Part shown: positions 1 to 64,000 of the stretch, piece after piece
Layout: each line of letters begins with the position of its first letter
Position numbering within the stretch: position 1 is the first letter of the stretch
NCBI GenBank assembly: GCA_020348985.1
Contig: CP070761.1
Coordinates: forward strand, 1,521,249 to 1,585,248
DNA from: Candidatus Thorarchaeota archaeon
Lineage (GTDB): Archaea > Asgardarchaeota > Thorarchaeia > Thorarchaeales > Thorarchaeaceae
Length of the DNA: 64,000 bases
Reading direction: 5' to 3'
Made by a program: the position numbers and the translations under genes
The notes under the pieces: model-generated
Databases searched by the model: none
Seen by the model: only the letters and a program-made list of their open reading frames with translations
What the model was told of the DNA's origin: nothing

Positions 1-2264
1 AACTCTTCAGAGGAATCGAACTCAATCGCCATGTCTGCGACACCCATCCAGTTGTGTGACACAAATTCATCGCCATTCTCGCCTGGTGTTGGATCGAAGC
101 CAACAATAGCCCACATGCCTTCAACAGACCATGTAATGTTGTCTTCCCACCTACCAGTCCGCTTGACGAAGTACTGGTCATCAAGTGTGTACGTGTTGCC
201 GTCAAGGTCAATCGCACCATCATCAGTGACTGTCCATACTGGAGGTTTGAAGTAGTCGATGTCGCCAAGACGAAGGTTGCTTGGACTCCAGAGTGTGTCG
301 CCTGTTATTTGGCGAATCGGGAACGTTACGCCATCGGGTGGTGCATAAACGGAATGAGTTCCGTTCGAAACTTCGAGATGTTCCTCAAAGCCCACAAAGA
401 TTGCCGATCTATCTAGAACCATTGATGGTGCTAGTTCATCGAAGCTGAAATCAACCTTCAGAACTGTGAGATCGTCTCCTATTTCAAAGTCAAACCCATG
501 CACATGGAATAGTGTTCCATTAATCTCTGAGTCAAATAGGATTGTGTCATCTGTTACAAGTGTGCCGTCACTCTGTTGCCAGATTCTTATCTTGAATTGC
601 GTCTTCGTGTAGTTCAACCCGGATACGAAATCTAGCGTCATCTGATATGTCACTTCAACCTGCCAATGATGAGATTCGTTGGAAGCCCCTCCGCTACCTA
701 ATACTTGGATGGTCATATTCTTGACTTCACTTGTTATGTTATAGTACCAATGTTGTCCAGATGGTTCATCATAACCACCATAGAACACAACTGATCCATT
801 AAGTGTGTCACCTGGCTTGTGAACAAGCATCGTCAGATTTAGCAGGTCGCCTTGGCTAGCCTGGCTGGCAATCTTGCCAAACTGGTTTAAGACAAAGGCC
901 TCAACAAAGTCAGATTTGTAGGCAAGCTTCACTGTTCCCTTGTCCTTAACCTCTGGTCTGACTGTCAGTCGTTCTCCGTCAGTCGCAGTTACCAGGGCCA
1001 ACTCCATTTCCGGCTGAATCACTCCGCCATCTTTGTATGGGTTGTGGTCCATGTTGGTTCTATTGGTGAAGTAACCTGCCCATTTCAGAGTGGTATTACC
1101 ATTGGAGTAGCCAGTTATAGTGTTGTTAACCACGAAGTACTCACTCATGTCAAGAGTGCTGTTGTATTCAATTCCGAAGTACGGGAACCATATTCCCACA
1201 TTCTCTTCGATTTCCGTCCATCGAAACTCTACATCAAGATATCCTGCCACCACGAATATCCCACTTGAGTTAAAGTGTAGGAACATTGTCGGCGACATGC
1301 CTGGCTGGTTTAGTGTCAGGTTCTTGGCATACACAACAGTCTCCATACTAGCATCTGGGTCAAACATACTCAATGGCCAACCAACTGGTTGTTCCCAAGT
1401 CAATTCTTTGGTGTAGTTCAGGTGGTGTTCGAAGAATGCAAAAGGAACAAGGACTTCACCTAGTTCCTTTCCCGCTTGGATAGTCACAACGAACGTGTCG
1501 TTGTCATTCACATAATGAATGATCTCTCCATCCACATTGGTAATCTCTGAGTAGTAGTAGCTGGGGAGTGAGAAGTCTCTAGGATTCACTACGGTGCCGA
1601 GAGCTATCGGTGGTGTCTCAAAGGATCCTGATTGAAGTCTTGAAAGCCATGAGGGAGATACGGGTCGACCGTCTTGATCGATTCCCTGCATGCCCGTCCA
1701 GAATACGGCCTCAACCACTGGTTCCACAAAGGTGATGTGAAACACTGTCTCGTACGCGTTGGTTGTTTCGGTGTATTCGCATTTGGCCTCATCTAGGTCC
1801 ATGAATTGACCTTGACTCGGTTCCTGACTTCCTGCTTCGTAGTTTAGACTCAGAACGTTCCAATGGTCCCTTGTCACATTATACTCAAGAACGAAAATCG
1901 GAGTTCTTGGAAGCCAAGTTGTGCCCCAGAAGTGAACCGTGTCAAGGGTATTCCCTTCACCTAGAAATGATTTGGGCATCGTTATGTTGACATACAGACT
2001 CGTATTCACTTCGACGTTGAAATTGTTCTCCGCGATACTTGTGAGATTGTCAGCATAACCCACCCAGACATCGGGTTGAGGCCCGAATACCCATTGTGAG
2101 TTCTCCTCGTTGTGGCTCGCATCTCGCGTTTCATCGACGACCTCCCAAATGACGCGAACGTATGGGTCGCCGTCCTGTGCATTTACTACGGCCACATTCG
2201 TTGCCGAGGCCGCTAGACTTGCGAGGAGCACTGCGATGAGAATCATGCTGTTCGATTTTCTCAT
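1..2264 (-). CDS. Large secreted/cell-surface (S-layer-like) glycoprotein, partial (continues past window start); absent from ORF track
   Basis: Manual translation from ATG 2264 (GGAG upstream): MRKSNSMILIAVLLASLAASATNVAVVNAQ signal peptide; frame stays open to position 3 (...MAIEFDSSEE); beta-rich, acidic, many N-x-S/T sequons. Confidence 0.8.
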   Translation of the reverse strand, partial: MRKSNSMILIAVLLASLAASATNVAVVNAQDGDPYVRVIWEVVDETRDASHNEENSQWVFGPQPDVWVGYADNLTSIAENNFNVEVNTSLYVNITMPKSFLGEGNTLDTVHFWGTTWLPRTPIFVLEYNVTRDHWNVLSLNYEAGSQEPSQGQFMDLDEAKCEYTETTNAYETVFHITFVEPVVEAVFWTGMQGIDQDGRPVSPSWLSRLQSGSFETPPIALGTVVNPRDFSLPSYYYSEITNVDGEIIHYVNDNDTFVVTIQAGKELGEVLVPFAFFEHHLNYTKELTWEQPVGWPLSMFDPDASMETVVYAKNLTLNQPGMSPTMFLHFNSSGIFVVAGYLDVEFRWTEIEENVGIWFPYFGIEYNSTLDMSEYFVVNNTITGYSNGNTTLKWAGYFTNRTNMDHNPYKDGGVIQPEMELALVTATDGERLTVRPEVKDKGTVKLAYKSDFVEAFVLNQFGKIASQASQGDLLNLTMLVHKPGDTLNGSVVFYGGYDEPSGQHWYYNITSEVKNMTIQVLGSGGASNESHHWQVEVTYQMTLDFVSGLNYTKTQFKIRIWQQSDGTLVTDDTILFDSEINGTLFHVHGFDFEIGDDLTVLKVDFSFDELAPSMVLDRSAIFVGFEEHLEVSNGTHSVYAPPDGVTFPIRQITGDTLWSPSNLRLGDIDYFKPPVWTVTDDGAIDLDGNTYTLDDQYFVKRTGRWEDNITWSVEGMWAIVGFDPTPGENGDEFVSHNWMGVADMAIEFDSSEE

Positions 2265-2448
2265 TACTATATCTCCTGATTATGAACACTGCACACGCGC
2301 TGTCCAATGGTAATTGTGAGCGTGCATGCACATGCTCGGTGTCGGTGATTACCCAGGTCGTCGAACATGGTAACCACTGATGGAAAAACCGACAAAACTG
2401 CAAGATAGTTGCAGCCCGACAGCATATTAACCTATGTTCGACATCGGT

Positions 2449-4464
2449 CTATAGCTCTTCGAAATAGACTCTCAGCAACTCCGCTACATTTCTGGCTCGG
2501 GATACGCATCCCCGGTCGCGATGTGGTGTGGCACCATCGAACATTCCTGACACAGTACCAAGGCTACCTCTTCTCACAGTACTCAGTACTGGTCTGAAGA
2601 AAGCCTCTTCTGCGAACTTCCGGTTTTCTCGTGTCCGTCCGTTGACGGCAAGATATGCAGAGATGAATGGACCAATCAGCCACGGGTGTACTGTTCCTTG
2701 ATGCGTTGAGCCAGCGCGGGCACGTGGGCCCCCTGTGTTTGACCGAGCGAATCTTCGATCCTTGGGAGAAAGCGTTCTTAACCCATATGGTGTAAGTAGC
2801 TCATCCGTGACCATCTTAAGAACCGACCTCGCCTCTCCCTCATCTAGAAGTGGATATGGGAGACTTAATGCAAAGATTTGATTCGGCCTAAGGGACTTAT
2901 CAACGCCTGTATCTGAGACGACATCATATAGATAGCCTAGCTCTTCGTCCCAGAAGGTCTGCACGAAGGCCTCTCGAACCCACTGGGCAATGGCAAGAAA
3001 CTCGAATGGATCTCTTCCAACCATCTCGGACAACTCCCCCATCGCCATTAGTGCGTTGAACCAGAGCGCATTAACCTCAACACACTTCCCAATTCGAGGA
3101 GTTGCCGTCCAGCTCCCGATTCTCTCATTCATCCAAGATACTTCAACGCCCTCAAGTCCTGAGGCAATCAATCCATCGTGATCTTCGTGTATGTTATACT
3201 TCGTCCCAGTTCGAAATGAAGTGATTATTGAGTCGCACGTGTCCCATATTAGTCCCCGCAAAAACTCCATGTCGCTTGTGACGCGCATGTAATTCCGCAC
3301 ATCAAGAATGTACCAAAGTGATGCGTCAACTGAATCGTATTCGGGCTGAATTCCTCGATCTGGGAAGTCATTGGCAACGAGTCCATATCTAGAGTGTCTT
3401 GCATAGGTGAGTAAAATGGCGCGTGCATCTTGGAACCTGCTGACGGCAACAGTGAGACCTGGATGAGATACTAGCGCATCATGACCGATGTCAGCAAGCT
3501 GATGATAACCTGCTATTACTGAACGGGTTCCGGTCGAGGCTCTATCGACAATGAATGAGTCGGCATTGTAGATGAGCCATTCAATGTCCTCATCCCGCTC
3601 CTTCTCTGTCAGGGCGTATGCTCTTTCATTGAGTATCTTTCGTCGCTTTAGCTCTTCGAATCTTATCTTCGCAAAATCCTTTCTTCCTGCCTTTGCAAGT
3701 GAACCTAGTTCATCCATCAGTTCCTTTCTAGTTGGTCCAACAGCGAAAAGGAATGATAGGAAATGAGATCCTTCCTCGAGCACGGTGTGGAAAACTCCAG
3801 GAATATAGAGCTGTTCTTCGTGAGGTGTGCCCTCGGCCTTGTCCCTTCGGTATACCTGTCTCTCAGTGATTCTGATCTCTGAAGGTGCGTAGTCAGCGTC
3901 CGGAGTGTAACCTAACATCCAAGGACTGCTGGGTCTGTCATCAAAAGACAGGTAGGTGTTGTCATCTAGCGCTTCACTTTGTGGTGTAAAATCAAGATGC
4001 GGGGGTCTCGCATGCAGATCTCTACAAGTCTGAACTGGTGTTACCGTGAACACTGTTTCTTCATTTGTTGCCACTTCATAATTGACAACAGTGAGGTTTC
4101 TCCGATATGACATATAGATAGTTTTGTCAATTTTCACACCATCGGTCTGGAAAGTCATCTGAGGGAGAGGGTTGAGTGCGAACCGTTGGAGGTTTCGATA
4201 TCCTCGTTGCACTACTCCTTTCACAGTCTCCTCACTGCTTAGGTTGACCTCGCCTTCCGAAGTAGCAACTACTTCGTCCAGCCTAGAAAGAGTGAGCCAT
4301 CTGTCAACAGGGGGACTAAGCGATGAAACCAATAGACCATGATAGCCACGCGTGTTTAGACCAACCACGGTCGATGATGCATAGCCTCCAAGGCCGTTTG
4401 TATACAGCCATTCGAATGTCACGGCTCGATTGAGCCTGAGATCTGCATCTTCAAGCACTATCAC
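2449..4464 (-). CDS. Glycogen debranching enzyme / amylo-alpha-1,6-glucosidase family (GDE_N + GDE_C), catalytic motifs degenerate
   Basis: EWLYTNGLGGYASST, YHGLLV, VEVNALW, LRPNQIFALSL, TPYGLRTLSP family motifs; WMD changed to WMN and SEIFD to SGMFD. Confidence 0.85.
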   Translation of the reverse strand: MIVLEDADLRLNRAVTFEWLYTNGLGGYASSTVVGLNTRGYHGLLVSSLSPPVDRWLTLSRLDEVVATSEGEVNLSSEETVKGVVQRGYRNLQRFALNPLPQMTFQTDGVKIDKTIYMSYRRNLTVVNYEVATNEETVFTVTPVQTCRDLHARPPHLDFTPQSEALDDNTYLSFDDRPSSPWMLGYTPDADYAPSEIRITERQVYRRDKAEGTPHEEQLYIPGVFHTVLEEGSHFLSFLFAVGPTRKELMDELGSLAKAGRKDFAKIRFEELKRRKILNERAYALTEKERDEDIEWLIYNADSFIVDRASTGTRSVIAGYHQLADIGHDALVSHPGLTVAVSRFQDARAILLTYARHSRYGLVANDFPDRGIQPEYDSVDASLWYILDVRNYMRVTSDMEFLRGLIWDTCDSIITSFRTGTKYNIHEDHDGLIASGLEGVEVSWMNERIGSWTATPRIGKCVEVNALWFNALMAMGELSEMVGRDPFEFLAIAQWVREAFVQTFWDEELGYLYDVVSDTGVDKSLRPNQIFALSLPYPLLDEGEARSVLKMVTDELLTPYGLRTLSPKDRRFARSNTGGPRARAGSTHQGTVHPWLIGPFISAYLAVNGRTRENRKFAEEAFFRPVLSTVRRGSLGTVSGMFDGATPHRDRGCVSRARNVAELLRVYFEEL

Positions 4465-4609
4465 TATTCAGGGCCCCAGATTTTCATCCTTGTCTTGGAG
4501 GACTTTGATATTAGACTTTAAGCATTACCGGAAAACAACATCTACTGAGACAGATATCTCCTTATATCGCAAGAAGCGACCGACTGCTAGCAACGAGCGA
4601 GGCTACAGA

Positions 4610-5926
4610 TTGTCGGAAGAAGGGTTGCACTCCACAGAAACAGGTGATTCTTCAGACATCCTTGTCGGCAGACCCGAATCCATTCTTGGTTTGAGCCGCA
4701 ATCTATGGCGGCTTGCACTTGTTGTTGGTGTCGCTCAATTCTCATCGAGCATCTGGAGTTGGCAGTTCGCGATCTTCTTGGAAACGATAATTGAACCCTG
4801 GCAGATGGGCCTGACGTTCTCAATCGGAATCATCGCTTCAAGCCTCGGATTCCCACTTTCAGGCATGATTTCTGATATGATTGGAAGAAAGCGAACAATG
4901 GCCTTGGCATTCCTGCCTATGATAATAGGTCTGGTCTTGCTGTCATACTTCTCTGTTTGGCCCTTCATTCCAGTCTATTACGCATTCATACAATTCGGGT
5001 GGAGTTTTGTGCTGATTAGCTCGAGAGCTGTGCCTGCAGATGAAATAGCTCAAGATGATGGTAGGGATGCGGCAAAGAGGTTCACTATGGTTCTTATGCC
5101 GGCTTTTTTCATTGATGGACTAGCTCCAATGCTTGGAGCATTTCTGATAACTTTCGGATTTGAATCAAGACACTTGATGCTTCTTGGTACCGGTGGTGCA
5201 TTCTTGGCCATGGTAGCAACACTTGTGGTGGTAAGAGAATCGCTTGTCGAGGCAATACAAGAAAAGGCCAGAGTAGGTCCGAAAGTGCCTTTGCGAGAGT
5301 TGGGAAGCAATTTCTGGAAGCTTGTTGGCGGACTGATGTTGTTCTATTTCGCCTTCAACATTTCCATACCATACTTGGGAAATCTGGCAACCAATCCAGT
5401 CTCTGGATGGGGGCTGGATACAGCAACTTTCGGTTATGCATGGAGTGCATTTTCTCTAACTGGCGCCATCCTCATCTATGCTGCAAGTAGTCTAGCAGAC
5501 AAGAACGTCAAGGTCGGGCTTTCGGTGGCCTTGTTCTGGAATGCAGTCATGTTCCTTGCTCTAAGTGTGGGGACTGGAGCTTCGCTGATGATAGCTCTCA
5601 ACATAGTGTGGGCATTTCCAGTCATGATGTGGCTTGGTGCAGAAAGAGCTCTAATTGTGGCTGATGTGAGCGAACAGATGAAGGGGCGTGCCTTGGGATT
5701 CTTCGCAGTTGTGATGAATCTCACATACATAATAGCTGCCCCACTCGGAGCCTGGGTCTGGGCAACTTATGGCAGCCTCAGGTTTCTGTACTATGTGAGC
5801 GGCATTCTGTGCATCTTGGCCATTATTCCGGCCGTGGCTGCGTTCAAGTGGATGAAAGCACCTGCCAAGCATGTGGACTCCAAACATCCCGATGAAGTCA
5901 CTAGAGCCCCCGGAGACCTGCTATAA
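4610..5926 (+). CDS. MFS transporter
   Basis: About 12 hydrophobic segments, motif A (GMISDMIGRK); start moved to TTG 4610 because the track start overlaps the divergent gene. Confidence 0.8.
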   Translation: MSEEGLHSTETGDSSDILVGRPESILGLSRNLWRLALVVGVAQFSSSIWSWQFAIFLETIIEPWQMGLTFSIGIIASSLGFPLSGMISDMIGRKRTMALAFLPMIIGLVLLSYFSVWPFIPVYYAFIQFGWSFVLISSRAVPADEIAQDDGRDAAKRFTMVLMPAFFIDGLAPMLGAFLITFGFESRHLMLLGTGGAFLAMVATLVVVRESLVEAIQEKARVGPKVPLRELGSNFWKLVGGLMLFYFAFNISIPYLGNLATNPVSGWGLDTATFGYAWSAFSLTGAILIYAASSLADKNVKVGLSVALFWNAVMFLALSVGTGASLMIALNIVWAFPVMMWLGAERALIVADVSEQMKGRALGFFAVVMNLTYIIAAPLGAWVWATYGSLRFLYYVSGILCILAIIPAVAAFKWMKAPAKHVDSKHPDEVTRAPGDLL

Positions 5927-6004
5927 CTCCACGCTCGGCCAAGTCGAGCAATCCGCTTATTAGAAAACGAAAGAACAGGATTCAAGACGTGGTGTGGAAG
6001 CCAA

Positions 6005-7918
6005 GTGACTGAAGAAGGTTCACCAGTAGGACGCAAGCTCAGGCGCACAGGTGATTTGCTTCTGGGGGGGGCTGAGAAGCAAGTTCAGAGCTATCGAACT
6101 CGCTTCAACAAACTTGTTGGATGCTATGACTCGTTCTTATCACGCCTCGTTCTATCATATACTCCACAAGACATTGATTTCAGCTTTATCGATTCCTTCT
6201 TCGGAAAGAGGAATCTGAGATTTGCAGGGATTGACGGAACTATTGGGAAACACCCAGTATTCGATCTGGTGATCTTCTTCGCCGGAGCCTATCCAGCATA
6301 TGGCTCGATTGGGATAGATGACGATGGTAACATGAAGCTCAAGTATGAAGAGAAGTACTTGGAGCGGGGTATTGGTGTGTCTAGTGTCCTGCCCATATAT
6401 GTTAATGAGATTCCATTGGTGGACCAGACGATTCTAACGAGAGACGAAGAAGGCGAGATTGATGATTCCATCGGTTACAATGATTCTTGGATCATAGATA
6501 ATTCTGCATTTGCCGACTACTTGATGGGGCTATCCGAGTTCTATTTGGCGTACAAGCTTGTCAACTCAGATGATCCGATTGACATCTTGCTTCTCGATAG
6601 AACATGCTCTTCAGAGATTTCTTCATTCCATTTCGAAACTTCTGACCAAAGGGTCAATCTTGATCGAGAAAGCGGACTTCTTGGGGCAAACATCGAAGGA
6701 AACCCATTCACAAAGACAGAATGGGTTCTTACCAGAAGGCTAATCGGCAACTCATTACTTGGTACGCCACCTCCCAGAGGAGAGTACATGCTTCCCAGTA
6801 TTGTAGCCCTACTACAAGAGGAAGGAAGCCTTTCACGTGAGGAGATTTCACAGAAGCTTGGGATTGACAATCCATCAAGAGAGGCACGGCTCGATAGAGA
6901 ACTCGAGCTGGGTATGCGATCTAGCAACTCACTTGGAGCGGCGATAGTACGCAAAGGAGATAGGTTCAGCCTGAAGTCCGAAATCAGAGATCTTTACAGA
7001 CGCATCAGAGTTTTGGTAGAAGAAGTCTGCGAGAGGATCTTCTCAGAGGACCCGAACATCACCGTTGACGATCGCTTCAAAGTGAATTCGAGATGGCTCA
7101 CTACGACTGATCTCGCGTTCCTGAGTTTGGCTTCATTGTTCCTAATGATGACCAAATGCTGGAAAAATCGAACATTGCTTGTTGGGGTGGCAAAGGATTC
7201 CTCAGCCAGAGATCTCAGAAGGCAGCTGCTTCCCGTGCTGAACCATGTTGGTCTCTTCGAAGGTAGTTTTTCTGACTACAGTGAAGATACACCAGATACG
7301 GATCGCATGATACTCCAGTGGGTGTCTATGCAAGAGAGAGACAAGCTCGCAATACCGTGGGCGACATGTGAATATGACACCGCCTTCAAGACAATTGTAC
7401 CACACTTCGATAGGGTTGCAGATAGAGTATCAGGTGCACGTCGAAACCAGATTTCACTAGAGAAGACATTCGTAAAGTCGTACTTCCAATTGTGTCAAGC
7501 AGCAACTGACGCCAAGCTCAGAAGCAACGTTTTGCTGTACGATCGCCTGGTGTACCCCAACTTCGATGATCAGGAATCGCATATGTTGAAGCTCTATCAC
7601 GATTACACAAGTGACCCAGCGGAACCTGAACCGATTGAGCTTATCACCTATCTGGAGAAGAAGAATCCAATTCAAGCATTTGTCGTCAATCTCTTCGCAT
7701 GCATGACCAGCAACAGTATTCCAGATCTCTTTGGTCACTTGAAGCCGCTCTACATAGCAGACAAGGTCGCGAAGTACTACTACAACCAATTCGACACAAT
7801 GATGAGGAGTGCAAGAAGCTGGCTATTCAACAAGCCTGAGCTGCGTGAATTCCTATTCTATCTCAGTTCATTTAGAGAGAGGAGGTCAGACATTGAGCAA
7901 ACAAGAAGAAGTTCCTAG
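6005..7918 (+). CDS. nurA: NurA-family nuclease with an inserted wHTH-like segment
   Basis: FAGIDGT, LLLDR, VGVAKDS and C-terminal LYIADKVAK motifs; overlaps downstream HerA ATPase. Confidence 0.7.
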   Translation: MTEEGSPVGRKLRRTGDLLLGGAEKQVQSYRTRFNKLVGCYDSFLSRLVLSYTPQDIDFSFIDSFFGKRNLRFAGIDGTIGKHPVFDLVIFFAGAYPAYGSIGIDDDGNMKLKYEEKYLERGIGVSSVLPIYVNEIPLVDQTILTRDEEGEIDDSIGYNDSWIIDNSAFADYLMGLSEFYLAYKLVNSDDPIDILLLDRTCSSEISSFHFETSDQRVNLDRESGLLGANIEGNPFTKTEWVLTRRLIGNSLLGTPPPRGEYMLPSIVALLQEEGSLSREEISQKLGIDNPSREARLDRELELGMRSSNSLGAAIVRKGDRFSLKSEIRDLYRRIRVLVEEVCERIFSEDPNITVDDRFKVNSRWLTTTDLAFLSLASLFLMMTKCWKNRTLLVGVAKDSSARDLRRQLLPVLNHVGLFEGSFSDYSEDTPDTDRMILQWVSMQERDKLAIPWATCEYDTAFKTIVPHFDRVADRVSGARRNQISLEKTFVKSYFQLCQAATDAKLRSNVLLYDRLVYPNFDDQESHMLKLYHDYTSDPAEPEPIELITYLEKKNPIQAFVVNLFACMTSNSIPDLFGHLKPLYIADKVAKYYYNQFDTMMRSARSWLFNKPELREFLFYLSSFRERRSDIEQTRRSS

Positions 7919-9767
7919 GGAGTTGTTTACAGACTTTGATGGGCAATTCGATGGCGTACTCGCCAGAGTCATTCCTGTGGCAGCAAACTACACTTCAGAA
8001 TGGGCGGGGTCTGCCGCTCGTTACGATTGTAGAATCAAGGTGAGGTATCACAAAGAGCTTGTGGCACAACTAGAGGAGGGAATGATGGTTGCTGTCCCGA
8101 ATTTCAAGGGACAGTCTGAAAGGTCTTCGAAACACGGTGAGCGCAGATTCACCGTGATGGTCATCAGCAAGGTATGGCCACAGCACTATGGATTGGGAGG
8201 AGTCAGTGACAGCCATTACTTCCCGGTGCAAATGGAGATAATCGAGCAAGCCGTACCAGACTGGTCAACTGACGACCAAGCCACCATGATGGTTCAGATG
8301 ACAGCCATTCCAATCAACTACGACCTTTGTCTGCACGCCTCTGGTGAAGTTGAATTCAGGAAGGGATTCTCCTATCCACTAATTGGCGCAAGAGTACACG
8401 TCATCAACATGAAGACTGTCGATTGGATCTACAATAGCAGGGTGAAAGACGCCATTGGTTTCACCAAGAAGTTCACATCTCCTGACCCTCGAAAAGATCC
8501 TCGTGTTGGGACGTTACGCATGTTCATGGAATCAGACACCAAGATCCCAATCTATGTTGACCTTCAGAAACTAGTTCGATATCACTTTGGTGTCTTCTCT
8601 TTCACTGGAGGAGGAAAAAGCAATCTCCTTTCGAATCTGTTCCGGCGGCTCATTTACCATTCGAAGGATACAAAGATAGTGATTTTCGACATTAGCTCAG
8701 AGTATTCATTCCTTCTTTGCGATGTGTTTTCTGATCCTAAGATTCCTTCAAAGATTATCCTAGAAGAAGAAGCAAGAAATGCTGAGGAATTTGCGAAGTC
8801 GATTGTAAAACCAAGGGATTTCGAAGATGACCCCGAAGCAGAAGCGGCTCTGAAGCAGGTCTTCGAAAGCGGGCAGGTCACATTCTACAATCGCCCTCTT
8901 ACACAAGTCCCTACTTTTGGTGGCGTTCTTACAGAGATTAGTGGGATGAGTTCTGCGGTGCCCGCAGATCGTCCGACATACCTCCAAGCACTCGATGAGA
9001 TTCTCCACATGGTGACAGACTGGATGGAAGAGAACAATCTCTCGGAGCAGGACAAGTTGTCAGAAGCCTTCATTGACGAATTCGACTCTGCCGCAAAGGA
9101 AGCTGTTGAGAAGTTCTCGGTATACAAGGGCGCCGCACTCTCCGCATGGGCAAATACAAGGTCAACACTCAAGGCTGCTATGAAGAGAGCTGCTACCGCC
9201 AAGTCGACTGGAGTGACCGTGAAGGACATAGTCAAGATGCTAGGAGGTCCTGAGAGAATTGTGTGCATCTCGATGGCAGACCCTGACACGCTGAGGGATA
9301 TCGTGATAAGGTTGACTGGTGCTGCGCTCAGATACAGGAAACGCAACTTCGAGATCAAACCACAGATTCTATTCGTCTTTGATGAAGCCCAAGAGTTCAT
9401 TCCCTCAAAGGCCACAGGTGCCTTGGAGAGATGTAGCAATGCAGTGGAGCGCTTACTTCGACAGGGAAGGAAGTATGGCCTTGGCGGAGTAATTGCGACG
9501 CAACGAATCGCATACTTGAACACAAACATTATGCAACAATTGCATACTTTCTTCGTTGGAACACTGCCCAGACCATACGACAGAACGGTGGTTAGTAGTT
9601 CATTTCAGATTGACCTGAGCATTCTTGACAAAACACTTGAGTTCCCACCAGGTTCGTGGTTGCTTTCTAGTTACATCGCCACAGGACTGGACAACGTTCC
9701 AGTCTTCATAGCTGCCGACAATTCTGAGGATGTCATCAGGGAGCACCTTCAACCAGCCTCGTCGTGA
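7893..9767 (+). CDS. herA: HerA/FtsK-family ATPase (HAS barrel + P-loop)
   Basis: HFGVFSFTGGGKS (Walker A), FVFDEAQEF (Walker B), RQGRKYG, ATQR; TTG 7893 preceded by GGAGG. Confidence 0.85.
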   Translation: MSKQEEVPRELFTDFDGQFDGVLARVIPVAANYTSEWAGSAARYDCRIKVRYHKELVAQLEEGMMVAVPNFKGQSERSSKHGERRFTVMVISKVWPQHYGLGGVSDSHYFPVQMEIIEQAVPDWSTDDQATMMVQMTAIPINYDLCLHASGEVEFRKGFSYPLIGARVHVINMKTVDWIYNSRVKDAIGFTKKFTSPDPRKDPRVGTLRMFMESDTKIPIYVDLQKLVRYHFGVFSFTGGGKSNLLSNLFRRLIYHSKDTKIVIFDISSEYSFLLCDVFSDPKIPSKIILEEEARNAEEFAKSIVKPRDFEDDPEAEAALKQVFESGQVTFYNRPLTQVPTFGGVLTEISGMSSAVPADRPTYLQALDEILHMVTDWMEENNLSEQDKLSEAFIDEFDSAAKEAVEKFSVYKGAALSAWANTRSTLKAAMKRAATAKSTGVTVKDIVKMLGGPERIVCISMADPDTLRDIVIRLTGAALRYRKRNFEIKPQILFVFDEAQEFIPSKATGALERCSNAVERLLRQGRKYGLGGVIATQRIAYLNTNIMQQLHTFFVGTLPRPYDRTVVSSSFQIDLSILDKTLEFPPGSWLLSSYIATGLDNVPVFIAADNSEDVIREHLQPASS

Positions 9768-9851
9768 GATTGCGTTGGCGCATCACGAGTCCGGCACCGT
9801 TAAATATGGGCAGTAGAAAATCGCGCCCGAGTCGACCGAGGGGATAGTCGA

Positions 9852-10922
9852 ATGACATCGGAATATGAAGAAACGGTTTCGAGAATGCGGCGCTGGCTGA
9901 AGGAGAACACCAAAAGAAACGCCTTCAAGAAACTTGAGAATGATATCATCCAGAAGGGAGTCTGCACCGAATGTGGGGCCTGTGTGGCTGGATGCCCGGT
10001 TGAGGCTCTCGAAGGCGATATGAGTGCTGGCAAGTTTGTGCCCACTTTGGTTGGGAAGTGTGTTGCATGTGGAATCTGCTACACTTTCTGTCCGCGTACG
10101 CTTGTCACATGGAGTTCTCTGGTTGGAGACTTCAGAAGTGCTTGGAAAGCTAGGTCTCTTGATGAAACCCAGAGTCGTCAGAATGGTGGAATTGCTACTG
10201 CGCTTGTAACCTACATGCTTGACAAGAAGATTGTAGATGCGGCTGTTGTAGCAGCCCGAGATGGAGAGACTCCGTGGATGCCCGTAGCCAAGCTCGTAAA
10301 GAAGCCAAAAGAGGCTGCCGCTTGCGGAGGAACGATTTACACTCATACCCCAGTTGTTCAGGAGATGGTGAGGGGGTTTAAGGATGGACTCACCTCTATG
10401 GCGGTTGTGGGAATGTCCTGCAACATCGACTCGATCAGTAAGATGCAGAATCACCCTGCTGGGATGTTTCAGGTGGGTTTGCGAGCCGATGTAATCAAAG
10501 TGGGTCTATTTTGCATGGAATCGTTTGACTACAACAAGCTCGTTGGTTTCCTGAAAGGTGAGAAGATCAAGATAGGTGATGTGAACAGATTCGAAATCAG
10601 TGGCGGCAAGTTTCGAATCAGGATTGGAGATGAGGAGAAAGAGTGGCCAATTGCAGACCTCGATCCATACGTATCCAGCTCTTGTCACTATTGTAGAGAC
10701 CTTACTTGTATGAATGCGGACATCTCTTGTGGAAACTTGGGGACTGACGACGACTGGACAACTGTCTTGGTCAGAACGCCAAGAGGAGAGCAGATCTTTC
10801 AAGAAGCGTTGGCAGATGGTCTAATAGAGGCCGAGCTCTTGGAAGGAAAAGCCATGCGTGTTGTTGAAAATGTTGCCCGCTCAAAGGCTACACGGATCTA
10901 CACTATGAAGCCCGAGCACTAG
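9852..10922 (+). CDS. Coenzyme F420 hydrogenase/dehydrogenase beta-subunit family (FrhB/FdhB) with N-terminal 2x[4Fe-4S] ferredoxin
   Basis: CTECGACVAGCP, CVACGICYTFCP, QNGGIATAL, VGLFCMESF, CHYCRD, ADISCG. Confidence 0.9.
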   Translation: MTSEYEETVSRMRRWLKENTKRNAFKKLENDIIQKGVCTECGACVAGCPVEALEGDMSAGKFVPTLVGKCVACGICYTFCPRTLVTWSSLVGDFRSAWKARSLDETQSRQNGGIATALVTYMLDKKIVDAAVVAARDGETPWMPVAKLVKKPKEAAACGGTIYTHTPVVQEMVRGFKDGLTSMAVVGMSCNIDSISKMQNHPAGMFQVGLRADVIKVGLFCMESFDYNKLVGFLKGEKIKIGDVNRFEISGGKFRIRIGDEEKEWPIADLDPYVSSSCHYCRDLTCMNADISCGNLGTDDDWTTVLVRTPRGEQIFQEALADGLIEAELLEGKAMRVVENVARSKATRIYTMKPEH

Positions 10923-10990
10923 ATGGGGGAATGGAGCAGTTTTCTGAATCCGTCACTCTTTTTGGTGGCGCATCCAAGAGGAACTAGTCC

Positions 10991-11971
10991 ATGACAATTG
11001 AACAATACCTCAGTCAGATAGACCAAGGTGTGATTCTGCTGACTCCACCCAGGCAGAGGTTCCTCCAGTGGAGAAGATCAGCGAACATTGTTATAATCGA
11101 CGGGTCAAGCGGAGTCACGGTCATAGACAGTGGTGGAACCTCTTTGGGGGGGCTTCTAACAACCACGATGAAGAGACTCTACGGAAACAAGGATAGCCAG
11201 GTCTATTGTCAACACACTCATGGACACATAGACCACATTGCCGGGTCGTCACGAATCGTGAAAGATCTTGGAGGAAGCATATACGCATCCCGTGACGCCG
11301 TGCCCTATGTACTGGAACAGACTCCCATCAACATGAACCGAGAGAGACCCCATATGGTTGTTTCATTCAGAGAGCTTTTCTCTGCCCCAGCGTGGTTCGT
11401 TAATGGAGTAATACGATTGAGCATGGGCAAGGGCAGACAACTGTCAGACATTCACCTTCTTGAGGACGACCCAGATCCTGGAGAGACCGGATTCCGTCCT
11501 ATACCTTTGCCAGGTCATCATATAGGACACACAGGCTTTTTCAATGACGAATCTGGAGTACTTGTAGCGGGGGACCTAATTGACCCGCGACACAAGATGA
11601 AGCCTGTGCTCACGTCGCCTTCATCCAAGTGGTCGGAAATGAAGAATGCTCTCGAAACAGTTGTAGCGCTACAACCCAAGACAATCATACCTGGTCATGG
11701 CGATCCTATCGTTGGAAGGGCGGAGGTCTCATCGAGTGTTCAAAGGGCGGTGAAGACTCTTGACGATTCCATGGACTACGTGACAGAATTCATTGATTCA
11801 AGGCCAGCTTGTCTACATGACCTGTCACAAAGCATGATAGGAATGGGCATAGGACCTGGGACGGTTTTCCGAAACATGTTCATTCACAGTATACTGGCAG
11901 AGCTACTCCGGGAATGTCGCGTTTCGAGTCATGACGAAGGCAGAAACAAGACTGTATTCACAGGAAGCTAG
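10991..11971 (+). CDS. MBL-fold metallo-hydrolase
   Basis: HTHGHIDHIAG, PGHHIGH, AGD, PGHG. Confidence 0.85.
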   Translation: MTIEQYLSQIDQGVILLTPPRQRFLQWRRSANIVIIDGSSGVTVIDSGGTSLGGLLTTTMKRLYGNKDSQVYCQHTHGHIDHIAGSSRIVKDLGGSIYASRDAVPYVLEQTPINMNRERPHMVVSFRELFSAPAWFVNGVIRLSMGKGRQLSDIHLLEDDPDPGETGFRPIPLPGHHIGHTGFFNDESGVLVAGDLIDPRHKMKPVLTSPSSKWSEMKNALETVVALQPKTIIPGHGDPIVGRAEVSSSVQRAVKTLDDSMDYVTEFIDSRPACLHDLSQSMIGMGIGPGTVFRNMFIHSILAELLRECRVSSHDEGRNKTVFTGS

Positions 11972-11981
11972 TTCATCGGGA

Positions 11982-13586
11982 CTACCCACTGTCTCCAGAT
12001 ACCAGCTCATCTTTGAGAGCGGACCTGAGGACTTTCCCATCTTCCGCCACAGGCAGACTTTCCCTTATTCTCACAACCTTTGGCTTTTTGAATGACGCCA
12101 TTTTGCCAGAGCACCATTCAATAACTTCCTCGGCAGAAACGGATTGACCCTTGACCGGTGCAACAATGGCTATCACGATTTGGCCCCAAGTGCGGTCCTC
12201 CTCTCCAAGTACGACGGCGGCTTCGATTTTGGGATGAGAGGCGATTATTCTTTCTACTTCCGCCGGAAAGACCTTCTCACTCCCTGAGAAGATGACTTCG
12301 CTCTTTCGGTCAACATAGTAGTAGTTTCCTTCTTCATCAACTCTGAAGAGATCTCCAGTTCTGAACCAATCCTCAACAAAGGCATCTTCAGTCGTTGAGG
12401 AGTCTCCATGATAGCCGCGCATAAGAGACGGACTTCTGTAAACTGCCTCACCCACCTCACCGGGCTTGACGTCACGCCCCTCATCGTCGATGATTCTCAT
12501 TTCTACGCCGCTGATAGGTTTGCCAATGTAGCCGTCAACAATCTTTGGAATGTCTGCGGGCGTCATGAAGGAATAGATAGCTGCGCCGATATTCTCGGTC
12601 TGACCATATCCGTCAACCAGAACAGCCTCCGGAAATCTCTCGAGTATCTCGATCTTCGTTTCAGCAGCCATCTTAGATCCGCCAGATGAAAGTAGGGTCA
12701 CTGAGGAAAGGTCATGCTCTGACAGTTTTGGATAATCTAGAAAGACTCTGAACTGCGTTGGCACCATAAACACTGCAGTAATCTTCTCTTGCTCTATTAG
12801 AGTACAGATCTCTTCAGGCTCGAAACTCAGCGATGTTGGAAAAGCAATAGGTCTTTTCATTGCCGACATTATGATTGCAGGCATGAAGCCAGACAGATGG
12901 TATAGCGGTGTTGGAACTAGGAATTTGAGTTCGGTGTCTGAGGGCAGAAGGGCTGATTCAGGAACTTGCCCGTCGAAGATCAGTTGCAGGCCGTGGTCGG
13001 GTATAAGAGTGCAAGCATCAAGCAACGCCTTATGTGTGAAGTCTGATGCCTTTGGAAGTCCGGTCGTTCCCCCGGTGAAGAGTTGCACTCCGAGATCACT
13101 TGGTTCTACATCCACATTTGGAGGCGTTGGTGAGGCTCTATCCAGAAAGTCTGACCACATCTCTCCGTGCTTTGACTCCTCTTCCGTCTCTTCCAAAATC
13201 ACAACATGCGGCTTCTGCTCTAGGTGAGAGATTCCCTCAAGGAGATTCGATCTGAAGTGAGCAGTGCAGACAATGAGGCTGGGCCTTGATGCTTCAATGA
13301 CGTGTCTGATCTCTCGCCCGACGAATCTTGTGTTAATCGGGGCTGGCACCATACCTGCACGCTGCGCTCCATATAACACTGCTAAAAACTCAGGGCGATT
13401 CTCCATTAGGATGCCGATCCTATGCCCCTTACCTTCCGGAGTTCTCTCAAGAATCGAGTTTGATGTTCTTGAGACTAGTTTATCCAGGTCTGCCCATGTG
13501 AGCCTGACTTCTCCACACACAACGGCCAAGTTTTCTCCATAGTCCCTGGCGTTGTTCGCAAGAAGGTCACTGAACGCCTTCAGCAA
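11982..13586 (-). CDS. Acyl-CoA synthetase (long-chain fatty acid-CoA ligase family)
   Basis: FTGGTTGLPK, YGQTE, WFRTGD, DRKSE. Confidence 0.9.
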   Translation of the reverse strand: MLKAFSDLLANNARDYGENLAVVCGEVRLTWADLDKLVSRTSNSILERTPEGKGHRIGILMENRPEFLAVLYGAQRAGMVPAPINTRFVGREIRHVIEASRPSLIVCTAHFRSNLLEGISHLEQKPHVVILEETEEESKHGEMWSDFLDRASPTPPNVDVEPSDLGVQLFTGGTTGLPKASDFTHKALLDACTLIPDHGLQLIFDGQVPESALLPSDTELKFLVPTPLYHLSGFMPAIIMSAMKRPIAFPTSLSFEPEEICTLIEQEKITAVFMVPTQFRVFLDYPKLSEHDLSSVTLLSSGGSKMAAETKIEILERFPEAVLVDGYGQTENIGAAIYSFMTPADIPKIVDGYIGKPISGVEMRIIDDEGRDVKPGEVGEAVYRSPSLMRGYHGDSSTTEDAFVEDWFRTGDLFRVDEEGNYYYVDRKSEVIFSGSEKVFPAEVERIIASHPKIEAAVVLGEEDRTWGQIVIAIVAPVKGQSVSAEEVIEWCSGKMASFKKPKVVRIRESLPVAEDGKVLRSALKDELVSGDSG

Positions 13587-13609
13587 TTGTCGCCCCGCAT
13601 TTGTGATAG

Positions 13610-13948
13610 CTACTTCATCAAAGCTTGGAGCTTTAGAAGATCATTCATGGGGCCTTTTGCCTTGACCTTCCCACCCATGAAAGCACGCGTCGGTGACAGC
13701 GTACCGTCCATGATTGCCATGATAGCCTCAGTGGTTGTTGTTATTTCCAGTTCTGCAGAGTCAGCTTTGCCGTCCTTCAAAGTGGCAGTACCACCCTGAA
13801 AGACAATATGGCATATAGCTTCTTCATTGTCGGTGAAGATGAATTGCAACGTCTTATTGAAGTCGGCAAACCTCGACTGGTACTTCGGGTCCTCCATCTT
13901 TCCAACCATTTTCTTGAGTGATTCAACTACTTCATCCTTTGTCGACAC
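13610..13948 (-). CDS. SCP2 sterol/lipid-binding domain protein
   Basis: SCP2 signature GTLSPTRAFMGGKVKAKG; 112 aa; within a beta-oxidation operon. Confidence 0.85.
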   Translation of the reverse strand: MSTKDEVVESLKKMVGKMEDPKYQSRFADFNKTLQFIFTDNEEAICHIVFQGGTATLKDGKADSAELEITTTTEAIMAIMDGTLSPTRAFMGGKVKAKGPMNDLLKLQALMK

Positions 13949-13986
13949 GTTCTGTCACATCCATAGTCAATTCCTTTTGCTCTAAA

Positions 13987-14754
13987 CTAACGTCCCTTCC
14001 ATTCTGCGGGTCGTTTCTCCATCCAAGCCTCGAATCCTTCAATGACATCCTCAGATCTGAAAAGGATGTTGAAGGGTTCCCAGAGTGCTCCGATTTCCTT
14101 AAGTCCACGTCTGAGAAACTCTTTCGTAAGCTTCTGCGAAAGTGGAGCAACTAGCTTGATTTCCTCACATAGTTCCATCACTGCTTTCTTCAAATCCTTG
14201 TGAGGCACTACCTTGTTCACAAAGCCCATTCTGTAGGCTTCTTCTGCATCTATTGCCCTACCTGTGAATGTTAGCTCCTTTACATAGCGCATATTGTATT
14301 CGTGCGCCCGGATTATTAGAAGACCAGACATCAGACCCCTGCGGTTCTCCCTGAATGCGAAGACAGCTTGGTCAGATGCGATTACAAGATCGCAAAAGAG
14401 AGTTAACTCGAATCCACCTGCATATGCATGTCCGTTTACGGCCGCGATGACTGGTTTTGGATATCGCTGAAGAAGCTCAATAGGATCCAAGACGACGCTA
14501 AGAAACTCACCTAAGCCTTGAAAGCCGACTGTACTCATTTCCTTGATATCAAGTCCCGCGCTGAACGCCGTTCCCTCACCTGTAATGACAATCGCCCTTA
14601 CTGAGTAGTCGTCCCAAGTGTCCTGCAAGACCTGCATTAACTCACTCCACGTCTGTCTCGAGAGCGCATTGCGTGCTTCAGGACGGTTGAATGTGATCCA
14701 TCCAATCCCGTCTTTTACCTCGTATTTGATGCATTCGAAACTCATTATTGTCAC
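13987..14754 (-). CDS. Enoyl-CoA hydratase/isomerase
   Basis: NRPEARNAL, AFSAGLD, AVNGHAYAGGFEL. Confidence 0.9.
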   Translation of the reverse strand: MTIMSFECIKYEVKDGIGWITFNRPEARNALSRQTWSELMQVLQDTWDDYSVRAIVITGEGTAFSAGLDIKEMSTVGFQGLGEFLSVVLDPIELLQRYPKPVIAAVNGHAYAGGFELTLFCDLVIASDQAVFAFRENRRGLMSGLLIIRAHEYNMRYVKELTFTGRAIDAEEAYRMGFVNKVVPHKDLKKAVMELCEEIKLVAPLSQKLTKEFLRRGLKEIGALWEPFNILFRSEDVIEGFEAWMEKRPAEWKGR

Positions 14755-14756
14755 CC

Positions 14757-15992
14757 TTACTCTAGTTCTTTTTTCTCCACACCCCTGAGGACTCTAGGCA
14801 AGAGAGAGGGGTTGGGTTTCTTCTTGAATTCTTGACGGCCAATGAAAAGCCTTAGTATGTCATTTCCTCCTCCTGTAACTCGGGTAAGCAGAGCATTCTT
14901 GAGAATTGAAGCCGCTAGGTATTCCGAAGTATAACCGTCACCAGATAGTATCGTGAGGGCATCCTCCGCAATTTCGATAAGTGCTTCTGTTGAAAATACT
15001 TTGCAGATTGCCGCATCAACCCCAAATTGAAACATGTCTGCGGCTCCACTGTCAAGCTCCATTGCCAGAGCGTAGAGATAGGTGCGCGCCAACTTTAGGC
15101 GCATGGCCATATCTGCCATTCTGAGTTGGACAGTCTGGTATCTTGATATGGGCGCATCGAACTGGACTCTTCTTCGCCCATAGGCGCGAGCTGTCTCTAT
15201 CAGCATTCGTGCCTGCCCTACAGTAGCCGCAATTCCCAATCGCTCGATATTGAGCCCAGAAGTCATAACCGTCCAGCCGTCTCCCTCAAACAGTATCATG
15301 TTTTCCTCAGGCACGCTAACGTCTTGAAATCTGATTACACTGTTGAACATCTCTACATCGCCCGTGAGCTCATTGATCTTCTCAATCGTGATGCCTTCAG
15401 TCTCACGCGGAATGATGAAAGACGTAAGATGCGTGTGAGTGTTTTTTGCCTCCTCCGAAGAATCGGTCAAGGCATAGACCATCAGATAATCTGCCTTGGC
15501 ACCAAGAGTAATGTACCGCTTCCACCCGTTGAGAACATACTGGTCTCCCTGCCGCTCAGCTGCAAGTTGGATGTTTGCGGCATCATTACCTACGTCTGGC
15601 TCAGTGACGCAAATCGCAGTCCATTTCTCACCCTTGACCATGGGTTCCAGGAAATTCTCCTTCTGCTCAGGCGAACCAAACAGGTGAACCGGACCTCCTC
15701 CGAAGACAGTTGTCAATAATGGATTGATGTTCAGAAAACAGCGACCGAACTCTTCGTTGAGAATGGTGTATCCTGTGAAACCTTCCTCTCGACCGCCATA
15801 CTCTTCCTCCACAAGAACTGCAAGTGGATGGAATCCTTTGTCCACGACGAACTTGCTAATGTTCCACTGCACTTTCATAGCTTCATTGTGGTCCATTTTG
15901 TCGCCAAGAGGACGCAGCTCGTTGTCCACAAACTCCTCGACTTCAGTCGCAAACCTGTGATTCTTATCGGTCCACCAAGGTAGTGCATCCAA
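14757..15992 (-). CDS. Acyl-CoA dehydrogenase
   Basis: ICVTEPDVGND, LNGWKRYIT, LNIERL, RRVQF, GDGY. Confidence 0.9.
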   Translation of the reverse strand: MDALPWWTDKNHRFATEVEEFVDNELRPLGDKMDHNEAMKVQWNISKFVVDKGFHPLAVLVEEEYGGREEGFTGYTILNEEFGRCFLNINPLLTTVFGGGPVHLFGSPEQKENFLEPMVKGEKWTAICVTEPDVGNDAANIQLAAERQGDQYVLNGWKRYITLGAKADYLMVYALTDSSEEAKNTHTHLTSFIIPRETEGITIEKINELTGDVEMFNSVIRFQDVSVPEENMILFEGDGWTVMTSGLNIERLGIAATVGQARMLIETARAYGRRRVQFDAPISRYQTVQLRMADMAMRLKLARTYLYALAMELDSGAADMFQFGVDAAICKVFSTEALIEIAEDALTILSGDGYTSEYLAASILKNALLTRVTGGGNDILRLFIGRQEFKKKPNPSLLPRVLRGVEKKELE

Positions 15993-16004
15993 GCCTAGTC
16001 ACCC

Positions 16005-16316
16005 CTAGATGTTTGATCTGTCCAGTCCGTAGCGGAGGTCTACGGACCCATATTCATTGAGACCACGCCAGGTGATCTTTGCAAGCTTGACCTTTCCTCG
16101 ATGATCAATCCATATCGAAACAAGTCCTTCCCGCTCGAGATCTTGAAGCGTTTCTACAATGGAGTCTTCGTCTTCACCAAGCTTGGAAGCAATGTCTTCG
16201 GTTTCAGAATGAAGTGCCTGAGTGTATTCAAACTCGAGTGCGAGAAGCTTCAGTACTTTCGCCTTCAGGTCGCCTGCCATCGTGGCTCTCCTCCTTTCTT
16301 CGGGTGTGAGCGGCAT
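16005..16316 (-). CDS. Small winged-helix protein heading the beta-oxidation operon
   Basis: TEDIASKLG...LQDLEREGLV...KITWRG wHTH pattern. Confidence 0.6.
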   Translation of the reverse strand: MPLTPEERRRATMAGDLKAKVLKLLALEFEYTQALHSETEDIASKLGEDEDSIVETLQDLEREGLVSIWIDHRGKVKLAKITWRGLNEYGSVDLRYGLDRSNI

Positions 16317-16404
16317 GACTTAAAAACACTCTCAGGGGGGTCTCCTCGAGTCATCCGAAATCCAGTTATAGTCGTCGTTTTGGATGAATTAGGAGAGACT
16401 CGCG

Positions 16405-16923
16405 TTGACCCTAATGAACATCCTTCTGACTGGGAGGCCGGGTATTGGCAAAACCACGGTTATTCGGTCTGTGCTGGAGAAGCTTGACATGGATGCAGCG
16501 GGTGGTTTCTGGTCGCAAGAGATTCGAAGAGAGGGCAAAAGAGTGGGATTCTCCATCGTGACGCTCTCAGGAGAGAGCGGCATCCTAGCACATGTTGACT
16601 TGGACCGCGGACCTCGAGTGGGCCGCTACATAGTGAATGTTGCTGACATCAGAGACATAGCCATCCCGTCTATTGCTGAAGCCAGAAGAGACGGGAAGAT
16701 TATAGTAATCGATGAGATAGCCAAGATGGAGCTATGTGTTCCGCAGTTTGAAACTGAAGTCGTAGACTGTCTTTCGACAGGAAAGACGTTAGGTACTGTT
16801 CAGATGGGTGGAGGAAAGTTCGTTAGCGAGATAAAGAAGAGACCTGACGTCACACTCGTAGAGATTACTCACAGCAACCGGGTTGCAATGCCCGAAAGAA
16901 TACTCAGGATGCTGAGTACCTAG
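16405..16923 (+). CDS. Nucleoside triphosphatase (NTPase_1/THEP1 family)
   Basis: LTGRPGIGKTT, GKRVGF, IVIDEIAKME. Confidence 0.9.
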   Translation: MTLMNILLTGRPGIGKTTVIRSVLEKLDMDAAGGFWSQEIRREGKRVGFSIVTLSGESGILAHVDLDRGPRVGRYIVNVADIRDIAIPSIAEARRDGKIIVIDEIAKMELCVPQFETEVVDCLSTGKTLGTVQMGGGKFVSEIKKRPDVTLVEITHSNRVAMPERILRMLST

Positions 16924-16928
16924 GCATC

Positions 16929-18740
16929 CTATTTCGTCTTTGTGCGGAAGTAGATTACTAGCAGTGCAAGCGTTGAGAGTGTACCCAGGATCAATATTCC
17001 AACCCATAGAAGCACTGGAGTGGTCTCTCCTCGCAACGGTATGACGTCGACTTCTATCCATTCAGTTTGTTCTTGATTGTTGACTGATGAATTGTCAATG
17101 GCTGTAATCCTATAGTAGACAGTGACCCCATGTGAGTATTCACCAAGCTTGGCTGCATAGAAGTCGTTGCTATGAAGTTCCATGTCAGCTGTGTTAACAT
17201 CCTCATCGATGGATGAATACCACTCTATTGTGATGCTCGCGATTTTGTTGAGATCCCAGACATAGGCCTGAACCGTAACGTTGTTTGATGTCGCAGTCGT
17301 ATAGGCTTGGAAGACCCGGATTTCGTTAACCAATGGAAGGTGTGCATCAGGAGTGACTTCCACTATCGTGATAGCAAATGCAGTTTGATTGAAGAAGTCG
17401 AGCATTGTCATGTTGAACGTGTATGTGCCGACGTCAAGTCCATCAACATTGATGGAAATGTTCTCTCCACGCCACGTCCCATTCAAAAGGACAGTCGTGT
17501 TCGTTCCATCGAACTTAGTGAGATTGTAAAAGCGAGGATTACTCTCATTTGCGGACCAGTCAAGAGAGTATCCAGTATAGCCCTCCTCGTAGGAGAAGTC
17601 CTCTGTTGCGTTTATTTCAGGTGCCCTGATGTCCCGATAGATGTTGACCTCAACTGAATCTGTCGCGTTGTGATCGAACTCGTCATACAATGTGATATTC
17701 AAGGTATAGTTTCCTAGGAAGAGCCCGGACACTTCATATCTGATATCACCGCCTTCAGGATCCTCGAACTCCCATTCGGGTTGGGTGACATTCTGTGGCG
17801 AGTGGAACTCAGAAACGTTACCGTACTCGGTGTCATTGTACTGAATGAACACTTCTATTGTGTAGTTCAGTGGGTTGCTATCATATGCGAACCACTCAAC
17901 CAAAAACGGTCCTGAACCAAACTCGAAAGACATGTCATCGGGTGACGTAATGGTCGGGTCAGTCAGATCCAACAACACTGTTACGTTCACTATGCTCGTA
18001 GAATTGTGACCAAGTGTGTCATTCACGAACAGAGTATAGAGATACCAACGCGATGCATTCAAGCCGTCGACATTGACTGTGATGTTGCTTCCATCCCAAT
18101 CACCATCCACAACAACCGTGAAGTTGTTTACTGGTTCATTCGACTGTCGAGTAACGTTGAACGTGTCAGGATTTGTTTCGGTGATGTTCCAGGTTATTTC
18201 ATGTCCAAAGCTGCCTACCTCATAGGTGAAGTTTGCAGGTGCAACGATAATGGGTCCCAGTTCGTCAGCTATCACGTCAACAATGACTGTATCTATTGCG
18301 GATTCGTTCTGCATGTCGAAAACAACACATACGAATTCAAAACTGACAGGAAGTGTGTGAGTCAAATTCTCATCGTATATATGATCCAAGTCAACTACAA
18401 TCTCAGAGCCGTCCCATGCACCCGATTCGTACAACTCTGCGTCTCTTGAGATTGAGTAGTTTTTGGGCTCGTCGGAGGTTGCATTCCATCTGATCTCTTC
18501 TCCAAGGCTCCCATTCTCAAATAACAGATCATCTGGACTATCGATCACTGGTGCAGCCGGAAGGAAGACCTTGTCACGTGGAGTCTCGTTCATCGAGAAC
18601 ACTGCAAGGCCCGTGGTCATCGGTGAGATGACCAGCCACGTGAGAAGCAACAAACCTGCAGCTAGCTTGACACGCCTATTCTGGAGCATTCGAAATACAT
18701 CCTTCAATGACCTAGTCCGGACTGTGACGGGTTCAGCCAC
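16929..18740 (-). CDS. Cell-surface protein with tandem Ig-like repeats and C-terminal membrane anchor
   Basis: N-terminal hydrophobic segment; four ~100-aa repeats (P-I...F/YE-G...W...NP...Y...G-W-G...VDGL); C-terminal TM followed by RTKTK. Confidence 0.8.
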   Translation of the reverse strand: MAEPVTVRTRSLKDVFRMLQNRRVKLAAGLLLLTWLVISPMTTGLAVFSMNETPRDKVFLPAAPVIDSPDDLLFENGSLGEEIRWNATSDEPKNYSISRDAELYESGAWDGSEIVVDLDHIYDENLTHTLPVSFEFVCVVFDMQNESAIDTVIVDVIADELGPIIVAPANFTYEVGSFGHEITWNITETNPDTFNVTRQSNEPVNNFTVVVDGDWDGSNITVNVDGLNASRWYLYTLFVNDTLGHNSTSIVNVTVLLDLTDPTITSPDDMSFEFGSGPFLVEWFAYDSNPLNYTIEVFIQYNDTEYGNVSEFHSPQNVTQPEWEFEDPEGGDIRYEVSGLFLGNYTLNITLYDEFDHNATDSVEVNIYRDIRAPEINATEDFSYEEGYTGYSLDWSANESNPRFYNLTKFDGTNTTVLLNGTWRGENISINVDGLDVGTYTFNMTMLDFFNQTAFAITIVEVTPDAHLPLVNEIRVFQAYTTATSNNVTVQAYVWDLNKIASITIEWYSSIDEDVNTADMELHSNDFYAAKLGEYSHGVTVYYRITAIDNSSVNNQEQTEWIEVDVIPLRGETTPVLLWVGILILGTLSTLALLVIYFRTKTK

Positions 18741-18873
18741 CGAGTGCGGTTTTATACATATCGGTAGGAAGAGCCGCGTAAATGTTCCTATCAGTGTCTA
18801 CCCACTGGATACAATTAAGAGTCCTTCTGTGTTCCTCTCACAACAGCTTGCGCAAGTTGAGGAGTTCCTGTCA

Positions 18874-19797
18874 ATGCCCAAGGCGCTCTTTGCCATATGG
18901 TGGGACGACAAGCTCGGTCCCTTTGTTGGTCGCTACTACCCAGAGGACCAACCGATTTCTGGAGAAGAGGCTCTTGCTGTCTTCATGGGTCATGGCGTGA
19001 ATCACGAGGCGAAATTTGGGTACACTAAAATCAGCCAAGGGTTGGTAGTCTCATATATGGAAGCACCCAACTGCATTGGAGTTCTGCTCAACGACGATGA
19101 TGACCCTGCTGTTGTTGAAAGGAATCTTCTTCGCCTGATTAAGTATATCGACCTCACAAGTAGCGATTGGGACAAGGAAGTCAAGGCCGCTTTCGAAACT
19201 CTGCTCGAGCTCATAGACGAAACAAGTGGCGCAGAGTTACTAACTCGACCGGCCGTTCAGAAGATGATAGATGACATGTACGGAGGTCGACTTCCGGCCA
19301 TAAAACCTCGACACATATTCAGAAGCGTTGCACAGTATCCGGAAGCAGGCACATACTTGGGACAGGATGATGAAGAGGTCGAAAGGACTCTGAGAGACCT
19401 TGAGAATGAACGAGTACTTGTGGCCAAGACGTTCGGAAGAACAATCAAATGCCGTCAATGTGGGGGCAGGGACGTAGAAGTAACCTTGCTGTGTCCTGTC
19501 TGTGATTCGCCTAACTTGCACAACGTATACCAAGTCTTCTGTCCAAAGTGCAGTGAGATGTTTCAGACAGTAATTGTTGACGAGTTGTCTGAAGTTCGGT
19601 GTCAGAGATGTCTCGAGGCAGTAGAAGTACACGAACTCGAAGCAATCGACGTAGATCCCCTATGCAATGACTGTGGACGGGCGTCTGACGAGCCCAAGAT
19701 TGTCCTTACATGCTCGGACTGTGGTAAGCACCTGAAAGGAGTAGACTTGCTTGGAGGTACCGGGCTCGCCTACTCTCCTGATTTGAAAGAGGAATAG
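18874..19797 (+). CDS. Longin/uDENN-like domain fused to wHTH + multi-CxxC (TackOD1-like) domain
   Basis: MPKALFAIWWDDKLGP...YYPE N-terminus; six CxxC pairs at C-terminus; ATG 18874 preceded by GAGGAG. Confidence 0.65.
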   Translation: MPKALFAIWWDDKLGPFVGRYYPEDQPISGEEALAVFMGHGVNHEAKFGYTKISQGLVVSYMEAPNCIGVLLNDDDDPAVVERNLLRLIKYIDLTSSDWDKEVKAAFETLLELIDETSGAELLTRPAVQKMIDDMYGGRLPAIKPRHIFRSVAQYPEAGTYLGQDDEEVERTLRDLENERVLVAKTFGRTIKCRQCGGRDVEVTLLCPVCDSPNLHNVYQVFCPKCSEMFQTVIVDELSEVRCQRCLEAVEVHELEAIDVDPLCNDCGRASDEPKIVLTCSDCGKHLKGVDLLGGTGLAYSPDLKEE

Positions 19798-19905
19798 ATT
19801 CAACTTCCATGATATTGTGTAGAAAACACCCCAAACGCTTGATGACACCTCATGCGCAACAGTTTTCATGCGGTTTTGAGCGGTACGGCTCGAGGGTTCA
19901 ATCAA

Positions 19906-20769
19906 ATGAGTGATAATGTCAAGATTGGAGTAATCAAATTAGGTTGCCTCGGAATCGCTGCACTTCTCGACGCGATCTTTGATGAGAGAGCAGATAGAGA
20001 AGATCTGGATATCAGAGGTTTTACTAGTGGAGCGAAGCTCGATCCAGATTCTTGTGAGGATACTGTCAAGAGAGCAATTGAGTACAAGCCGAATCTGATG
20101 CTCGTAGTTAGCCCCAACGCGAAGCTGCCAGGTCCGACCAAGGCAAGGGAAATGCTCTTCGAGACGAAGATTCCCACGATTTCGATTTCTGACGCACCTG
20201 GGAAGAAGGCATTCAAGAAGAAGAACGAGGAAGGGAAGAAGGTAGACAACGTCTTAGAAGGACAGGGCTACATTGTGATCCCTGCAGACTCCATGATCGG
20301 AGCCCGCCGTGAATTCCTCGACCCCACTGAGATGATCACTTTCAACACCGACGTCATGAAGGTTCTATCTAACACAGGCTATGTCCGTGTAGTACAGAAG
20401 ACGGTCGGAAAGGTCATCGACGCCATCAAGGCTGGCAAGACACCTGAAATGCCAATGTCATCAGTCTCAGCAAAGAAGGCGGTCGAAAAGGGAGGCTTCA
20501 GCAATCCATACGCACGAGCGAAGGCCTTTGCTGCCATAACAATAGCAGAATCAGTAGCTGATATCACAACGGAAGGATGCTTCATTGAACAGGATAAAGA
20601 CAAGTACATCCCTCTAGTTGCAGCGGGTCACGAATTGATGCGAGTTGCAGCACGCCTTTCTGATGAAGCCCGCGAGATCGAAAAGGGCTCTGACACTGTT
20701 CTGCGGACTCCACATTCGAAAAAAGGGGAGCGCAAGAAGAAGAGACAGCTTCTTGGTGACTTTGAATAG
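19906..20769 (+). CDS. mtd: F420-dependent methylene-H4MPT dehydrogenase
   Basis: KIGVIKLG, DERADREDL, SPNAKLPGP, DSMIGARREFLDPTEM, FSNPYARAKA, VAAGHE. Confidence 0.95.
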   Translation: MSDNVKIGVIKLGCLGIAALLDAIFDERADREDLDIRGFTSGAKLDPDSCEDTVKRAIEYKPNLMLVVSPNAKLPGPTKAREMLFETKIPTISISDAPGKKAFKKKNEEGKKVDNVLEGQGYIVIPADSMIGARREFLDPTEMITFNTDVMKVLSNTGYVRVVQKTVGKVIDAIKAGKTPEMPMSSVSAKKAVEKGGFSNPYARAKAFAAITIAESVADITTEGCFIEQDKDKYIPLVAAGHELMRVAARLSDEAREIEKGSDTVLRTPHSKKGERKKKRQLLGDFE

Positions 20770-20775
20770 TTCAGT

Positions 20776-20797
20776 ACCCGAGCAGAGATGCTCGGGT
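20776..20797. terminator. Stem-loop between convergent genes
   Basis: ACCCGAGCA-GAGA-TGCTCGGGT perfect 9-bp stem just after the mtd stop, followed by a T-rich tract. Confidence 0.6.
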
Positions 20798-20824
20798 CAA
20801 CTTCTTTATTCCTAGGCGTCTCGC

Positions 20825-22402
20825 TTACGATGCGTCCTTCTCTTTGATTGTCTTCTTGACTGCTTGGCGGGCTGCATCAATTACTTTCTCAGCTCTTGTT
20901 TCGCTAAGACCTTCGACTTTGGATGCAAGTCGACTTGGTGTCTCTCCGGCTATCTGAGCCGCCGAGGTATAACCCGCAGATGTGAGTCTACTCTCGAGAC
21001 TAGAGCCCACTCCAGGAATCCTCTGCAACGGTAACACTTCCGCAAAGCCTTCACCTAAGATGTCCGACATCTCGGAATCTGACAGCTCTGCGCCCGCGTC
21101 GATAATCTCAACTTGGCTCCGGACTGCATCAAAGTCTTCCTGTCCGAGGAAAGCGTCTACTGTTCTTCGGACTTCTTTCTCATCGAAGGCGATATCCAGA
21201 TCCTCCATCTCTAGTTCCTCACCTAGGACTTCTGGTAGATGACCACTCCAGTAGAGTGCAAGAAGAGTGAGCAAGACTGCCACCTCACTTCCATATTGCG
21301 TCACTAGAAAGGGGATGCCCCAGCCCCAAGCTTGGAGATCTACTGCCCAATACAGACACATGTAACCGAGGAAGAAGAACCACACTGACGTCAGTCTTCT
21401 TCCTTTAGTCAGCGGAGAACCAAACTCTGACCAAATCAACATCAGACACAGACCTAGTAGGTATCCCTCAATACCTCGCAGAATTACAAGAAGAAGATCC
21501 GCCTCCAGTTCGACCGTCCCACCAGTGATGACGTAAAATGTTGAACCGAAAATCGTCAGTAGTCCCATCATTAGAATTGCTGCGCTGAATGCGGTCTTCC
21601 TACCTTTGAAGTCAGCCAGGAAACCGGCAAGGATGACCCCAATTGCTAAGGCTAGGGGTTGAAAATAACCTGCCCACATCGACGAAGCTACTAGCGATAC
21701 GAATTCCCCATCAACCACGCGTATCGTGGATTCAGTTGAAAATGTCCAAAGCATGTGAGCCGCCATGATGCAGACCATAGGCAGGAAGTAACTACCAGAG
21801 TGACCTTTGCCAGCTAGGGAGACTTGTGTGAGATTCCATGGTCTCAACGCGCCTATGATAATCACCGCCACCATCAAGCTGACCTCCAGTAATGGGAATC
21901 CCATAATTGCCAAGCCCCCGATTGTGGACTCAAAGAGAATCAAGAACCAACTGGTTAGAATGGAAATGGAAAGGAACAGGGCAACAACTTTCCCTCTGAA
22001 TCTGACAACGATTGTTCGATTCAGAACCACAGCAGTAACAGGAAGTATGAGTGCCAGACCAATGAATGCACCAATCACAGACATATATTCCAGATATGGA
22101 CTGAATTCATTAGGAGATCCAAGCGAGTATCTCAGAATGCCCACAATAACAGGCAGGAGGCCGCCAACGAAGGCAAACGCGAGACTCCGCTTGACTCTGT
22201 CAATCAGAAATCCCACCGGAATCAGGAGGAGGGTTGCAGCCAGCGCACCATAACCCAGAAGCGGCATGTGATCAACAATATAGGGCAGGAGCAGAACGCC
22301 CCTCGTCACCTGAGTTATGATATAGATACAGTACGCTGTTGGCAATGAGAATAGTATGAATGTCAATGCTGTTCTTGTTGGAAACTCTCGATATTCAAGC
22401 AA
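20825..22402 (-). CDS. MFS-like multi-pass membrane protein with C-terminal helix-hairpin-helix domain
   Basis: About 12 TM segments with GFLIDRVKR and GFLADFKGRK; acidic linker; LQRIPGVG...AGY...VEGLSETRA HhH pattern. Confidence 0.65.
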   Translation of the reverse strand: MLEYREFPTRTALTFILFSLPTAYCIYIITQVTRGVLLLPYIVDHMPLLGYGALAATLLLIPVGFLIDRVKRSLAFAFVGGLLPVIVGILRYSLGSPNEFSPYLEYMSVIGAFIGLALILPVTAVVLNRTIVVRFRGKVVALFLSISILTSWFLILFESTIGGLAIMGFPLLEVSLMVAVIIIGALRPWNLTQVSLAGKGHSGSYFLPMVCIMAAHMLWTFSTESTIRVVDGEFVSLVASSMWAGYFQPLALAIGVILAGFLADFKGRKTAFSAAILMMGLLTIFGSTFYVITGGTVELEADLLLVILRGIEGYLLGLCLMLIWSEFGSPLTKGRRLTSVWFFFLGYMCLYWAVDLQAWGWGIPFLVTQYGSEVAVLLTLLALYWSGHLPEVLGEELEMEDLDIAFDEKEVRRTVDAFLGQEDFDAVRSQVEIIDAGAELSDSEMSDILGEGFAEVLPLQRIPGVGSSLESRLTSAGYTSAAQIAGETPSRLASKVEGLSETRAEKVIDAARQAVKKTIKEKDAS

Positions 22403-22519
22403 TCATCTCACCCTGTCCCAATGGAATTCCGGCATCAGCGAAACAATATGGACATTTCGAATTCCAGATTTGGACTGAGAATCGGGTGCTTGTACCCGAT
22501 ACCTTAAAGTCAGTTCGTT

Positions 22520-23473
22520 TTGAGCTTCGGCGGTAGGAGAGCTGAAGAGAATTTGGCGGGCAGGCTTAGAGTTCAGGAATTCATGGTCATAACTGACGGA
22601 GGGGTCCCAATCTTCCATTACTCACCTTCGGACACTCGAAAGCTTGACGAGCTGCTATCCGGATTCCTGACGGCAATCACAAGTTTCGCATCTGAGTTTG
22701 GAGAGAAGTCAGTACAGAGCCTCTCCTTTGAGGGATCAGAGATTCTCTACGAACAGGAGCCCGGAAAAGCGATCTTCATCTTCCTGGTTGATGTTGGTGC
22801 TCAGGAGAGCATTCTTAGGATTGTGCTTTCAGACTTAAGCTCTAGATTCCTAGAGAAGCACGAGTCTGACCTATTGGCTGATGTCCAGATAGAAGAACGC
22901 TTTGAGGAATTCAGGAGTGAGGTTCGCGAAGCGTTCGAATACTACGAGGGCGTTCTCATGGTAACATCTCGCCTGAGTGCCTATGTCGTTCCACGGAAAA
23001 ACAAACTAGCTTTGGCCTTGGCTACTGACAAAGCAGGGTTTCTGGATGAATTCCATCGGGAATTCGGATACGATGGGACCAGAGTGCTTGAAGCCATTGA
23101 TGGGAAAGCATCGATAGAGAGGCTCGCAGCAGCCTTCAACATTGAAGATTCTGAAATCTCCGAAATCATAGAATACCTGGCCATCTGGGGAGTCATAGGC
23201 GTTTCTCAGCTCTGCCCCAAGATCCGCGCAGATGATGCTCGATTTGATGCGTTTCTGGACATTGTAGGTCTTCCCAACAAAGACTATCAGCTCCTTCAAC
23301 GAGCGAAGGCTTTCTGCACGGGAACAAGGTCGGTCGTCGATGCCAGCATAAGATTGAACGTAACAGCCGAGAGATTGTACGAGGTGCTTTTGAAGATGGG
23401 AGATGAAGTTGAATGGAATTTGGTAGAAGTTGCAGGTTTGCCTGACACTCTTCAAAGGCGACTAATACGATAG
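22520..23473 (+). CDS. Longin + tandem wHTH protein (NPRL2-like architecture), paralog 1
   Basis: MVITDGGVPIFH...LLSGFLTAITSFASEF longin pattern; VVP...AIDG...SIERLA...YLAIWGVI; true start may be slightly downstream. Confidence 0.7.
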   Translation: MSFGGRRAEENLAGRLRVQEFMVITDGGVPIFHYSPSDTRKLDELLSGFLTAITSFASEFGEKSVQSLSFEGSEILYEQEPGKAIFIFLVDVGAQESILRIVLSDLSSRFLEKHESDLLADVQIEERFEEFRSEVREAFEYYEGVLMVTSRLSAYVVPRKNKLALALATDKAGFLDEFHREFGYDGTRVLEAIDGKASIERLAAAFNIEDSEISEIIEYLAIWGVIGVSQLCPKIRADDARFDAFLDIVGLPNKDYQLLQRAKAFCTGTRSVVDASIRLNVTAERLYEVLLKMGDEVEWNLVEVAGLPDTLQRRLIR

Positions 23474-23706
23474 CAGAGTCACTGTAACAGTACGCTGTGT
23501 GCAAGCACTCACGACTCGCACGATTTGCAGGTTCCTCAGCCATACATGAGATAACTGCTTTGGAGAGCATCCGTAGCTTTGCTTAGATTCAGGTTTGATA
23601 TTTGCTTGCTGTCATAATCTTATATTCCTGAGAAACGATTTGTCGAAGCGAGAGATTGGCTGATATTGTTGGGGTTGACAGTTTCATGTCATGCAAATCG
23701 AGACCA

Positions 23707-25383
23707 ATGGCGCTGGAAGATGGGTTCATACAAGATGAGAAGGAGAGAAAGAGTAGACGTTGGTTTCTACGAATTGGATGCATAGCAGTCGCAAGTGCAG
23801 TCTGGCTTGCTTTGAGAACAGGACTAAGACCTGCGAGGATTGTGTATCCCTGTCAGCAGGCAGCGCTGTCAAACATACAGATGTTCAAGATGTCCGTTCT
23901 TGCTCTTCTACCAACAACAGTAAGCATGCGTTCTACAACAACCTTGATGAAGCCTGCTTTGGTTTTGACCATACTTTCAGTAGGTTCATTCTTTTTGGTA
24001 GCTGATCCCTTCATTTTCGACTCTGCTCTGCAGCAGTCAGAAGATGATTATGCGCGTGTACCTATCAGCCTAGCGCCACATATTGCGCCAACAACTGGTG
24101 CTGCGTCAGATCTCTTCTTTGTCCAAAATGCAACAGGATATGAAGGAAATCTGGATGATGCGGTCTCCGAGTTGCTTGACATAATGGCTACTCAGGGCGT
24201 GGGCTTCTTTGAAAGCATCACTACTCCAGATGGCCTAATTGGTAGTAATGATGTTGTGATCATTAAGGTGAATGGTCAGTGGGACTATCGTGGGGGCACA
24301 AACACGGATTTGGTCAAGAGCATAATCAAGACAATACTCAGCCATCCAAGTGGTTTCACTGGAGAAGTCATTATTGCAGACAATGGACAAGGCATTGGAG
24401 ATTTAGATAGGAATTGGGCTAATGCCTATCACCGCAATCAGTCTGCACAAGATGTTGTGGACTTGTTTGCTCCCGACTATGATGTCAGTTCAATACTCTG
24501 GGACAATCTACACGAATTTACAGTTGATGACTATGATGATGGAGACTACACTGATGGCTATGTACGTAGTTCTGATTGGAACGAAGAGACACAGATGTTT
24601 GTGTCCTATCCTAAGTTTAGGAGTTCAGCAACCGGCGCATACATTAGCTTCAAAGAGGGTGTGTGGAGCAACACAACTGGATTCGATTCGGATCGATTAA
24701 AGGTCATCAATGTACCAGTTCTGAAAAGCCATGAACTCTATGGGGTGACTGCTTGTGTTAAGCACTATATGGGAGTACCTCAGGGCTACATAGTTTCAAG
24801 TGTACATGAAAGCGCTCCGCATGAGCACTTCTCCGTTGCGCTGGGAGGAATGGGGACGCTGATGGTTGAGACAAGAGCCCCTGTGCTCAACATTCTGGAT
24901 ATGATTTGGGTTAATGCTCATCCGCTGGAGAGTTCATTGCAGAGAGGACCGTGGTCAGCCTATCCTGCAGCAAGATTCACTGACATCTTAGGAGCGAGTA
25001 CAGACCCCGTGGCGCTAGACTATTGGTCTGCAAAACATGTCCTCATGCCCACATCAGCGTATCTGAATTACTCGGCATTTTCGTCATTGGATCCGGATAA
25101 TGAATCAATCGTTGAGCATATCCTATATCCATACGTGCAACAGGAGGAATCTTTCCACAATTACCTGACTCGCTCAATGAGCGTCATGAATGACTCAGGT
25201 TTCCAAGTCACAATGAATCCCGATGAGATCAACGTGTTTGTGTCTACTCTGCCTGATAGACCCATTACATATACAGTCTCTGAGCCACCTAATCCGATTG
25301 ATTATCTTCCTCTAGTTCTCGTGCCAATTGCTGCGGGCGTCTTGGTGGTATTAGTAGCCATGGTTCGAAAGCAATCAAAATAG
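23707..25383 (+). CDS. DUF362-family membrane-anchored exported protein
   Basis: WLALRTG..PARIVYPCQQAA N-terminal motif, DVVIIKVN, INVPVLKSH, GVTACVKHYMG, STDPVALD, C-terminal TM. Confidence 0.7.
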   Translation: MALEDGFIQDEKERKSRRWFLRIGCIAVASAVWLALRTGLRPARIVYPCQQAALSNIQMFKMSVLALLPTTVSMRSTTTLMKPALVLTILSVGSFFLVADPFIFDSALQQSEDDYARVPISLAPHIAPTTGAASDLFFVQNATGYEGNLDDAVSELLDIMATQGVGFFESITTPDGLIGSNDVVIIKVNGQWDYRGGTNTDLVKSIIKTILSHPSGFTGEVIIADNGQGIGDLDRNWANAYHRNQSAQDVVDLFAPDYDVSSILWDNLHEFTVDDYDDGDYTDGYVRSSDWNEETQMFVSYPKFRSSATGAYISFKEGVWSNTTGFDSDRLKVINVPVLKSHELYGVTACVKHYMGVPQGYIVSSVHESAPHEHFSVALGGMGTLMVETRAPVLNILDMIWVNAHPLESSLQRGPWSAYPAARFTDILGASTDPVALDYWSAKHVLMPTSAYLNYSAFSSLDPDNESIVEHILYPYVQQEESFHNYLTRSMSVMNDSGFQVTMNPDEINVFVSTLPDRPITYTVSEPPNPIDYLPLVLVPIAAGVLVVLVAMVRKQSK

Positions 25384-25495
25384 ATCCAACAGGCAAGGGA
25401 ATAGGATTCTTCAACTAGAAACGAATCTTATACAATATGAAACGCAGCGAAGGTATAAGAGCACAAGTCTCAGTAGACCTTCTAGTTCACCGTGG

Positions 25496-26806
25496 ATGGA
25501 GACGTGTAGGTTGGTAAAAGAGATTGTCGTGATAGAGGCTGGCGGGATACCTCTTTACCACTACAGTGTTACAGGTGAAAGGCGTCTTGATGAGCTCGTT
25601 ACGGGGTATCTATCCGCTATGGGGGCATTCGCAGAGGAAGTTGGCGGAGAGACGTTCAGGGTCATCGCGTTTGAAGAGAATAAGTTCGTTTGGCTGAAAA
25701 AGGGGAACCTCTTCTTTATCGCGCTAATCTCAGAAGAGGATAGTGCAGAGATTTATCGTGTCATATTGCAGAACCTATCAGAACAGTTTGTTGGGATGTT
25801 CTACGAGGAACTTACGAAGGAATGGCAAGATATCAGAATATTCAGGTCTTTCACGGAGAACGTTGAACTTACACTGCAAAGATTTGATGGAGTACCAGGG
25901 TTAGCACGGAGATACAACACAGCGCTGCTACCCGTTGATGACATAAATGCCCTCAAGCAGACGTTGGTTAAAATTGAAGAAGACCCTGATATATATCGTG
26001 GTGCCGCAATCACCACCGACAGATTTGTCATCGTGTCTACTCTCAGAACATATGAGCTCGAAGCTATGCTTGATTTGATGGACTCCCCTGAGAAGGAGTC
26101 TGATCGTGAAGGGCCAGGGTTCCTCCTTATTCATACGAGTCTTGACCCAGCAACTTCATTCTATGTAGTGCCAATAGAGGACAAGGGCATCAGCGTCTTT
26201 GTCGCCAACCGAGGGTTGACAAATGACATGTACTTCTCGAAGGTGCGGCCATTTGTGAAGACCTTAGAAATCACTAGCCTAGATCAAATGAAGAGAGTGT
26301 TTCCAAAAAGAAGAGAGGAAGTGCTCTCATTTTATGACTACGATCTTGTAGTGCCTCTAAGTCCAATAGAAGAGATTCTTGATGGAGCTAGAGCCAAGTT
26401 ACCAGGAATGACGGAAGATAGCTTTGGAAAAGCCCTAGAAATCATAAGGACGCTCAAGCGTGACATGACGGTCCTAGAGGTTCAGGAGGAAGTAAGGCTT
26501 CCACGGGAAACTATTGATGAGATTCTTGCGTTTCTCATAGCACGAGGCATGGTTGTCATATCGAAGATCTTCCCAGTGATGGATGACAGAGACGAACGTT
26601 TTGCCGCATATCTAGAAGTCATAGGAATCCCTAAGAAGGACTATGATATTGTCGACCTAATCTGGGAGCACTGCAACGGAAGCCTCTCAATCAAGGAAAT
26701 CTCGGAGGTCTCTAGAGCACCTGCCTTCAGAATCGTCGAAGTGCTTAGAAAACTAGGAAACCACGTCAAGTGGGAAAGAGAAAGGGTGTTGAGCCGTGTC
26801 GGGTAA
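25496..26806 (+). CDS. Longin + roadblock/profilin-like + tandem wHTH protein, paralog 2
   Basis: VVIEAGGIPLYHY...LVTGYLSAMGAFAEE; C-terminus aligns with 22520-23473 (RFAAYLEVIGIPKKDY vs RFDAFLDIVGLPNKDY). Confidence 0.7.
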   Translation: METCRLVKEIVVIEAGGIPLYHYSVTGERRLDELVTGYLSAMGAFAEEVGGETFRVIAFEENKFVWLKKGNLFFIALISEEDSAEIYRVILQNLSEQFVGMFYEELTKEWQDIRIFRSFTENVELTLQRFDGVPGLARRYNTALLPVDDINALKQTLVKIEEDPDIYRGAAITTDRFVIVSTLRTYELEAMLDLMDSPEKESDREGPGFLLIHTSLDPATSFYVVPIEDKGISVFVANRGLTNDMYFSKVRPFVKTLEITSLDQMKRVFPKRREEVLSFYDYDLVVPLSPIEEILDGARAKLPGMTEDSFGKALEIIRTLKRDMTVLEVQEEVRLPRETIDEILAFLIARGMVVISKIFPVMDDRDERFAAYLEVIGIPKKDYDIVDLIWEHCNGSLSIKEISEVSRAPAFRIVEVLRKLGNHVKWERERVLSRVG

Positions 26807-27548
26807 AATCGTCAGCATTCATAGTTTTAGAGGCGGTACTGGCAAATCAAACATAGCCGCGAATCTCGCAGCCGTTGCTGCCTTGGACGGAAAGCGTGTA
26901 GCGGTTATGGATACAGATGTTGCTAGCCCTGGAATTCACGTAATATTCGGAATGGGCAGAGAGAAAATTGACTACACTCTCAATGACTACCTTAGAGGCG
27001 AATGCGAGATAACTGATGCGTGCCATGACATGAGCGCTCGGCTAGGGATTAAGAAAGGGAAGATATTCCTGATTCCAAGCTCTATGAGTGCTACAGACAT
27101 CACTCGGATTCTGCGTGAAGGCTACGAAGTCAGCGATCTGAAGAATGGATTTACTGACGTGATAAAGGCGAAGGATCTTGACTATCTCATTATTGACACA
27201 CACCCAGGCCTAGATAGAGAGACACTGCTGTCAATGGCTACTGCAGACTATCTTTTCGTCGTTGCCAGAGTGGATCAACAGGACCTTCTTGGCACTGCCG
27301 CCACGCTTAGCGTGGCCAGGAAACTTCAGGTGCCTACAATCAAGATCGTTGTTAACAAGAAGCCAAGCATTTACGAAGACAAGAAAATCATTGCCGAGGT
27401 TGAGAGCAAATTCAAAGCCAAGGTGGCCACGATAATACCTCTGCTGCCTTTGCTGATAGAAGCTGGTAGCAGATATATCGTCACACTTAGGCACCCTGAG
27501 AGCGAGTTCACGAAAAGCATTAACGAAATTTACAGGCTCATGTTGTAG
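26796..27548 (+). CDS. MinD/ParA-family ATPase
   Basis: HSFRGGTGKS deviant Walker A, DTD..SPG, IIDTHPG, VVNK; overlaps upstream gene by 11 nt. Confidence 0.9.
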   Translation: MSGKIVSIHSFRGGTGKSNIAANLAAVAALDGKRVAVMDTDVASPGIHVIFGMGREKIDYTLNDYLRGECEITDACHDMSARLGIKKGKIFLIPSSMSATDITRILREGYEVSDLKNGFTDVIKAKDLDYLIIDTHPGLDRETLLSMATADYLFVVARVDQQDLLGTAATLSVARKLQVPTIKIVVNKKPSIYEDKKIIAEVESKFKAKVATIIPLLPLLIEAGSRYIVTLRHPESEFTKSINEIYRLML

Positions 27549-27593
27549 GAAATCACTTCCTTTCTAATACATTACACTTGAATTGGTTGAAAA

Positions 27594-28355
27594 TCAATGA
27601 GAGCTGAAACCGCCATCCACTACGAGCACCTCACCTGTCACGAAAGAGGAGTCGTCAGCTACCAGAAAGAGAACCGCCTTTGCGACTTCTTCGGGATCAC
27701 CGAATCTTCCGAGAGGATATTCTCGGAGTCGTTTTTGTCGTACTTCCTCAGAGACCCCCTGTTTTCTTAGCGTTCTCTCCAGCATGGGCGTTTCAATTGC
27801 TCCTGGACACACACAATTGACTCGAATCCCCTCGCCTGCTAGTTCGATGGCAAGCGTCTTTGTGAGCGCAATCACTCCACCTTTTGAGGCAGAGTAAGCG
27901 GGTGAGAATGAACCTATCAGTCCGGCAACAGATGCATTGTTGACAATCACGCCTCCACCTCTTGAAATCATATGAGGAATCGCATACTTGCAGCAGAGAA
28001 AAGCTGAACGAAGGTTGACCTCCATCGTTCGGTCCCATTCTTCCTCAGAGGTGTCCACTAGCTTCTTGACGACTTCAACACCCGCATTGTTGAATAGAAT
28101 GTCAATGCCCCCGTGTTGCAGTGCACTCCTTGTGAGTTCATTCACTTGCTCTTTGTCAGAGACGTCGGCTTCAATGAACTCGGCCCTACCACCAGACTGC
28201 TTGATTTCCTCAATGACTTTGCTTCCATCCGAAGCATTAAGGTCAGCCCCAATCACGATTGCTCCTTCTTTAGCGAACAAGTGAGCTGTTGCCTTTCCGA
28301 TTCCAGCTGCTACACCAGTTATCACAGCAACCTTGCCTTCAAGTCTCTTGGTCAT
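27594..28355 (-). CDS. Short-chain dehydrogenase/reductase
   Basis: TGVAAGIG, NNAG, YSASKGG, VDGG. Confidence 0.9.
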   Translation of the reverse strand: MTKRLEGKVAVITGVAAGIGKATAHLFAKEGAIVIGADLNASDGSKVIEEIKQSGGRAEFIEADVSDKEQVNELTRSALQHGGIDILFNNAGVEVVKKLVDTSEEEWDRTMEVNLRSAFLCCKYAIPHMISRGGGVIVNNASVAGLIGSFSPAYSASKGGVIALTKTLAIELAGEGIRVNCVCPGAIETPMLERTLRKQGVSEEVRQKRLREYPLGRFGDPEEVAKAVLFLVADDSSFVTGEVLVVDGGFSSH

Positions 28356-29182
28356 TACTTCCTAGCACGCTCCTTCCAGTAACTGCTGAGCTCGAATGGC
28401 GTAGCGAACCAGACTCCTTCTTTACCTTTCATGTGTCCAATGAGATCATCGAGCATCTTCGCACGTGAGGGTACACCCATCAACTGAGGGTGCATCACAA
28501 GCATGAAGTAGAGACCCTCTGTATAGATGGCGTCGAATTCATCCGACCAGATCTCCAAGACCTTTCTGTGGTTGCTTATGCCGCTTTGATATTCAAGCGG
28601 AGGGAAGTAATTGAATCCAAAGTATACCCAATCATCTAGGAGCCAACGAATAGGCAATTCTACGATTTCTTTGCTGCCAATCTTGATCACATAGGGAAGA
28701 TCATTTCCCATCATTGTCGAATCGTACGTTAGACCATTCTCAGCTAGAAGACTATGTGTGTTGGCACTCAAGTCTGCTGCTGGCGCTCTGTACCCTTTAG
28801 GCGTCTCTCCAGTTATTCCCTTAAGAATGCGTTCTCCCATTAGAAGCTCTTCTCGTTCTTCTTCCAGAGTACATCTTGCAGGGTTTCTATGAGAGTACCC
28901 GTGATTTCCTACTTCATGTCCCGCATCGTGGATTTCGCCAACGACCTCAGGATACTTCTCTGCTACTTCCCCAGGAATGAAGAAACAAGACTTCACGTCA
29001 TACTTCTCCAGTAGTTTCAGAATTCTGGGCACTGCAGAGTTTGGACCATACTCCCCCTGAGATAGGACAACTGGATTGTCGCGTTCTATCCCATGACGTC
29101 TGAGGATGTTTCGCCATGATATCTCTGCGTCCAAGTCAAAGGTAAAGCATGCCACAGCTTTCGCTCCGTTCGCCCACTCCAT
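28355..29182 (-). CDS. Polysaccharide deacetylase family (CE4, PuuE/PgdA-like) hydrolase
   Basis: TFDLD, GEYG, HEVGNHGYSH, GYRAP, DDW, MHPQ. Confidence 0.85.
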   Translation of the reverse strand: MEWANGAKAVACFTFDLDAEISWRNILRRHGIERDNPVVLSQGEYGPNSAVPRILKLLEKYDVKSCFFIPGEVAEKYPEVVGEIHDAGHEVGNHGYSHRNPARCTLEEEREELLMGERILKGITGETPKGYRAPAADLSANTHSLLAENGLTYDSTMMGNDLPYVIKIGSKEIVELPIRWLLDDWVYFGFNYFPPLEYQSGISNHRKVLEIWSDEFDAIYTEGLYFMLVMHPQLMGVPSRAKMLDDLIGHMKGKEGVWFATPFELSSYWKERARK

Positions 29183-29522
29183 CTCTTGACACCCGCTGCT
29201 GGTTGTTCTGGCTACCCCTTACTTTAGGCAACACACCTGAAATACTCTCTTCCAAGCTCGGATTTGCAGTCCTGGAAGAACGGGAAAAAGTTAGAAAGCG
29301 GGCCAGTAGATAAGGGCAAGGCAGAAGATGAGTAGAATCAGGCAAATGACAAGAACAAGTGTCAGTAATGGGTAGTCGTCTCCTTGACTCTGCCTATAGC
29401 CCAATGTAGTCGTCATCTTCACATTGCTTAATGCCAAAAAATCCTATGACTCTTTCTATTGTGAGAGCATAATACAACCACATTTCTAAGACTTCCACAG
29501 CTGCTGTATCAGTGATTGGTCA

Positions 29523-29969
29523 ATGGACATAGATGTTAGACTTGCCGACGCCCGTGACAGAGAAGCATTAGACCAGTTCTACTCAAGAGAAGGACTCGAC
29601 TTTCAGGCACTCTCTTCGCGAGGAATGAACCTTCCATTTGGAGCAAGTCGAGAGACCATGTTCATTGTCGCTGCATCCAATCACACCGTGTTGGCTGCCT
29701 TGAAACTGGACATCGGGGACTCAAAGAAACTAGGGAAGGCCGGCTTCATCCAACACTTCGAGATCGAGGACGAACTGGAAGGCACTGATTTGGGAGCAAG
29801 GATGTTAGCAAAGACGGTAGAGATTGTGGAGCAGAAGGGTGTGAGGGCGCTCGACGCAGTCGTTGATGAGAAGAGGGTAGATGTGATCCAGCTCTATTTG
29901 GATGCCGGCTTCGAGGAGAGAAGGATAGAAATCTATCTGCGTCGAGATTTCAGAGCAAAGATCTTCTGA
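29523..29969 (+). CDS. GNAT-fold acetyltransferase-like protein
   Basis: VRLA...D, GTDLGARML, LYLDAGF pattern. Confidence 0.65.
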   Translation: MDIDVRLADARDREALDQFYSREGLDFQALSSRGMNLPFGASRETMFIVAASNHTVLAALKLDIGDSKKLGKAGFIQHFEIEDELEGTDLGARMLAKTVEIVEQKGVRALDAVVDEKRVDVIQLYLDAGFEERRIEIYLRRDFRAKIF

Positions 29970-30022
29970 AGAGTCAGAATCGAGATCACATAATACCTGA
30001 AGCGTGCCCTGGACTGCAATTC

Positions 30023-31324
30023 CTATTCTGCAACTCCACACCAATCGAGGACAGTGACTGCGATTACCTCTGCGGTCTTTACTATTGATTCTATACTGAC
30101 TCGTTCATCATATGAATGGATGCGCTCAGCCTTGGGACCGAAGGTCACAGCAGGAATCCCGTTGTGGACAAAGAACCTAGTGTCGAGTCCCGCAGCGCCT
30201 CCATAATAAACTGGCGATGCGCAACCGACTCGAACAGCATTCTCGCTCAATAGTAGTACGAAAGGGTGTTCAGGATCTAGTTCATGAGGTCGGGCATTCC
30301 AGCCAAACCACTCCACATGGGGCATATTGTCCTTTAGCCATTCATCTTGCCTAGCAGCTTTCCGAATAGTATCTTCTACTTGTTTTCTTACTTCTTCACG
30401 AGTCTCACCTGGAGGCCAACCAATCCTGCACTCTATCGTGCATGAACCCGGAACAGTGGATGGCCAATCACCAGCCCTAACGGTTCCTACGTTGATTGTG
30501 GTGGCCTTTCCCTTCATTAATGGGTCAGTTTCGGCGTACGGATAATGGATGACACTTTGCCTGTGTTCGTTCAGGCCTTTCAACGCTTGCAGAATCGGAA
30601 GCATCTTCTCTACTGCGTTGACTCCGAAGTGAGCGGTAGCTGCATGGGCTGGGACTCCTGGCACGATGACACGGAAGTACATCACTCCGGCACTTGCTAC
30701 AGTCAGATTGAGAGCAGTCGGTTCCGGTATGATTGCTGCATCGGCCTTCGGTGAGACCATCCTCATATACAGATTTCCTCCCACACCCCCATCCTCTTCC
30801 TCGATAGTTGTCTCAAAGAAGAGGTCTCCCTTCAACTTCGTCTTGGTTTCAGTCAAGGCTTGCAGCAGAATAAGTAGAGCTGCAACACCAGCCTTCATGT
30901 CGCCAGCTCCTCGACCATAAAGCCAGTTGTCAGCAACATCTCCCGACCAGGGATATCGTGACCACTGCTCGGTTGGTTCCGGAGACACAACATCGACGTG
31001 ACCACTCAGACAGATTGAACGTCCCCCGCCAGAGCCCGCAGTTTTCGCTGAAACATTCGGTCTATCTTTGTATCCATTCTTCACAAAGGAGGTCGTTTCG
31101 AAGTAGTCTGCATGTTCCTTCAAAGCCGAGAGGTCTGGATACACGTACTCCGGGTGAAGACCCAATCTCTTCAAGTACTCAAAGACGTGTCCTTGAACCT
31201 CAGACTCATCACCCGATATACTCGGTATTCTTACCAAATCCTGTGTTGTACGAATGAGCAGCTCCTTGTGCTCTCGAATCCACGTCAACACCCTAGTAGC
31301 AGAGGTCTCCTCATTCATTACCAA
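30023..31324 (-). CDS. ArgE/DapE-family (M20) deacylase
   Basis: LSGHVDVV, YGRGAGDMKAG, EEE, IPEPT, IHSYDE. Confidence 0.9.
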   Translation of the reverse strand: MVMNEETSATRVLTWIREHKELLIRTTQDLVRIPSISGDESEVQGHVFEYLKRLGLHPEYVYPDLSALKEHADYFETTSFVKNGYKDRPNVSAKTAGSGGGRSICLSGHVDVVSPEPTEQWSRYPWSGDVADNWLYGRGAGDMKAGVAALLILLQALTETKTKLKGDLFFETTIEEEDGGVGGNLYMRMVSPKADAAIIPEPTALNLTVASAGVMYFRVIVPGVPAHAATAHFGVNAVEKMLPILQALKGLNEHRQSVIHYPYAETDPLMKGKATTINVGTVRAGDWPSTVPGSCTIECRIGWPPGETREEVRKQVEDTIRKAARQDEWLKDNMPHVEWFGWNARPHELDPEHPFVLLLSENAVRVGCASPVYYGGAAGLDTRFFVHNGIPAVTFGPKAERIHSYDERVSIESIVKTAEVIAVTVLDWCGVAE

Positions 31325-31401
31325 TCACCATCATTCTTGAAGCTCGACGAGTGACCCTGCTTCGAGACTCCTGGTTCATCTTCTTGGCTCCTCTCTATTT
31401 T

Positions 31402-33174
31402 TTATGAAGTGTCAATAAGCCGCCGTAAACCTGAACTTATGTCGTCTAGGACCTCTACCAGTCTCGAAATCTCTTCGTCGACTAATCCGAAGATCTTGGA
31501 TCGCTCTGTTTCGAGTTTCGCTAGAGACCCGTGTACATCAATCCAGTCGTAGGGATTATCACTTAGACTCGTGTATCTTGCCACTGTGTCTCTGTCAAGG
31601 TTTGATATTGGCATTCGTCTAATAGAGCTAATGGCTGCATTCAATTCCACATAGTCCCTGATTAGCTCAAGACGAGACATATAGCTGACATCCATTGGTG
31701 GTGGTTTTCGCCACACCCAGCCGATTGTGCGATTGAGGTGCTGGACCGTTGAGACAATGAAGCGATTTACCTCTTCGATTCTGCTCTTATCAGGTAGAAC
31801 GGCCGCTTTCCTAATCATTCTGCTGAATGTGTTCCGTTCTCTGAGTATGCGCTCAATCCTTCTCAGTACCTTTTCAAGACCAAAGGGACTTCGAGGAAGC
31901 TGCCTGTATTCCATTATGATGCTTTCAAACAACTGCAATGGTGTGAAGATGTCATGGGGCAGGATTTCTGCATTTGCAATGTCAAAGATGGATTTCTTCA
32001 TGAACTCAGCATAGAATTCGACGGATGTCCTGTCTAGATTCTCAATATCGTCCTTCTGTGTGTGGTATAGCGGGCTAGGGAAAGACACTCCGTAGATCGT
32101 GGGAACTCCGGATATCTCGAAGAACCAATGATCACTTCCATATGCGGGAGGTCCGTATTGATTCACATCGCGAGGATTCTTGATGGATTCTACCAATCCT
32201 CGAGCGAATTCTTCGAGCTCAAGTGTCGAGACAATGTGATTCTGAGCGTTATATCCAATTGAATCGAGACTAAGAATCACTGCCGCTCTCGATACAATCT
32301 CAGGATTGGCTCTAACATAAGCTCTCGAGCCATTAATCCAATAGTAATATGTTGTACCCCCACACTCTTCTGCACCAAAGAACAGAAATCGAACAGTCCT
32401 CCTCAGTTGCCCCCCATTTTTCACGTACTCGGACATAAGTCTGGCCAACTCGAGGACGATTGCAGCAGGAGCGCCTCCATCTGCGGCGCTATGGAAATAC
32501 GCATCATAGTGAGCACCAATGAATACTTCGTGAGAGGAAAGTTCTTCGCCCTCCAATGAGACCTCAAGGTTTGAAGAAGATGCATTCTCGTCCACTTCGA
32601 CTTCTGTTACGATTTTGATTTCTACCTCTCCTCTCTCCATTAGATTAGATAAGAAATCAGCATCTTCCTTCGATATGCTCAGCAGAGGCAATTTCATCTC
32701 AGGACCAACTTCGGTTACAACGACCTTCCTCAAATTCCCTTCATCAGGTGAAGCGACGAGGACAGCACCAAGTTTTTGCCTCTGAGCTGAAAAGCAGGTG
32801 CGCGCCGGTGATAGGTACAAATGCGGACCCCACGAAGCAAGTCCAACCATGCCCTCTCTCTTCGATGGTTCTTCCTTATCCAAATGATTCAGTCTTACTA
32901 GTTTGGACTCGACATCGATGGAGGGAGAGTATGGAAACAGCGCTGATGTGATCTTCTTTCTGACAGGTGAGACGATTTCAACTGCCACTGATTTTGGGTA
33001 CCACCCATATACTTGGAATGGACTCTCGATTATCTCTTTAAAACCAAAGCTTGTCAATTGCTTCTTGATAAACTGACATGCTTGTTTCTCAGCCTTGGAT
33101 CCAGCTAGGCGATACTCGATTCTGGATAGGCCTTCGATGTACTCAAGGATACGATCAGTCGACACGTTCTCCAA
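31402..33174 (-). CDS. M28 metallopeptidase with PA domain and helical C-terminus (cytoplasmic), paralog A
   Basis: RLAGS, GAHYD, AAD, AEE, SLD, GSDH, YHTQKDD; no signal peptide. Confidence 0.85.
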   Translation of the reverse strand: MENVSTDRILEYIEGLSRIEYRLAGSKAEKQACQFIKKQLTSFGFKEIIESPFQVYGWYPKSVAVEIVSPVRKKITSALFPYSPSIDVESKLVRLNHLDKEEPSKREGMVGLASWGPHLYLSPARTCFSAQRQKLGAVLVASPDEGNLRKVVVTEVGPEMKLPLLSISKEDADFLSNLMERGEVEIKIVTEVEVDENASSSNLEVSLEGEELSSHEVFIGAHYDAYFHSAADGGAPAAIVLELARLMSEYVKNGGQLRRTVRFLFFGAEECGGTTYYYWINGSRAYVRANPEIVSRAAVILSLDSIGYNAQNHIVSTLELEEFARGLVESIKNPRDVNQYGPPAYGSDHWFFEISGVPTIYGVSFPSPLYHTQKDDIENLDRTSVEFYAEFMKKSIFDIANAEILPHDIFTPLQLFESIIMEYRQLPRSPFGLEKVLRRIERILRERNTFSRMIRKAAVLPDKSRIEEVNRFIVSTVQHLNRTIGWVWRKPPPMDVSYMSRLELIRDYVELNAAISSIRRMPISNLDRDTVARYTSLSDNPYDWIDVHGSLAKLETERSKIFGLVDEEISRLVEVLDDISSGLRRLIDTS

Positions 33175-33183
33175 TTCTCAGCC

Positions 33184-34488
33184 TCACAGTTTCTTGATGC
33201 CGGCTTCAAGGAGTGCAAAAACTTGCTGTGCCTGATCATCTGAGATGCACAACGGCGGTTGGATTCTTAGTACGTTTTTGTGGACGCCTCCGGTTCCAAC
33301 TAAAACCCCTTCGCCAAACATGTGCTCTGCAAGCGCCTGAGTCTCATCAACTGCCGGTTCTTTGGTTCCTTTGTCTTTAACAAATTCAATGCCAATCATT
33401 AGGCCCAACCCCCGGGCATCGCCCACAATCTCATACTTGTCAATCAATTCCTTCGATGACCGAAGAATCAAATCTCCAACCTTCTTCGAGTTATCTATCA
33501 GGCCCTCTTCTTGGAGGTAGTTGATATTCTCCAATGCTACCGCGCAGCAGACGGGGTTTCCTCCAAAGGTCGAGAAATGATCACCTGACTGAAGACATTG
33601 TACTATCTCATCAGTGTATATTGCTCCTCCAATGGGCATTCCTCCTCCCAATCCTTTCGCCATGGTCATAATATCCGCCTGGATGTCCCAGAGCTCATGA
33701 GCGAACATTGAACCGCATCGACCGAATCCAGTCTGCACTTCGTCAGTGATGTACAGAATTTCATGGTCTGCACATATTTGTCGGACCTTTGGATGGTAGC
33801 CTTCTGGAGGAACGATGATACCACCTTCTCCCATTACAGGTTCTACTATCATGGCAGCAACGTCGCCGGTTGTGTGGTATTTGATAACATCTTTCACTCT
33901 CCGGGCACATTCGAGTCCGCAATCTGGATATTGAAGAGGGCATCTGTAGCAATAAGGTGCGGGCGCGTGAAATACTCCTGGATAGATGGCAAAACTCCCA
34001 AAGCCCACCTTGTATTTTGCTTGACCTGTCAAGGTAAGAGAGAGTCCCAACCTACCGTGGAATGAACCTTCCAGCGCTATGACACCTGATCCTGCCTTTC
34101 CTTTCCAAACTGAATACTTCTTGGCTAGCTTCACGGCTGCCTCCACTGCCTCAGCGCCGCTGTTGCAGAAGAATACCTTTCTGAGATGCTTTGGAGAGAT
34201 TGAGGCTAGTTTCTCCGCTAGTAGCGTCTGTGGAACACTATAGTATAAGCCTGAACAATGAATGAGCTTTCCAAGCTGCTCAGCACCTGCCTCAACAAGA
34301 CGCTGAGGTGAGTGTCCTGCATTAGTTACACTAATCCCACTTAGACAATCTATGTACTCCTTCCCTTCTACATCCTTCAGAATGGCACCAGTGCCCTCTT
34401 GGATGACAACTGGTTTCCTCTTGTAAACAGCGGCCAAGTATTCGTTATCTTTAATCATAATTTCTTTCGAGCTTACCAAAGCTGACAA
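33184..34488 (-). CDS. Class III PLP aminotransferase (acetylornithine/4-aminobutyrate family)
   Basis: NSGAEAVEAAVK, SFHGR, EPVMGEGG, DEVQTGFGR, MAKGLGGG, STFGGNP. Confidence 0.92.
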   Translation of the reverse strand: MSALVSSKEIMIKDNEYLAAVYKRKPVVIQEGTGAILKDVEGKEYIDCLSGISVTNAGHSPQRLVEAGAEQLGKLIHCSGLYYSVPQTLLAEKLASISPKHLRKVFFCNSGAEAVEAAVKLAKKYSVWKGKAGSGVIALEGSFHGRLGLSLTLTGQAKYKVGFGSFAIYPGVFHAPAPYCYRCPLQYPDCGLECARRVKDVIKYHTTGDVAAMIVEPVMGEGGIIVPPEGYHPKVRQICADHEILYITDEVQTGFGRCGSMFAHELWDIQADIMTMAKGLGGGMPIGGAIYTDEIVQCLQSGDHFSTFGGNPVCCAVALENINYLQEEGLIDNSKKVGDLILRSSKELIDKYEIVGDARGLGLMIGIEFVKDKGTKEPAVDETQALAEHMFGEGVLVGTGGVHKNVLRIQPPLCISDDQAQQVFALLEAGIKKL

Positions 34489-34547
34489 CTCCCTTTCTAT
34501 CAGTAGAGAATCAAGCTCAGTTCTCTAGAGCAACAGGGATGGCAGTA

Positions 34548-34594
34548 TGAACAATGATAAGAAAGGTCCCAACATACATGTTCAATCTTGAACA
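34548..34594 (-). promoter_or_regulatory. 47-bp regulon element, copy A (before aminotransferase-M28A-deacylase unit)
   Basis: Minus strand: TGTTCA AGAT TGAACA TGTA TGTTGG GACCTTTCTTATCAT TGTTCA. Confidence 0.8.
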
Positions 34595-34744
34595 CGCGAT
34601 GATTGGGACATTCCTCGAAATCGAGTTTTGTGTTGGCTGAGTCAGTCATATCATTGCTCCATTCGTCCAAGGCGGCTCCTTCATTGAAACCCGTACCACA
34701 GAAGACATGTCTATGAGACCTGCCTGAAGGAAGCGCGTGTCTAT

Positions 34745-34791
34745 TGTTCAGCGTTGAACATGTATGTTGGGACCCTTCATATCATTGTTCA
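34745..34791 (+). promoter_or_regulatory. 47-bp regulon element, copy B (before M28 paralog B)
   Basis: TGTTCA GCGT TGAACA TGTA TGTTGG GACCCTTCATATCAT TGTTCA; 42/47 identical to copy A, inverted. Confidence 0.8.
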
Positions 34792-34848
34792 CACCCTGTT
34801 GGATTTGCTCTACAGATCACGCGTTGAATTCTGAGGCAATGGTCGGCT

Positions 34849-36657
34849 TTGGAGATTGGTCTGATGAATGTTGAGAAGACTTCGATTGACGAAATCCGCA
34901 AAACGGTCGAATATCTCTGCGACCTCGGTCAGAAGGTTGCTGGCACTGAACCTGAAGTTCAGGCCGCTAATTATCTGCACGAGCGTTTGAGGGAATTTGG
35001 GTTTACACATGTAGAGATGCAGTCATTCGATGTTCATGGTTGGTATCCTCTTTCCTCCTCTGTAAGAATCACTCAACCAATCCAAAAGGAGATTGAATCT
35101 GCTCTGTTCCCACACTGCAAGTCTGAGGAAGTAGAGGGACGTCTTGTGGCTTTCAAGAAGGATGCTGATCCCACATTGTCTCGAAAAGGACTCATTGCCT
35201 ACTCGGAGTGGGGGCCAGATCCATACCTCAGCCCAAGAAGGACTTACTACCATGCAGTGAGACAAGGATATGACGGTCTCATTGTTGCTGCTCCTGATAA
35301 GGGTGACTTTCTCAAGGTTGTTGTACTTGCGATTGGAGGGCTGCTTGAGATACCCGTAGTCTGTATCACAAAAGAAGAAGGTGATTCTCTTTCATCTCTC
35401 ATTGAATCGGAAGAAGTCTCTGTGAACATCAAGACAGAAATCGAGACTTCAGACCAATCGCAGTCCTACAATGTAATGGCAACCCTGGAGGGTGATGGAA
35501 CAGCTGAGCATGAGGTTATAGTGGGTGCACACTACGACTCCTGGTTCCAGGGAGCAGGCGACAATTGCGCTCCTGCTGCCACAGTTCTTGAATTGGCCCG
35601 GCTATTTGGCAGACAGGCTCAGGCAGGAAGACCTCCTAGGAGAACAATCAGGTTTCTATTCTACGGCGCCGAAGAGAGCGGCACGAATGATTTCTACTTC
35701 TGGCTTAATGGGTCAAAGGCGTTTGTCAAAAGCAACCCAGAAATAGTTGCGAGGACTGCTGCTGTTCTCAGCTTGGACTCAACAGGATACACCAGCCCTG
35801 CTAAGGATTACATATACGCCACAGCCGATGTCTTTGAGTTCGCCAAATCCATTCAAGTTGAGCTTGAGCCGACTCTTGAGTTCCAGTACTTAGACCCTCC
35901 AAGTTATGGTAGCGATCATTGGTTCTTTGAACTATCGGGAATCCCTACGATCTATGGCGTGGCATTTCCAAGCCCCCTCTATCACACGCAAAAGGATGAC
36001 CCTGACCACCTTGATTTTCATGCAGTGCACTACTATGCCGAATACATGAAAGAGGCATTGTCATATCTATCTGAAGTTGAACTGCTTCCTATTGACATCT
36101 TCTTACCGTTAAAGAGGTTCGAGCAAATCTTCAAGAAGTATCAGAAGCTGGACGAGAATCCGTTTGACTTCAGTCCAATCCTGGCCAAATTGAGGGTTCT
36201 GATGAAACAGGAATCGAGTACAAGGAGACTTCTCAAAGCTGCATCCAAATCAAGTAATCCTGATACCATCTCGGAACTCAACCAGTTCCTGCTCCGGACA
36301 GCCAACAAGTACAATCAGACTATCGGCTGGATAACACGTCCTCACGAGACCTATGCTTCTAACTACTTGTGCCGACTGGAGATGATAGAAGATATCATCC
36401 ATCTCACAAACTCGGTCAAGAACCTACGCAATATACCCATCTCCAATTTCATGTCAGAAAGAGCAGCACTTTACGATAGCCAATCTGACAATGCTTACAA
36501 CTGGATCCGTATTCACGAGCCTCTTGCGAGAATAGAAGAAGAATGCACTAGGATTCGAAGGGAGATAGAAGAAGAGCTGAAGATGCTCTCATCGATGATT
36601 GACAGCATTTCTGAAGACATTGCAGGATTGACTGAAGAACAGGTATCTAGTCACTGA
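34849..36657 (+). CDS. M28 metallopeptidase with PA domain, paralog B
   Basis: GAHYD, GAGDN, AEE, SLD, YGSDHWFFE, YHTQKDD; co-linear with paralog A; alternative start ATG 34864. Confidence 0.85.
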   Translation: MEIGLMNVEKTSIDEIRKTVEYLCDLGQKVAGTEPEVQAANYLHERLREFGFTHVEMQSFDVHGWYPLSSSVRITQPIQKEIESALFPHCKSEEVEGRLVAFKKDADPTLSRKGLIAYSEWGPDPYLSPRRTYYHAVRQGYDGLIVAAPDKGDFLKVVVLAIGGLLEIPVVCITKEEGDSLSSLIESEEVSVNIKTEIETSDQSQSYNVMATLEGDGTAEHEVIVGAHYDSWFQGAGDNCAPAATVLELARLFGRQAQAGRPPRRTIRFLFYGAEESGTNDFYFWLNGSKAFVKSNPEIVARTAAVLSLDSTGYTSPAKDYIYATADVFEFAKSIQVELEPTLEFQYLDPPSYGSDHWFFELSGIPTIYGVAFPSPLYHTQKDDPDHLDFHAVHYYAEYMKEALSYLSEVELLPIDIFLPLKRFEQIFKKYQKLDENPFDFSPILAKLRVLMKQESSTRRLLKAASKSSNPDTISELNQFLLRTANKYNQTIGWITRPHETYASNYLCRLEMIEDIIHLTNSVKNLRNIPISNFMSERAALYDSQSDNAYNWIRIHEPLARIEEECTRIRREIEEELKMLSSMIDSISEDIAGLTEEQVSSH

Positions 36658-36677
36658 GAATGAACAATCGAAAGGAA

Positions 36678-36724
36678 TGTTCATTCGTGTACACTGTTGT
36701 TGGGACTCTTATTATGGGTGTTCA
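36678..36724 (+). promoter_or_regulatory. 47-bp regulon element, copy C (before C-N hydrolase)
   Basis: TGTTCA TTCG TGTACA CTGT TGTTGG GACTCTTATTATGGG TGTTCA; extra TGAACA at 36661. Confidence 0.78.
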
Positions 36725-36776
36725 TTCGCGATAAATCATGTAGGACTCGAACTCAGTAACTACAGATTTATGGTAG

Positions 36777-37679
36777 GTGAATCCAAGAATGGAAAGACGT
36801 CTGGGAGTAGCGGGACTCCAGCTTGAGAAAGATCCGTTTGATAGTGACATCAACTTCAAGAAACTGGAGTACATAACTCGGAAGGTCAAGTCTACATTTC
36901 CTTGGGTTGATTTGGTCTTTACTGGAGAACTATACCTCCAGCAATATGGAAGCAGCGATTGGAAAGAGTTTGCTCAACCAATCCCGAATGACATGACAGA
37001 CAGACTGTCTGAAATTGCTCGAGACAACGAGTGCTGGTTTGTACCAGGTTCTTTTTTGGAGAAGGAGAGTGACAAGATATTCAATACCGCACTCGTCTAT
37101 GATCCAAATGGAGACATAGTAGCCAAGTATAGAAAGCTCTATCCTTGGATGCCTTTTGAGGACACAAGTTATGGCACTAGCTTTGTTACATTCGACATTC
37201 CAGGTGTAACGAGGATTGGGATTGTCATATGCTATGATTTGTGGTTTCCTGAGGTTTTCAGGACACTAGCCTGGATGGGTGCCGAGGTAATATTGCAGCC
37301 ATCCGCTACCTATACGCCAGACCGCGCAGCGGAGCTCGTTTTGACTCCAGCTCAGGCAATCATGCATCAATGCTATGTTCTAAACTCGAACGTAATCAGT
37401 GCCATGGGGGGAGGTCTATCTATCTTTGCGGACCCCGAAGGCCGAATCCTACAACAAGTTGGCACACATGAGGAGATTATGACAGAGGTCATCGACTTGG
37501 ATAGGGTTGATTGGATTCGTCAGAATGGATCGTTTGGGATAACTCCCGTGTGGAAGAGCCTAAGAGATTCTCCACTCAGAATGAAGTATCCAGTTTACGA
37601 ACGCTTTGAAGAAGGTGCGATACTCAAGAAGCTAGGGGAAATGAAGGTGCAGAAAAGCATCCGTGAATGGACGGACTAG
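36777..37679 (+). CDS. Carbon-nitrogen hydrolase (nitrilase/amidase superfamily)
   Basis: Catalytic E-K-C triad: FTGEL, YRKLYPW, ICYDLWFPE. Confidence 0.9.
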   Translation: MNPRMERRLGVAGLQLEKDPFDSDINFKKLEYITRKVKSTFPWVDLVFTGELYLQQYGSSDWKEFAQPIPNDMTDRLSEIARDNECWFVPGSFLEKESDKIFNTALVYDPNGDIVAKYRKLYPWMPFEDTSYGTSFVTFDIPGVTRIGIVICYDLWFPEVFRTLAWMGAEVILQPSATYTPDRAAELVLTPAQAIMHQCYVLNSNVISAMGGGLSIFADPEGRILQQVGTHEEIMTEVIDLDRVDWIRQNGSFGITPVWKSLRDSPLRMKYPVYERFEEGAILKKLGEMKVQKSIREWTD

Positions 37680-38707
37680 ATATCATGAGAAACCCCACTC
37701 AGCAATTCTCTACACCTCTTGGAGTATTGTTCACATTGATTCTAATTCTAATGATTCTTGTATTTCCGCAGCCCAGCACAGGTCAATCTGACCAGAGTGA
37801 CTTGACTGGTATTCAGGTGGCGTTGTATACAGGGGGTCCAACAAGTGAATCCAGCCGCGAATCTCTTTCCAGAATGTTCTCATGGATGAACGCAAGTGTC
37901 ACTGTTCTTTCAGGAAGCGCGATAAGGGAAGGTGAACTCGAGAATTTTGATCTAGTTGTCATTCCTGGAGGATATGCACCTGACTTTATAGACGACATAG
38001 GTGCACGAGGGCTTGACAAGATCAGAGATTTCACTAGTAATGGAGGATCTTTCATCGGAGTATGTGCAGGTGCATACTTCGCTTCAGATTACATAATATG
38101 GCAAGGTATACCGACCGAGTATCGACTAGACCTGTTTGATGGTGCTGCTGTTGGTGCCATTGATCAAATCGCCCCTTGGCCAAACTTCCAGATGTGTACA
38201 ATAAGCATCAACCGCAATTCAATTCGGATTGACCTCTCTTCAGAACCGGCTAACCACACGATCATGTATTTCGGGGGCCCTTATTTCCTGCCAAGTGACC
38301 CCAGTGAAATCGAGATTCTGGCAACTTATGATATCAATGATGAAGCAGCCATGATATCTTTCGAGTATGGTCAAGGTAGAGTGTTTCTATCAGGTCCTCA
38401 TCCTGAATGGGAAGAAGATTCAGACCGAGACAATGCTAGTTGGCCTGATGATTTTGACGACAATGGCTCTGAGTGGAACCTAATGCTTAGCGTGTCACTC
38501 TGGCTAACAGAGAATGTGAACAAACCAAGCATTACCGAATTTCAACTGCCACACCTAGTTGGAGTGGCTTTCTTGGTCGTGGGAGCCATCGGCACTGTCG
38601 CCATATTCATACATGTGTTGAGGAATCGTGTCGACTATAGGAATAAATTCTATCAAAGAGGTCCAGAAACGGCAGATTTGCTGATGTTCACCTTTGTCCA
38701 CTCATGA
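37667..38707 (+). CDS. Exported, membrane-anchored class I glutamine amidotransferase-like (BPL_N-type) hydrolase
   Basis: Signal-like N-terminus, VIPGG, GVCAGAY nucleophile elbow, GPHPE, C-terminal TM; likely start ATG 37685. Confidence 0.75.
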   Translation: MDGLDIMRNPTQQFSTPLGVLFTLILILMILVFPQPSTGQSDQSDLTGIQVALYTGGPTSESSRESLSRMFSWMNASVTVLSGSAIREGELENFDLVVIPGGYAPDFIDDIGARGLDKIRDFTSNGGSFIGVCAGAYFASDYIIWQGIPTEYRLDLFDGAAVGAIDQIAPWPNFQMCTISINRNSIRIDLSSEPANHTIMYFGGPYFLPSDPSEIEILATYDINDEAAMISFEYGQGRVFLSGPHPEWEEDSDRDNASWPDDFDDNGSEWNLMLSVSLWLTENVNKPSITEFQLPHLVGVAFLVVGAIGTVAIFIHVLRNRVDYRNKFYQRGPETADLLMFTFVHS

Positions 38708-38741
38708 ACAAAGATGTTGGTCGCATTTTAATCGTTGTACA
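38695..38741 (+). promoter_or_regulatory. 47-bp regulon element, copy D (before ABC transporter)
   Basis: TGTCCA CTCA TGAACA AAGA TGTTGG TCGCATTTTAATCGT TGTACA; extra in-phase TGTTCA at 38685. Confidence 0.72.
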
Positions 38742-38771
38742 TTCATATTATGGTCCAATCCACCGTAGGAT

Positions 38772-40715
38772 GTGATACAAGTGAGAAGACCGAATAACAT
38801 CATCCCGTTCCTTCTCATTGGTCTCTTCTTGGTGTCTATGGTTGCATTTGCGCCTGAAGCCTTTGCGCAAGACGACGGCGAGGACGCCGACGTCAGCATT
38901 GTCGTAGGTATGTTCGAGCAACCGGACTTCTTGGGACCAATGATGGCAGGCACCATAGCCGCCTGGGAGTTTCTCAACTGGATGTATGACCCCCTAGTCC
39001 GCTGGGGAGACGACTGGACTATAAAACCAGGACTGGCTGAGAGCTGGGAATGGGCTGACAACGGTACGCAATTGACATTGCATCTTGTGCAGAATGCAAC
39101 ATGGCATGATGGCACTCCCTTCACTTCAGCTGACGTCAACTTCACACTCTTTACTTGGACCTGGCTAGGTTGGTGGGTTGCGCAAACTCCGCGCATCGAC
39201 CACAGGAATATCAAGACCCCTGATGACCACACAGTCATTCTTAATTTTGTTGAGAGTGGCTATGAGAACATCTATGCGTGGTCTCCGGTGTCTCCATTCT
39301 TCTACTATCGTGAGAGCTACGACGGGACTCCCGTGGAGGTTAACCAGGAGTGTTTCCTCACAGGTCTGACATATGTCCCAATCATACCCAAGCATGAATG
39401 GGATCCCCTCATGTGGCATCACCCTGTTTGGGGACTGGAAGGTTCTGGATATGGTGTTACTCTAGAGAATGGCACCTGGGTATACTATGGATACTGGGAC
39501 TATCTCAATTGGGATGGAATCTCTTGGGGCACAATTCTACCTCCATATAACAGATCTGATATCGGAACTGGTCCATTCATCCTGAAGGAATACGAGGTGG
39601 GCGAATACGCGTATTTCGAGGGTAATGATGACTATCACTGGGGTGCACCTAATATCGACAACTTGACCGTCCTATTCTACACCTCAATCGAAACCATGAC
39701 ACAGGCCGTCAAGGCGGGTGAAATTGATTTCTGTGAGACCACCGCCAATTTCCTTGAGACTGGAGAATTTGGCCCTGAAGTGACTGTCAACGAGCAAAGC
39801 TCACTAGGCTGGGAAGCCTTGTTGATCAATCAGGATTGGATATACGCCAATACTAGTGATGCGTTTGCATTGAGGGAACCTGCAGTCAAGGTGGCAATCA
39901 ATCAAGCAGTCAACAAGTCGAACATAGCCAACATCGCTTATCTCGGACATGCCGTGCCTGCGGACTCTGTGATTCACAGTAAGCTGTATAAATGGTTCAA
40001 TGATGAGCTTGTGACACGCGATGTTGGAATCAGCGAGGCAGAAGCCACTCTCGAGGCTGATGGATGGACTCTGAACACTGAAGGAGTCTATGAAAAGACG
40101 CTAAACGGATCTGTGAAGACACTTGAGTTTACTCTCAAATTCATCACAGGCTCTCCGATTGATCTTAGCATAGCACAGCTAATTGAGGCTAACCTCGAAG
40201 ATGCCGGCTTTGACATAACGCTTCAGGCATTGGACGTCTCTACCTTCACAGCAGACCTATTCGCGTACTCCTTTGACCTAGCGATCTCGTTCTGGTCTCA
40301 AATCGGAGATCCGAACAGCATGGCACAATACATGACTTCAACCAGCTGGATCAACCCGACTGGACTTAACATCCCGAGAGTCGATGAAATCTTCTATGAG
40401 CAGCAGCTCGCTACGGACCTCTTCGAAAGACAGGATCTCATTAATGAGATGCAGCAACTTGTCTATGATGAAGCCAGCATTTGTGTCCTTGTTGAATATG
40501 ATGACATTGAACTCTACAGAAATGACCGATTTGTGTTCACACACACAGATTGGTTGAGCGGCATCCTGTCCATGTGGAACTGGGAATCCTGGCTTGGAGC
40601 CGAGCAAGTAGCACCGCCATCATTTCCAATTTCGATGGAGCTGGCAATTATCGCTGGGGCAGGAGTCATCGTTGTAGTGGTGCTCTTCGTGGTTTGGAGG
40701 TCGAAGAAGGGATAG
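38772..40715 (+). CDS. ABC transporter substrate-binding protein, family 5 (peptide/nickel type)
   Basis: Signal peptide, YDPLV, PGLAESWE, WHDGTPFTSADV, IGTGPF, C-terminal TM anchor. Confidence 0.92.
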   Translation: MIQVRRPNNIIPFLLIGLFLVSMVAFAPEAFAQDDGEDADVSIVVGMFEQPDFLGPMMAGTIAAWEFLNWMYDPLVRWGDDWTIKPGLAESWEWADNGTQLTLHLVQNATWHDGTPFTSADVNFTLFTWTWLGWWVAQTPRIDHRNIKTPDDHTVILNFVESGYENIYAWSPVSPFFYYRESYDGTPVEVNQECFLTGLTYVPIIPKHEWDPLMWHHPVWGLEGSGYGVTLENGTWVYYGYWDYLNWDGISWGTILPPYNRSDIGTGPFILKEYEVGEYAYFEGNDDYHWGAPNIDNLTVLFYTSIETMTQAVKAGEIDFCETTANFLETGEFGPEVTVNEQSSLGWEALLINQDWIYANTSDAFALREPAVKVAINQAVNKSNIANIAYLGHAVPADSVIHSKLYKWFNDELVTRDVGISEAEATLEADGWTLNTEGVYEKTLNGSVKTLEFTLKFITGSPIDLSIAQLIEANLEDAGFDITLQALDVSTFTADLFAYSFDLAISFWSQIGDPNSMAQYMTSTSWINPTGLNIPRVDEIFYEQQLATDLFERQDLINEMQQLVYDEASICVLVEYDDIELYRNDRFVFTHTDWLSGILSMWNWESWLGAEQVAPPSFPISMELAIIAGAGVIVVVVLFVVWRSKKG

Positions 40716-40734
40716 CAGTCTAAACAGCAGAAGA

Positions 40735-40762
40735 AGAACAGACAGTATTATCTGTCTGTTCT
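40735..40762 (+). terminator. Intercistronic stem-loop after the substrate-binding protein gene
   Basis: AGAACAGACAG-TATTAT-CTGTCTGTTCT 11-bp stem followed by a T-rich tract. Confidence 0.6.
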
Positions 40763-40813
40763 ATCTATTCTTTTTCTTGTGAAGGTTGTCACGTATAGTT
40801 GAGATGACACAAA

Positions 40814-43546
40814 ATGGGATTGAGAGGAACTGTCGTCAAGAGAATAGTCCAAGCTATCATCACAATCTGGATTGCATTGTCGATTGACTTCATATTCTTC
40901 CATATGCTCCCTGGTAATCCTGCATCACTTCTAGCAAGAAATCCGAACATTGCTGAGATAGTGCAAGAGAGAGTCATTCAGGAGTTTGGGCTCGACCAGC
41001 CCATGCACATTCAATATGGTCTGTTCCTCGTAAACTTCATCTCTGGAAATCTTGGTGTTTCATTTCATTTCCTCGTTCCTGTGCAGGACGTAATATACTC
41101 TAGACTGATGAACACGGTACTCCTAATCTTGCCAGCCACAATTCTGTCCATAATAACTGGCATATGGATAGGCAAGAAAGCGGCGTGGAAAAGAGGAGAG
41201 AAACAGGACGTCGTCGGACTTTTCATATCGCTAGTGACCTATTCGATTCCATCATTTTGGCTGTCAATGTTCTTCATTATGATATTCTCGGTCAACCTAC
41301 ACCTGTTTCCATTGACACCATGGAACCCTGCCATAGGGCCCCAAGACACTTTGGGATTCTGGCTGAACTTGTTCTCTCACCTGGTCTTGCCGTGGGCAGT
41401 GCTGTGGATCGCTCTGATTGGTGTGTTTGCACTAATAATGAGAAATGCTCTCTTGGACGTACTGAGCGAGGACTACATGGTAACGGCGAAAGCTAAAGGA
41501 AGAACCGAGAAAGAACAGCTTGACAAGGAAGCTGTCCCAAATGCAATGATCCCAGTTGCGACCATAATTGCTCTCAATATAGGATTCTCAGTTGCTGGCG
41601 CCCTTCAGGTTGAGGTTGTTTTCTCCTACCCTGGAATTGGAAGACTTCTTTGGGACGGCATACTTTACAGGGACTATCCACTGCTGCAGGCTACTTTCTT
41701 CATGATTACGGTGGTAATTGTCGTTGCCAACCTAATAGCGGATTTCCTGTACTATGCCCTAGATCCCAGAATACGAGTAGGATCGGAGGTCGTCATATCA
41801 GAAGTGAAGAATGATTCTACCCTGAGAGGCTTCCTCCAACCTTTACGTCTACTGCTCATCTTTCTCATAATTCTGAATCTTGGAGCGACTATTGCGTATC
41901 CTGCTTTCGTTGGCTTAACCATAGGTCTCAGCGTATTGGCAATTTGTCTGCTGAGGTGGAAGCAGGTTGGGGAGTATATCCTGACACGTCTAAGATCCTA
42001 TTCTCCAGCGCATCTTGGATTCTTGTGGAGGAATTATCGATACAGACTCCTTACTCACCTGTCGCTTCTTGTCCTTTCAGTCAATCTGATGGTTTTCGTT
42101 GCCATTACGATGTCTGGTGTGTACGGTCTTGAGTGGACTCTTTCATGGGGGAGATCGTTCATAGGCATAGGAGGGTTTCCTCCTTCTATTGGTCTTGAAG
42201 GAGCAGCTCACTCAATCATGGTGGGATTATCTTCAATTGCGCATCCAAGCCTCACAATTGCAGCGCTTGCACTTTCTTTGATTGGCGCGATTATGGGGAG
42301 GAGAAGCAAGACAGAAGGGATGCTTAGGCAGTTCATAGCAACTCCAATGGGAAAGTTCGGAACCATGCTTGTTGCATTCTTTGTCGGTCTTGCCATCTAT
42401 GGTGACATACTTGCACCTTATGATCCAGACCAGCAACTCACTGGCCTGCCATACAGGCGGCCAAGCCCCTTGCCTCTTGATCAGCTAGTACTTGTGTCTG
42501 TAGGATTGGGTTTATTATGTCTTGGATTTGCTATCTGGATTATTGCGTACATTAGAAAGAAACCAAATACTCCAAAGCATTTCACCAAATTGCTTGTCAG
42601 CATAGTGATAGCATTCCTGGGGATTCTCTTAGGGTCTTATTCCTACAGCAAAAACCACCTGCCCGGGATTGTGACTTCTATTGCCATCTTTCTTGTCGGC
42701 GTCTTCCTGTTGTTGAAAAATCGTTCCTTTCCAAGGGATTACATCAGTGAACTGAGAGTTTCATATTTGTCATCGATTTCAGAGAGTTTGGTGACTATCG
42801 GTCTCATATCATTCATGTATTCAGCCTTGGTGGTCATAACTGGGAATCCGACCACATACCCAGGCTTTCACATCCTCGGTACAGACCAATTGGGTAGGGA
42901 TGTTTTCAGCCAGATGGTGATTGGAGTGAGAATAACTCTGATTATTGGCTTGGTTGCAACTGTAATCACAATGACCATAGGAACCATGATAGGACTAATT
43001 GCGGGATACTATGGAGGTCTGTCTGATTCGTTTCTCATGAGATTCACAGATGTCTTCTTTGTCATTCCGACCTTGGTGATAATGATCATACTCGCAGCCA
43101 TACTTCCACCCTCAATCTACACACTCATCTTTGTCATCGGAATATTCTCTTGGCCCTCCACAGCAAGAATTGTCCGTGGACAGGTCTTGACCATAAAGGA
43201 ACGCACCTACATTGAACGTGTGCGATCTGTTGGAGGTAGCGATGTCTATATCATGGCTAGACACGTTCTACCAGCCGTTGCCCCGCTTATCGTCGCAAAT
43301 ACAGTGCTTGTCACTGCCTATGCAATCCTTTCGGAGGTCGTCCTGGACTTCTTCGGGTTGGGCGACCCAAACATGATTAGCTGGGGAACAATGCTCTATC
43401 AGGCCTTTGGCGGGGGTGCTATGTCGAGCAATCTATGGTGGCTTGTGTTTCCACCAGGCATAGCAGTAATCGTGCTTCTGATGGGAGTATCAATGATGGG
43501 TTACGCAATGGATGAGATAGCCAATCCAAGACTGAGGAGGAGGTAA
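40814..43546 (+). CDS. Fused DppB/DppC-type ABC permease with extra TM insertions
   Basis: N-half LPGNP, DYMVTAKAKG, RDYPLLQ, LDPRIR; C-half LGTDQLGRD, LMRFTD, NPRLRRR. Confidence 0.9.
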   Translation: MGLRGTVVKRIVQAIITIWIALSIDFIFFHMLPGNPASLLARNPNIAEIVQERVIQEFGLDQPMHIQYGLFLVNFISGNLGVSFHFLVPVQDVIYSRLMNTVLLILPATILSIITGIWIGKKAAWKRGEKQDVVGLFISLVTYSIPSFWLSMFFIMIFSVNLHLFPLTPWNPAIGPQDTLGFWLNLFSHLVLPWAVLWIALIGVFALIMRNALLDVLSEDYMVTAKAKGRTEKEQLDKEAVPNAMIPVATIIALNIGFSVAGALQVEVVFSYPGIGRLLWDGILYRDYPLLQATFFMITVVIVVANLIADFLYYALDPRIRVGSEVVISEVKNDSTLRGFLQPLRLLLIFLIILNLGATIAYPAFVGLTIGLSVLAICLLRWKQVGEYILTRLRSYSPAHLGFLWRNYRYRLLTHLSLLVLSVNLMVFVAITMSGVYGLEWTLSWGRSFIGIGGFPPSIGLEGAAHSIMVGLSSIAHPSLTIAALALSLIGAIMGRRSKTEGMLRQFIATPMGKFGTMLVAFFVGLAIYGDILAPYDPDQQLTGLPYRRPSPLPLDQLVLVSVGLGLLCLGFAIWIIAYIRKKPNTPKHFTKLLVSIVIAFLGILLGSYSYSKNHLPGIVTSIAIFLVGVFLLLKNRSFPRDYISELRVSYLSSISESLVTIGLISFMYSALVVITGNPTTYPGFHILGTDQLGRDVFSQMVIGVRITLIIGLVATVITMTIGTMIGLIAGYYGGLSDSFLMRFTDVFFVIPTLVIMIILAAILPPSIYTLIFVIGIFSWPSTARIVRGQVLTIKERTYIERVRSVGGSDVYIMARHVLPAVAPLIVANTVLVTAYAILSEVVLDFFGLGDPNMISWGTMLYQAFGGGAMSSNLWWLVFPPGIAVIVLLMGVSMMGYAMDEIANPRLRRR

Positions 43547-43551
43547 GCAAC

Positions 43552-44511
43552 ATGACCGAGGACGTCTTGGAGATAAGAAACCTGTACATTTCGTATCAAA
43601 CTAAGCAAGGAAAAGTTAAGGCTGCCGAAGATGTCAGCTTCAAGATTCGCTGCGGCGACTTCGTTGGTCTTAGTGGGGAGAGTGGATGCGGAAAAACAAC
43701 GACTGCACTGGCGGTTATGCATCTTCTACCAAAAGAAGGGATCGTTGAAGGTGGTGAAATACTCTTCAACGGTAGAAACGTTCTCGAATACAAAGACCAA
43801 GAAGTCCGTGAATACTTGTGGCGCGATGTTTCCATGATCTTTCAAGGTGCCATGAATGCACTTAATCCGGTTCACAAGGTCATCGACCAAATGACAACTG
43901 CCATCCAGATTCACGAGGGTGTGTCTCATGAGGAAGCGAGAGAACGTTCTTTGGAGCTTATAGACTCTGTTGGAATCGATATTGCAAGAGCCGGTGGTTA
44001 CCCTCATGAAATGAGTGGGGGTATGAAACAAAGACTGATGATTGCTCTTGCACTAGTATGCCATCCATCTCTTGTCATAGCAGATGAGCCCACTACCGCA
44101 TTAGACGTAATGGTGCAAGCCCAGATTCTGGAGCTGCTGAAACAACTCAGAAACAGGACCAATCTATCCCTTCTTCTCATCACACATGATTTGTCAGTTA
44201 TTGCTGAAACCTGTGACCACACTATCATTATGTATGCGGGACGAATTGTCGAAATGGGGAGTACTTCGAAGATCTTCAGTGACCCAGAGCATCCCTATAC
44301 AATGAAGCTAATCTCGTCATTCCCAAGTATACTATCAGACAAGGGAATTGACTACATACCAGGAAATCCTCCTGACTTGATCAACCCTCCAAGTGGGTGT
44401 AGGTTCCATCCCAGATGTGATTTCACCATTAATCAATGTAAGGAGAATTCTCCACCGCTAGAAGAACAAGACAATCATCTTGTAGCCTGTTGGAGGAGAA
44501 GTGATATCTAG
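43552..44511 (+). CDS. Peptide ABC transporter ATP-binding subunit (DppD-type)
   Basis: GESGCGKT, MSGGMKQR, DEPTTALD, C-terminal GCRFHPRC. Confidence 0.93.
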   Translation: MTEDVLEIRNLYISYQTKQGKVKAAEDVSFKIRCGDFVGLSGESGCGKTTTALAVMHLLPKEGIVEGGEILFNGRNVLEYKDQEVREYLWRDVSMIFQGAMNALNPVHKVIDQMTTAIQIHEGVSHEEARERSLELIDSVGIDIARAGGYPHEMSGGMKQRLMIALALVCHPSLVIADEPTTALDVMVQAQILELLKQLRNRTNLSLLLITHDLSVIAETCDHTIIMYAGRIVEMGSTSKIFSDPEHPYTMKLISSFPSILSDKGIDYIPGNPPDLINPPSGCRFHPRCDFTINQCKENSPPLEEQDNHLVACWRRSDI

Positions 44512-45524
44512 TGTCAGATGTCATTCTCGAAGCCAAGGACATTAAGAAATACTTCACAGTAAGAAGTGGACTCCTCGCTACTATTCTTCTCAACAGGGAG
44601 CCAACTTACATTAAAGCTGTGGACGGGGTCGACCTCAGTATCCGAAGAGGTGAGGTCTTCGCCATTGCAGGAGAAAGTGGGTGTGGCAAGACTACAATGG
44701 CGAGGTTGATGGTCCAACTGGAGTTACTGACAGACGGCCAGATATTCTTCGAGGGAGAAGAGGTCTCGAAGATGAATCAATCTGAGTTCAAGCCATATCG
44801 GCGAAGAATACAGATGATCTTCCAGGACCCCTATGGGGCACTCAGTAATAACATGACAATCTCAGAAGTGATAGCAGAACCTCTTAGAATACACAAGATA
44901 TACAGTAGCCCTCAAGAAGAGGAAGAGGCTGTCAGGCAGGCAATGGAGGATGTGGGATTAAGACCAGCAGAGGATTTTGTGGACAGGTTGCCGCACGAAT
45001 TGAGTGGAGGTCAGAGACAACGAGTTGCAGTGGCGGCTGCCCTCGTACTAAAACCAGACCTGTTGATTGCAGATGAGCCCGTTTCAATGCTCGATGTCTC
45101 TATGCGTGGTCAGATTCTCAACCTTCTGTTGGAACTGAGAGACAAGAAGGGAATCACGATCGTGATCATAACACACAACCTTGCTGTTGCCAAGCAGATT
45201 TCTGATCGAATTGCAGTTGCGTATCTTGGGAAGATTGTTGAAATAGGTGACACCAGAACGATCATCGAGAATCCTAAGCATGCCTATACAAAGGCTCTAC
45301 TCTCAGTTGTTCCAGTGCCAGAAATGAACGTTGAGAGAGAGCGAATACTCCTTTCGGGCGAAACTCCGAATCCTGTGAATATCCCACCAGGATGCCGCTT
45401 TCACACTAGATGTCCATTCGGGTCGTCTCGTTGTGAAGTTGATGAACCAGAGCTACGTGAACTTCCTGATGGCAGAAGAGTCGCCTGCTATGATGCACAA
45501 GAAGAAGCGATCTGCCATAGCTAG
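44511..45524 (+). CDS. Peptide ABC transporter ATP-binding subunit (DppF-type)
   Basis: GESGCGKT, LSGGQRQR, DEPVSMLD, GCRFHTRC. Confidence 0.93.
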   Translation: MSDVILEAKDIKKYFTVRSGLLATILLNREPTYIKAVDGVDLSIRRGEVFAIAGESGCGKTTMARLMVQLELLTDGQIFFEGEEVSKMNQSEFKPYRRRIQMIFQDPYGALSNNMTISEVIAEPLRIHKIYSSPQEEEEAVRQAMEDVGLRPAEDFVDRLPHELSGGQRQRVAVAAALVLKPDLLIADEPVSMLDVSMRGQILNLLLELRDKKGITIVIITHNLAVAKQISDRIAVAYLGKIVEIGDTRTIIENPKHAYTKALLSVVPVPEMNVERERILLSGETPNPVNIPPGCRFHTRCPFGSSRCEVDEPELRELPDGRRVACYDAQEEAICHS

Positions 45525-46658
45525 CTACTTGCTGGGGTACTTGCGTCCAACCTCTCGCGCTTTCGTGAAATGCAATACTGCCGATGCCACACCCTCTTCC
45601 CTGGATATCTCCTCTATCTTTTCGAGGGCTAGGAGTGATCTGAGTAATTTCATGGAAAGGTCCTTCATAGGAGCCGTCCTACTTCTGATTTGAACACGCA
45701 TCATATCTCCGTCGGCAGAGACATTGGACCATTCCCAAAGCCCTAGTGTTCCAATCACTGAGACTGTGCGGTCTACTAGATTGGAGACACTAGACGTGTC
45801 CTTCTCACCATTGATGACGTCGAGTTGTTGTGCATGCTCTCTGATGCTAACAAGCGTCTTGTCACTAATCGGATCCTCTATCGTGTTGGTGACAAGCCAA
45901 TCTAGAAGAGAAGGACTTAGTGTGACGACACCTCGATGACCTGTCTGTGAAGAAAGCCGCTCTCTTCGGTCTCGCCACAACGTGATGACACGTCTGTCTC
46001 TTTCAATCTTCACCTGATTGTACTCATTCTGGTGGATCCACGTGACACTTATCTTGTTGTCAGCTACGATCTCTACATCAAAAGTGAACCCAGCTTCCTC
46101 CCATCCTGCAATCAGCATTATGACAAGTAGCTCAGGTAGCCCCTGAAACATACCTGTTGTGAGGAGAAGTCTCTTCCTCTCGGATGAACATTCAACTGAC
46201 CTAAGGACTCCAACATCTCTAAGGAAGTTCGCATTGGCAACAAGCGATTCGTAATTGTTCTCCCAGAACTCCTCTGGAATTACACCCACACTCATGAGCA
46301 GCTTGGTTTGCTCAATCCCAATCTTCTTGGCCTCCAATGTTAAGTCTCTAACGGAATGGGTGCCTAGACCGCAGCCAGCGCACAGCGATAATAGATTTGA
46401 GCTGACTAGTATCATGTCAGCGGATTGAATGAGGGAATTGTGTAGGCGTGATGTCTTGATGGCATCGCACTCTTCACAATTGGGGAGATCTCTTCTTGTG
46501 CTGTAATGCTTCACAGCTTCTTCAAGAACATCATTGATGCGTCTCGAGTCACTTGAGAGTTCCTTCAAAAGATTCTTGGTGCTGGCGGAGACTGTAGTAT
46601 GTAGATGCACTCTCGGTTCACGAGACCCATTATAGTCATGTGAGTCCATAACATCCAT
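45525..46658 (-). CDS. Putative transcription regulator: N-terminal ribbon-helix-helix, CxxC, two tandem alpha/beta putative ligand-binding domains
   Basis: RVHLHTTVSASTKNLLKEL...INDVLEEAV RHH pattern; start moved to ATG 46658 (or 46649) because the track's N-terminal extension is occupied by regulon hexamers. Confidence 0.6.
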   Translation of the reverse strand: MDVMDSHDYNGSREPRVHLHTTVSASTKNLLKELSSDSRRINDVLEEAVKHYSTRRDLPNCEECDAIKTSRLHNSLIQSADMILVSSNLLSLCAGCGLGTHSVRDLTLEAKKIGIEQTKLLMSVGVIPEEFWENNYESLVANANFLRDVGVLRSVECSSERKRLLLTTGMFQGLPELLVIMLIAGWEEAGFTFDVEIVADNKISVTWIHQNEYNQVKIERDRRVITLWRDRRERLSSQTGHRGVVTLSPSLLDWLVTNTIEDPISDKTLVSIREHAQQLDVINGEKDTSSVSNLVDRTVSVIGTLGLWEWSNVSADGDMMRVQIRSRTAPMKDLSMKLLRSLLALEKIEEISREEGVASAVLHFTKAREVGRKYPSK

Positions 46659-46797
46659 GAACAAACCCACCGGTTCGTGTTCAAGACATCTATTCCAGTT
46701 ATAGATTCGTGAACATAAGCATTCCGAAGCAGTGAGGTTTGTTGAATCTTTGAACAAGGTCATGACGAAGTGTCTTTCTCATGTGCACCCTTGTTCA
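46658..46797 (-). promoter_or_regulatory. Cluster of regulon hexamers including degenerate 47-bp copy F (46751-46797)
   Basis: Hexamers at 46658, 46678, 46710, 46751, 46782, 46792; minus strand TGAACA-N4-TGCACA-N25-TGTTCA keeps the consensus spacing. Confidence 0.62.
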
Positions 46798-48417
46798 TTC
46801 GTGAAGGTGGTCGCCCATGAGAGTCCCACGAATGAAGAATTTCTCAAATTCACCGTATGAGGCTAATTCTACATATCGAGCAGAATCCGCAATTTCTTCT
46901 GCTATCTCCCTATGAGCTATTGACAACAGCATCTTCTTTGCACCGTCTCCGGCTGCGTTGCCAACTTGAACAACACGATTCGGATCAATGGCGGGCAAGA
47001 GTCCAATGGAGACTGCGCTTTCGGGATTGATGTATGTCCCAAATGCTCCAGCTAGATAGACAGCGTCGATTTCCGTCAATGCAACATCTGCCTCTCTAAT
47101 GAGGATGTGAGTGCCTGCTAGGATTGCGCTCTTGGCAAGTTGGACTTGACGAACATCCTTTTGCGTGAACAATATTCGAGACTCAGAGTCATGCTCCCCC
47201 TTCTCGACAAGGACATAGGACGCCACCGACGGACCTACATGAATGATTCGATTCGACTCCTGCAATCTTCCGTCTTCGTCAAGCAAGCTATGCTTGAGTA
47301 GTTCTGAGACAATATCTACTATTCCCGATCCGCATATTCCTCTGGGTACACCGCCGCCGATTACTTCAATCTCGGCAGGCTGAGAAGGATCATCGATTGT
47401 AACATGTTCAATCGCACCTTCCTGACCTCTCATTCCCTGAGATATCGTAGCCCCTTCGAATGCAGATCCGGCTGCAGCTGAACAGCAAAAGAGCTCACCG
47501 TATTTGGACAACACAATCTCACCATTGGTTCCAATATCAGCACCGAGAACAACATCTTCAGACTGGTCGAGCCTCTGCGAAAGAATGAACGCTACGGTGT
47601 CCCCTCCCACAAATCCAGCGATATTCGGTGAGCAATAGACTTGGGCGGCCGAAACTTGGCCAAGCCCAACAACCTTTGAATCGGCGTTGAATGAATGTTT
47701 CATTGCTGGTTCATATGGGGCAAAGCCTAATGACGAAGTGTCTATTCCCAAGAATAGGTGATGCATTGCTGTGTTACCAACTACGGAGATTCGGCCAACT
47801 GCTTCAGAGGAAACCTGGCCTGCTTCGCATACTTCCTTAATCAGTCCGTCGATCGCTTGAACGACCAAGGACTGAAGACTGGCTGCACCCTCATCATTCT
47901 GTAAGGCATGAGTGATTCTTGTGACTACGTCCTCACCATATTCAATTTGAGGGTTGAGCATAGAAGCGCATCCAATCTGTGCCCCGTCCTTCAAGCCAAG
48001 AAGATAGGCAACAATAGTAGTAGTGCCAAGGTCAATGGCAACGCCATATTCACCGTCGATGGGCGCGTCAATAGCAATCTCATCGGTTGTGATTAGATGT
48101 TCAGCAAGAATCTTACTTCGACCTTCAACACGTGTCAGAATCGCTCTACAATGGGCCTTTGCTGTGTGTTCACAAGCAAGACGAACTCCGCGTCTGATAT
48201 CTTCGCCTTTGAGGTGAAGCGAGTCGATCTTGGTCGGCGATGGTTTGGGCTTAAGTATGATTCTACACTTGCCACATGTTCCTTTGCCTCCGCACTCAGC
48301 CGGTATATGCAAACCCATTCTTCTTGCTGCCTCTAGAAAAGAAGTATTGGAGTCCAAAAGGATTCGTAGCCCTGAAGGCTCGAATACTACTAACCACCTC
48401 TCTTCCAAGAATGTCAC
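46795..48417 (-). CDS. Reductive activator of corrinoid proteins (RACo; 2Fe-2S + ASKHA/DUF4445)
   Basis: CGGKGTCGKC...RLAC, DLGTTT, GNTAMHHL, DIGTNGE, GICGSG, QLAKSAI, LAGAFG, GNAAG. Confidence 0.92.
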   Translation of the reverse strand: MTFLEERWLVVFEPSGLRILLDSNTSFLEAARRMGLHIPAECGGKGTCGKCRIILKPKPSPTKIDSLHLKGEDIRRGVRLACEHTAKAHCRAILTRVEGRSKILAEHLITTDEIAIDAPIDGEYGVAIDLGTTTIVAYLLGLKDGAQIGCASMLNPQIEYGEDVVTRITHALQNDEGAASLQSLVVQAIDGLIKEVCEAGQVSSEAVGRISVVGNTAMHHLFLGIDTSSLGFAPYEPAMKHSFNADSKVVGLGQVSAAQVYCSPNIAGFVGGDTVAFILSQRLDQSEDVVLGADIGTNGEIVLSKYGELFCCSAAAGSAFEGATISQGMRGQEGAIEHVTIDDPSQPAEIEVIGGGVPRGICGSGIVDIVSELLKHSLLDEDGRLQESNRIIHVGPSVASYVLVEKGEHDSESRILFTQKDVRQVQLAKSAILAGTHILIREADVALTEIDAVYLAGAFGTYINPESAVSIGLLPAIDPNRVVQVGNAAGDGAKKMLLSIAHREIAEEIADSARYVELASYGEFEKFFIRGTLMGDHLHE

Positions 48418-49323
48418 CTAACTTATCCTGTAACGAGGATGTGTCTTGTCAATGGGGGTTCGAGTTTCAAGCAAAATACCCGATAGCGCTACATCAATCA
48501 TTGCAATAGACGGGTAGACAATTGGTGCATCTTGTACCGGGCCGTACAGGACAAAGTCAGCCCCTAAGACAACAGGCATCAGATTGGATCCGACGAAAGC
48601 AGGCTTTTTCGCTTCATCTCCAAACTTCGGAACCAACCCCCTCCAAGTACTAACAGCATTGTGTGCGCCGCAGCCAACAGGGTATCCTTGTTTTTCTTTG
48701 ATAGTTTGTAGTGCTTTACAAGCTAGGCCTAGAGTGAGTAGGTCTGCAACACCTGTGTCGATGAGCAAGTTTGTGAAACCAGAATTCTTTGCTTTTTTTA
48801 TTAGGGAATCAGCCAATTCAACTCTCTTCGTGGCTGATGCCATGGCTTCTGACGAGAAAGTGAGAAGCACTACATTCTTGAGGCCAGTATCCTGGAACCG
48901 GGAATAGACTTCGCCTGAAGATTCAGGAGTCAGGGAATTCAAAACCACTCTATGAAGAAGACCAGCATCGCTTGCAGCATTCACACCGGCAAGATTGACT
49001 GCTGTTTGGTCTGATCCATCAATCATGAGTGGAGAATCTGTCATGTCGGCTAGCAATCGGATGTATCTGTCGGCTGCCTCTGGAGATATCGCAACGACAT
49101 CTAACATGCTGGGCAATCCGGTCTTTTCAGAAGTCTCCTCCAAATTCTGGAGGACATCCTCTGTTCCCGCTACATCAATTCTGCCCGATTTGGGATCTAA
49201 AACGAGTCTGTCACCTGTGTAGAAAATTGACCCTACTAGGACTGTGGGATTGACACCAGGTTGTCCACCTATCTTTACTCCACCGATTTCAAGTATCTTT
49301 TGTTCGACTTGATATTCGAACAA
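48418..49323 (-). CDS. mtrH: MtrH-like methylcorrinoid:H4MPT methyltransferase (soluble, no other Mtr subunits)
   Basis: IGGVKIGGQPG..PTVLVGSIFY, GCGAHNA, GADFVLYGP; TTG 49323 preceded by GGAGGTGA. Confidence 0.85.
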   Translation of the reverse strand: MFEYQVEQKILEIGGVKIGGQPGVNPTVLVGSIFYTGDRLVLDPKSGRIDVAGTEDVLQNLEETSEKTGLPSMLDVVAISPEAADRYIRLLADMTDSPLMIDGSDQTAVNLAGVNAASDAGLLHRVVLNSLTPESSGEVYSRFQDTGLKNVVLLTFSSEAMASATKRVELADSLIKKAKNSGFTNLLIDTGVADLLTLGLACKALQTIKEKQGYPVGCGAHNAVSTWRGLVPKFGDEAKKPAFVGSNLMPVVLGADFVLYGPVQDAPIVYPSIAMIDVALSGILLETRTPIDKTHPRYRIS

Positions 49324-49372
49324 GGGTCTCACCTCCAATAATGAGCGTCGACGCGACCCCACGTTAGATTGA

Positions 49373-50752
49373 TTAATAGAGGAATCTCACACCGAGGTCC
49401 GCAACCTCTTGCTTCACTCTTTCATATATCTCGTAGCACTCCTTTGAAGGTCTACCGGTCACAGGATCACAGCACTCTTGGAACGTTTTGCCCCTTGGTG
49501 GGTCACCAACCCTGTCAGCAAATCTCGGGATGATTCTCTTTACAATCTCGTTTGCATCATCCCTTGTGATACCAGCAGACGCGTAGGCAACCTCCGAGGC
49601 GAACATTGGCTCAATTGGTGTCAGATAATCTGTGTACTTCCCTCTGGCAACGCCTCCGGTCTCAATTGACCCTCCTGAAGATATTCCGCCAATGAATTCT
49701 GCAGCAAACTCGTAAAGCACCATCTCGGTACAGGGGCCCGCAGCAGTGTAGTTGTAATATAGCGCTGGCACCTGTGTATTCCTTGACACAGCCTGCAGGT
49801 ATTGGCTGGCCACCCAGATTAGCTCTGGTGTGGAACTTGAGGTATACTTGAGGTGGATCGGGAAGCACAGTGTCCAGGATGCGCCAAGGGTCATTATTGC
49901 CATTATGTGAAAAGCCGTGGACGTGATTGCTGTTCCTTCTGCTCCCCCTGCAAAGCCACCATAGATGGGACCATGAATCCCTGCGATTGGAACATTCAGT
50001 GATTGTAGAAGTGCTGCACGATTCAGCAAATCAAAATCTGTCTTTAGCTCAGCAAGCTGAGCAATCATGTATCCGTCTGTCTTCCGTAGTCCAAAATCGG
50101 GATGCAAACCTGAAGCAAGGGCGATAGCGGACTCTGCGGTCCCAATAGCATTCATGATGGGTAGTCCAGGTCGCCCAGCTCTTCTCAAAGCCTCCCGCCC
50201 CAGAACCACAGTTCGTATACTACCCTCGATTTCGAGTGGTGATTTCGCACGAATGCTCATATCGCCGACATTAGCCAGGCAGGGAGTGGTAATCGCGTTT
50301 GCAATCGGTATCAGTTCTGCATAGTTTTGAACAAGTTTCATGAACACGTTCTCACTAGACACAGTTACCCCCCCGGCCCCTGCGAAAATCCATGGTTTCT
50401 CCTTTGACTCTGGCTTCCTTGGTAGCAGAGTTCGTTGTTCCATACCCTCGCCCAGAAGTGCATGGTCAAAGGATGTGTTGATGCTGTCACGAACCTCCTT
50501 CTCTGTGAACGAGATTACTCGTTCAGTGTCCTTGTTGAATACTCCGATCTCGACGATAAGGTCAAAAGCTGCTTTGAATACTGAATCTGCTAGCCCGTCA
50601 TCAGAGGAAATCACGATGTTAGGATCGTACGTGACATCATATTCTTTAACAAGCTCTTGGACTCGCGGAGCAAAGATTCGCAAATCGTAGTCCTTTTCCA
50701 AGCAGGGCTTTCCTTCAAGAGACCTTCGAGTAATCTCCAGTATGTTCAGCAT
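49373..50752 (-). CDS. mtmB: Monomethylamine:corrinoid methyltransferase (MtmB) family homolog, non-pyrrolysine
   Basis: DDGLADSVFKAA, DTERVI, SPLE, AGRPG, ELK, GGFAGGAEG, AGPCTEM, F.ECCD; 459 aa uninterrupted, no in-frame TAG. Confidence 0.85.
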   Translation of the reverse strand: MLNILEITRRSLEGKPCLEKDYDLRIFAPRVQELVKEYDVTYDPNIVISSDDGLADSVFKAAFDLIVEIGVFNKDTERVISFTEKEVRDSINTSFDHALLGEGMEQRTLLPRKPESKEKPWIFAGAGGVTVSSENVFMKLVQNYAELIPIANAITTPCLANVGDMSIRAKSPLEIEGSIRTVVLGREALRRAGRPGLPIMNAIGTAESAIALASGLHPDFGLRKTDGYMIAQLAELKTDFDLLNRAALLQSLNVPIAGIHGPIYGGFAGGAEGTAITSTAFHIMAIMTLGASWTLCFPIHLKYTSSSTPELIWVASQYLQAVSRNTQVPALYYNYTAAGPCTEMVLYEFAAEFIGGISSGGSIETGGVARGKYTDYLTPIEPMFASEVAYASAGITRDDANEIVKRIIPRFADRVGDPPRGKTFQECCDPVTGRPSKECYEIYERVKQEVADLGVRFLY

Positions 50753-50756
50753 TCAC

Positions 50757-51404
50757 TCATCCCTTCCTTTCCTCAATCAGTCTAATTGCTTCACGCACAG
50801 CCTCCGGCGCAGTCTCGGCAAAGCCATCAGCACCAATTTCATCAGCCCATTCCTGGTTAGTTGGGCCGCCGCCAACCATGACAATGAACCTGTCGCGTTT
50901 TCCAGTCTCCTGCAGATAGTCGATGACATCCTTTTGGCCGCCAAGAGTAGAAGTCATGAGAGCTGAGATTGCGATTATGTCGGCATCGATTTTCTCCGCC
51001 TCTTCCACGAACCTTGATGTTGCAACATCGCAGCCGAGGTCGGTCACCGCAAAACCATTAGCAACAAGCATGGCCTTGAGGATGTTCTTCCCAATCTCGT
51101 GAATATCACCACGAACCGTTCCAACCACGACTCTTCCTGCTACAGGTACTTCTTCTTTTGGCATCTTTGGTAGAATCACATCCAAAGCCGCCATCATAGC
51201 TTCTCCGGAAAGCATGAGATTTGTGAGGAATATCTCCATTCGCTCGAACTGCTCACCAACATGTTTGGCCCCTTCGGAAACACCCTTCTCAAGAGCCACC
51301 AAAGGACTGACGCCAGCTTCAAGAGCAGCTTCTGCGTATTGGGTGACTTTCTCAGCATCTCCTTCAATAATGGCTTCTTTCAGTTTGGCAATGTCTTCTG
51401 ACAT
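50757..51404 (-). CDS. Methyltransferase cognate corrinoid protein (MtmC/MttC family)
   Basis: GTVRGDIHEIGKN (DxHxxG), SALMTST, VGGGP; start moved to ATG 51404 because the longer ORF overlaps regulon copy E. Confidence 0.92.
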   Translation of the reverse strand: MSEDIAKLKEAIIEGDAEKVTQYAEAALEAGVSPLVALEKGVSEGAKHVGEQFERMEIFLTNLMLSGEAMMAALDVILPKMPKEEVPVAGRVVVGTVRGDIHEIGKNILKAMLVANGFAVTDLGCDVATSRFVEEAEKIDADIIAISALMTSTLGGQKDVIDYLQETGKRDRFIVMVGGGPTNQEWADEIGADGFAETAPEAVREAIRLIEERKG

Positions 51405-51443
51405 GTTCCTGACATCCATCGAGATAATGAGTAGACATCTGGA

Positions 51444-51490
51444 TGAACAGACACAAAAGCACTCCCAACACCTGTGAACACTCTTGAACA
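51444..51490 (-). promoter_or_regulatory. 47-bp regulon element, copy E (before methyltransferase operon)
   Basis: Minus strand: TGTTCA AGAG TGTTCA CAGG TGTTGG GAGTGCTTTTGTGTC TGTTCA. Confidence 0.78.
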
Positions 51491-51540
51491 AACTCGTTCT
51501 TCAAGAGTGCAATGTAATCCACAGTGAGTGTTAAATCGGA

Positions 51541-53376
51541 TTACCTAATATCCTTCAATCCGAGTCTCTCGACGGTTTCATCTGTGGGAATTCCATTCTT
51601 GTCCCAGCCGCGCAGCTCATAGAATCTGTCAAGACAGGCCTCAAAATCCGCTCTATCAACGAAAGAACGCATTCCCTCAGCAGGGCCAGAAGCAACTGGC
51701 TGCCAGAATCGTGGAGGGAGTTCATCATCCTTTCTTGAGACACCTTCTCTTACGTTGAATAGCCGAGTAAGGGTCTCTACTCTCTCTGCAAAGACCTTCA
51801 CACTTTCCTCATCGTATTCAAGTCCTGTGGCACCATTAAGCAAGCGAATCTTCTGATTATGGCTTAGAGGCAAGTGGTACGTAAAATGACATACAACAAG
51901 TGAATCTGTCAAGTGTTTCTCGTCCCTAGCCTTTGTCATGGATTCGACCACATCTATCGCTGACGAAATCGGCTTGTCAGTTGTTGATGGCCAACCTCTA
52001 AGGTGACTTGCACCTACTTCAGCAGTTGCATAGGAAAGACCCATCCCCTTCTTTCCTCGAGGGTCCCAAGCAGCCACAGATAGTCCCTTTACATGGACGG
52101 CAAGCTCTTCACTGCCTTTCCCAATTCTTTCAGCTGCTCTCCTCACACCGTTGGCCAAAATGTCACCAATGCCTTCTCTTCCGGCAATCATCTGGAGCAG
52201 TTCCATTGCCGCCGCACCATCGCCGAATCTCATGGAAAAGCCAAGATCATCTTCCGTTATGATGCCCCTTTCGAATGCCTCCATCGCAAACGCCAGAACT
52301 GAACCTGCCGCTATTGTGTCGATGCCGAGATCATCGCAAAGGTGATTGAGTTGGAGAAGGATATACGGATCGCTTATCCCCAGATTGCCACTCAACATAG
52401 CCTCAGTTTCATATTCGGAAGTTACCTCCACAGCCATCTTTGGAGCTCTCGGATCAGCTACCCTGTGAGCATGCGTACACCTCATTATGCACTGGGGACA
52501 TGACAAGTGCTGACCAGAATACCATTCATGCATAGCTTCAGGTTGCACCTTCTCGTTCTCTTCGAAAAAGCTTGTCTGCCAATTTCGTGTGGGAAACTGG
52601 CCACGTTCGTTGGAGACCTCAATAAGAAAAGATGTTCCATACCTCCTGAAGTCAAAATTCCATGCATCAGTGGCCATATCCTTCCATGAAGTAGTCACTT
52701 CACGATTGACTTCACTGATTGCATCGGAATCATATGCTTCAATCATACCAGAACCTCTGACCACAACTGCTTTGAGATTCTTTGACCCCATCACAGCTCC
52801 AGGACCACCTCGGCCTGTTTGATGAGCGAGTTCGGAGCCGGCCGCAGCAATCAGCGACAGATTCTCCCCTGCTGGACCTATGACATACACTATGTGATCG
52901 TCACCAAATCGCTCGCGTAGAATCCTGGTTGAATCGTGAATCCCTCTGCCCCAAAGGTCTTCTGCACTCTCTAGACGCAGAGAGTCATCTTCAAGAACAA
53001 GCACAGTAGGCTTGTCTGCCTTGCCTTTGACGCACAATACATCGTAGCCTGATTTCTTTATTTCCCTTCCCAGGGCGTGTCCACAATGTGAATCTAGGTA
53101 GAGCCCCGTGAGAGGTGACTTGGTCACTAACGTCCACCTGGCTACGCTAGGACCATTTAGCCCTTGCATAGGTCCTGTGAGGAAGAACAGAACATTCTCT
53201 GGCCTAAGGGGGTCGACTCCTGCTTCCAGTTCTCTATACAGTAGGTATGCTCCAAGTCCCTTTCCGCCCAGGAATTGCTCGTAGACACTTGTATCAAGGC
53301 TCTCCTCATTTGTGGATCCTGTTGACAAATCAACCCAAAGGATTTTGCCAGTCCAACATTCATGTGTCATGTCCAA
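51541..53376 (-). CDS. aor: Aldehyde:ferredoxin oxidoreductase (tungstopterin AOR family)
   Basis: LGGKGLG, KSPLTG, IGPAGE, GRGG.GAVMGSKNLKA, CPQC..RC, CDDLGID, DPRG, GASH. Confidence 0.92.
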   Translation of the reverse strand: MDMTHECWTGKILWVDLSTGSTNEESLDTSVYEQFLGGKGLGAYLLYRELEAGVDPLRPENVLFFLTGPMQGLNGPSVARWTLVTKSPLTGLYLDSHCGHALGREIKKSGYDVLCVKGKADKPTVLVLEDDSLRLESAEDLWGRGIHDSTRILRERFGDDHIVYVIGPAGENLSLIAAAGSELAHQTGRGGPGAVMGSKNLKAVVVRGSGMIEAYDSDAISEVNREVTTSWKDMATDAWNFDFRRYGTSFLIEVSNERGQFPTRNWQTSFFEENEKVQPEAMHEWYSGQHLSCPQCIMRCTHAHRVADPRAPKMAVEVTSEYETEAMLSGNLGISDPYILLQLNHLCDDLGIDTIAAGSVLAFAMEAFERGIITEDDLGFSMRFGDGAAAMELLQMIAGREGIGDILANGVRRAAERIGKGSEELAVHVKGLSVAAWDPRGKKGMGLSYATAEVGASHLRGWPSTTDKPISSAIDVVESMTKARDEKHLTDSLVVCHFTYHLPLSHNQKIRLLNGATGLEYDEESVKVFAERVETLTRLFNVREGVSRKDDELPPRFWQPVASGPAEGMRSFVDRADFEACLDRFYELRGWDKNGIPTDETVERLGLKDIR

Positions 53377-53403
53377 TCTCTCCGAATAGAAGGGTCACAT
53401 AGA

Positions 53404-53550
53404 CTATGAAACATCAATCCTTTTGATCTCATCCAGTTCCATGTCCCTCAAGTGAGTCAGTAATGCCATCATCACATCGTGAATGACATTGTTCACAAAC
53501 TCATTCATTGGAACCCTCTTTCCTTTCACATATAGCTCGATTGGAGGCAT
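53404..53550 (-). CDS. 48-aa protein resembling the C-terminal domain of archaeal MobB; absent from ORF track
   Basis: Manual translation MPPIELYVKGKRVPMNEFVNNVIHDVMMALLTHLRDMELDEIKRIDVS; GGTGA upstream; co-directional, ends 27 bp before aor. Confidence 0.65.
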   Translation of the reverse strand: MPPIELYVKGKRVPMNEFVNNVIHDVMMALLTHLRDMELDEIKRIDVS

Positions 53551-53723
53551 TGAGTGTGTCACCAACCTCAGATGATTGAAGACGGGTTTTTCTCTCTTTG
53601 GATGGGTTTATTTCTCTTCTTACGGGTCGGCAGAAGCCTTGCTTCAAAGCGCCCTCCGAATGGTTAATATACCGCCCCCATTTCAGACCCAGCCACGATA
53701 GAAGACCACTCTAGTAGAGAGGA

Positions 53724-55697
53724 ATGAGAATGGCTGACTCTGTTTCATCAATTCTGTCGCGTAGAACCCAGGAAGGAGAAACCTACGAGCCTATAGGCAG
53801 ACTAGCAGGCATTGGTTCTCTACTTGGAATACTTGCAGCAGCAATTGGGCTGCTGATGAGTGCTGGAACGTCATTGCTTCCAATCCCGTCCATTGGCGCA
53901 CTGATTCTGAGGAACCCCGATCACTACTTTTGGTCAGCAGTGTTCATGGGTGTGCTGGGAGTAAGTGCCTTGTTGCAGGCTTTTGGGTCTAAAGGTCTCA
54001 GAAAATACTTGGACTCAGGATATACGAACATTCTGTTTGCAATTGCAGGGATAGCTCTGGTGACAGCCATCTTCGCAGTACTAGGCGGAATTACACTGTA
54101 TCGGCCACGCCAAGTAGTAGACTATGTCGTAAATCTGATGTCATTGGGAGCCTTCTTTGCGATTACGTGGCAACTGATTTCAATCACTTATGTTGATTCA
54201 ACCGATTCGTGGATAGGATTCCTCGCAGGCATTCTTAATGCTATGTTCGTCCCATTTCTGGCACTTGGACAAGGGCTCAGCTCAACATTCACTTTCCTGG
54301 CGTACTTCGTTCTGTTGCTGGGACAACTATTTGCTCTACTATTCTGGTGGTCGCCAATGAGTATTGTCAGAGAATATGCTCGAAGCACGTCAAAGGCAAA
54401 GTTCGCCTTTGGTTTGGCGGGGCTTTTCTCATTCTTGTATGCTATTGTCCCGATTCTGATAGGACCGTTGTCGATCATAGAGGGCAGTGAAGTCTGGACG
54501 CCTTGGAGCACGATGCTCGACGAAACGCTGTTTGTCACTGACCCTGTCCTTATCTTCGGCCTAATGTCGGTCATGCTATTTTGGGTCATGCTCGGACCAC
54601 GTCTTGGTGCGAGAGAACTCAAGGTCGCACATGTTGGTGAAGACATAGTCAAAGGTGGCCCAAAGTGGTTTATGGCACTCCTTGCTATGATCGGCATTTT
54701 CGCGGCATCTCAGGCAGGGTCCATGGTGGCTGCCGTTGTGCCTAGCTATGGGCTGGCTCTCGCATTGAGTCCTGCTGCGGTTACGTTCATGATGGGCGCC
54801 ATATATGCAGGGCGAACAGACATCATAACCGGACTTCCTCTGGTTGTGCTCGGAGTGATGTTCTTGGTGCATCCGAATGTGCTGTCCATGTTCGTCATTG
54901 TCCCGCTCGTGCTTGTGATAATCACACAAGTCTTCTTGACCGTTGAAACCAGAATCAGAGGCTTCACCGGATTCTCACAGGGAGCTTTGACAGTCATTGC
55001 CACCGTCATCGCATCGGGAATCTTCATCCTATTCCTTTTGGGCGGGTTTGGAAGTGGGCCTGCGGCTATGTGGCCTGTTAACAGATGGTACCCAGTCGCT
55101 TTGATTCCTGGGATCTCTGTTCAAGTTCAGATGGCTACTATTATCACCTTGCCCTTCCTTGCACTGCTGATACGGAATGTATCTCTGGTTGGCTATGCCC
55201 ATGGTCGAGGAATGGCGGGGTCTGACTCCCTGGGTGCTATGAGCATTCTATTTGCTTTTCTGATTCCCATGATTGGTGATCCGACTGCCACTGTTACACA
55301 CAAGGCACTGACCGCGGCATCAATCCTGCTAGCACTCTATGCCATCAGTTTCGTGCTTGTTTTATCCCTGAATCTAAACCTTGCAGGTGAGGTAGAGGAC
55401 ACGGGCAACCCTTACGAAGGGATGTTGATCAGAATGTCTGCTATTGTGGGTATTGCGTTTGGTTCGATTGTTGCCATAATCACAATGGCCACATTCTCTC
55501 AGTTCTACGTACGGCCGGCTGACGCAGCACTTGTGATTACACTACTTGTAACGCTAGTCGTTGGACTAGAGGTTCTTGGTCTGGCTACCTGGCTCATTAC
55601 GGGTGTAAGACTAGGAATGCTGAGAAGCGGCTGGAAGTACGTTTCCGCCGAGGAAGCAGCACGAAGGGCAGAGATGATAGTACCACTGGCAGAATAG
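53724..55697 (+). CDS. Large multi-pass membrane protein, unknown function
   Basis: 657 aa, almost entirely hydrophobic helices; no recognised motif. Confidence 0.75.
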   Translation: MRMADSVSSILSRRTQEGETYEPIGRLAGIGSLLGILAAAIGLLMSAGTSLLPIPSIGALILRNPDHYFWSAVFMGVLGVSALLQAFGSKGLRKYLDSGYTNILFAIAGIALVTAIFAVLGGITLYRPRQVVDYVVNLMSLGAFFAITWQLISITYVDSTDSWIGFLAGILNAMFVPFLALGQGLSSTFTFLAYFVLLLGQLFALLFWWSPMSIVREYARSTSKAKFAFGLAGLFSFLYAIVPILIGPLSIIEGSEVWTPWSTMLDETLFVTDPVLIFGLMSVMLFWVMLGPRLGARELKVAHVGEDIVKGGPKWFMALLAMIGIFAASQAGSMVAAVVPSYGLALALSPAAVTFMMGAIYAGRTDIITGLPLVVLGVMFLVHPNVLSMFVIVPLVLVIITQVFLTVETRIRGFTGFSQGALTVIATVIASGIFILFLLGGFGSGPAAMWPVNRWYPVALIPGISVQVQMATIITLPFLALLIRNVSLVGYAHGRGMAGSDSLGAMSILFAFLIPMIGDPTATVTHKALTAASILLALYAISFVLVLSLNLNLAGEVEDTGNPYEGMLIRMSAIVGIAFGSIVAIITMATFSQFYVRPADAALVITLLVTLVVGLEVLGLATWLITGVRLGMLRSGWKYVSAEEAARRAEMIVPLAE

Positions 55698-55812
55698 AGG
55701 GTAGGTGAAGCAGCTCACCTTCACACCGGCGTTTCGTAATAAGCAAAGGTGCCGCATGTGGTCATCAAGAGCACTAATAGGTAGTTCAAGAATAGATTGC
55801 CGGAAGCACTAC

Positions 55813-56565
55813 TCACCACTTGTCATGAACATGCTTCTTCATTATGAAATCATCAACGGCATCAACTGCCAATTGGGGTAGATCAGTTATGACACCGTCA
55901 ACCCCCATCATCAATTGCTCGGTAATCAGCTCTTCATCGTTTATTGACCACGGATAGACCTTCAGACCAGCTTCGTGCGATGATTTGACGAGCTCCTCTG
56001 TCACAAGCCAGAAGAGGGGGTTAACTGCATTTGCGTGAAGATTGCCTGCATACTTGGCCAGTTGGTCTATCTCAGTAGAAACCAAGACTGCTGTCACTGC
56101 ATCATCATTCAGGGCTCTGATGATACCCAAGCTGGGGTGATTGAACGATGAGAAGATGACTTGATCAAGCATGTCGGTTTCAATGACCAAGTTGACCGCT
56201 GCCTCTTCGATGCCAGTGGCCTTCAACTCAATGTTGACACCAAATCGTCCGCGAGCAAATCTCAAGACTTCCTCGAGGAGTGGAACCTTTTCACCACACC
56301 CTGCATCGAGGTTGAAAAGAACATCCAGGGTTGTCTCATCTACATTCCCGACCCCGTCTGTGGTTCTTGAGAGCTCTCTGTCGTGCATACAGACAAGGTA
56401 TCCATCCGATGTACTCCAAACATCAGTTTCTATCATGTCTACGCCCATTTGCCAAGCAACTCGAAAAGACTTCATCGTATTCTCAGGTGCATGCCCTGCG
56501 GCACCCCTATGTCCAATCACAATGATTTCTCTCAGACCCTCATCTCCAAGATATCCAAGTTTCAA
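55813..56565 (-). CDS. Glycerophosphodiester phosphodiesterase
   Basis: IGHRGA, PENT, IETDV, MHD, NIELK, GVITD. Confidence 0.92.
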   Translation of the reverse strand: MKLGYLGDEGLREIIVIGHRGAAGHAPENTMKSFRVAWQMGVDMIETDVWSTSDGYLVCMHDRELSRTTDGVGNVDETTLDVLFNLDAGCGEKVPLLEEVLRFARGRFGVNIELKATGIEEAAVNLVIETDMLDQVIFSSFNHPSLGIIRALNDDAVTAVLVSTEIDQLAKYAGNLHANAVNPLFWLVTEELVKSSHEAGLKVYPWSINDEELITEQLMMGVDGVITDLPQLAVDAVDDFIMKKHVHDKW

Positions 56566-56584
56566 AGCATCACGGGGCTGTTAT

Positions 56585-56890
56585 TCAATCATCAGGTCGA
56601 GCAAGACCAGTTCCGCCGCACCGCGGACAGGTTTCCGTGCCCTCTATTCCCTTTATCCTTCCTGACCCGCCGCAGTAGTAGCAGTCAGCTGAAGGGACGT
56701 CGAGTGATTTGTCAAAACCCTTGGCTACCGCGCTTCCTAGGCCAATCAGAACAGCGGCTATGAACATAGTCACAAGGGACACAATGTAAAACTCCGCAAT
56801 CGGATAAAGTATGAAAGCTGCAGCTAGGAACAAGAAGACTCCAGAGATAGCCAATAGGAGACCTTTCCTTGCCCGATCCATAGGAAACAC
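56585..56890 (-). CDS. Small 2-TM protein with DnaJ-type zinc finger
   Basis: CYYCGGSG and CPRCGGTG (CxxCxGxG twice) after two TM helices. Confidence 0.7.
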   Translation of the reverse strand: MFPMDRARKGLLLAISGVFLFLAAAFILYPIAEFYIVSLVTMFIAAVLIGLGSAVAKGFDKSLDVPSADCYYCGGSGRIKGIEGTETCPRCGGTGLARPDD

Positions 56891-56991
56891 CTTGATTGCG
56901 GCTGGAGTGATTTCCGAAGCCGACCCTTCAGGTAGAATCGCAGGCGACTCTCAACCCGCCTATGCTAAATACATTACGGCAGTGGATTTGA

Positions 56992-57234
56992 TTGATGTCC
57001 CTAAGAGAGAACTCAAAAACAATTCAACTCCGCTTCATTAAGGTGAACACAATTCCCGTAGTCATTGACCATACTTGTTGCACAGGCTGCGGGGACTGTG
57101 TCAAATCCTGTAGATACGGTGTCTTCGAAAAACTCGACGAGACTCCGGAAGTCGCCCATATTCAGTTTTGTAAAGATTGCGGAACTTGCGTTGAGGATTG
57201 CCCAACCCAATGCATTTCCTTCCGAAATGACTAG
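56992..57234 (+). CDS. 2x[4Fe-4S] ferredoxin
   Basis: CTGCGDCVKSC and CKDCGTCVEDCP; start may be GTG 57043. Confidence 0.85.
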   Translation: MMSLRENSKTIQLRFIKVNTIPVVIDHTCCTGCGDCVKSCRYGVFEKLDETPEVAHIQFCKDCGTCVEDCPTQCISFRND

Positions 57235-57371
57235 GTACAAAGGCTCCTAGAACGAAGGAAAGAGTATAGGTTTCACTTTAAAGAGAAGTGTGAAACACAT
57301 CGTGATAACATTCAAAGACAAGAGATAATAGAATATGAGAGTCTGTAGAGCGTTAGCGGACTGGAAGGACA

Positions 57372-58289
57372 ATGTCAACAAAGGACTTGTTTACGAAGTA
57401 CACTCAGCTGTACCAGAAGGGGCGTGCTAGAGAGATTGTTCCTGAAGGACCCTTCGTACGTCAACTCACCGACGTTCCAAGGCAAGGACTCGACCTTGCG
57501 CTCTTCTTCAAGGCAAAGAGAGTGAAGAACACAAGGCAGATTCACATCGGCGACCCAGTACCACCCGTAGTTGCCAGAGAAGAGGGTTTCTTGGAAACAG
57601 ATGATAATACCTTCCTCAGCCGGACACTATTGTCAGAATTCAGGACGGTGGATTATCTCAAGGCAGTGATATCGGCTGGCAAAAGACTTGAGGAGACCCG
57701 CGAGAGAGTCCAGTTTCTCAAAACCTGTCAAAGGATTATCGATGTTCTCCTCAGAAAAGCAAGAAACGTGGTGCACCTGGGCGATTTCGAGCCTTTTAGA
57801 TTTGACAGGCGTGTGTTTACCATAGAGGAGTACCTGAGCAAGAGAACCAAACTCGACAAGGTGGCAATTGAAGCCGCTTCAATCTCCTTTCATGTAGCTG
57901 AGCCCGACTACATTCTGATGCCTACTGGGGAGATCATAGTCTTCAACGACACATATAGCGTGCCTCATGGTGTGTTCTACTTTGCAGGTGGAATAGGATA
58001 CACATTCGACCAAGCCGAGGGTGCCGCTAGCGAGGAAAGGGTCTTCAGGTCTCAAGAAGACCTGAGTCTGCACGGAATTGACAGCGCTTACCTTGAGGGC
58101 ATGATGCTCAGTGTAACTGAGGATTTCCAGACCAGAGTTCACTCCATAATCTATGCAGATGTATGGAAGAAGGTCAAGTCACGTCCTATCGGAGTTAACT
58201 TTGGAGAGCAACTTCTCATTAAGGCAGACCCTGGTAGCGAGATTTGGATGGGTGTATTCGAGATATACCTCGCCCCGCCTAGAACATGA
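57372..58289 (+). CDS. Hypothetical 305-aa protein, possible HK97/encapsulin-like fold
   Basis: Clean ORF; fold guess by eye only. Confidence 0.5.
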   Translation: MSTKDLFTKYTQLYQKGRAREIVPEGPFVRQLTDVPRQGLDLALFFKAKRVKNTRQIHIGDPVPPVVAREEGFLETDDNTFLSRTLLSEFRTVDYLKAVISAGKRLEETRERVQFLKTCQRIIDVLLRKARNVVHLGDFEPFRFDRRVFTIEEYLSKRTKLDKVAIEAASISFHVAEPDYILMPTGEIIVFNDTYSVPHGVFYFAGGIGYTFDQAEGAASEERVFRSQEDLSLHGIDSAYLEGMMLSVTEDFQTRVHSIIYADVWKKVKSRPIGVNFGEQLLIKADPGSEIWMGVFEIYLAPPRT

Positions 58290-59868
58290 TGGGGTCAAAG
58301 GCATCGATAGCAATTAGGACTGCTCTGAAAGCATAGATTCTGAACGTGTAGGTAATCGGAACATCGCTATGATTCTCAAGTAACGAGATTAATTCATCTA
58401 TTGAGCCGTCGCCAAAACCCGACACGAGTCCTGGTAGAGACTCGATTGTAATATTTTGAACCCCGTTGCCGCTGGCAATCATTATGTCTCCTGCAAGCTG
58501 AGCCAATGTTGTGTAGACAAGGTTCAGCCTTCCAAAGACATCAGTTATGTTTCCAGCCTGAGCAATGCGCATTTCCCAAGTGCCTTCAAGCCCACCTATT
58601 GTCGAAGAATAGGAATGTACAAGGTATTCTCCGACATCGCCGTCCATTTCATGAGAGAAGAACGAGCGACTGCATCGTACCTGTATGGTGTCCCATAGAG
58701 ACAAGCTCTCAACAGTTAGGGCATTTGACTTCATGAAGATCGTGTCAAGGTCTTGATAGTCATCAAGAATGAATGGATCTACGAGAATCCCTGTAGTGAA
58801 CCCGAACGATTCGGCTGATTCAGCGAGAAGCTCGGATTCATACAGAATAACTGAATCATCGATTGAATCGAAGGTGTTTCTCATGAGTCCCGAGAACCCT
58901 GCGATGTTGATTTGCCGAGCTTGACTCATCAAGTACTGCCATTCATTCAGGGACAGAGTCATGTCATATAGAACCCTGTGGGAGATTTGTGATCTATTGC
59001 ATTCGTCAATGACTGCATGTAGAACCTCTGTTGAGTTTTTCAACTCGTCAAAGACATCTTGAATCAGAAGTGTGGTTCCCAGATTCGCAGAATCAGCTTC
59101 TACGATATGCGGACGACTGGGTGACAGGACAATTGTGCAGGGAATTTGGGAATCATTGAGAACTGAGAACCAATCGGTAAGACGGAGCCAAGCCGCAGAC
59201 TCGGCCACATTCAGTCTGAAGCTCAAACCAAGGCTGTTGTTTGAGACCGATTTCACTATCTCAGTGGTAGGGCTGAATTCAGTGTATGGAAACTCAAAGT
59301 CAGACAAGGGTACATCAAGTGTGATTTCCGGGATGGCTCCTGGATGCGCAGATGCGATTGGAGTCTGACCCATTATGACTATAGAAATCGGAAAGAGAAG
59401 CCCAATTACGTTCAGAAAGATGAGCCAGGCTACTCCCTTCCGACCAAGTTCTCTCTTTGACCCTGGGATCCTGAAACGGCCGACTATAACTACAATCGCG
59501 CCGCAAAAAGCGTTGGCTAGCAGAACAATTATGAACCCTCTGACCAATGATGACAGTACGCCTAGAATGAGCACTGAAATGAGCATTATTATGAAAGGGA
59601 ATATTGCCGCGCGTTTCTCATTATAGCCCCTTAGAAGAATGGGTATGATGACAATCAATGGGATCACATATAGGGCCAACGGAAGAGATTCTAGAAATCC
59701 ATTCCGAGCGAGAGTCATTCGCACACTAATCGAAATCACGGTATATATGATAAGAAGCACGTCGAATAGAAGCACGGACAAAACAAACCGATGTAATAGC
59801 AAATCCAGTCTTCGGTCTGATTCTATACGAATTCTTGCGGATTCACGTGATGATTGTATCAGCTCCAT
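58279..59868 (-). CDS. Membrane protein (about 5 N-terminal TMs plus large soluble domain), unknown function
   Basis: Hydropathy pattern of the translation. Confidence 0.65.
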   Translation of the reverse strand: MELIQSSRESARIRIESDRRLDLLLHRFVLSVLLFDVLLIIYTVISISVRMTLARNGFLESLPLALYVIPLIVIIPILLRGYNEKRAAIFPFIIMLISVLILGVLSSLVRGFIIVLLANAFCGAIVVIVGRFRIPGSKRELGRKGVAWLIFLNVIGLLFPISIVIMGQTPIASAHPGAIPEITLDVPLSDFEFPYTEFSPTTEIVKSVSNNSLGLSFRLNVAESAAWLRLTDWFSVLNDSQIPCTIVLSPSRPHIVEADSANLGTTLLIQDVFDELKNSTEVLHAVIDECNRSQISHRVLYDMTLSLNEWQYLMSQARQINIAGFSGLMRNTFDSIDDSVILYESELLAESAESFGFTTGILVDPFILDDYQDLDTIFMKSNALTVESLSLWDTIQVRCSRSFFSHEMDGDVGEYLVHSYSSTIGGLEGTWEMRIAQAGNITDVFGRLNLVYTTLAQLAGDIMIASGNGVQNITIESLPGLVSGFGDGSIDELISLLENHSDVPITYTFRIYAFRAVLIAIDAFDPIMF

Positions 59869-59990
59869 CTCAGTCTTGCGAGCCTAGTGCGTGTTGATAA
59901 ACCTCTTGACTAGTGTCCAGACTTGAGACATTCACTGATGGACCGGCAGGAACAAGAAGAGGTGCCTTGAAGGACAGTGTGGTGGAATCC

Positions 59991-61190
59991 ATGTACGATG
60001 TTGTCGTTGTAGGAGCAGGACCGGCTGGCTCTACGGCGGCAATGTACCTAGCCAAGATGGGTTTCGATGTCTGCCTCATCGATAGACAGCAATTCCCGAG
60101 AGACAAGCCGTGTGGTGGCGGCTTTGGCCTGGAACTCCTTAATGAGTTTCCTTGGCTGGGAAGAAGGTCGGATGAATTTCTCTCGGTTATCTGCAAGAGA
60201 GGAGTGGCTCATTCCCCGAACAGAGTTCATACATTGAAGTCTGATGTAGATCTCGCAGTTGCCCAAAGAACGGACTTCGACAAAGCAATTTATGAATCAG
60301 CACTGGAGCACGGCGCAGACATTCACACACCTCACAGAGTGAAAAACATCTCAACAAGGAACCACAGCGTTCTAGTGTCCACAGCAAGAGGTAAGCAATT
60401 CGAGACTCGAGTTTTGGTTGGCGCTGATGGCGTCAACAGTCTTGTTGTCCGTGAATTGGGTTTGCAGAGCAGATGGCCAAAAGGGTCTACAGTCCCGTGC
60501 AACGTCGTAGAAATTCCGGCGAAGATTAGCCAGATAATCGACCTATACGGAGAAGAAAGGGAGTACCACTTCTTTGCAGATGTTGGTGGTCTCCCTGGCT
60601 ACGGATGGATATTCCCGAAAAAAGAAACTGTGAATGTCGGCATGGGAGCTATAGATACACACTCTGCAGGCCTGCCTCGCAAGTTCAGAGCATTCATCCG
60701 AATGCTTCAGAGAGATGGATATCTAATGGAGAAAGTCGATTTGACAGGAGTCCAAGGTGGTCTTGTTCCCATCAAAGGGCCGATTTCTAGGACGTATGCA
60801 AACCGCTGCCTGCTAGTGGGCGATTCAGCCGGAATGGTCAATCCCTTGACTGGAGGAGGAATCGCTCTAGCAATGAGAGCGGCTAAAATAGCGGCCTCCA
60901 CGCTTGAGACAAGCCTTGAGAATGACTCTCTTTCCGAGCAGCATCTCTCTGTGTATCAAAGGAAATGGACCAGCGATTTCGGAAGCAAAATGCGGACTCT
61001 GCTTCTGGCCCAGAGAGTCGCTACTTCGAGCATACTTGACTTGCTGTTCGTAATAGCCAGTCGAGATGAGGTAATCACAGAGATGGTTGGGAGCTCATTC
61101 TCAGAGGCATCTGAACCATCGTTTGATGTGTTCAGTCTCGCAATCCGAGCTGCATTGGTCTGTATCCGAAGTGCCTTCCATATGGGCTAG
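59991..61190 (+). CDS. Geranylgeranyl reductase family FAD oxidoreductase
   Basis: YDVVVVGAGPAGS, KPCGGG, GADG, GYGWIFP, VGDSAG..NPLTGGGI. Confidence 0.9.
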   Translation: MYDVVVVGAGPAGSTAAMYLAKMGFDVCLIDRQQFPRDKPCGGGFGLELLNEFPWLGRRSDEFLSVICKRGVAHSPNRVHTLKSDVDLAVAQRTDFDKAIYESALEHGADIHTPHRVKNISTRNHSVLVSTARGKQFETRVLVGADGVNSLVVRELGLQSRWPKGSTVPCNVVEIPAKISQIIDLYGEEREYHFFADVGGLPGYGWIFPKKETVNVGMGAIDTHSAGLPRKFRAFIRMLQRDGYLMEKVDLTGVQGGLVPIKGPISRTYANRCLLVGDSAGMVNPLTGGGIALAMRAAKIAASTLETSLENDSLSEQHLSVYQRKWTSDFGSKMRTLLLAQRVATSSILDLLFVIASRDEVITEMVGSSFSEASEPSFDVFSLAIRAALVCIRSAFHMG

Positions 61191-61217
61191 GACAGCTGAC
61201 TAGAACACCCAAGGTGA

Positions 61218-61778
61218 CTAGTCAGCAGAATCGAGCGCGTCCGTTTCAAGACCTTCAATTAGACAATGGATATCAGGTCGTCCCAGAAGCTTCCGTCGGG
61301 TTTCAGATAGATTATTGATTACACACGAAATACCAACGCATGTTGCACCAAGCTTCTCAAGGACCTTCAGCAATGCTAGAACAGTTGTTCCCTGAATGAG
61401 CCAATCATCGACAATGGCAACACGATCTCCGGGATCAATTGATTCCGTGACGAGCGCCAATCGCCTGTCAGCTAGCCTACTAACGGGCAGCCATTCAACT
61501 CCACGTTTGTAATCCTCCGGAAGATATGCTATAGACCTTGCAGGGACAATTCCACAGCCAAGGTAGTACGCAATTGCACTCCCCAGAGCCAACCCCCGCT
61601 GTTCGATTCCGATGACTTTGTTTGGCTTGAGTTCAAGCAGTGGTTTCGCTAACGCGACAACTGCTTCGTGAAATACCGTAGGGTGCTCAATCAGTCGGCT
61701 AATATCAATGACCGCCTTTCCGGGTTCAGGCCAGTCGTTTATCACTTCAACGTATTCGCGGAAGTCTATGTCTGTCAT
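61218..61778 (-). CDS. Adenine phosphoribosyltransferase-like type I PRTase (divergent)
   Basis: DWPEPG, GIEQRG, VAIVDDWLIQGTT. Confidence 0.75.
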   Translation of the reverse strand: MTDIDFREYVEVINDWPEPGKAVIDISRLIEHPTVFHEAVVALAKPLLELKPNKVIGIEQRGLALGSAIAYYLGCGIVPARSIAYLPEDYKRGVEWLPVSRLADRRLALVTESIDPGDRVAIVDDWLIQGTTVLALLKVLEKLGATCVGISCVINNLSETRRKLLGRPDIHCLIEGLETDALDSAD

Positions 61779-61985
61779 TGCTTTCCCAAACAGTTGTCGC
61801 CGAAAGCGTGAGATATACCTTTCTGTGCCGCTGGACTCTATAGAGCAGTCTTTGGGCCCCTTGCTCCCGTTGGCTCAATTTGGTAGGCTTCGGGGTCGGC
61901 CCGGGACTCTTAGGCGAATGGAAGCTCCACGAAACAGTTATGAATCAAGTCCATATTCGCAATCCGTACACGACATGGAGAGGGC

Positions 61986-63251
61986 TTGACTCTGATAGTC
62001 CCAGGCACTACAGTTTCAGTGACCTTGTCACCTGGCTTTGTTGAGATAAGGGATAAGGGCATTGTGAAGAAGAAGATTCTCACGAAGAACAAATCATTCG
62101 AGACTGTGCTGGAGGAAGTTGAGAGCTACTTCAATTACATTGGGAGACGCCTAGCACCTGGATTGTTGAAGGATGTCATGATTAGGATTGGTGTTCCACA
62201 AGTGAAGCTGATTGTGGATGAAAAGGAGCCCGTGTCTATCAAGAAGGAAGAACCCAAACCAAAAGAGCCCAAGGCCTCACCAAGGGTTCCTTCAGAACCA
62301 AAAGTGGAAAAGCCTCCTGCACTGGCTCAACCCGAAGCCAAGCCTGAGATCAAGGCAACACTTGAGGACCAGGAGCTCCTGGATATTGAGTCGGCTTTGT
62401 CGGTGGTAGAATCCTTGAGCGATTCATTCATGACACCCGCAGACATTGGGAATGGAATCCCCGCAGCTCCACCAGAAATTCGCATCGATGTTAAGGGTGC
62501 TGAGGAGATAGCTGCGTCAGTGGGGACACGTCCTACTGTCCCGGAAGTTTCAGCAGTAGCGACTAAGGATGACGTTGCTGATGCAGAAACCATCACGCCG
62601 GCTGAGACTGCTGTTGAAGATGCACCATTGGGGTCGTTTGATCCTGTTCAAGCACTAGAGGAGGCAACTCCAGCCCATGTTGTGAAACCACTAGTGGATC
62701 AGAAGGCAATTATCCTGGGTGAGGAAAACGTCGGAAAAGCAAGTCTGATCAAAGGTGCTACGTTGGGTTCGATTCTAACAGAAGACTTGTCCTCGCCATA
62801 CATCCATGACCGAGTCTTCGAACTCACTAACCATCGTGTCAAGCTTCATGTTTGGTCATTTGACGAAGCCTCTCAGCTAAAGGTGCCACGAGCTGAATTC
62901 TACTCCGACACGGGTGTAGTGATAATTGTCTATTCAGCCGCCGATAGATGGAGTTTCCAGAGCATTGACTTCTGGCTGAAAGAGGCGCTGGTTACTCTTG
63001 ACGCTGTACCTCCACTTGTGATTGTCGGCAACAAATCGGATTTGAGAGACGCAGCAACTCCTGGCCAGCAGCCGGTTTCCAAGGATGAGGGATTCAAACT
63101 GGCGGAAGAGCTAGCAAAGTCACATGGTGGTAACGGCAAGCTGCATCCAGTAGCGTTCATCGAGACTTCCTGCGAAACAGGGGAGGGAGTAGAGGATGTG
63201 TTCAAAACCGCCGCGGAGCTCTCTTTGCGATCCCGGCCGCCTGCAGAATAG
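61986..63251 (+). CDS. Rab/Ras-like small GTPase domain (degenerate) with long N-terminal extension
   Basis: ILGEENVGKAS, VIIVY, VGNKSD, FIETSC..GEGVEDVF; P/E/K/A-rich linker. Confidence 0.8.
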   Translation: MTLIVPGTTVSVTLSPGFVEIRDKGIVKKKILTKNKSFETVLEEVESYFNYIGRRLAPGLLKDVMIRIGVPQVKLIVDEKEPVSIKKEEPKPKEPKASPRVPSEPKVEKPPALAQPEAKPEIKATLEDQELLDIESALSVVESLSDSFMTPADIGNGIPAAPPEIRIDVKGAEEIAASVGTRPTVPEVSAVATKDDVADAETITPAETAVEDAPLGSFDPVQALEEATPAHVVKPLVDQKAIILGEENVGKASLIKGATLGSILTEDLSSPYIHDRVFELTNHRVKLHVWSFDEASQLKVPRAEFYSDTGVVIIVYSAADRWSFQSIDFWLKEALVTLDAVPPLVIVGNKSDLRDAATPGQQPVSKDEGFKLAEELAKSHGGNGKLHPVAFIETSCETGEGVEDVFKTAAELSLRSRPPAE

Positions 63252-63420
63252 AGGACTTCTTGCATATGGGCGGAGCAATGTTTTATCTTATCTGAATCCA
63301 TTGACACTATGCAGGCTGTCGGACTGATTAGCAGAGATGCTAACCACTGGGAACAGTCAAATAGTGCCCCCACACATCCCGAATTGACGCACCATATCCA
63401 ATACGACGACGACGGCCTAA

Positions 63421-63738
63421 GTGGTGATTAGCACGGTAGAGTATTGTGAGAGCTGTGGCAAGGAAGCAGAACCCCCAGTTCCGGCCAGGAGGCTCGAAGA
63501 GAGCTTCGCAAACGACGAGAGGAGAAGACTCTGCCTTTGCTTGGATTGTTTCGGAAAGCGCTTCAAGGTTGTCACAAAGAAGAGATCGGGCTATGGTGGC
63601 ACAATATACGAGTTGGAGGACAAGCCGAGTCCTCGGTTCGGCATTGGAAGTAAGACATTCTCTTGCTTGAGATGCGAGTGGGTTGCGTGGACAGACGAGG
63701 GACTGGCAATTCACACACGAAAGAAACACCAATCTTGA
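63421..63738 (+). CDS. Small zinc-finger protein
   Basis: CESC, CLCLDC, C-terminal CLRC...H..KKH (C2H2-like). Confidence 0.65.
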   Translation: MVISTVEYCESCGKEAEPPVPARRLEESFANDERRRLCLCLDCFGKRFKVVTKKRSGYGGTIYELEDKPSPRFGIGSKTFSCLRCEWVAWTDEGLAIHTRKKHQS

Positions 63739-63748
63739 GACAATCAAT

Positions 63749-64000
63749 TCATTGATTGATGGCATATCTGTCTGGTTCTTTTACGATTTCATGTCCGTGG
63801 ACACTGATGCCCTGAACCTTTCTAGCTGCATTCTCGAGCATCCCCATCCTGTAGGCCGCCGTCCGAGGACCAAGACCATGAAGCCAGTCAAGACGGGACA
63901 TGTCTAGTCGGTCATTCTGAGAGAAGTAGACGCGCAGGTCTGATGCTATCGAGTTTGTCCGATCAAACATTGCAGCCGTAAGTCCGGCGCTAGGTGCGCC
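63749..64000 (-). CDS. 3' end of a gene entering from beyond the window, unknown product
   Basis: Frame open from 64000 to TGA at 63749; converges on the zinc-finger gene. Confidence 0.4.
   Translation of the reverse strand, partial: GAPSAGLTAAMFDRTNSIASDLRVYFSQNDRLDMSRLDWLHGLGPRTAAYRMGMLENAARKVQGISVHGHEIVKEPDRYAINQ

Follow-up and report, generated by a model that had tools for sequence, protein, structure and literature searches.

Longin and winged-helix paralogues encoded beside a MinD/ParA-type ATPase in Thorarchaeota: a putative ATPase-regulating module

Two Thorarchaeota proteins that begin with a longin domain and end with two winged helices (the products of genes A and C) are encoded close to a MinD/ParA-type ATPase (gene D), and C directly precedes D in 42 of the 44 Thorarchaeota loci that hold both. 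Our main reading, to which we give a probability of roughly 0.5, is that A and C are dimer-forming longin platforms (C with a roadblock domain as well) that regulate or adapt ATPase D. In our proposal, the Thorarchaeota and two further Asgard families (f12 and f2 below) carry the module on the chromosome, inherit it vertically and use it as a housekeeping switch. The analysis covered the window (the whole 64,000-nucleotide stretch of DNA), a set of 51 related Thorarchaeota loci and, for co-occurrence, 301 Asgard genomes.

Organisation of the locus

The features of the locus are collected in Table 1. The open reading frame of gene A extends over 22520-23473 and its likeliest start is the ATG at 22583; the aligned ATG is used by the A homologue in 50 of the 51 related loci, and in the remaining one the contig ends within the gene. 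A and C are separated in this genome by a DUF362-domain gene that is found at none of the related loci (0/51), and its two junctions are each covered by public contigs (23387-24518 and 25344-25830). This gene is a genome-specific insertion and lies outside the module. On the other side of A, the multi-pass membrane protein (Pfam HHH_5 1.4e-8; Atlas MFS clusters 0.94-0.95, from language-model features) adjoins A/C in 50/51 Thorarchaeota loci and 12/12 loci of family f12, which makes this divergent MFS-like/helix-hairpin-helix protein a candidate for the third component of the module. The TackOD1 protein is a further candidate member: its gene is conserved upstream in Thorarchaeota only, at all loci of the 51-locus set whose contig reaches there, and was not found at f12 loci. 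The comparison of its N-terminal domain with the A profile was not significant (E 0.14).

Table 1 Features of the locus, with positions in the window.
Feature	Position	Strand	Description
TackOD1 zinc-ribbon output-domain protein	18886..19797	+	Pfam TackOD1 3.5e-17; uncharacterised N-terminal domain of ~140 aa
Multi-pass membrane protein, MFS-like	20825..22402	-	divergent; C-terminal helix-hairpin-helix at aa 457-511
Gene A	22583..23473	+	296 aa; longin aa 1-128, winged helices ~153-213 and ~232-282
DUF362-domain protein	23656-25383	+	575 aa; Pfam DUF362 E 2.6e-16; hydrophobic N- and C-terminal segments
Gene C	25496..26806	+	436 aa; longin 9-131, roadblock 147-259, winged helices 307-362 and 380-427
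Gene D	26796..27548	+	MinD/ParA-type P-loop ATPase, 250 aa; GTG start, 11-nt overlap with the 3' end of C

Predicted folds and paralogy of A and C

The structures predicted for A and C (pLDDT 82.7 and 81.9, respectively) both start with a longin domain, with the secondary-structure pattern beta-beta-alpha-beta-beta-beta-alpha-alpha, and both end with two winged helices. Compared by VIA-align, the A longin scored Z 12.4 and 12.2 against solved longins, and the C longin scored Z 13.8 against Sec22b (rmsd 2.8, 122 aligned). The middle domain of C is a roadblock domain (Z 11.6 against Loki Roadblock3 and 11.4 against MglB), and A is the roadblock-less paralogue of the pair. The models and VIA-align thus confirmed the architecture given in the original prediction, i.e., an N-terminal longin and shared tandem winged helices in both proteins, with an extra roadblock domain in C. 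Fuz_longin_1 of Pfam was detected in 39/43 members of the C family and 26/35 of the A family, and Intu_longin_1 in 15/35 of the latter; the C protein of the window itself matched TrmB (1.3e-6) and Fuz_longin_1 (0.0053). BLASTP aligned A with C over the N-terminal 148 aa (30% identity, E 1e-20) and over 87 aa of the C-terminal part (34%, E 1e-15), and the profile-profile comparison (hhalign) gave E 5.9e-51 with an insert of ~155 aa in C; judged by these sequence comparisons, A and C are true paralogues.

Just before strand 2, where GAP longins are described as having a GP motif (PMC12290439), the two families have G-x-P and not GP: in A, G7 and P9 are present in 35/35 proteins, and in C, G17 in 59/60 and P19 in 46/60. 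The longin hairpin differs between the paralogues, with K/R at position 69 of C in 49/60 proteins and an acidic residue in A, which counts against platforms acting on D. In NPRL2, the catalytic Arg finger (Arg78) lies on this hairpin; the comparison with C position 69 was made at the level of the hairpin.

Winged helices (here with Pfam matches to TrmB and HTH_47) are typical DNA binders, and so are helix-hairpin-helix domains such as HHH_5. ParA-type ATPases are usually partnered by an adjacently encoded DNA-binding protein, and the archaeal SegAB and AspA-ParB-ParA systems are analogous DNA segregation systems. An alternative explanation, in line with these features, is that the locus serves DNA positioning or segregation, in which case A and C would be DNA-binding winged-helix adaptors of D, a DNA motor of the ParA type, and the helix-hairpin-helix tail would tether DNA to the membrane. 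However, these families have winged helices of acidic to neutral character (median net charges: -2 and +2 for the two of C, -5 and -1 for the two of A), and helix-hairpin-helix domains also make protein contacts. Moreover, the sole specific Pfam likeness of the winged helices is to the non-DNA-binding C-terminal HTH of NPRL3 and is sub-threshold: HTH_NPRL3 (PF24064; cut-off 27.2 bits) has no match in this genome and, judged by E, matches 15/43 C proteins (best E 1.8e-4) and 6/35 A proteins (best E 3.1e-4). We consider the segregation reading unlikely.

The MinD/ParA-type ATPase

The Walker A motif of D, SFRGGTGKS, is followed by DTDxxSPG and DTHPG and departs from the classical deviant pattern xKGGxxGK[ST] in having Arg where the signature Lys is expected. 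This replacement, which had been noticed in the window, holds across the 38 aligned orthologues: HS[FY]RGGTGKSN is present in 38/38, with the rest of the motif intact. R12, G13-S18 (including the P-loop K17), D39/D41 (the DxD of switch I) and D134 (Walker B) are invariant in the same 38/38 proteins, and the mean column identity is 72%. D scores above the Pfam cut-offs for AAA_31 (3.6e-17), ParA (6.1e-16) and CbiA (7.2e-14) and, going by its motifs, looks active and constrained. Identity to D is 76-87% among intact orthologues of the Thorarchaeota family f1 and 52-61% in the two other Asgard families. The nearest solved relative is the archaeal MinD 1hyq (E 1e-16 over residues 6-245); since this alignment reaches residue 245 of 250, the Thorarchaeota D has no tail past the core, while the f12 forms are ~10 residues longer. 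The best NCBIfam model is minD_arch (TIGR01969), and D was rejected as an archaeal MinD proper with 91 bits, well under the cut-off of 201.75. In our reading of a criterion given in a recent preprint (bioRxiv 10.64898/2026.10.19.760177), a Walker A motif that begins with Ser, as in D, points to the MinD-like PriB2 rather than the PriB1 branch.

The same preprint proposes an anti-mobile-element system named ParA-wHTH, in which a ParA-like NTPase and the winged-helix proteins encoded beside it would coat invading DNA, and A, C and D could be read as such a system. According to the preprint (bioRxiv 10.64898/2026.10.19.760177), these systems are mostly archaeal, combine ParA with at least one wHTH gene, some fused to a profilin-longin-like domain, and carry a PG motif; likewise, the longin and winged-helix genes A and C precede a ParA-type gene, and D has the PG motif after sensor-1 that is seen in the ConB2 clade (DTDxxSPG in 38/38). 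D weakly matched PDC-M28B in PADLOC (2.5e-8, P-loop region only), and A, C and the membrane protein matched nothing there. Unlike the ConB2 clade, in which the second Walker A Lys is reported to be Arg (bioRxiv 10.64898/2026.10.19.760177), D keeps this Lys (GKS) and has its Arg at the first, and the NCBIfam model KGGVGR (cut-off 90) reached 60.2 bits, fewer than the 91 of minD_arch. The wHTH proteins of that system are described as rapidly evolving (bioRxiv 10.64898/2026.10.19.760177), whereas A, C and D are slow-evolving and single-copy, and occur in 63/76 f1 genomes in fixed synteny with housekeeping genes; neither a patchy, defence-like spread nor rapid evolution of the winged helices is seen in A/C. 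Among aligned Thorarchaeota homologues, identity to the proteins of the window is 48-64% for A and 44-87% for C, and the surroundings of the module are metabolic genes, not a defence island. A defence role of this kind is highly doubtful.

Linkage and distribution of the longin genes and D

Where C directly precedes D in Thorarchaeota, the genes overlap in 29 loci (mostly by 11 nt) and are at most 20 nt apart in the other 13; of the two loci that deviate, one has a broken D and the other a 1.19-kb insert. A single C-type gene lies 11-100 nt before D in f12 (12/12 loci) and f2 (one locus), and in the Thorarchaeota genus g12 (five genomes) A alone stands before D, with a gap of 82-87 nt in the four measured. 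Separation of D from A-C was seen in two genomes, in one of them on another contig and in the other by 3.3 kb, and counts against platforms that act on D. Both C and D are present in 63 of the 76 f1 genomes and neither in 12; one has C only (cut at a contig end) and none has D only. The corresponding counts for f12 are 17 with both, one with C only and one with neither, and D orthologues (E<=1e-40) were not found in the 26 other families among the 301 Asgard genomes. In three f1 genomes, the membrane protein and the TackOD1 protein are missing along with C and D; this may reflect one block deletion or an assembly gap, so that their co-absence adds little.

The synteny check therefore upheld the tight longin-ATPase linkage of the original prediction, in Thorarchaeota (including genus g12) as well as in f12 and f2. 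A GATOR1-like A/C heterodimer, which had been proposed along with it, cannot be the general working unit because there are families with C only and a genus with A only.

The linkage counts are not independent: the genomes are related, they represent some three lineages within a single phylum, and gene order is shared among kin. Such counts could also arise from conserved synteny alone, if common regulation or chance inheritance kept the genes linked in a small number of kindred lineages while their products did not interact directly. Yet the C-D pair persists while its flanks differ (f12 loci have no TackOD1 or MTD genes, and downstream gene content is not conserved), and the stop of C overlaps the start of D in 29/44 loci; we hold an explanation by synteny only to be decidedly improbable.

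Proposed mechanism

For A and C as platforms of D, we infer physical binding, the direction of regulation and a role of the membrane protein from the folds, paralogy, ATPase motifs and linkage described above. Folds of NTPase platforms are present in both proteins (longin, Z 12-14) and in the middle of C (roadblock, Z 11.4-11.6 against MglB and an Asgard roadblock). Like other MinD/ParA ATPases, D would alternate between a dimer with bound ATP and a monomer that is empty or holds ADP, and the longin/roadblock face of A and/or C would bind one of these nucleotide states. Once bound, A/C would either stimulate hydrolysis by D or act as its effector or adaptor; the parallels that we propose are the pairs MglB-MglA, MinE-MinD and ParB-ParA. 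The two acidic winged helices would make protein-protein contacts, as in NPRL2/NPRL3, rather than bind DNA, and the MFS-like/helix-hairpin-helix membrane protein would likely provide a membrane site, cargo or input. Since lineages with A only and with C only exist, neither paralogue has any one feature that the module cannot do without, which blurs any specific contact model.

Implications and prior knowledge

The NPRL2-like nature of this Thorarchaeota family is already published: Liu et al. call it NPRL2-like (bioRxiv 10.1101/2020.10.19.343400), in a main text with 0 occurrences of MinD. The pairing of ParA with longin-like proteins is in print as well, and profilin-longin-like domains are described as frequent companions of SIMIBI NTPases (bioRxiv 10.64898/2026.10.19.760177). 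The value of the present locus is limited accordingly, because the literature already contains both the protein family and, in general form, the pairing of longin-like with ParA-like proteins. Longins counted among the Asgard "eukaryotic signature" proteins are commonly interpreted as small-GTPase partners; the NPRL2/3-like family described here has a MinD-type ATPase as its sole conserved partner, near a transporter-like membrane protein. If the binding is true, it would call for caution in reading these Asgard longins as a proto-mTORC1 pathway and would offer an experimentally tractable longin/roadblock platform that controls a SIMIBI ATPase. A more speculative view, which we regard as quite unlikely, is that the longin/roadblock and tandem winged-helix architecture (known from GATOR1 and the control of Rag) first regulated a MinD-type (SIMIBI) ATPase in Asgard archaea, docked to a transporter-like membrane protein as a membrane-anchored nutrient- or substrate-sensing switch, and that the small-GTPase pairing of NPRL2/3 arose as a later partner swap.

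Comparison with known systems

NPRL2 and NPRL3 are described as a longin followed by two or more wHTH domains (PMC5681675). Beyond the longin, or the longin and roadblock, GATOR1 NPRL2/NPRL3 chains are the only ones that VIA-align aligned with A and C: C with chain C (Z 11.3, 265 residues over 7..429, rmsd 13), and A with the same chain (Z 9.8 over 1..288) and with the shorter GATOR1 subunit (Z 9.5 over 1..208). From their chain lengths, these two are presumably NPRL3 and NPRL2, respectively. As in NPRL2/NPRL3 (yeast Npr2-Npr3; the GATOR1/SEACIT core), the longin of A and C comes first, the winged helices are C-terminal and there are two paralogues. Unlike in GATOR1, where NPRL2/NPRL3 act with DEPDC5 on a Rag-family small GTPase, the conserved partner is a MinD-type ATPase and not a Rag GTPase, C has a clear roadblock domain, and some lineages have a single paralogue. 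The NPRL2 likeness of the original prediction thus stands as far as these long alignments go. It does not extend to the profiles or to single domains: Pfam NPR2 (PF06218; genome-wide scan, and hmmscan at E<=1) did not detect A or C of the window, nor did HTH_NPRL3, the cut-off of Pfam NPR3 was likewise not reached, no NPRL chain came up in a sequence-profile search of the PDB, and domain by domain the best fold matches are to generic longins and the Fuzzy/Mon1 family rather than to NPRL2. That A and C are an NPRL2/NPRL3-like heterodimer serving as GAP for a Rag- or Arf-like small GTPase from another locus, with D a mere neighbour, would suit the long alignments, the name given by Liu et al. 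(bioRxiv 10.1101/2020.10.19.343400) and the G-x-P of the longins, but is very improbable, as the conserved block of the Thorarchaeota and f12 loci holds no small GTPase (Rag-type included), the C and D genes overlap and occur or are missing as a pair, single-paralogue lineages exist, Pfam NPR2 finds nothing at A or C and the presumed Arg-finger position is not conserved.

Tri-longin RabGEFs (Mon1-Ccz1, Fuzzy-Inturned, BLOC-3) gave the best Foldseek matches (9rs9_B, 5.2e-8; 7qla_A, 1.7e-7). This identity was rejected: the alignments end at about residue 268 of C, i.e., after the longin and roadblock, and where the RabGEFs have three consecutive longin-type domains and lack C-terminal winged helices, C has a longin, a roadblock and two winged helices, and A a longin and two winged helices. 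D shares its fold family and its Walker A, switch and Walker B motifs with archaeal MinD (A. fulgidus MinD-1, 1hyq; P. furiosus MinD, 1g3q), from which it differs by the Arg of all 38 orthologues and by being encoded with longin proteins instead of cell-division or motility genes.

For A and C as platforms of D, the MglB-MglA switches are a further known system to compare, together with the variants in which ParA-like NTPases are reported to replace MglA beside MglB (bioRxiv 10.64898/2026.10.19.760177). Unlike MglB, C is a four-domain longin-roadblock-winged helix-winged helix protein, and the lineages with A only have no roadblock domain; as in those switches and their ParA variants, a gene of the roadblock/longin superfamily adjoins the gene of a P-loop NTPase, its putative target.

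Gene organisation of the module

The segment 22520-27548 carries four genes, encoding two longin and winged-helix (wHTH) proteins, A and C, a DUF362-domain protein between them, and a MinD/ParA-type ATPase, D. For A, the internal ATG is most likely the start: of 51 related loci, 50 have a homologue that begins at the corresponding ATG, and the last is truncated by the contig end. The final 11 nt of C also belong to D, whose start codon is GTG. The DUF362 gene represents an insertion seen in the source genome only; it lies between A and C in none of the 51 related loci, where the two are direct neighbours, and both of its junctions (23387-24518 and 25344-25830) are spanned by public contigs, which are possibly the source of the window itself. 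For 22400-27600 no RNA record was listed, and the public sequences placed there consisted of DNA contigs.

Features of the module and of its surroundings, and domains predicted in C
Feature	Position	Strand	Description
Probable surface protein	16929-18740	-	603 aa
TackOD1 zinc-ribbon output-domain protein	18886-19797	+	N-terminal domain ~140 aa
F420-dependent methylene-tetrahydromethanopterin dehydrogenase (MTD)	19852-20769	+	E 1.4e-109; between TackOD1 gene and membrane protein
Membrane protein	20825-22402	-	Pfam HHH_5 domain at 457-511
A	22520-23473 (ORF)	+	Start most likely ATG 22583; 296 aa
DUF362-domain protein	23656-25383	+	575 aa, hydrophobic ends
C	25496-26806	+	436 aa
C, longin pattern (model)	aa 9-131
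C, roadblock pattern (model)	aa 147-259
C, winged helices (model)	aa 307-362, 380-427
D	26796-27548	+	250 aa; GTG start
Peptidase and transporter genes	30023-45521		Downstream of module
Methylamine methyltransferase set	46798-51491	-	MtmB 459 aa
Small GTPase fusion	61986-63248	+	Ras/Arf-family domain at aa 240-411

Judged by their sequences, A and C are paralogues. They matched each other in BLASTP over both their N-terminal (E 1e-20) and C-terminal parts (E 1e-15), and a comparison of profiles built from 43 C and 35 A homologues gave E 5.9e-51, with some 155 additional residues of C left unaligned. In a quick tree, A and the C proteins of Thorarchaeota and of two further coded Asgard families, f12 and f2, formed supported clades after five unlabelled full-length relatives had been placed. 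A was the sole strictly monophyletic group (SH-aLRT 100), and was joined to the f2 C-type protein at only 92, a node that carries a long-branch warning.

Predicted folds of A and C

The original prediction described two paralogues with a longin domain and tandem wHTH domains, the second with an additional roadblock domain, and the structural models bore this out. The model of C (pLDDT 81.9, pTM 0.74) comprised four domains, of which the first aligned in VIA-align with Sec22b (Z 13.8, rmsd 2.8, 122 residues) and the second with Loki Roadblock3 (Z 11.6) and MglB (Z 11.4). The tri-longin GEF subunits Fuzzy (Z 13.3) and MON1A (Z 12.0) aligned with residues 6..268 of C only, and chain C of GATOR1, the eukaryotic complex containing NPRL2 and NPRL3, extended to its C-terminal winged helices (9o5a_C, Z 11.3, 265 residues aligned over 7..429 at rmsd 13; 7t3b_C, Z 10.8). 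For A (pLDDT 82.7), the longin domain matched Fuzzy (Z 12.4) and VAMP7 (Z 12.2-12.3), and long alignments were obtained with GATOR1 subunits only, both in Foldseek-guided and in Foldseek-independent searches: chain C aligned over 269 residues (1..288, Z 9.8) and the shorter GATOR1/SEAC subunit over 186-189 residues (1..208-210, Z 9.1-9.5). From the chain lengths, we take the longer GATOR1 chain, chain C, to be NPRL3 and the shorter one to be NPRL2.

Because GATOR1 chains align beyond the first domains of A and C, the modelled architecture of both resembles that of NPRL2/NPRL3, which an excerpt of PMC5681675 describes as a longin domain followed by two or more wHTH domains. Taken singly, the domains of A and C resemble other longins at least as closely as they do NPRL2/3. 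The Foldseek search with the C model also matched GATOR1 (2e-6), behind Fuzzy-Inturned and Mon1-Ccz1 (5e-8 to 2e-7); all TM-scores were <=0.35.

Sequence relationship to NPRL2/NPRL3 and other families

In a whole-genome scan, the Pfam model NPR2 matched neither A nor C, and HTH_NPRL3 matched nothing anywhere in the source genome. Among the homologues, HTH_NPRL3 gave matches, which may fall short of its cut-off of 27.2 bits, in 15 of 43 C (best E 1.8e-4) and 6 of 35 A proteins (best E 3.1e-4); the commonest matches were the TrmB and HTH_47 winged helices and Fuz_longin_1, the last of these in 39/43 C and 26/35 A homologues. A PDB sequence-profile search with the C family returned no NPRL chain and only a MarR wHTH at E 0.027. 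When 1.84 billion representatives were searched exhaustively by profile, 360 matches at E<=1e-3 were obtained (15 at E<=1e-30), only seven of them full-length clusters and the others longin-only or winged-helix-only. A few partial matches had a C-terminal similarity to HTH_NPRL3 or NPR2, only one of them above its cut-off (P0341, HTH_NPRL3, 37.7 bits). Among the best 120 word-indexed matches, the organism was from Thorarchaeota wherever the source name gave it.

Lys or Arg is usual in a hairpin of C (residues 68-69), and not of A, at the presumed place of the NPRL2 Arg finger. In the roadblock domain of C, R168 and E187 are invariant. This basic hairpin cannot be essential, since lineages with A only exist (see below). 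The winged helices of A and C are acidic to neutral, a charge more in keeping with protein contacts than with DNA binding. Directly before strand 2, a G-x-P is retained in both paralogues; the motif context is that of PMC12290439 section 2.4.

The MinD-type ATPase

D matched the Pfam models AAA_31, ParA and CbiA; its best NCBIfam model was minD_arch at 91 bits, short of the cut-off of 201.75, and its closest solved relative was A. fulgidus MinD-1 (E 1e-16). We aligned 38 orthologues from four coded families and confirmed the predicted Arg in place of the signature Lys in all of them, within a Walker A region reading HS[FY]RGGTGKSN. K17, D39-T-D41-x-x-S-P-G and D134-T-H-P-G were likewise invariant, and mean column identity was 72%. 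Since these motifs are invariant in the aligned orthologues, D looks like an active and strongly constrained NTPase. The forms from Thorarchaeota have no tail past the core fold.

Gene linkage and distribution

Synteny was conserved in 51 loci of the Thorarchaeota type: the TackOD1 protein (+) is followed by MTD (in 25 of the 51), by the membrane protein (-) and, all on the plus strand, by A, C and D. D was found in 44 of these loci; six of the others stop at a contig end, and one continues for 6 kb more with no D. The start of D overlaps C in 29 loci, mostly by 11 nt, or comes no more than 20 nt after it, which together accounts for 42 of the 44; of the remaining two, one has a D broken across two frames and the other a 1.19-kb insert. 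Genes immediately downstream of the module are not conserved in the 51 loci.

Across 301 genomes of the phylum, D orthologues (E<=1e-40) were present in 63/76 genomes of the Thorarchaeota family f1 (76-87% identity to the D of the window, leaving aside orthologues broken by a frameshift or contig end), 1/1 of f2 (61%), 17/19 of f12 (52-56%) and 1/1 of f28 (48%), and in none of the 26 other families at this cut-off. Matches to a C/A profile were cross-tabulated with D in these genomes. Both were found in 63 genomes of f1, with neither in 12, a C cut at the contig end in one and D alone in none; the corresponding counts in f12 were 17 with both, one with C only and one with neither. Outside this co-occurrence in f1 and f12, the profile gave longin-level matches only (1e-16 to 1e-22). 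In one genome A-C and D were on separate contigs, and in another C and D were 3.3 kb apart. In three f1 genomes that lack C and D (97, 92 and 88% complete), neither the membrane nor the TackOD1 protein gave a match, and both were present in two control genomes; because the absent genes adjoin each other, their joint absence may reflect one deletion or an assembly gap. As the genomes are relatives, the linkage counts reduce to roughly three independent lineages.

The composition of the module varied between these lineages. A single full-length C-type gene with a roadblock domain lies 11-100 nt before D in the f2 locus (n=1) and in all 12 f12 loci examined, and no A gene was found in any of them; the membrane protein is divergently upstream in the 12 f12 loci, and the f2 locus has no such match. 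Conversely, in five genomes of g12, a genus within f1 (loci L100-L103 and L107), C is absent and an A orthologue (54-58% identical) precedes D, with a gap of 82-87 nt measured in four of the five and an otherwise identical upstream gene order.

Genomic surroundings

Language-model features liken the membrane protein to transporters of the MFS type (0.94-0.95, 21 clusters). The TackOD1 protein is kept upstream of the module in Thorarchaeota and not in f12. Its N-terminal domain contains WWDDKLGP, whose W-D...G-P spacing is that described for GAP longins of the C9orf72 type. The likeness was not borne out: alignment to the A family by hhalign fell short of significance (E 0.14), and Atlas gave leads at the 0.79 level only, one of them to a cluster with NPR2 in 19% of its members. 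No mobile-element or defence genes were recognised within the window, and PADLOC matched none of A, C and the membrane protein, with D giving only a weak match at its P-loop.

The rest of the window is metabolic (beta-oxidation, peptidases, an oligopeptide ABC transporter and a methylamine methyltransferase set). Downstream of the module are genes for M20 and three M28 peptidases, a class-III aminotransferase, a CN hydrolase and the ABC transporter. The methylamine set consists of MtmB, a corrinoid protein, an MtrH-like methyltransferase and a RACo activase. An in-frame stop codon read as pyrrolysine is usual in MtmB genes; in the window the MtmB frame is open throughout, which merits attention. 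A small GTPase domain of the Ras/Arf family, fused to an uncharacterised 240-aa N-terminal part, is encoded at a distance of 34 kb, and showed no link to the module. Upstream of the TackOD1 gene, the window probably encodes a glycosylated surface protein: its 603-aa sequence has no Pfam match, and contains many N-x-S/T sequons, repeats of ~90 aa and a membrane anchor at the C-terminus.

Proposed working and comparison with known systems

Overall, the observation behind the original prediction is real and its interpretation partly right, in that an NPRL2/3-like architecture is tied to a MinD-type ATPase. Its proposed GATOR1-like heterodimer did not hold as the general unit, given the A-only and C-only lineages: an A/C heterodimer is plausible for most Thorarchaeota and is not a general requirement. 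On the best-supported reading, A and/or C would be a regulator or adaptor of D. A dimeric longin (and roadblock) platform could recognise one nucleotide state of D as a MinD-type switch, with the MFS-like protein as the likely membrane site or input.

The protein family of A and C is already published as the 'NPRL2-like' Thorarchaeota family of Liu et al. (bioRxiv 10.1101/2020.10.19.343400), whose main text makes no mention of MinD. In our literature search, no paper named this exact operon or, for Thorarchaeota, the pairing of an NPRL2-like protein and a MinD-type ATPase; figures and supplements of the preprints, which lay outside the search, may hold it. The combination of a longin-superfamily platform with a P-loop NTPase is a pairing of a known kind. 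According to an October 2026 preprint (bioRxiv 10.64898/2026.10.19.760177), SIMIBI NTPases are often accompanied by profilin-longin-like domains, and ParA domains displace MglA beside MglB in some systems. The preprint also describes a mostly archaeal 'ParA-wHTH' system, proposed to be immune, in which the wHTH partner is sometimes fused to a profilin-longin-like domain. Compared with that system as described there, the Thorarchaeota module shares the gene pattern and a PG motif after sensor-1. It differs in three respects: the second Walker A Lys of D is not replaced by Arg, and the module both evolves slowly and is fixed in housekeeping synteny.

Follow-up and report, generated by a model that had tools for sequence, protein, structure and literature searches.

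The favoured explanation of the genes described here, and one that we consider rather likely to be right, is that they form a catabolic island of ~22–24 kb that is specific to Thorarchaeaceae, has a patchy distribution and acts as a single regulon, the substrate of which is probably a nitrogen-containing compound, probably N-methylated. It is read as a single regulon because an importer, amide-cleaving enzymes and a Pyl-free methyltransferase module stand under one conserved promoter/operator signature. The original prediction for this DNA is thus partly supported: the units it had linked are tied together beyond this genome, but a four-component demethylation operon as a general feature, a role for the neighboring AOR, and methyl removal as the core of the pathway were not supported. 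Positions given below are those of the 64-kb window, i.e. the whole stretch of DNA analysed.

A shared promoter element

A common upstream element of 47 bp had been proposed, and five copies were indeed found, each before one transcription unit and 25–75 nt 5' of its start codon. The consensus is TGTNCA-N4-TGNNCA-N4-TGTT-N17-TGTNCA. Boxes of the TGWWCA type stand at positions 1, 11 and 42 and a half box, TGTT, at 21; positions 31–40 are T-rich and TATA-like. Copy 1 (34548..34594, - strand) is upstream of the aminotransferase operon and copy 2 (34745..34791, + strand), its mirror image, is upstream of M28 paralog b. Copy 3 (36678..36724, +) precedes the CN-hydrolase gene, copy 4 (38695..38741, +), which is degenerate with a good TATA-like TTTTAATC, precedes the binding-protein gene, and copy 5 (51444..51490, -) precedes the corrinoid-protein/MtmB operon. 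Orthologous copies lie upstream of the aminotransferase (AT3) gene in G005, G022, G051 and G087, the M28 paralog b gene in G005, G022 and G087, the binding-protein (SBP5) gene in G005, G022 and G051, and the corrinoid-protein (CoP) gene in G005, G019, G022, G082 and G087.

A degenerate core pattern of the element gave 4 matches, against 0 in 100 shuffles. In a genome-wide PWM scan four copies scored 63–74 and copy 4 scored 29, the background maximum being 12.4, and an 18-base skeleton pattern matched exactly the five element sites in the 3.16-Mb genome; neither scan found the element elsewhere in it. When 86 genomes of this family were scanned, the skeleton pattern had 58 matches, distributed over 21 genomes and located at island promoters wherever checked, while a reversed control pattern had none in any of the 86. 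Twenty instances from seven genomes share 19 invariant positions, all but one within the four boxes, and the flanks vary. At least six genera retain the element at the corresponding promoters, and the bases surrounding the boxes have diverged.

Island loci were inspected in seven relatives (G005, G019, G022, G087, G051, G023, G082), and all seven have the same genes in reshuffled order; the element, too, recurs at the corresponding promoters. The hydrolase and ABC genes therefore do co-occur with the methyltransferase module, the CoP-MtmB pair sharing the island with them and lying directly after oppF or beside the regulator gene. The distributions are nested: across the 86 genomes an MtmB ortholog occurs in 16, the candidate regulator in 18, an ortholog of the binding protein (at least 54% identity) in 19, and the element in 21. 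One genome, G051, has the regulator, the importer, all the hydrolases and the elements, and MtmB is absent from the whole genome. This makes methyl removal an optional add-on rather than the island core, and it means that the methyl module may serve a substrate other than that of the hydrolases.

Gene content and borders of the island

Every gene named in the original prediction is present, and those from M20 to AOR, the regulator gene apart, were identified by Pfam. The first operon (- strand) begins with a class-III (omega-amine type) aminotransferase (33184..34488; Aminotran_3, E 6e-114), which falls below all NCBIfam equivalog cut-offs, so that these assign it no substrate. It continues with a cytoplasmic M28 metallopeptidase, paralog a (31402..33174; Peptidase_M28, E 2e-24), in which no signal peptide was found, and ends with an M20 ArgE/DapE-family deacylase (30023..31324; Peptidase_M20 and M20_dimer). 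The deacylase scores 286 bits with TIGR01910, above the cut-off, and comes structurally nearest to 3pfo, a putative acetylornithine deacetylase. M28 paralog b, also cytoplasmic, is monocistronic (34849..36657, +; Peptidase_M28, E 6e-33); it shares 42% identity with paralog a and most resembles, in structure, a PA-domain aminopeptidase (2ek8) and also glutamate carboxypeptidase II. Next come an amidase-type carbon-nitrogen hydrolase (36777..37679, +; CN_hydrolase, E 2e-32), which has residues consistent with an E-K-C triad and is structurally nearest to Nit2 omega-amidase, formamidase and aliphatic amidase, and a GATase-1-like hydrolase (37667..38707, +; BPL_N, E 4e-25), which has a hydrophobic segment at its N-terminus and is either membrane-anchored or exported. 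The family-5 solute-binding protein (38772..40715, +; SBP_bac_5, E 4e-57) has a signal peptide; its nearest named relatives are NikA, opine and oligopeptide binders, all far under the cut-offs. It is followed by an Opp/Dpp-type ABC importer (40814..45524, +; two BPD_transp_1, OppC_N, ABC_tran, oligo_HPY) comprising a fused OppBC permease (40814-43546, +), OppD (43552-44511, +) and OppF (44511-45524, +).

The borders differ from those first drawn, for the AOR and GNAT genes proved to be genomic backbone and two other genes were added. In the same-genus genomes G001 and G002 the order is MinD-GNAT-(AOR/next gene) with no island, showing that the island is accessory. In G002 this order is MinD-GNAT-AOR; AOR (51541-53376, -; Pfam) is hence a backbone gene, and its adjacency marks the insertion site and is no evidence of the pathway link suggested earlier, in which AOR could oxidize an aldehyde formed by transamination. 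That it lacks the 47-bp element was confirmed. The added genes, at 27594-29182, encode a short-chain dehydrogenase (SDR; 27594..28355, -; adh_short_C2, E 2e-70) and a polysaccharide-deacetylase-family (CE4) hydrolase (28355..29182, -; Polysacc_deac_1, E 8e-27). Orthologs of the SDR (56–66% identity) adjoin the island in G005, G022, G051, G023, G073 and G087, and in G051 and G023 orthologs of the CE4 hydrolase (62–71%) come after M20 with the strand order preserved. In the present genome the backbone GNAT gene splits the SDR from the remaining island and both genes have lost their element-driven operon context, which counts against the one-regulon view.

Judging from protein families only, the following pathway may be proposed. 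The exported GATase-like hydrolase and the family-5 binding protein would capture an amide-linked nitrogen compound, and the Opp-type ABC system would import it. The two cytoplasmic M28 peptidases, the M20 deacylase, the CN-hydrolase amidase and the CE4 deacetylase could then cleave amide bonds, and the class-III aminotransferase, perhaps with the SDR, could act on a freed amine. Most island carriers also have the Pyl-free MtmB homolog, which would shift an N-methyl group from a released amine to its corrinoid protein; MtrH would hand it to H4MPT and the Wood-Ljungdahl pathway, and RACo would re-reduce oxidized cobalt. As these enzyme families are generic and no equivalog cut-off is reached, both the substrate and the sequence of steps are guesswork, as are the candidates suggested earlier (methyl-lysine peptides, acylated methylamines).

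Could the island instead be a nitrogen-scavenging regulon, in which one regulator responding to a common signal, for instance nitrogen status or a shared product, governs several independent routes that free ammonia or amino groups, each from its own substrate? Peptides would be imported and hydrolysed, amidases and a glutaminase-like enzyme would act alongside, and the other routes would be transamination and the demethylation of methylated amines. All enzyme classes encoded in the island set free ammonia, an amino group or an amino acid, G051 does without the MtmB module, and the binding-protein orthologs fall into two identity classes (64–78% and 54–58%), hinting at more than one ligand. 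Moreover, methylamine methyltransferase isozymes of Methanosarcina are under nitrogen-dependent control (cited in the discussion of PMC13044021). We nevertheless think this unlikely: a regulator and element confined to the island look substrate-specific and local rather than like a global nitrogen control, the island has no ammonium-assimilation genes (glnA, amt), and efficient use of monomethylamine by a Pyl-free MtmB is improbable (PMC13044021).

The methyltransferase module

The module is encoded on the - strand downstream of copy 5. Its first gene specifies the cognate corrinoid protein (50757..~51419; B12-binding_2 and B12-binding), which probably starts at Met25 or Met30 of the listed ORF, scores 217 bits with TIGR02370, above the cut-off, and has the DxHxxG motif as DIHEIG. 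The substrate:corrinoid methyltransferase follows (49373..50752); it matches Pfam MtmB (E 5e-95) over profile positions 2-449 of 450. That this homolog is Pyl-free was borne out, there being no in-frame stop and Met200 occupying the pyrrolysine position of 1L2Q; this Met is invariant in 18 homologs of 45–100% identity. Next are an MtrH-like methyl-corrinoid:pterin methyltransferase (48418..49362; MtrH, E 2e-69) and a RACo-type corrinoid reductive activase (46795..48417; Fer2, Raco_middle and RACo_C_ter) with the RACo cluster cysteines present. The full four-component operon that had been predicted is therefore present here, but it is unique to this genome: in G005, G019 and G022 the MtrH orthologs (61% identity) adjoin RACo outside the island and lack the element. 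MtrH-RACo has moved in beside MtmB in this genome. RACo is found in 80 of the 86 family genomes, and in the present one the island copy is the single match genome-wide; having the sole RACo inside this operon fits poorly with an operon induced for one substrate only. As for a sink for the methyl group, Mtd is encoded within the window, and the genome also encodes Mch and CdhC; a search of this genome for McrA found none.

The only non-Pyl MtmB with demonstrated function is MtqB, which with MtqC forms the tetramethylammonium/choline:corrinoid methyltransferase of Methanococcoides methylutens Q3c; non-Pyl MtmBs have also been noted in Asgard archaea (PMC13044021, 2026). Like MtqB, the island protein is a Pyl-free MtmB-family member whose gene comes immediately after that of its corrinoid protein. 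MtqB, however, passes the methyl group to coenzyme M via MtbA in a methanogen, whereas in this genome, which yielded no McrA, an MtrH-like enzyme (H4MPT) would be the acceptor. Compared with the MtqB locus as described, the Opp importer, peptidases, amidases, aminotransferase and dedicated regulator belong to the island only. The MtmB of Methanosarcina barkeri (1L2Q, 1NTH) is of the same fold family and aligns end to end (E 1e-67, residues 9-457), and its system (MtmB/MtmC/RamA) likewise pairs a corrinoid protein with a reductive activase. It differs in having a catalytic pyrrolysine (residue 202) in place of the invariant Met, and RamA and a coenzyme M acceptor in place of a RACo-type activase and a pterin acceptor. 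A Pyl-free methyltransferase acting with a corrinoid protein and a pterin methyltransferase in a non-methanogen also recalls the MtgB systems; MtgA is reportedly the methyl-corrinoid:pterin methyltransferase partner of MtgB-MtgC in Desulfitobacterium hafniense. MtgB-MtgC-MtgA (glycine betaine), MtcB, MtpB and MtyB are non-Pyl MttB-superfamily systems (cited in PMC13044021). These four methyltransferases belong to MTTB (PF06253), unlike the island protein, which belongs to MtmB; a single MTTB homolog is encoded in this genome, at a distance of 1.5 Mb and outside the island.

These precedents bear on another alternative, namely that CoP-MtmB is a co-regulated passenger that demethylates a free quaternary amine (choline, tetramethylammonium) entering separately, and is biochemically unrelated to the amide compound. 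The sole characterized non-Pyl MtmB does act on tetramethylammonium and choline, and the G051 island, judged by its gene content, would function without MtmB. The synteny check suggested in the original prediction showed linkage of MtmB homologs to island genes in Thorarchaeota but not beyond, none of those in Bathyarchaeia and Thermoplasmata being linked to Opp, M28, M20 or AT3 genes. The alternative is nonetheless improbable, since CoP-MtmB lies within the island under the same operator in 16 genomes, the Thorarchaeota MtmB orthologs form their own group (70–80% identity, against at most 61% for the next homologs), and the island contains no BCCT or other quaternary-amine carrier.

A candidate regulator

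The gene between oppF and RACo (45525..46658, -) had been taken to encode an RHH regulator. Its N-terminus is RHH-like, but the product has several domains, among them two sensor-like ones of alpha/beta type, as well as a CxxC pair, and it is 377 aa long, the start of the 412-aa ORF lying too far upstream. It has no match in Pfam or NCBIfam, including RHH and V4R sequence models. R16, H18, L19, H20, T21 and T22 are invariant, and an AF2 model predicts a helix-loop-helix after this R-x-H-x-H-T-T stretch; an Atlas structure search gave a weak fold match to an RHH_1 cluster (TM 0.63), and the domain 79-215 weakly resembles H-NOX and Bet3 (Z 6.4–6.7). Only 19 matches occur among 1.84 billion representatives; the family has ~30 members, and all those with a source name are from Asgard archaea, mostly Thorarchaeota. 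The gene adjoins MtmB (within ~60 nt) in all 16 MtmB-positive genomes. Its own promoter and start codon (46658..46797, -) carry five TGWWCA boxes, 5 hexamers per 150 bp against 0.22 expected, and 14 relatives conserve three of them, TGTTCA at ~-52, TGAACA at ~-21 and TGTTCAtg at the start codon.

The 377-aa protein is likely the regulator acting on the element, a role for which its RHH-like DNA-binding N-terminus and two ligand-sensor-like domains would suit it. It may bind the phased boxes as an oligomer, and may also autoregulate. Since box 4 comes after the TATA-like stretch and before the point where transcription is expected to start, repression is preferred, and we lean slightly towards a repressor that is relieved by binding the imported compound or one of its breakdown products, over an activator. 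It is very unlikely that the element is merely a strong promoter that was copied, or that another factor reads it, the 377-aa protein being a sensor, chaperone or pathway enzyme: the protein matches no DNA-binding family sequence model, its fold matches are weak, and three element-bearing genomes (G054, G092, G023) showed no copy of it, but these are fragmentary and 62–87% complete, all 18 genomes with the protein carry the element, it is the boxes rather than the whole promoter that remain invariant across genera, and the protein's own promoter has conserved like boxes, one over the start codon.

Regulators of two kinds invite comparison with this candidate. According to Bose and Metcalf (2008), the Msr regulators of Methanosarcina methanol/methylsulfide methyltransferase genes are said to combine a DNA-binding domain with a V4R sensor domain. 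Like them, the 377-aa protein is archaeal, lineage-specific and encoded beside corrinoid methyltransferase genes, and modelling gives it V4R/H-NOX/Bet3-like sensor domain(s) in addition to a small DNA-binding domain; the V4R-like assignment of these domains is a weak one, and sequence similarity between Msr and the 377-aa protein was not detected. Msr proteins use a helix-turn-helix, whereas this N-terminus looks RHH. RHH repressors such as omega, CopG, NikR and MetJ have a short beta-alpha-alpha DNA-binding unit, must dimerize, and autoregulate. The 377-aa protein is much larger than these, with two extra domains, the CxxC pair and no RHH Pfam match. RHH repressors bind several short direct or inverted boxes spaced at about whole helical turns, an arrangement resembling that of the element boxes at 1, 11, 21 and 42, which occur in either orientation. 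The nearest language-model neighbors of the 377-aa protein are members of the uncharacterized archaeal AF_0136_C family.

Gene content of the island

The original prediction was of one co-regulated island joining a pyrrolysine-free (Pyl-free) MtmB module to import and to amide and amine catabolism, and the comparisons reported here argue that this is correct. The corrinoid methyl-transfer system and the substrate-specific catabolic regulon are of known kinds; what is new is the family of the candidate regulator. The host genome is a single contig of 3.16 Mb with 47.8% G+C, and the source names attached to homologs of the window proteins are those of Asgard archaea, mostly Thorarchaeota.

The genes that had been named from the sequence were all borne out by Pfam. 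A class-III aminotransferase, an M28 peptidase and an M20 deacylase run from 34488 down to 30023 on the minus strand. On the plus strand are a second M28 peptidase (34849-36657), a CN-hydrolase with a GATase-1-like (BPL_N) protein (36777-38707), and a family-5 binding protein with a fused OppBC permease and two ATPases (38772-45524). Genes for a corrinoid protein (CoP), an MtmB homolog, an MtrH-like protein and RACo follow on the minus strand, from 51419 down to 46795, as does the gene (46658 down to 45525) of a 377-residue protein that Pfam leaves unmatched. Just past the island is a gene for an aldehyde:ferredoxin oxidoreductase (AOR, 51541-53376).

The importer is of the Opp/Dpp (PepT-family) type: Pfam finds SBP_bac_5, two BPD_transp_1 domains (fused) with OppC_N, and two proteins with ABC_tran plus oligo_HPY. 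A signal peptide was found on the binding protein and an N-terminal hydrophobic anchor on the GATase-like protein; the two M28 proteins carry neither. The CN-hydrolase has residues consistent with the E-K-C triad. What ligand does the binding protein take? Every named binder fell far below its NCBIfam cut-off, no island enzyme reached the cut-off of an NCBIfam equivalog, and the nearest solved structures are generic (ArgE/DapE-like, Nit2/amidase-like, NikA/opine/oligopeptide-like, and PA-domain aminopeptidase).

Binding-protein orthologs within islands fall into two identity classes relative to the window genome, 64-78% and 54-58%, and a further group at 46-48% identity occurs in family genomes without the promoter element described below. 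These classes may differ in ligand specificity. In one genome (G022), the ortholog (L018, G022:C40:11376-13195) matches in two pieces, residues 43-354 and 360-645, suggesting a frameshift or a broken gene.

A promoter element common to the island units

Five copies of a 47-bp element are present, at 34548-34594 (minus), 34745-34791 (plus), 36678-36724 (plus), 38695-38741 (plus) and 51444-51490 (minus), each preceding the leading gene of a unit by 25-75 nt. The element escaped a simple search for direct repeats (12-nt seed) and came to light through inverted pairs. Its degenerate core pattern gave four matches versus none in 100 shuffles. When the whole genome was scanned with a position weight matrix, four copies scored strongly (63-74) and the fifth scored 29; the best score elsewhere was 12.4. 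The skeleton TGTNCA-N4-TGNNCA-N4-TGTT-N17-TGTNCA matches exactly these five sites in the whole genome. Across the family it gives 58 matches in 21 of 86 genomes, and the reversed skeleton, used as a control, has no match in any of the 86.

Comparison of 20 instances from seven genomes showed 19 invariant positions (T1 G2 T3 C5 A6, T11 G12 C15 A16, T21 G22 T23 T24, T33, and T42 G43 T44 C46 A47), the other positions and the flanks being variable. In relatives the element stands at the same promoters: those of the aminotransferase operon, the M28 gene, the binding-protein gene and the corrinoid-protein gene. The sharing of one element by the island units is confirmed, in a form specific to these units within the genome and conserved among relatives. 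Because the 19 positions are invariant while the remainder and the flanks drift, and because the reversed pattern has no matches, we interpret the element as a footprint of putative protein-binding boxes and not as a recently copied promoter or mobile repeat. A mobile repeat (MITE) was rejected since the element is confined to island promoters, is absent from the remaining genome, and is conserved in its boxes alone.

The boxes start at positions 1, 11, 21 and 42; the successive intervals of one, one and two helical turns would put them all on the same side of the helix. Positions 31-40 are T-rich and TATA-like (for example TTCATATCAT or TTTTAATC), which would place box 4 between the probable TATA box and the point where transcription is likely to begin.

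The 377-residue protein is the predicted regulator of the element

The length of this protein is 377 residues after its start was moved to that used by all homologs. It belongs to a family of about 30 proteins at ≥41% identity; all those with a source name are from Asgard archaea, mostly Thorarchaeota, and 19 matches were found among 1.84 billion cluster representatives. The gene is present in 18 of the 86 family genomes, all 18 of which have the element, and in all 16 of the MtmB-positive genomes, where its end or start is within about 60 nt of MtmB; these counts overstate independence because the compared genomes are mutual relatives. Three element-positive genomes in which no regulator was found are all fragmentary (62-87% complete).

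The promoter of the gene itself carries related boxes. In the window genome it has five TGWWCA hexamers in 150 bp versus 0.22 expected, and 14 relatives share three conserved boxes: TGTTCA near -52, TGAACA near -21, and TGTTCA over the ATG. Their spacings, 31 and 21 bp, are also found within the 47-bp element. Co-occurrence and these apparently autoregulatory boxes together make a well-supported prediction that the protein regulates the element.

To what fold family does it belong? The original prediction called it a ribbon-helix-helix (RHH) regulator. No match was found in Pfam or NCBIfam with the single sequence, in Pfam with 27 members at E values up to 5, or among PDB sequence profiles. 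Residues R16, H18, L19, H20, T21 and T22 are invariant, helices at 25-34 and 41-54 come next in the AlphaFold2 model, and an invariant CxxC pair follows. The N-terminal strand is unformed in the monomer model, and a homodimer prediction with two copies of residues 10-78 scored 0.39 (mark, 0.42), a value that counts neither for nor against a dimer. The modelled pattern is that of an RHH unit whose strand would form in the dimer alone, which we take as a lead. The middle domain (residues ~79-215) has a weak likeness to H-NOX (Z 6.7, 127 aligned), Bet3/TRAPP (Z 6.4, 128-134 aligned) and BcsD (Z 7.4), scores that are middling and of a common type. Foldseek against the PDB gave nothing at E 1e-3 or better with the model, and a wide structure search (VIA) gave middling scores, mostly to a generic ferredoxin-like last domain. 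In the ESM Atlas the nearest entry is the uncharacterised archaeal family AF_0136_C (score 0.95, 211/256 features), and the structure rows include an RHH_1 cluster (TM 0.63) and an HNOB cluster (TM 0.55). The RHH and V4R/H-NOX/Bet3 labels, being drawn from models, are likewise leads. Nothing relevant on AF_0136 was found in the literature, and distant relatives of the regulator have genomic contexts unlike each other and unlike the island.

To our knowledge, almost no Asgard transcription factor/operator pair has been characterized experimentally. The candidate pair described here offers 58 naturally occurring operator variants from 21 genomes, together with a putative autoregulatory site, and is ready for gel-shift assays.

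Borders and distribution of the island

The island genes in the window are those at 27594-29182 (an SDR and a deacetylase) and at 30023-51490. At 47.3% G+C the island resembles its flanks, and no integrase, tRNA or terminal repeat was seen. In one relative of the same genus (G002) the gene order is MinD-type ATPase, GNAT, AOR; in the other (G001) it is MinD-type ATPase, GNAT, and a homolog of the 657-residue protein encoded at 53724. These orders show that the GNAT gene (29523-29969) and AOR are backbone genes, so the adjacency of AOR marks the landing site of the island and is no sign of pathway membership. The suggested AOR link is accordingly wrong or unproven, and synteny (MinD-GNAT-AOR in G002) rules out AOR as an island member.

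AOR genes also occur within 10 kb of Pyl-free MtmB homologs at seven of 65 non-Thorarchaeota loci (L051, L052, L071, L090, L097, L108 and L112) and on a metagenomic contig (L031; AOR-Fer4-MtmB-CoP / CoP-MtmB-MtrH ... RACo). This recurrence may be close to chance in AOR-rich archaea.

On the left flank (22520-27548) are two longin/winged-helix paralogs, with weak Pfam hints of Roadblock, Fuz_longin and TrmB, and the MinD-type ATPase; the island is inserted just downstream. In relatives the deacetylase and SDR genes belong to the element-driven operon; in the window genome the GNAT gene cuts them off from it. The 340-bp spacer between the deacetylase and the divergent GNAT gene contains two tandem 33-nt copies, 73% alike (29372-29438).

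Among the 86 genomes of the family, orthologs of MtmB (65-80% identity) occur in 16 genomes of four genera and are missing from the two relatives in the genus of the window genome (one of them 98% complete). The island as such spans at least six genera, within which its distribution is patchy. Sequencing runs listed for the operon and for the MtmB gene by itself were of sediment DNA, with no RNA run among them. In every relative whose locus was retrieved, a common set of genes recurs in reshuffled order, namely those for OppBCDF, the binding protein, the GATase-like protein, the aminotransferase, one or two M28 peptidases, the CN-hydrolase, the M20 deacylase, CoP-MtmB and the 377-residue protein, usually with a polysaccharide deacetylase and an SDR beside them. 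One genome (G051, 85% complete) has the regulator, importer, all hydrolases, aminotransferase and elements; its island lacks CoP-MtmB, and the genome as a whole yields no candidate MtmB. Since this island runs without CoP-MtmB, the methyl module is an add-on to an importer/hydrolase core, and the central place first given to it is wrong or unproven.

In another genome (G082; L025-L027, L034-L035), a single 2.58-Mb contig, the island is in two parts 1.38 Mb apart. The break is inside oppF: the M20...OppD-OppF' locus finishes with residues 1-103 of OppF, and the OppF'-CoP-MtmB-regulator locus starts with residues 92-328. Either oppF was destroyed by a real rearrangement or the contig is misassembled, and the layout was for that reason rejected as proof of regulation in trans.

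The MtmB homolog and its methyl-transfer partners

The MtmB homolog matches PF05369 over its full length (E 4.5e-95, profile positions 2-449 of 450) and M. barkeri MtmB (1L2Q) likewise (E 1e-67, residues 9-457). Pyrrolysine is absent at the position of M. barkeri residue 202: the reading frame is uninterrupted by UAG and Met200 is aligned there. Met200 is invariant in 18 homologs 45-100% identical to the window protein. With Met200 invariantly replacing pyrrolysine, the protein is a family member by fold but no canonical monomethylamine methyltransferase.

Pyl-free MtmB homologs are widespread in sediment archaea and have been noted in Asgard archaea (PMC13044021). The first function for any of them, and the one known, was reported in 2026: MtqB (ACT9XH_RS04775) of Methanococcoides methylutens Q3c demethylates tetramethylammonium and choline and has very little monomethylamine activity (PMC13044021). 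The window protein resembles MtqB in being Pyl-free and encoded beside a cognate corrinoid protein. Its corrinoid protein, encoded 5 nt upstream, is paired with MtmB in all MtmB-bearing relatives inspected; it has B12-binding_2 and B12-binding domains (Pfam), scores above the TIGR02370 cut-off, and carries the DxHxxG His-ligand motif as DIHEIG at residue 129 of the listed reading frame.

MtrH (E 2e-69) and RACo (Fer2, middle and ASKHA domains, N-terminal cluster cysteines present) are encoded in one operon with MtmB. The four-component demethylation operon therefore stands for the window genome, where all four components are together, but not as a general design. CoP-MtmB in relatives' islands stand without MtrH-RACo, and in three genomes (G005, G019 and G022) orthologs of the island MtrH (61% identity) and RACo (48-54%) adjoin each other outside the island, without the element. 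Because relatives keep MtrH and RACo elsewhere, the operon is a local consolidation and not an ancestral arrangement. RACo is found in 80 of the 86 family genomes, and the island copy is the sole one in the window genome. The consolidation supports the view that MtrH and RACo of the window genome would serve MtmB.

Two further observations concern these families. Many RACo_C_ter matches in relatives are reported with one or two in-frame stops (TAA, TAG or TGA) in the matched stretch, the open frames being listed at ~420-580 residues; the stops may be an alignment artefact or real. One genome (G085:C37, L050) has, away from the island and with no island genes nearby, a second MtmB paralog (65% identical) paired with a corrinoid protein of its own.

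Proposed function

We propose that the regulator would occupy the phased boxes and block the promoters, its own included, until the imported compound or a product binds the sensor domains. Activation would also suit, since the corrinoid-protein promoters carry the poorest TATA-like stretch. The exported GATase-like hydrolase and the binding protein would act extracellularly and the Opp system would import the compound. The M28, M20, CN-hydrolase and CE4 enzymes would then open amide bonds, the aminotransferase, possibly with the SDR, would handle the freed amine, and MtmB and its corrinoid protein, where present, would take off N-methyl groups. Mtd is encoded in the window, and Mch and CdhC elsewhere in the genome, so methyl groups that MtrH hands to H4MPT can enter the Wood-Ljungdahl pathway; McrA was not found in the genome.

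In its fullest form, the proposal is of a complete, self-regulated Asgard pathway that takes up one particular N-methylated, amide-linked compound (for instance a methylated osmolyte, a dipeptide or a fragment of a peptide), takes it apart and passes its N-methyl groups to H4MPT and the Wood-Ljungdahl pathway via a new Pyl-free MtmB substrate class, under a previously unrecognised RHH-plus-sensor regulator family whose operator grammar (boxes at 1/11/21/42) is legible in the genome sequences themselves. So specific a reading is tentative, and we consider it rather doubtful. Through the island, non-methanogenic sediment archaea may have a further route by which detrital N-methylated compounds reach acetyl-CoA or CO2. 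The co-regulated importer and amide-cleaving enzymes narrow the hunt for the methyl donor of these MtmB orthologs, and the binding protein and the sensor regulator are two extra handles on the ligand.

MtmB homologs outside Thorarchaeota

The literature naming both Thorarchaeota and MtmB does not describe the island. Linkage to Opp, M28, M20, aminotransferase or regulator genes was seen, among 79 named MtmB-homolog loci, for Thorarchaeota-type orthologs alone (≥70% identity). The homologs of Bathyarchaeia (50-60% identity) and Thermoplasmata (43-49%) are accompanied by a corrinoid protein and sometimes by MtrH and RACo, with no island genes nearby at the named loci. On metagenomic contigs the neighbors of MtmB homologs include MTTB-family methyltransferases, saccharopine-dehydrogenase-like and LarA(-like) genes, amidases or amidohydrolases, permeases and, once, SBP_bac_5; homologs of 49-55% identity (L032, L033, L116, L117 and L118) are often beside such genes. 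These gene neighborhoods hint that other archaea may demethylate larger N-methylated compounds step by step.

Follow-up and report, generated by a model that had tools for sequence, protein, structure and literature searches.

A candidate operator-promoter element heading five catabolic and transport units in a Thorarchaeota archaeon

The window analysed here is a stretch of 64,000 nucleotides from a Candidatus Thorarchaeota archaeon, and it carries five copies of a 47-bp element that is predicted to act as a combined operator and promoter. Copy 1 (34548..34594, minus strand) heads genes for a class III aminotransferase (34488-33184), an M28 peptidase (33174-31402) and an M20 peptidase (31324-30023), and copy 2 (34745..34791, plus strand) heads a second M28 peptidase gene (ATG, 34865-36657). 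Copy 3 (36678..36724, plus strand) is followed by a CN-hydrolase gene (ATG, 36790-37679) and a BPL_N/class-I amidotransferase-like gene (37667-38707). Copy 4 (38695-38741, plus strand) is followed by SBP5 (GTG, 38782-40715), fused OppBC (40814-43546), OppD (43552-44511) and OppF (44511-45524), which together constitute an Opp-type ABC importer. Copy 5 (51444..51490, minus strand) heads genes for a corrinoid protein (ATG, 51404-50757), a Pyl-free MtmB homolog (50752-49373), an MtrH-like protein (49362-48418) and a RACo-type activase (48417-46795). The genes placed under the five elements define a predicted regulon that extends from 30023 to 51404. This island also encodes P0002, a candidate regulator of 377 amino acids (45525..46658, minus strand).

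All five copies match the pattern TGT(T/C)CA-N4-TGWWCA-N4-TGTTGG-N15-TGTWCA without a single mismatch, at the positions and on the strands reported in an earlier note on this DNA, and the window has no further copy even when three mismatches are allowed, which agrees with what that note had said. There are no matches in 100 dinucleotide-preserving shuffles of the window. Across the whole genome of 3,157,342 bp (including 13,100 N) no sixth copy was found with four or fewer mismatches, and the only three sites with five mismatches are unrelated. The earlier note had held that a similar frequency throughout the genome would speak against its reading; instead, the element is unique to the island locus. 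Its occurrence above chance (five copies versus none in the shuffles) and exclusively in regulatory positions is that of a transcription-factor operator. The hexamers begin at motif positions 1, 11, 21 and 42, and the spacings are therefore 10, 10 and 21 bp, in keeping with the claimed phasing of three hexamers at 10 bp followed by a fourth. There are only eight TGWWCA-N4-TGWWCA pairs in the genome, and four of them fall inside the 47-bp elements. Copy 4 has an additional in-phase TGTTCA located 10 bp upstream, at 38685, which the earlier note did not mention and which extends this copy to 38685..38741.

Each copy is indeed oriented towards a nearby start codon, at a distance of 40-74 nt from the element's final base. 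The shortest distances are those of copy 5 (40 nt to ATG 51404) and copy 4 (41 nt to GTG 38782), followed by copy 1 (60 nt to TTG 34488), copy 3 (66 nt to ATG 36790) and copy 2 (74 nt to ATG 34865). A Shine-Dalgarno sequence of the GGAG, GGTG or AGGA type is present at all five downstream starts, and every copy comes after the stop codon of the preceding gene. Transcription start sites are predicted some 20-25 nt beyond the T-rich box, at 34533(-), 34806(+), 36739(+), 38756(+) and 51429(-), each within 4 nt on either side.

The T/A-rich box occupies motif positions 32-40 (for example, TTCATATCA). It had been described as TATA-like, and it resembles the TATA boxes in the tRNA promoters of the same genome, which are TTTATATCA-like. 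With a PWM that was seeded by eye and built from these tRNA promoters, the box of four of the five copies ranks within the top 0.5% of genomic 9-mers; the best box lies at position 32 in three copies and at position 34 in copy 5, a shift of 2 bp. The box of copy 3 scores poorly (96.7th percentile). A T/A-rich 8-9-mer that matches the organism's own consensus is what an archaeal TATA box looks like, and the element has one. At the BRE position, which overlaps hexamer 3, the sequence is GG(G)AC. The tRNA promoters of the genome yield no clear BRE consensus, and for that reason a 'weak BRE' is an impression only. Hexamers that flank the TATA box upstream and downstream are compatible with either repression or activation.

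There are 58 copies of the element among 87 Thorarchaeia genomes, distributed over 21 of them, and a reversed-pattern control has no occurrences in the same 87 genomes. The 377-aa protein family is represented in 19 genomes, 18 of which also carry the element. Three genomes have the element only, 65 have neither, and the one genome whose match to the protein spans just 59 residues has no element. In an alignment of 19 copies from five genera, the information content is about 2 bits at the TG..CA of hexamers 1, 2 and 4, at the T-rich box and at the TGTT of hexamer 3; in the spacers and flanks it falls to about 0-0.3 bits. The same orthologous genes lie downstream in all five genera, where the order and orientation of the units differ. 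A search of related genomes had been suggested by the earlier note, and its outcome is a phylogenetic footprint, wherein the sites are kept, the spacers vary freely and orthologous genes in other genera follow the element. Across genera the hexamers are invariant whereas conservation of the spacers and flanks has dropped to about 0 bits, which shows that selection acts on the hexamers themselves.

Hexamer 2 reads TGAACA in eight of the 19 aligned copies, TGTTCA in seven and TGTACA in four, and never TGATCA, and its orientation flips between orthologous promoters. The symmetry of the hexamers would fit the binding of one two-fold dimer to each. A hairpin was also considered and is ruled out, because hexamer 2 switches from inverted to direct with no compensating change; a search of Rfam gave no match.

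The candidate regulator at 45525..46658 has an RHH-like N-terminal domain, an invariant P-x-C-x-x-C and two alpha/beta domains. The best-conserved part of the family is the N-terminus, RVHLHTT..GR(I)ND(V)LE.AV. Fold searches with a model of this domain return almost solely RHH proteins (Arc, CopG-DNA, PutA RHH-DNA, NikR, omega, SvtR, ParD and MazE), which account for 14 of 21 rows from Foldseek and more than 40 of 50 from VIA. The scores are modest (TM 0.54-0.71, Z 3-4.5), and the low absolute Z is attributable to the small size of the domain. The structural neighbours of an Atlas model of the protein are likewise Arc, CopG and VapB clusters, and the N-terminus has the strand-helix-helix order of the RHH fold. 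Its strand is unstructured in the monomer model, as expected because an RHH strand pairs only in the dimer. Searches of Pfam and NCBIfam give no match to the regulator even at E = 10, and a scan of the genome with PF01402 finds six other RHH genes and not this one. An hhalign comparison with those six genes finds the correct register at weak significance (P 0.005, probability 7%), and curated RHH sequence models do not recognize the protein. RHH membership by sequence is thus unproven, and the assignment rests on the fold.

The remainder of the regulator probably has a sensory function. Residues ~80-215 are modelled as H-NOX/Bet3/V4R-like and residues 289-367 as ferredoxin-like. Comparisons of residues ~80-215 and 237-376 with H-NOX, Bet3/TRAPP and BcsD give Z 6.3-7.4, and matches to HNOB, DUF2378 and a cluster of HTH-fused regulators give TM 0.40-0.48, both of which are within the range of common arrangements. 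There is no Pfam match to V4R or HNOB at E values up to 10, and the likeness of these candidate sensor domains to H-NOX or V4R is weak.

The region preceding the regulator gene (46658..46797, minus strand) is a candidate autoregulatory operator. It contains five TGWWCA hexamers, at 46658, 46678, 46710, 46751 and 46792, with spacings of 20, 32, 41 and 41 bp, and the hexamer at the 46658 end overlaps the ATG of the gene (46658-46656). These phased hexamers are absent from the earlier note. The layout TGTTCA-N25-TGAACA-N14/15-TGTTCATG also precedes the regulator gene in genomes L007 and L009, and a similar one is present in L010; hexamers phased at 20/21, 31/32, 41 and 51 bp are found before the gene in four genomes. 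The hexamers score 0.75 for phasing at a period of 10.3 bp, versus a null of 0 +/- 0.15, although this score mostly repeats the defining spacing of the element and its independent part consists only of the regulator-promoter distances. These hexamers are a candidate signature of autoregulation. The protein named by the earlier note has, in addition to its co-occurrence with the element, an apparent RHH-type fold and phased hexamers in its own promoter. Co-occurrence cannot single it out, because every gene of the island co-occurs with the element.

We consider it probable that the 47-bp element is a composite of an archaeal core promoter and an operator whose sites are bound by the RHH protein of the island, forming a locus-specific regulon. 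Each part of the earlier note's interpretation that can be tested on sequence is supported; we infer the binding, stoichiometry, ligand and sign of control in the model that follows. Four short quasi-palindromic sites with the consensus TGTWCA bracket the TATA box on the same face of the helix. Three of them lie upstream with 10-bp phasing, the third being degenerate (TGTT only) and abutting the possible BRE, and the fourth lies 2 bp downstream of the box, ahead of the predicted start site. The most likely binder is the protein at 45525-46658, which may place one dimer on each hexamer, with the dimers held together by its large C-terminal domains. These domains probably sense a small ligand. 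The five units and the regulator's own promoter would then constitute a single regulon for importing, via the Opp-type ABC transporter, and degrading a candidate peptide-like or N-methylated amine substrate. Degradation might involve the M28 and M20 peptidases, the amidase, the aminotransferase and demethylation by the Pyl-free MtmB-corrinoid-MtrH-RACo system. Perhaps, in the absence of ligand, the array grips the TATA box from either side and shuts out TBP, TFB and RNAP, until ligand frees the promoter. With a slight leaning, we infer that control is by repression rather than by activation.

The same parts could also be used for positive control. In this unlikely but serious alternative, the RHH protein would occupy hexamers 1-3 and, with ligand, recruit TBP/TFB to a weak BRE/TATA, and hexamer 4 would merely stabilise the assembly. 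Three of the four sites precede the TATA box, where archaeal activators such as Ptr2, and TrmBL1 at gluconeogenic promoters, usually bind, and the sequence just before the element's TATA box is G/C-rich (GGGAC), whereas that before the tRNA TATA boxes of the genome is A-rich. Moreover, in relatives the start of the BPL_N-like gene is about 44 nt past hexamer 1 of the divergent element of the aminotransferase, and for this gene the sites are thus purely upstream. However, hexamer 4 is conserved as strongly as hexamers 1 and 2 (2 bits) and lies after the TATA box but ahead of the predicted start site, a typical position for a repressor, and the overlap of a hexamer with the start codon in the regulator's own promoter points the same way. 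The weak BRE on which this alternative draws is an impression only.

A further possibility, which we regard as improbable, is that the hexamers serve another transcription factor, encoded elsewhere or by an unrecognised part of the island, and that the 45525-46658 protein has another role, for example in the methyltransferase system as a sensor or chaperone. Its co-occurrence with the element would be expected of any island gene, sequence profiles do not call it RHH, and three genomes have the element and no detected homolog. However, these three genomes are fragmentary, with a completeness of 62-87%, and the island contig of one, G023, stops within the SBP gene. An element that is found nowhere else in the genome leads one to expect a dedicated local factor. 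The protein is the sole conserved island gene that lacks an enzymatic or transport family, no second conserved island gene with a DNA-binding fold was found, the intergenic gaps of the island are too small for another gene, and the same hexamers precede the regulator gene in four genera. It is highly improbable that the copies merely descend from one promoter by duplication, or are sites at which recombination or a mobile element shuffles the cassettes, with no dedicated regulator (or, as a variant, an RNA-level leader), since, although copies 1 and 2 are near-identical even in their spacers and head paralogous M28-containing units, and the element is at every junction of the units shuffled between genera, the hexamers outlast their spacers, the copies always face a start codon and no recombinase was found in the island.

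The preferred arrangement, an RHH protein on an array of operator sites, has precedents. RHH repressors such as omega of pSM19035, CopG, Arc and MetJ place one dimer on each short repeat, with several adjacent repeats overlapping a promoter; the repeats may be direct or inverted (omega) or lie on one DNA face (CopG, Arc), and autoregulation is common. These proteins have the RHH fold that is proposed for the candidate regulator, and omega, CopG and Arc are among its fold matches. However, they are small, come from bacteria or plasmids, have no sensor domain and act at sigma-70 type promoters, whereas the candidate regulator has sensor-like domains and its promoters are archaeal (TATA/TBP). Moreover, their repeats are contiguous (7-8 bp), in contrast to 6-bp sites with 10-bp phasing and a 21-bp jump over the TATA box. 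NikR, chains of which are also among the fold matches, likewise has RHH fused to a regulatory domain, and its C-terminal oligomerisation bridges sites that are helical turns apart, for which we propose a counterpart here. It senses nickel, carries an ACT-like domain and has only two half-sites, unlike the candidate regulator, in which a CxxC and two alpha/beta domains (weakly H-NOX/V4R-like, together ~300 residues) are combined with four to five sites per promoter.

Among archaeal systems, TrmB/TrmBL1 and the Thermococcales glycolytic motif (TGM) form a regulon with a conserved motif fixed relative to BRE/TATA. As is generally known of TrmB, and as proposed for the island, an ABC importer and catabolic enzymes are controlled by a regulator encoded beside the transporter. 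TrmB is a winged HTH protein, however, and the TGM is a single palindrome (TATCAC-N5-GTGATA) rather than four phased hexamers bracketing the TATA box. The Msr regulators of Methanosarcina, reportedly described by Bose et al. in 2009, are said to combine HTH and V4R and to control corrinoid methyltransferase genes. They resemble the candidate regulator in being local and in their association with methylotrophic corrinoid methyltransferase genes, and their V4R-type small-molecule domain may have a counterpart in it, but their DNA-binding domain is HTH rather than RHH, and the V4R likeness seen here is weak, with no Pfam V4R match. RHH proteins that act at archaeal TATA-type promoters include SvtR of SIRV1, ORF56 of pRN1 and CdrS (PMC5569661, PMC7439475). 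The structures of SvtR and ORF56 are among the fold matches of the candidate regulator, but these three proteins have only about 50-60 residues, lack sensor domains and control nothing comparable to a catabolic regulon of several operons.

Catabolic and transport operons governed by a local regulator through repeated operators are a familiar kind of system, but no description of an operator or regulon for Asgard archaea was found in the full-text literature searched. Tentatively, the island may hold the first sequence-defined pair of transcription factor and operator for this group: a Thorarchaeia-confined regulator of previously undescribed architecture (RHH-CxxC-tandem H-NOX/V4R-like) whose dimer array would straddle the TATA box on one DNA face and gate TBP/TFB by a ligand or redox signal. 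As a test system the island is compact, strongly conserved and fully defined: the DNA element measures 47 bp, there is one candidate protein, which E. coli should be able to express, start sites are predicted, and the read-out is clear. For pyrrolysine-free MtmB homologs, a first function (tetramethylammonium/choline, MtqB) was not reported until 2026 (PMC13044021). If the model is true, the ligand or effector of the regulator would point to the substrate of the co-regulated Pyl-free MtmB demethylation pathway, and the system would show how a bacterial-type RHH factor interplays with the eukaryote-like TBP/TFB in the closest prokaryotic relatives of eukaryotes.

There are five exact copies of the 47-bp element TGT(T/C)CA-N4-TGWWCA-N4-TGTTGG-N15-TGTWCA in the window, and a pattern scan recovered each of them without a mismatch at the position reported in the earlier note. 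Copy 1 (34548-34594, minus strand) heads a unit encoding a class-III aminotransferase, an M28 peptidase and an M20 peptidase, and copy 2 (34745-34791, plus strand) heads a second M28 peptidase gene. Copy 3 (36678-36724, plus strand) precedes genes for an amidase-like CN-hydrolase and a BPL_N/class-I amidotransferase-like protein, and copy 4 (38695-38741, plus strand) precedes an Opp/Dpp-type ABC importer operon encoding SBP5, a fused OppBC, OppD and OppF. Finally, copy 5 (51444-51490, minus strand) heads genes for a corrinoid protein, an MtmB homolog, an MtrH-like methyltransferase and a RACo-type reductive activase. Every element faces a start codon 40-74 nt downstream, with a Shine-Dalgarno sequence present, which agrees with the orientation previously proposed, and the stop codon of the preceding gene lies directly before each element. 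For the corrinoid gene the true ATG is at 51404, and the start at 51491 in the ORF list is an artefact.

The element is confined to this gene cluster, referred to here as the island. The earlier note had seen no further site in the window, and none is found even when 3 mismatches are allowed; 100 dinucleotide-preserving shuffles of the window yielded 0 matches. The genome was scanned as one contig of 3,157,342 bp containing 13,100 N, and in all of it there is no other site with 4 or fewer mismatches, such that the similar genome-wide frequency that the earlier note had named as counter-evidence is clearly not observed. There are only 8 TGWWCA-N4-TGWWCA pairs in the whole genome, 4 of them within elements. 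The other 4 were considered as extra regulon members and rejected, as their number is at chance level, 2 are inside ORFs and 2 are isolated. A separate intergenic cluster, TGATCA-N7-TGTTCA-N6-TGAACA-N4-TGTTTC-N13-TGTTCA, is located at about 2106725-2106790 of the contig (2225-2290 of locus L014). It ends 4 nt before the ATG of a 261-aa ORF that has no Pfam match, and a gene for an ArsR-like HTH protein adjoins. This cluster, whose spacing is unlike that of the 47-bp element, may reflect chance or a degenerate relative.

The hexamers start at motif positions 1, 11, 21 and 42, and the phasing described in the earlier note is therefore exact. Among 19 aligned copies, hexamer 2 reads TGAACA in 8, TGTTCA in 7 and TGTACA in 4, whereas TGATCA is never found although the search pattern permitted it. 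Its orientation flips between orthologous promoters, consistent with recognition of TGT/ACA half-sites by a two-fold symmetric protein that would place one dimer on each hexamer. Only TGTT is kept in hexamer 3. Between hexamers 3 and 4, positions 32-40 of the five copies read, in turn, TTCTTATCA, TTCATATCA, (C)TTATTATG, TTTTAATCG and CTTTTGTGT. The upstream regions of 21 tRNA genes of the same genome served as a TATA reference, and these carry boxes of the types TTTATATCA, TTTAAATCA, TTAATATCA and CTTATATCG some 33-46 nt upstream of the mature 5′ end. When genomic 9-mers are ranked by a weight matrix derived from them, the element’s box falls within the highest 0.5% in 4 of 5 copies, in line with the TATA-like character suggested for it. 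In copy 3 the box ranks only at the 96.7th percentile, and the best-scoring box of copy 5 is shifted by 2 bp. The matrix was seeded by eye, and its match to the element is supportive but short of rigorous. A TATA box at positions 32-40 would predict a start site near motif position 62, which would place hexamer 4 between the TATA box and the transcription start. In window coordinates the predicted starts are 34533 (minus strand), 34806, 36739 and 38756 (plus strand) and 51429 (minus strand), each ±4 nt. Among sequencing runs, the stretch was located in sediment-metagenome DNA only and in no RNA run. Hexamer 3 sits where a BRE would lie, and no BRE consensus was derivable.

A bacterial sigma-70 or sigma-54 promoter was dismissed, since the spacings, judged by eye, do not fit and the host is an archaeon; the source names of homologs of an island protein (P0002, below) place it in the class Thorarchaeia of the Asgard archaea, to which archaeal promoter rules (TATA/BRE, TBP/TFB) apply. 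An RNA element was also considered, and it was rejected after Rfam and tRNA scans of the window gave no matches. In addition, an RNA hairpin is excluded because hexamer 2 flips between orthologous promoters.

The same architecture is found in other Thorarchaeia. The 19 copies used for the footprint alignment come from 5 genera and align in register, with about 2 bits of information at the TG..CA of hexamers 1, 2 and 4, at the TGTT of hexamer 3 and at the T-rich box, and 0-0.3 bits in the spacers and flanks. In the alignment this pattern is a classical footprint, indicating selection on putative protein-contact positions. With up to 1 mismatch allowed, there are 58 copies of a relaxed pattern in 21 of 87 Thorarchaeia genomes, whereas the reversed-pattern control matches in 0 of 87. 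Unit order and orientation within the islands vary among relatives. In two loci (L012 8527-8617; L007 630-707), the gene for the BPL_N/amidotransferase-like protein forms a unit of its own, whose start lies some 44 nt past the first hexamer of the element facing the divergent aminotransferase gene; in these relatives hexamers 1 and 2, a palindromic pair, seem to serve two divergent promoters. The borders of the island could not be set by synteny with same-genus genomes, which are too divergent (AFOR 62% identical) and in which the left flank was not found.

The candidate regulator is an orphan protein of the island, P0002, which is encoded by a 412-aa ORF on the minus strand (45525-46763) and annotated as a 377-aa form starting at 46658. 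Its orthologs are present at 43-47% identity in 3 of 40 sampled relatives, and near them the same element precedes the SBP5 operon, the aminotransferase operon, the M28 gene and the corrinoid-MtmB operon. Across the 87 genomes, the family is found in 19, and element and protein occur together in 18. The 3 genomes with the element only are 62-87% complete, and in one of them (G023) the contig carrying the island breaks off within the SBP gene. The match in the sole protein-only genome is a 59-residue fragment, and 65 genomes, including both from the same genus, have neither. The island therefore has a patchy distribution, with occurrences in 6 of 17 genera, and the protein accompanies the element. 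However, any gene of the island would be expected to do so, and this pattern alone cannot identify the binder. In G082, a single-contig relative, the island lies in two pieces 1.38 Mb apart (L021 and L022, about 2.09 Mb and 0.71 Mb), each with its elements, and at the break the corrinoid promoter is directly adjoined by a truncated OppF (residues 92-328). This suggests a rearrangement, perhaps recent, or a misassembly, and carries little weight as an argument from unlinked loci.

There are about 30 members of the P0002 family, all from Thorarchaeota (source names ‘Candidatus Thorarchaeota archaeon’ or ‘Promethearchaeota archaeon’), all annotated as hypothetical and none with a Pfam domain. Pfam, NCBIfam and PDB sequence searches with P0002 returned nothing meaningful and did not call a ribbon-helix-helix (RHH) domain; PDB sequence matches to allophycocyanin were set aside as chance. 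A direct hhalign comparison for RHH failed globally and was weak locally. Conservation is highest at the N-terminus, which reads R-V-H-L-H-T-T-(I/V)-S...L..L.G..GR(I)ND(V)LE.AV.YY. The R16/H18/H20/T22 face of its strand is invariant and would be expected to contact the major groove of the DNA. When a model of residues 8-66 alone was compared with the PDB, the matches were almost exclusively RHH proteins (14 of 21 Foldseek matches and more than 40 of 50 VIA matches; TM 0.54-0.69, Z 3-4.5), among them CopA(SO), Arc, CopG-DNA, ORF56, ParD, PutA RHH-DNA, TacA, MazE, NikR, ArtA, AmrZ, SvtR, omega, ParG and FitA. The Atlas’s own model of P0002 likewise matched Arc, CopG and VapB clusters. Low absolute scores are expected for some 50 residues, and it is the near-exclusive RHH make-up of the match lists that persuades us that the modelled N-terminus is RHH-like. 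A complex prediction for two copies of residues 10-75 scored 0.41 against a mark of 0.42, with controls at 0.00, a value that speaks neither for nor against a dimer.

Directly after this domain, a P-x-C-x-x-C sequence (residues 59-64) is invariant in all 27 family members and could provide a site for a metal or Fe-S cluster, or for redox sensing, if the protein forms dimers or tetramers. The whole model (pLDDT 76) gave no Foldseek match in the PDB at E ≤ 0.001. Residues ~80-215 show a weak likeness to H-NOX, Bet3 and BcsD (Z 6.3-7.4), making an H-NOX/V4R-type small-molecule sensor plausible, and the C-terminal unit is ferredoxin-like (Z 9-10), a common fold. The distant homologs P0036 and P0042 have unrelated neighbourhoods without methyltransferases, and thus the island pathway is not a feature of the family at large. 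Orthologs in G082 and G090 (TAG) and in G051 (TGA) carry one in-frame stop within the matched range, which probably falls before the true start, at the N-terminal edge. A gene at 25496-26806 (plus strand), some 3 kb away from the regulon, encodes a protein of 436 aa that ends in an HTH of the TrmB type; it adjoins a MinD/ParA-type ATPase gene (26796-27548), and no element is found in front of it.

There are also five hexamers upstream of the regulator gene, at 46658, 46678, 46710, 46751 and 46792 (spacings 20, 32, 41 and 41 bp), one of which overlaps the regulator’s ATG. Orthologs in G005 and G019 are preceded by TGTTCA-N25-TGAACA-N14/15-TGTTCATG, and the layout in G022 is similar. All these spacings are near multiples of 10.3 bp, and all promoter-region hexamer pairs together give a phasing score of 0.75 at that period (null 0 ± 0.15), a value that largely restates the element’s defining spacing and of which the independent part is the regulator-promoter distances. 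This arrangement is a candidate signature of autoregulation.

The analysis establishes the element with its conservation and anatomy, a fold like that of RHH proteins in P0002, and hexamers in the promoter of the regulator gene; from these we infer a favoured model that includes binding, stoichiometry, ligand and sign of control. The element would be a TATA promoter carrying on both flanks same-face sites, four in all, for dimers of an RHH protein that are linked through their C-terminal domains. This array would control the five units and the regulator’s own gene, and would respond to a ligand akin to the substrate that is imported. One serious alternative, which we hold only slightly less likely than negative control, is positive control, for which three sites upstream and a G/C-rich stretch before the TATA box speak. 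We lean slightly towards negative control relieved by the ligand, given the repressor-type positions of hexamer 4 and of the hexamer at the start codon.

A system of this kind would work like omega, CopG, Arc and MetJ, RHH repressors that bind cooperatively, with a likeness to NikR in domain logic and to TrmB/TGM of Thermococcales in regulon logic. It differs from all of these in the geometry of its operator, with three sites phased at 10 bp and a fourth set beyond a 21-bp jump across the TATA box, in its action at an archaeal promoter and in a P0002 architecture that has no family assignment. Among the full-text papers searched, none was found that describes any operator or regulon from Asgard archaea.

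The MtmB homolog (49373-50752, minus strand) aligns end to end with MtmB1 of M. barkeri (1L2Q; E 1e-67). It has no in-frame TAG, and the pyrrolysine position GMGV-X-GP reads GLPI-M-NA. The only characterised non-pyrrolysine MtmB is MtqB, which acts on tetramethylammonium/choline and is the first such function, published in 2026 (PMC13044021). A single 910-aa ORF (40814-43546, plus strand) with two BPD_transp_1 domains combines the permeases OppB and OppC, a fusion that is kept in the islands of relatives. What the co-regulated units encode, namely peptidases, an amidase, an aminotransferase and the Opp importer, points to a substrate that is peptide-like or an N-methylated amine.
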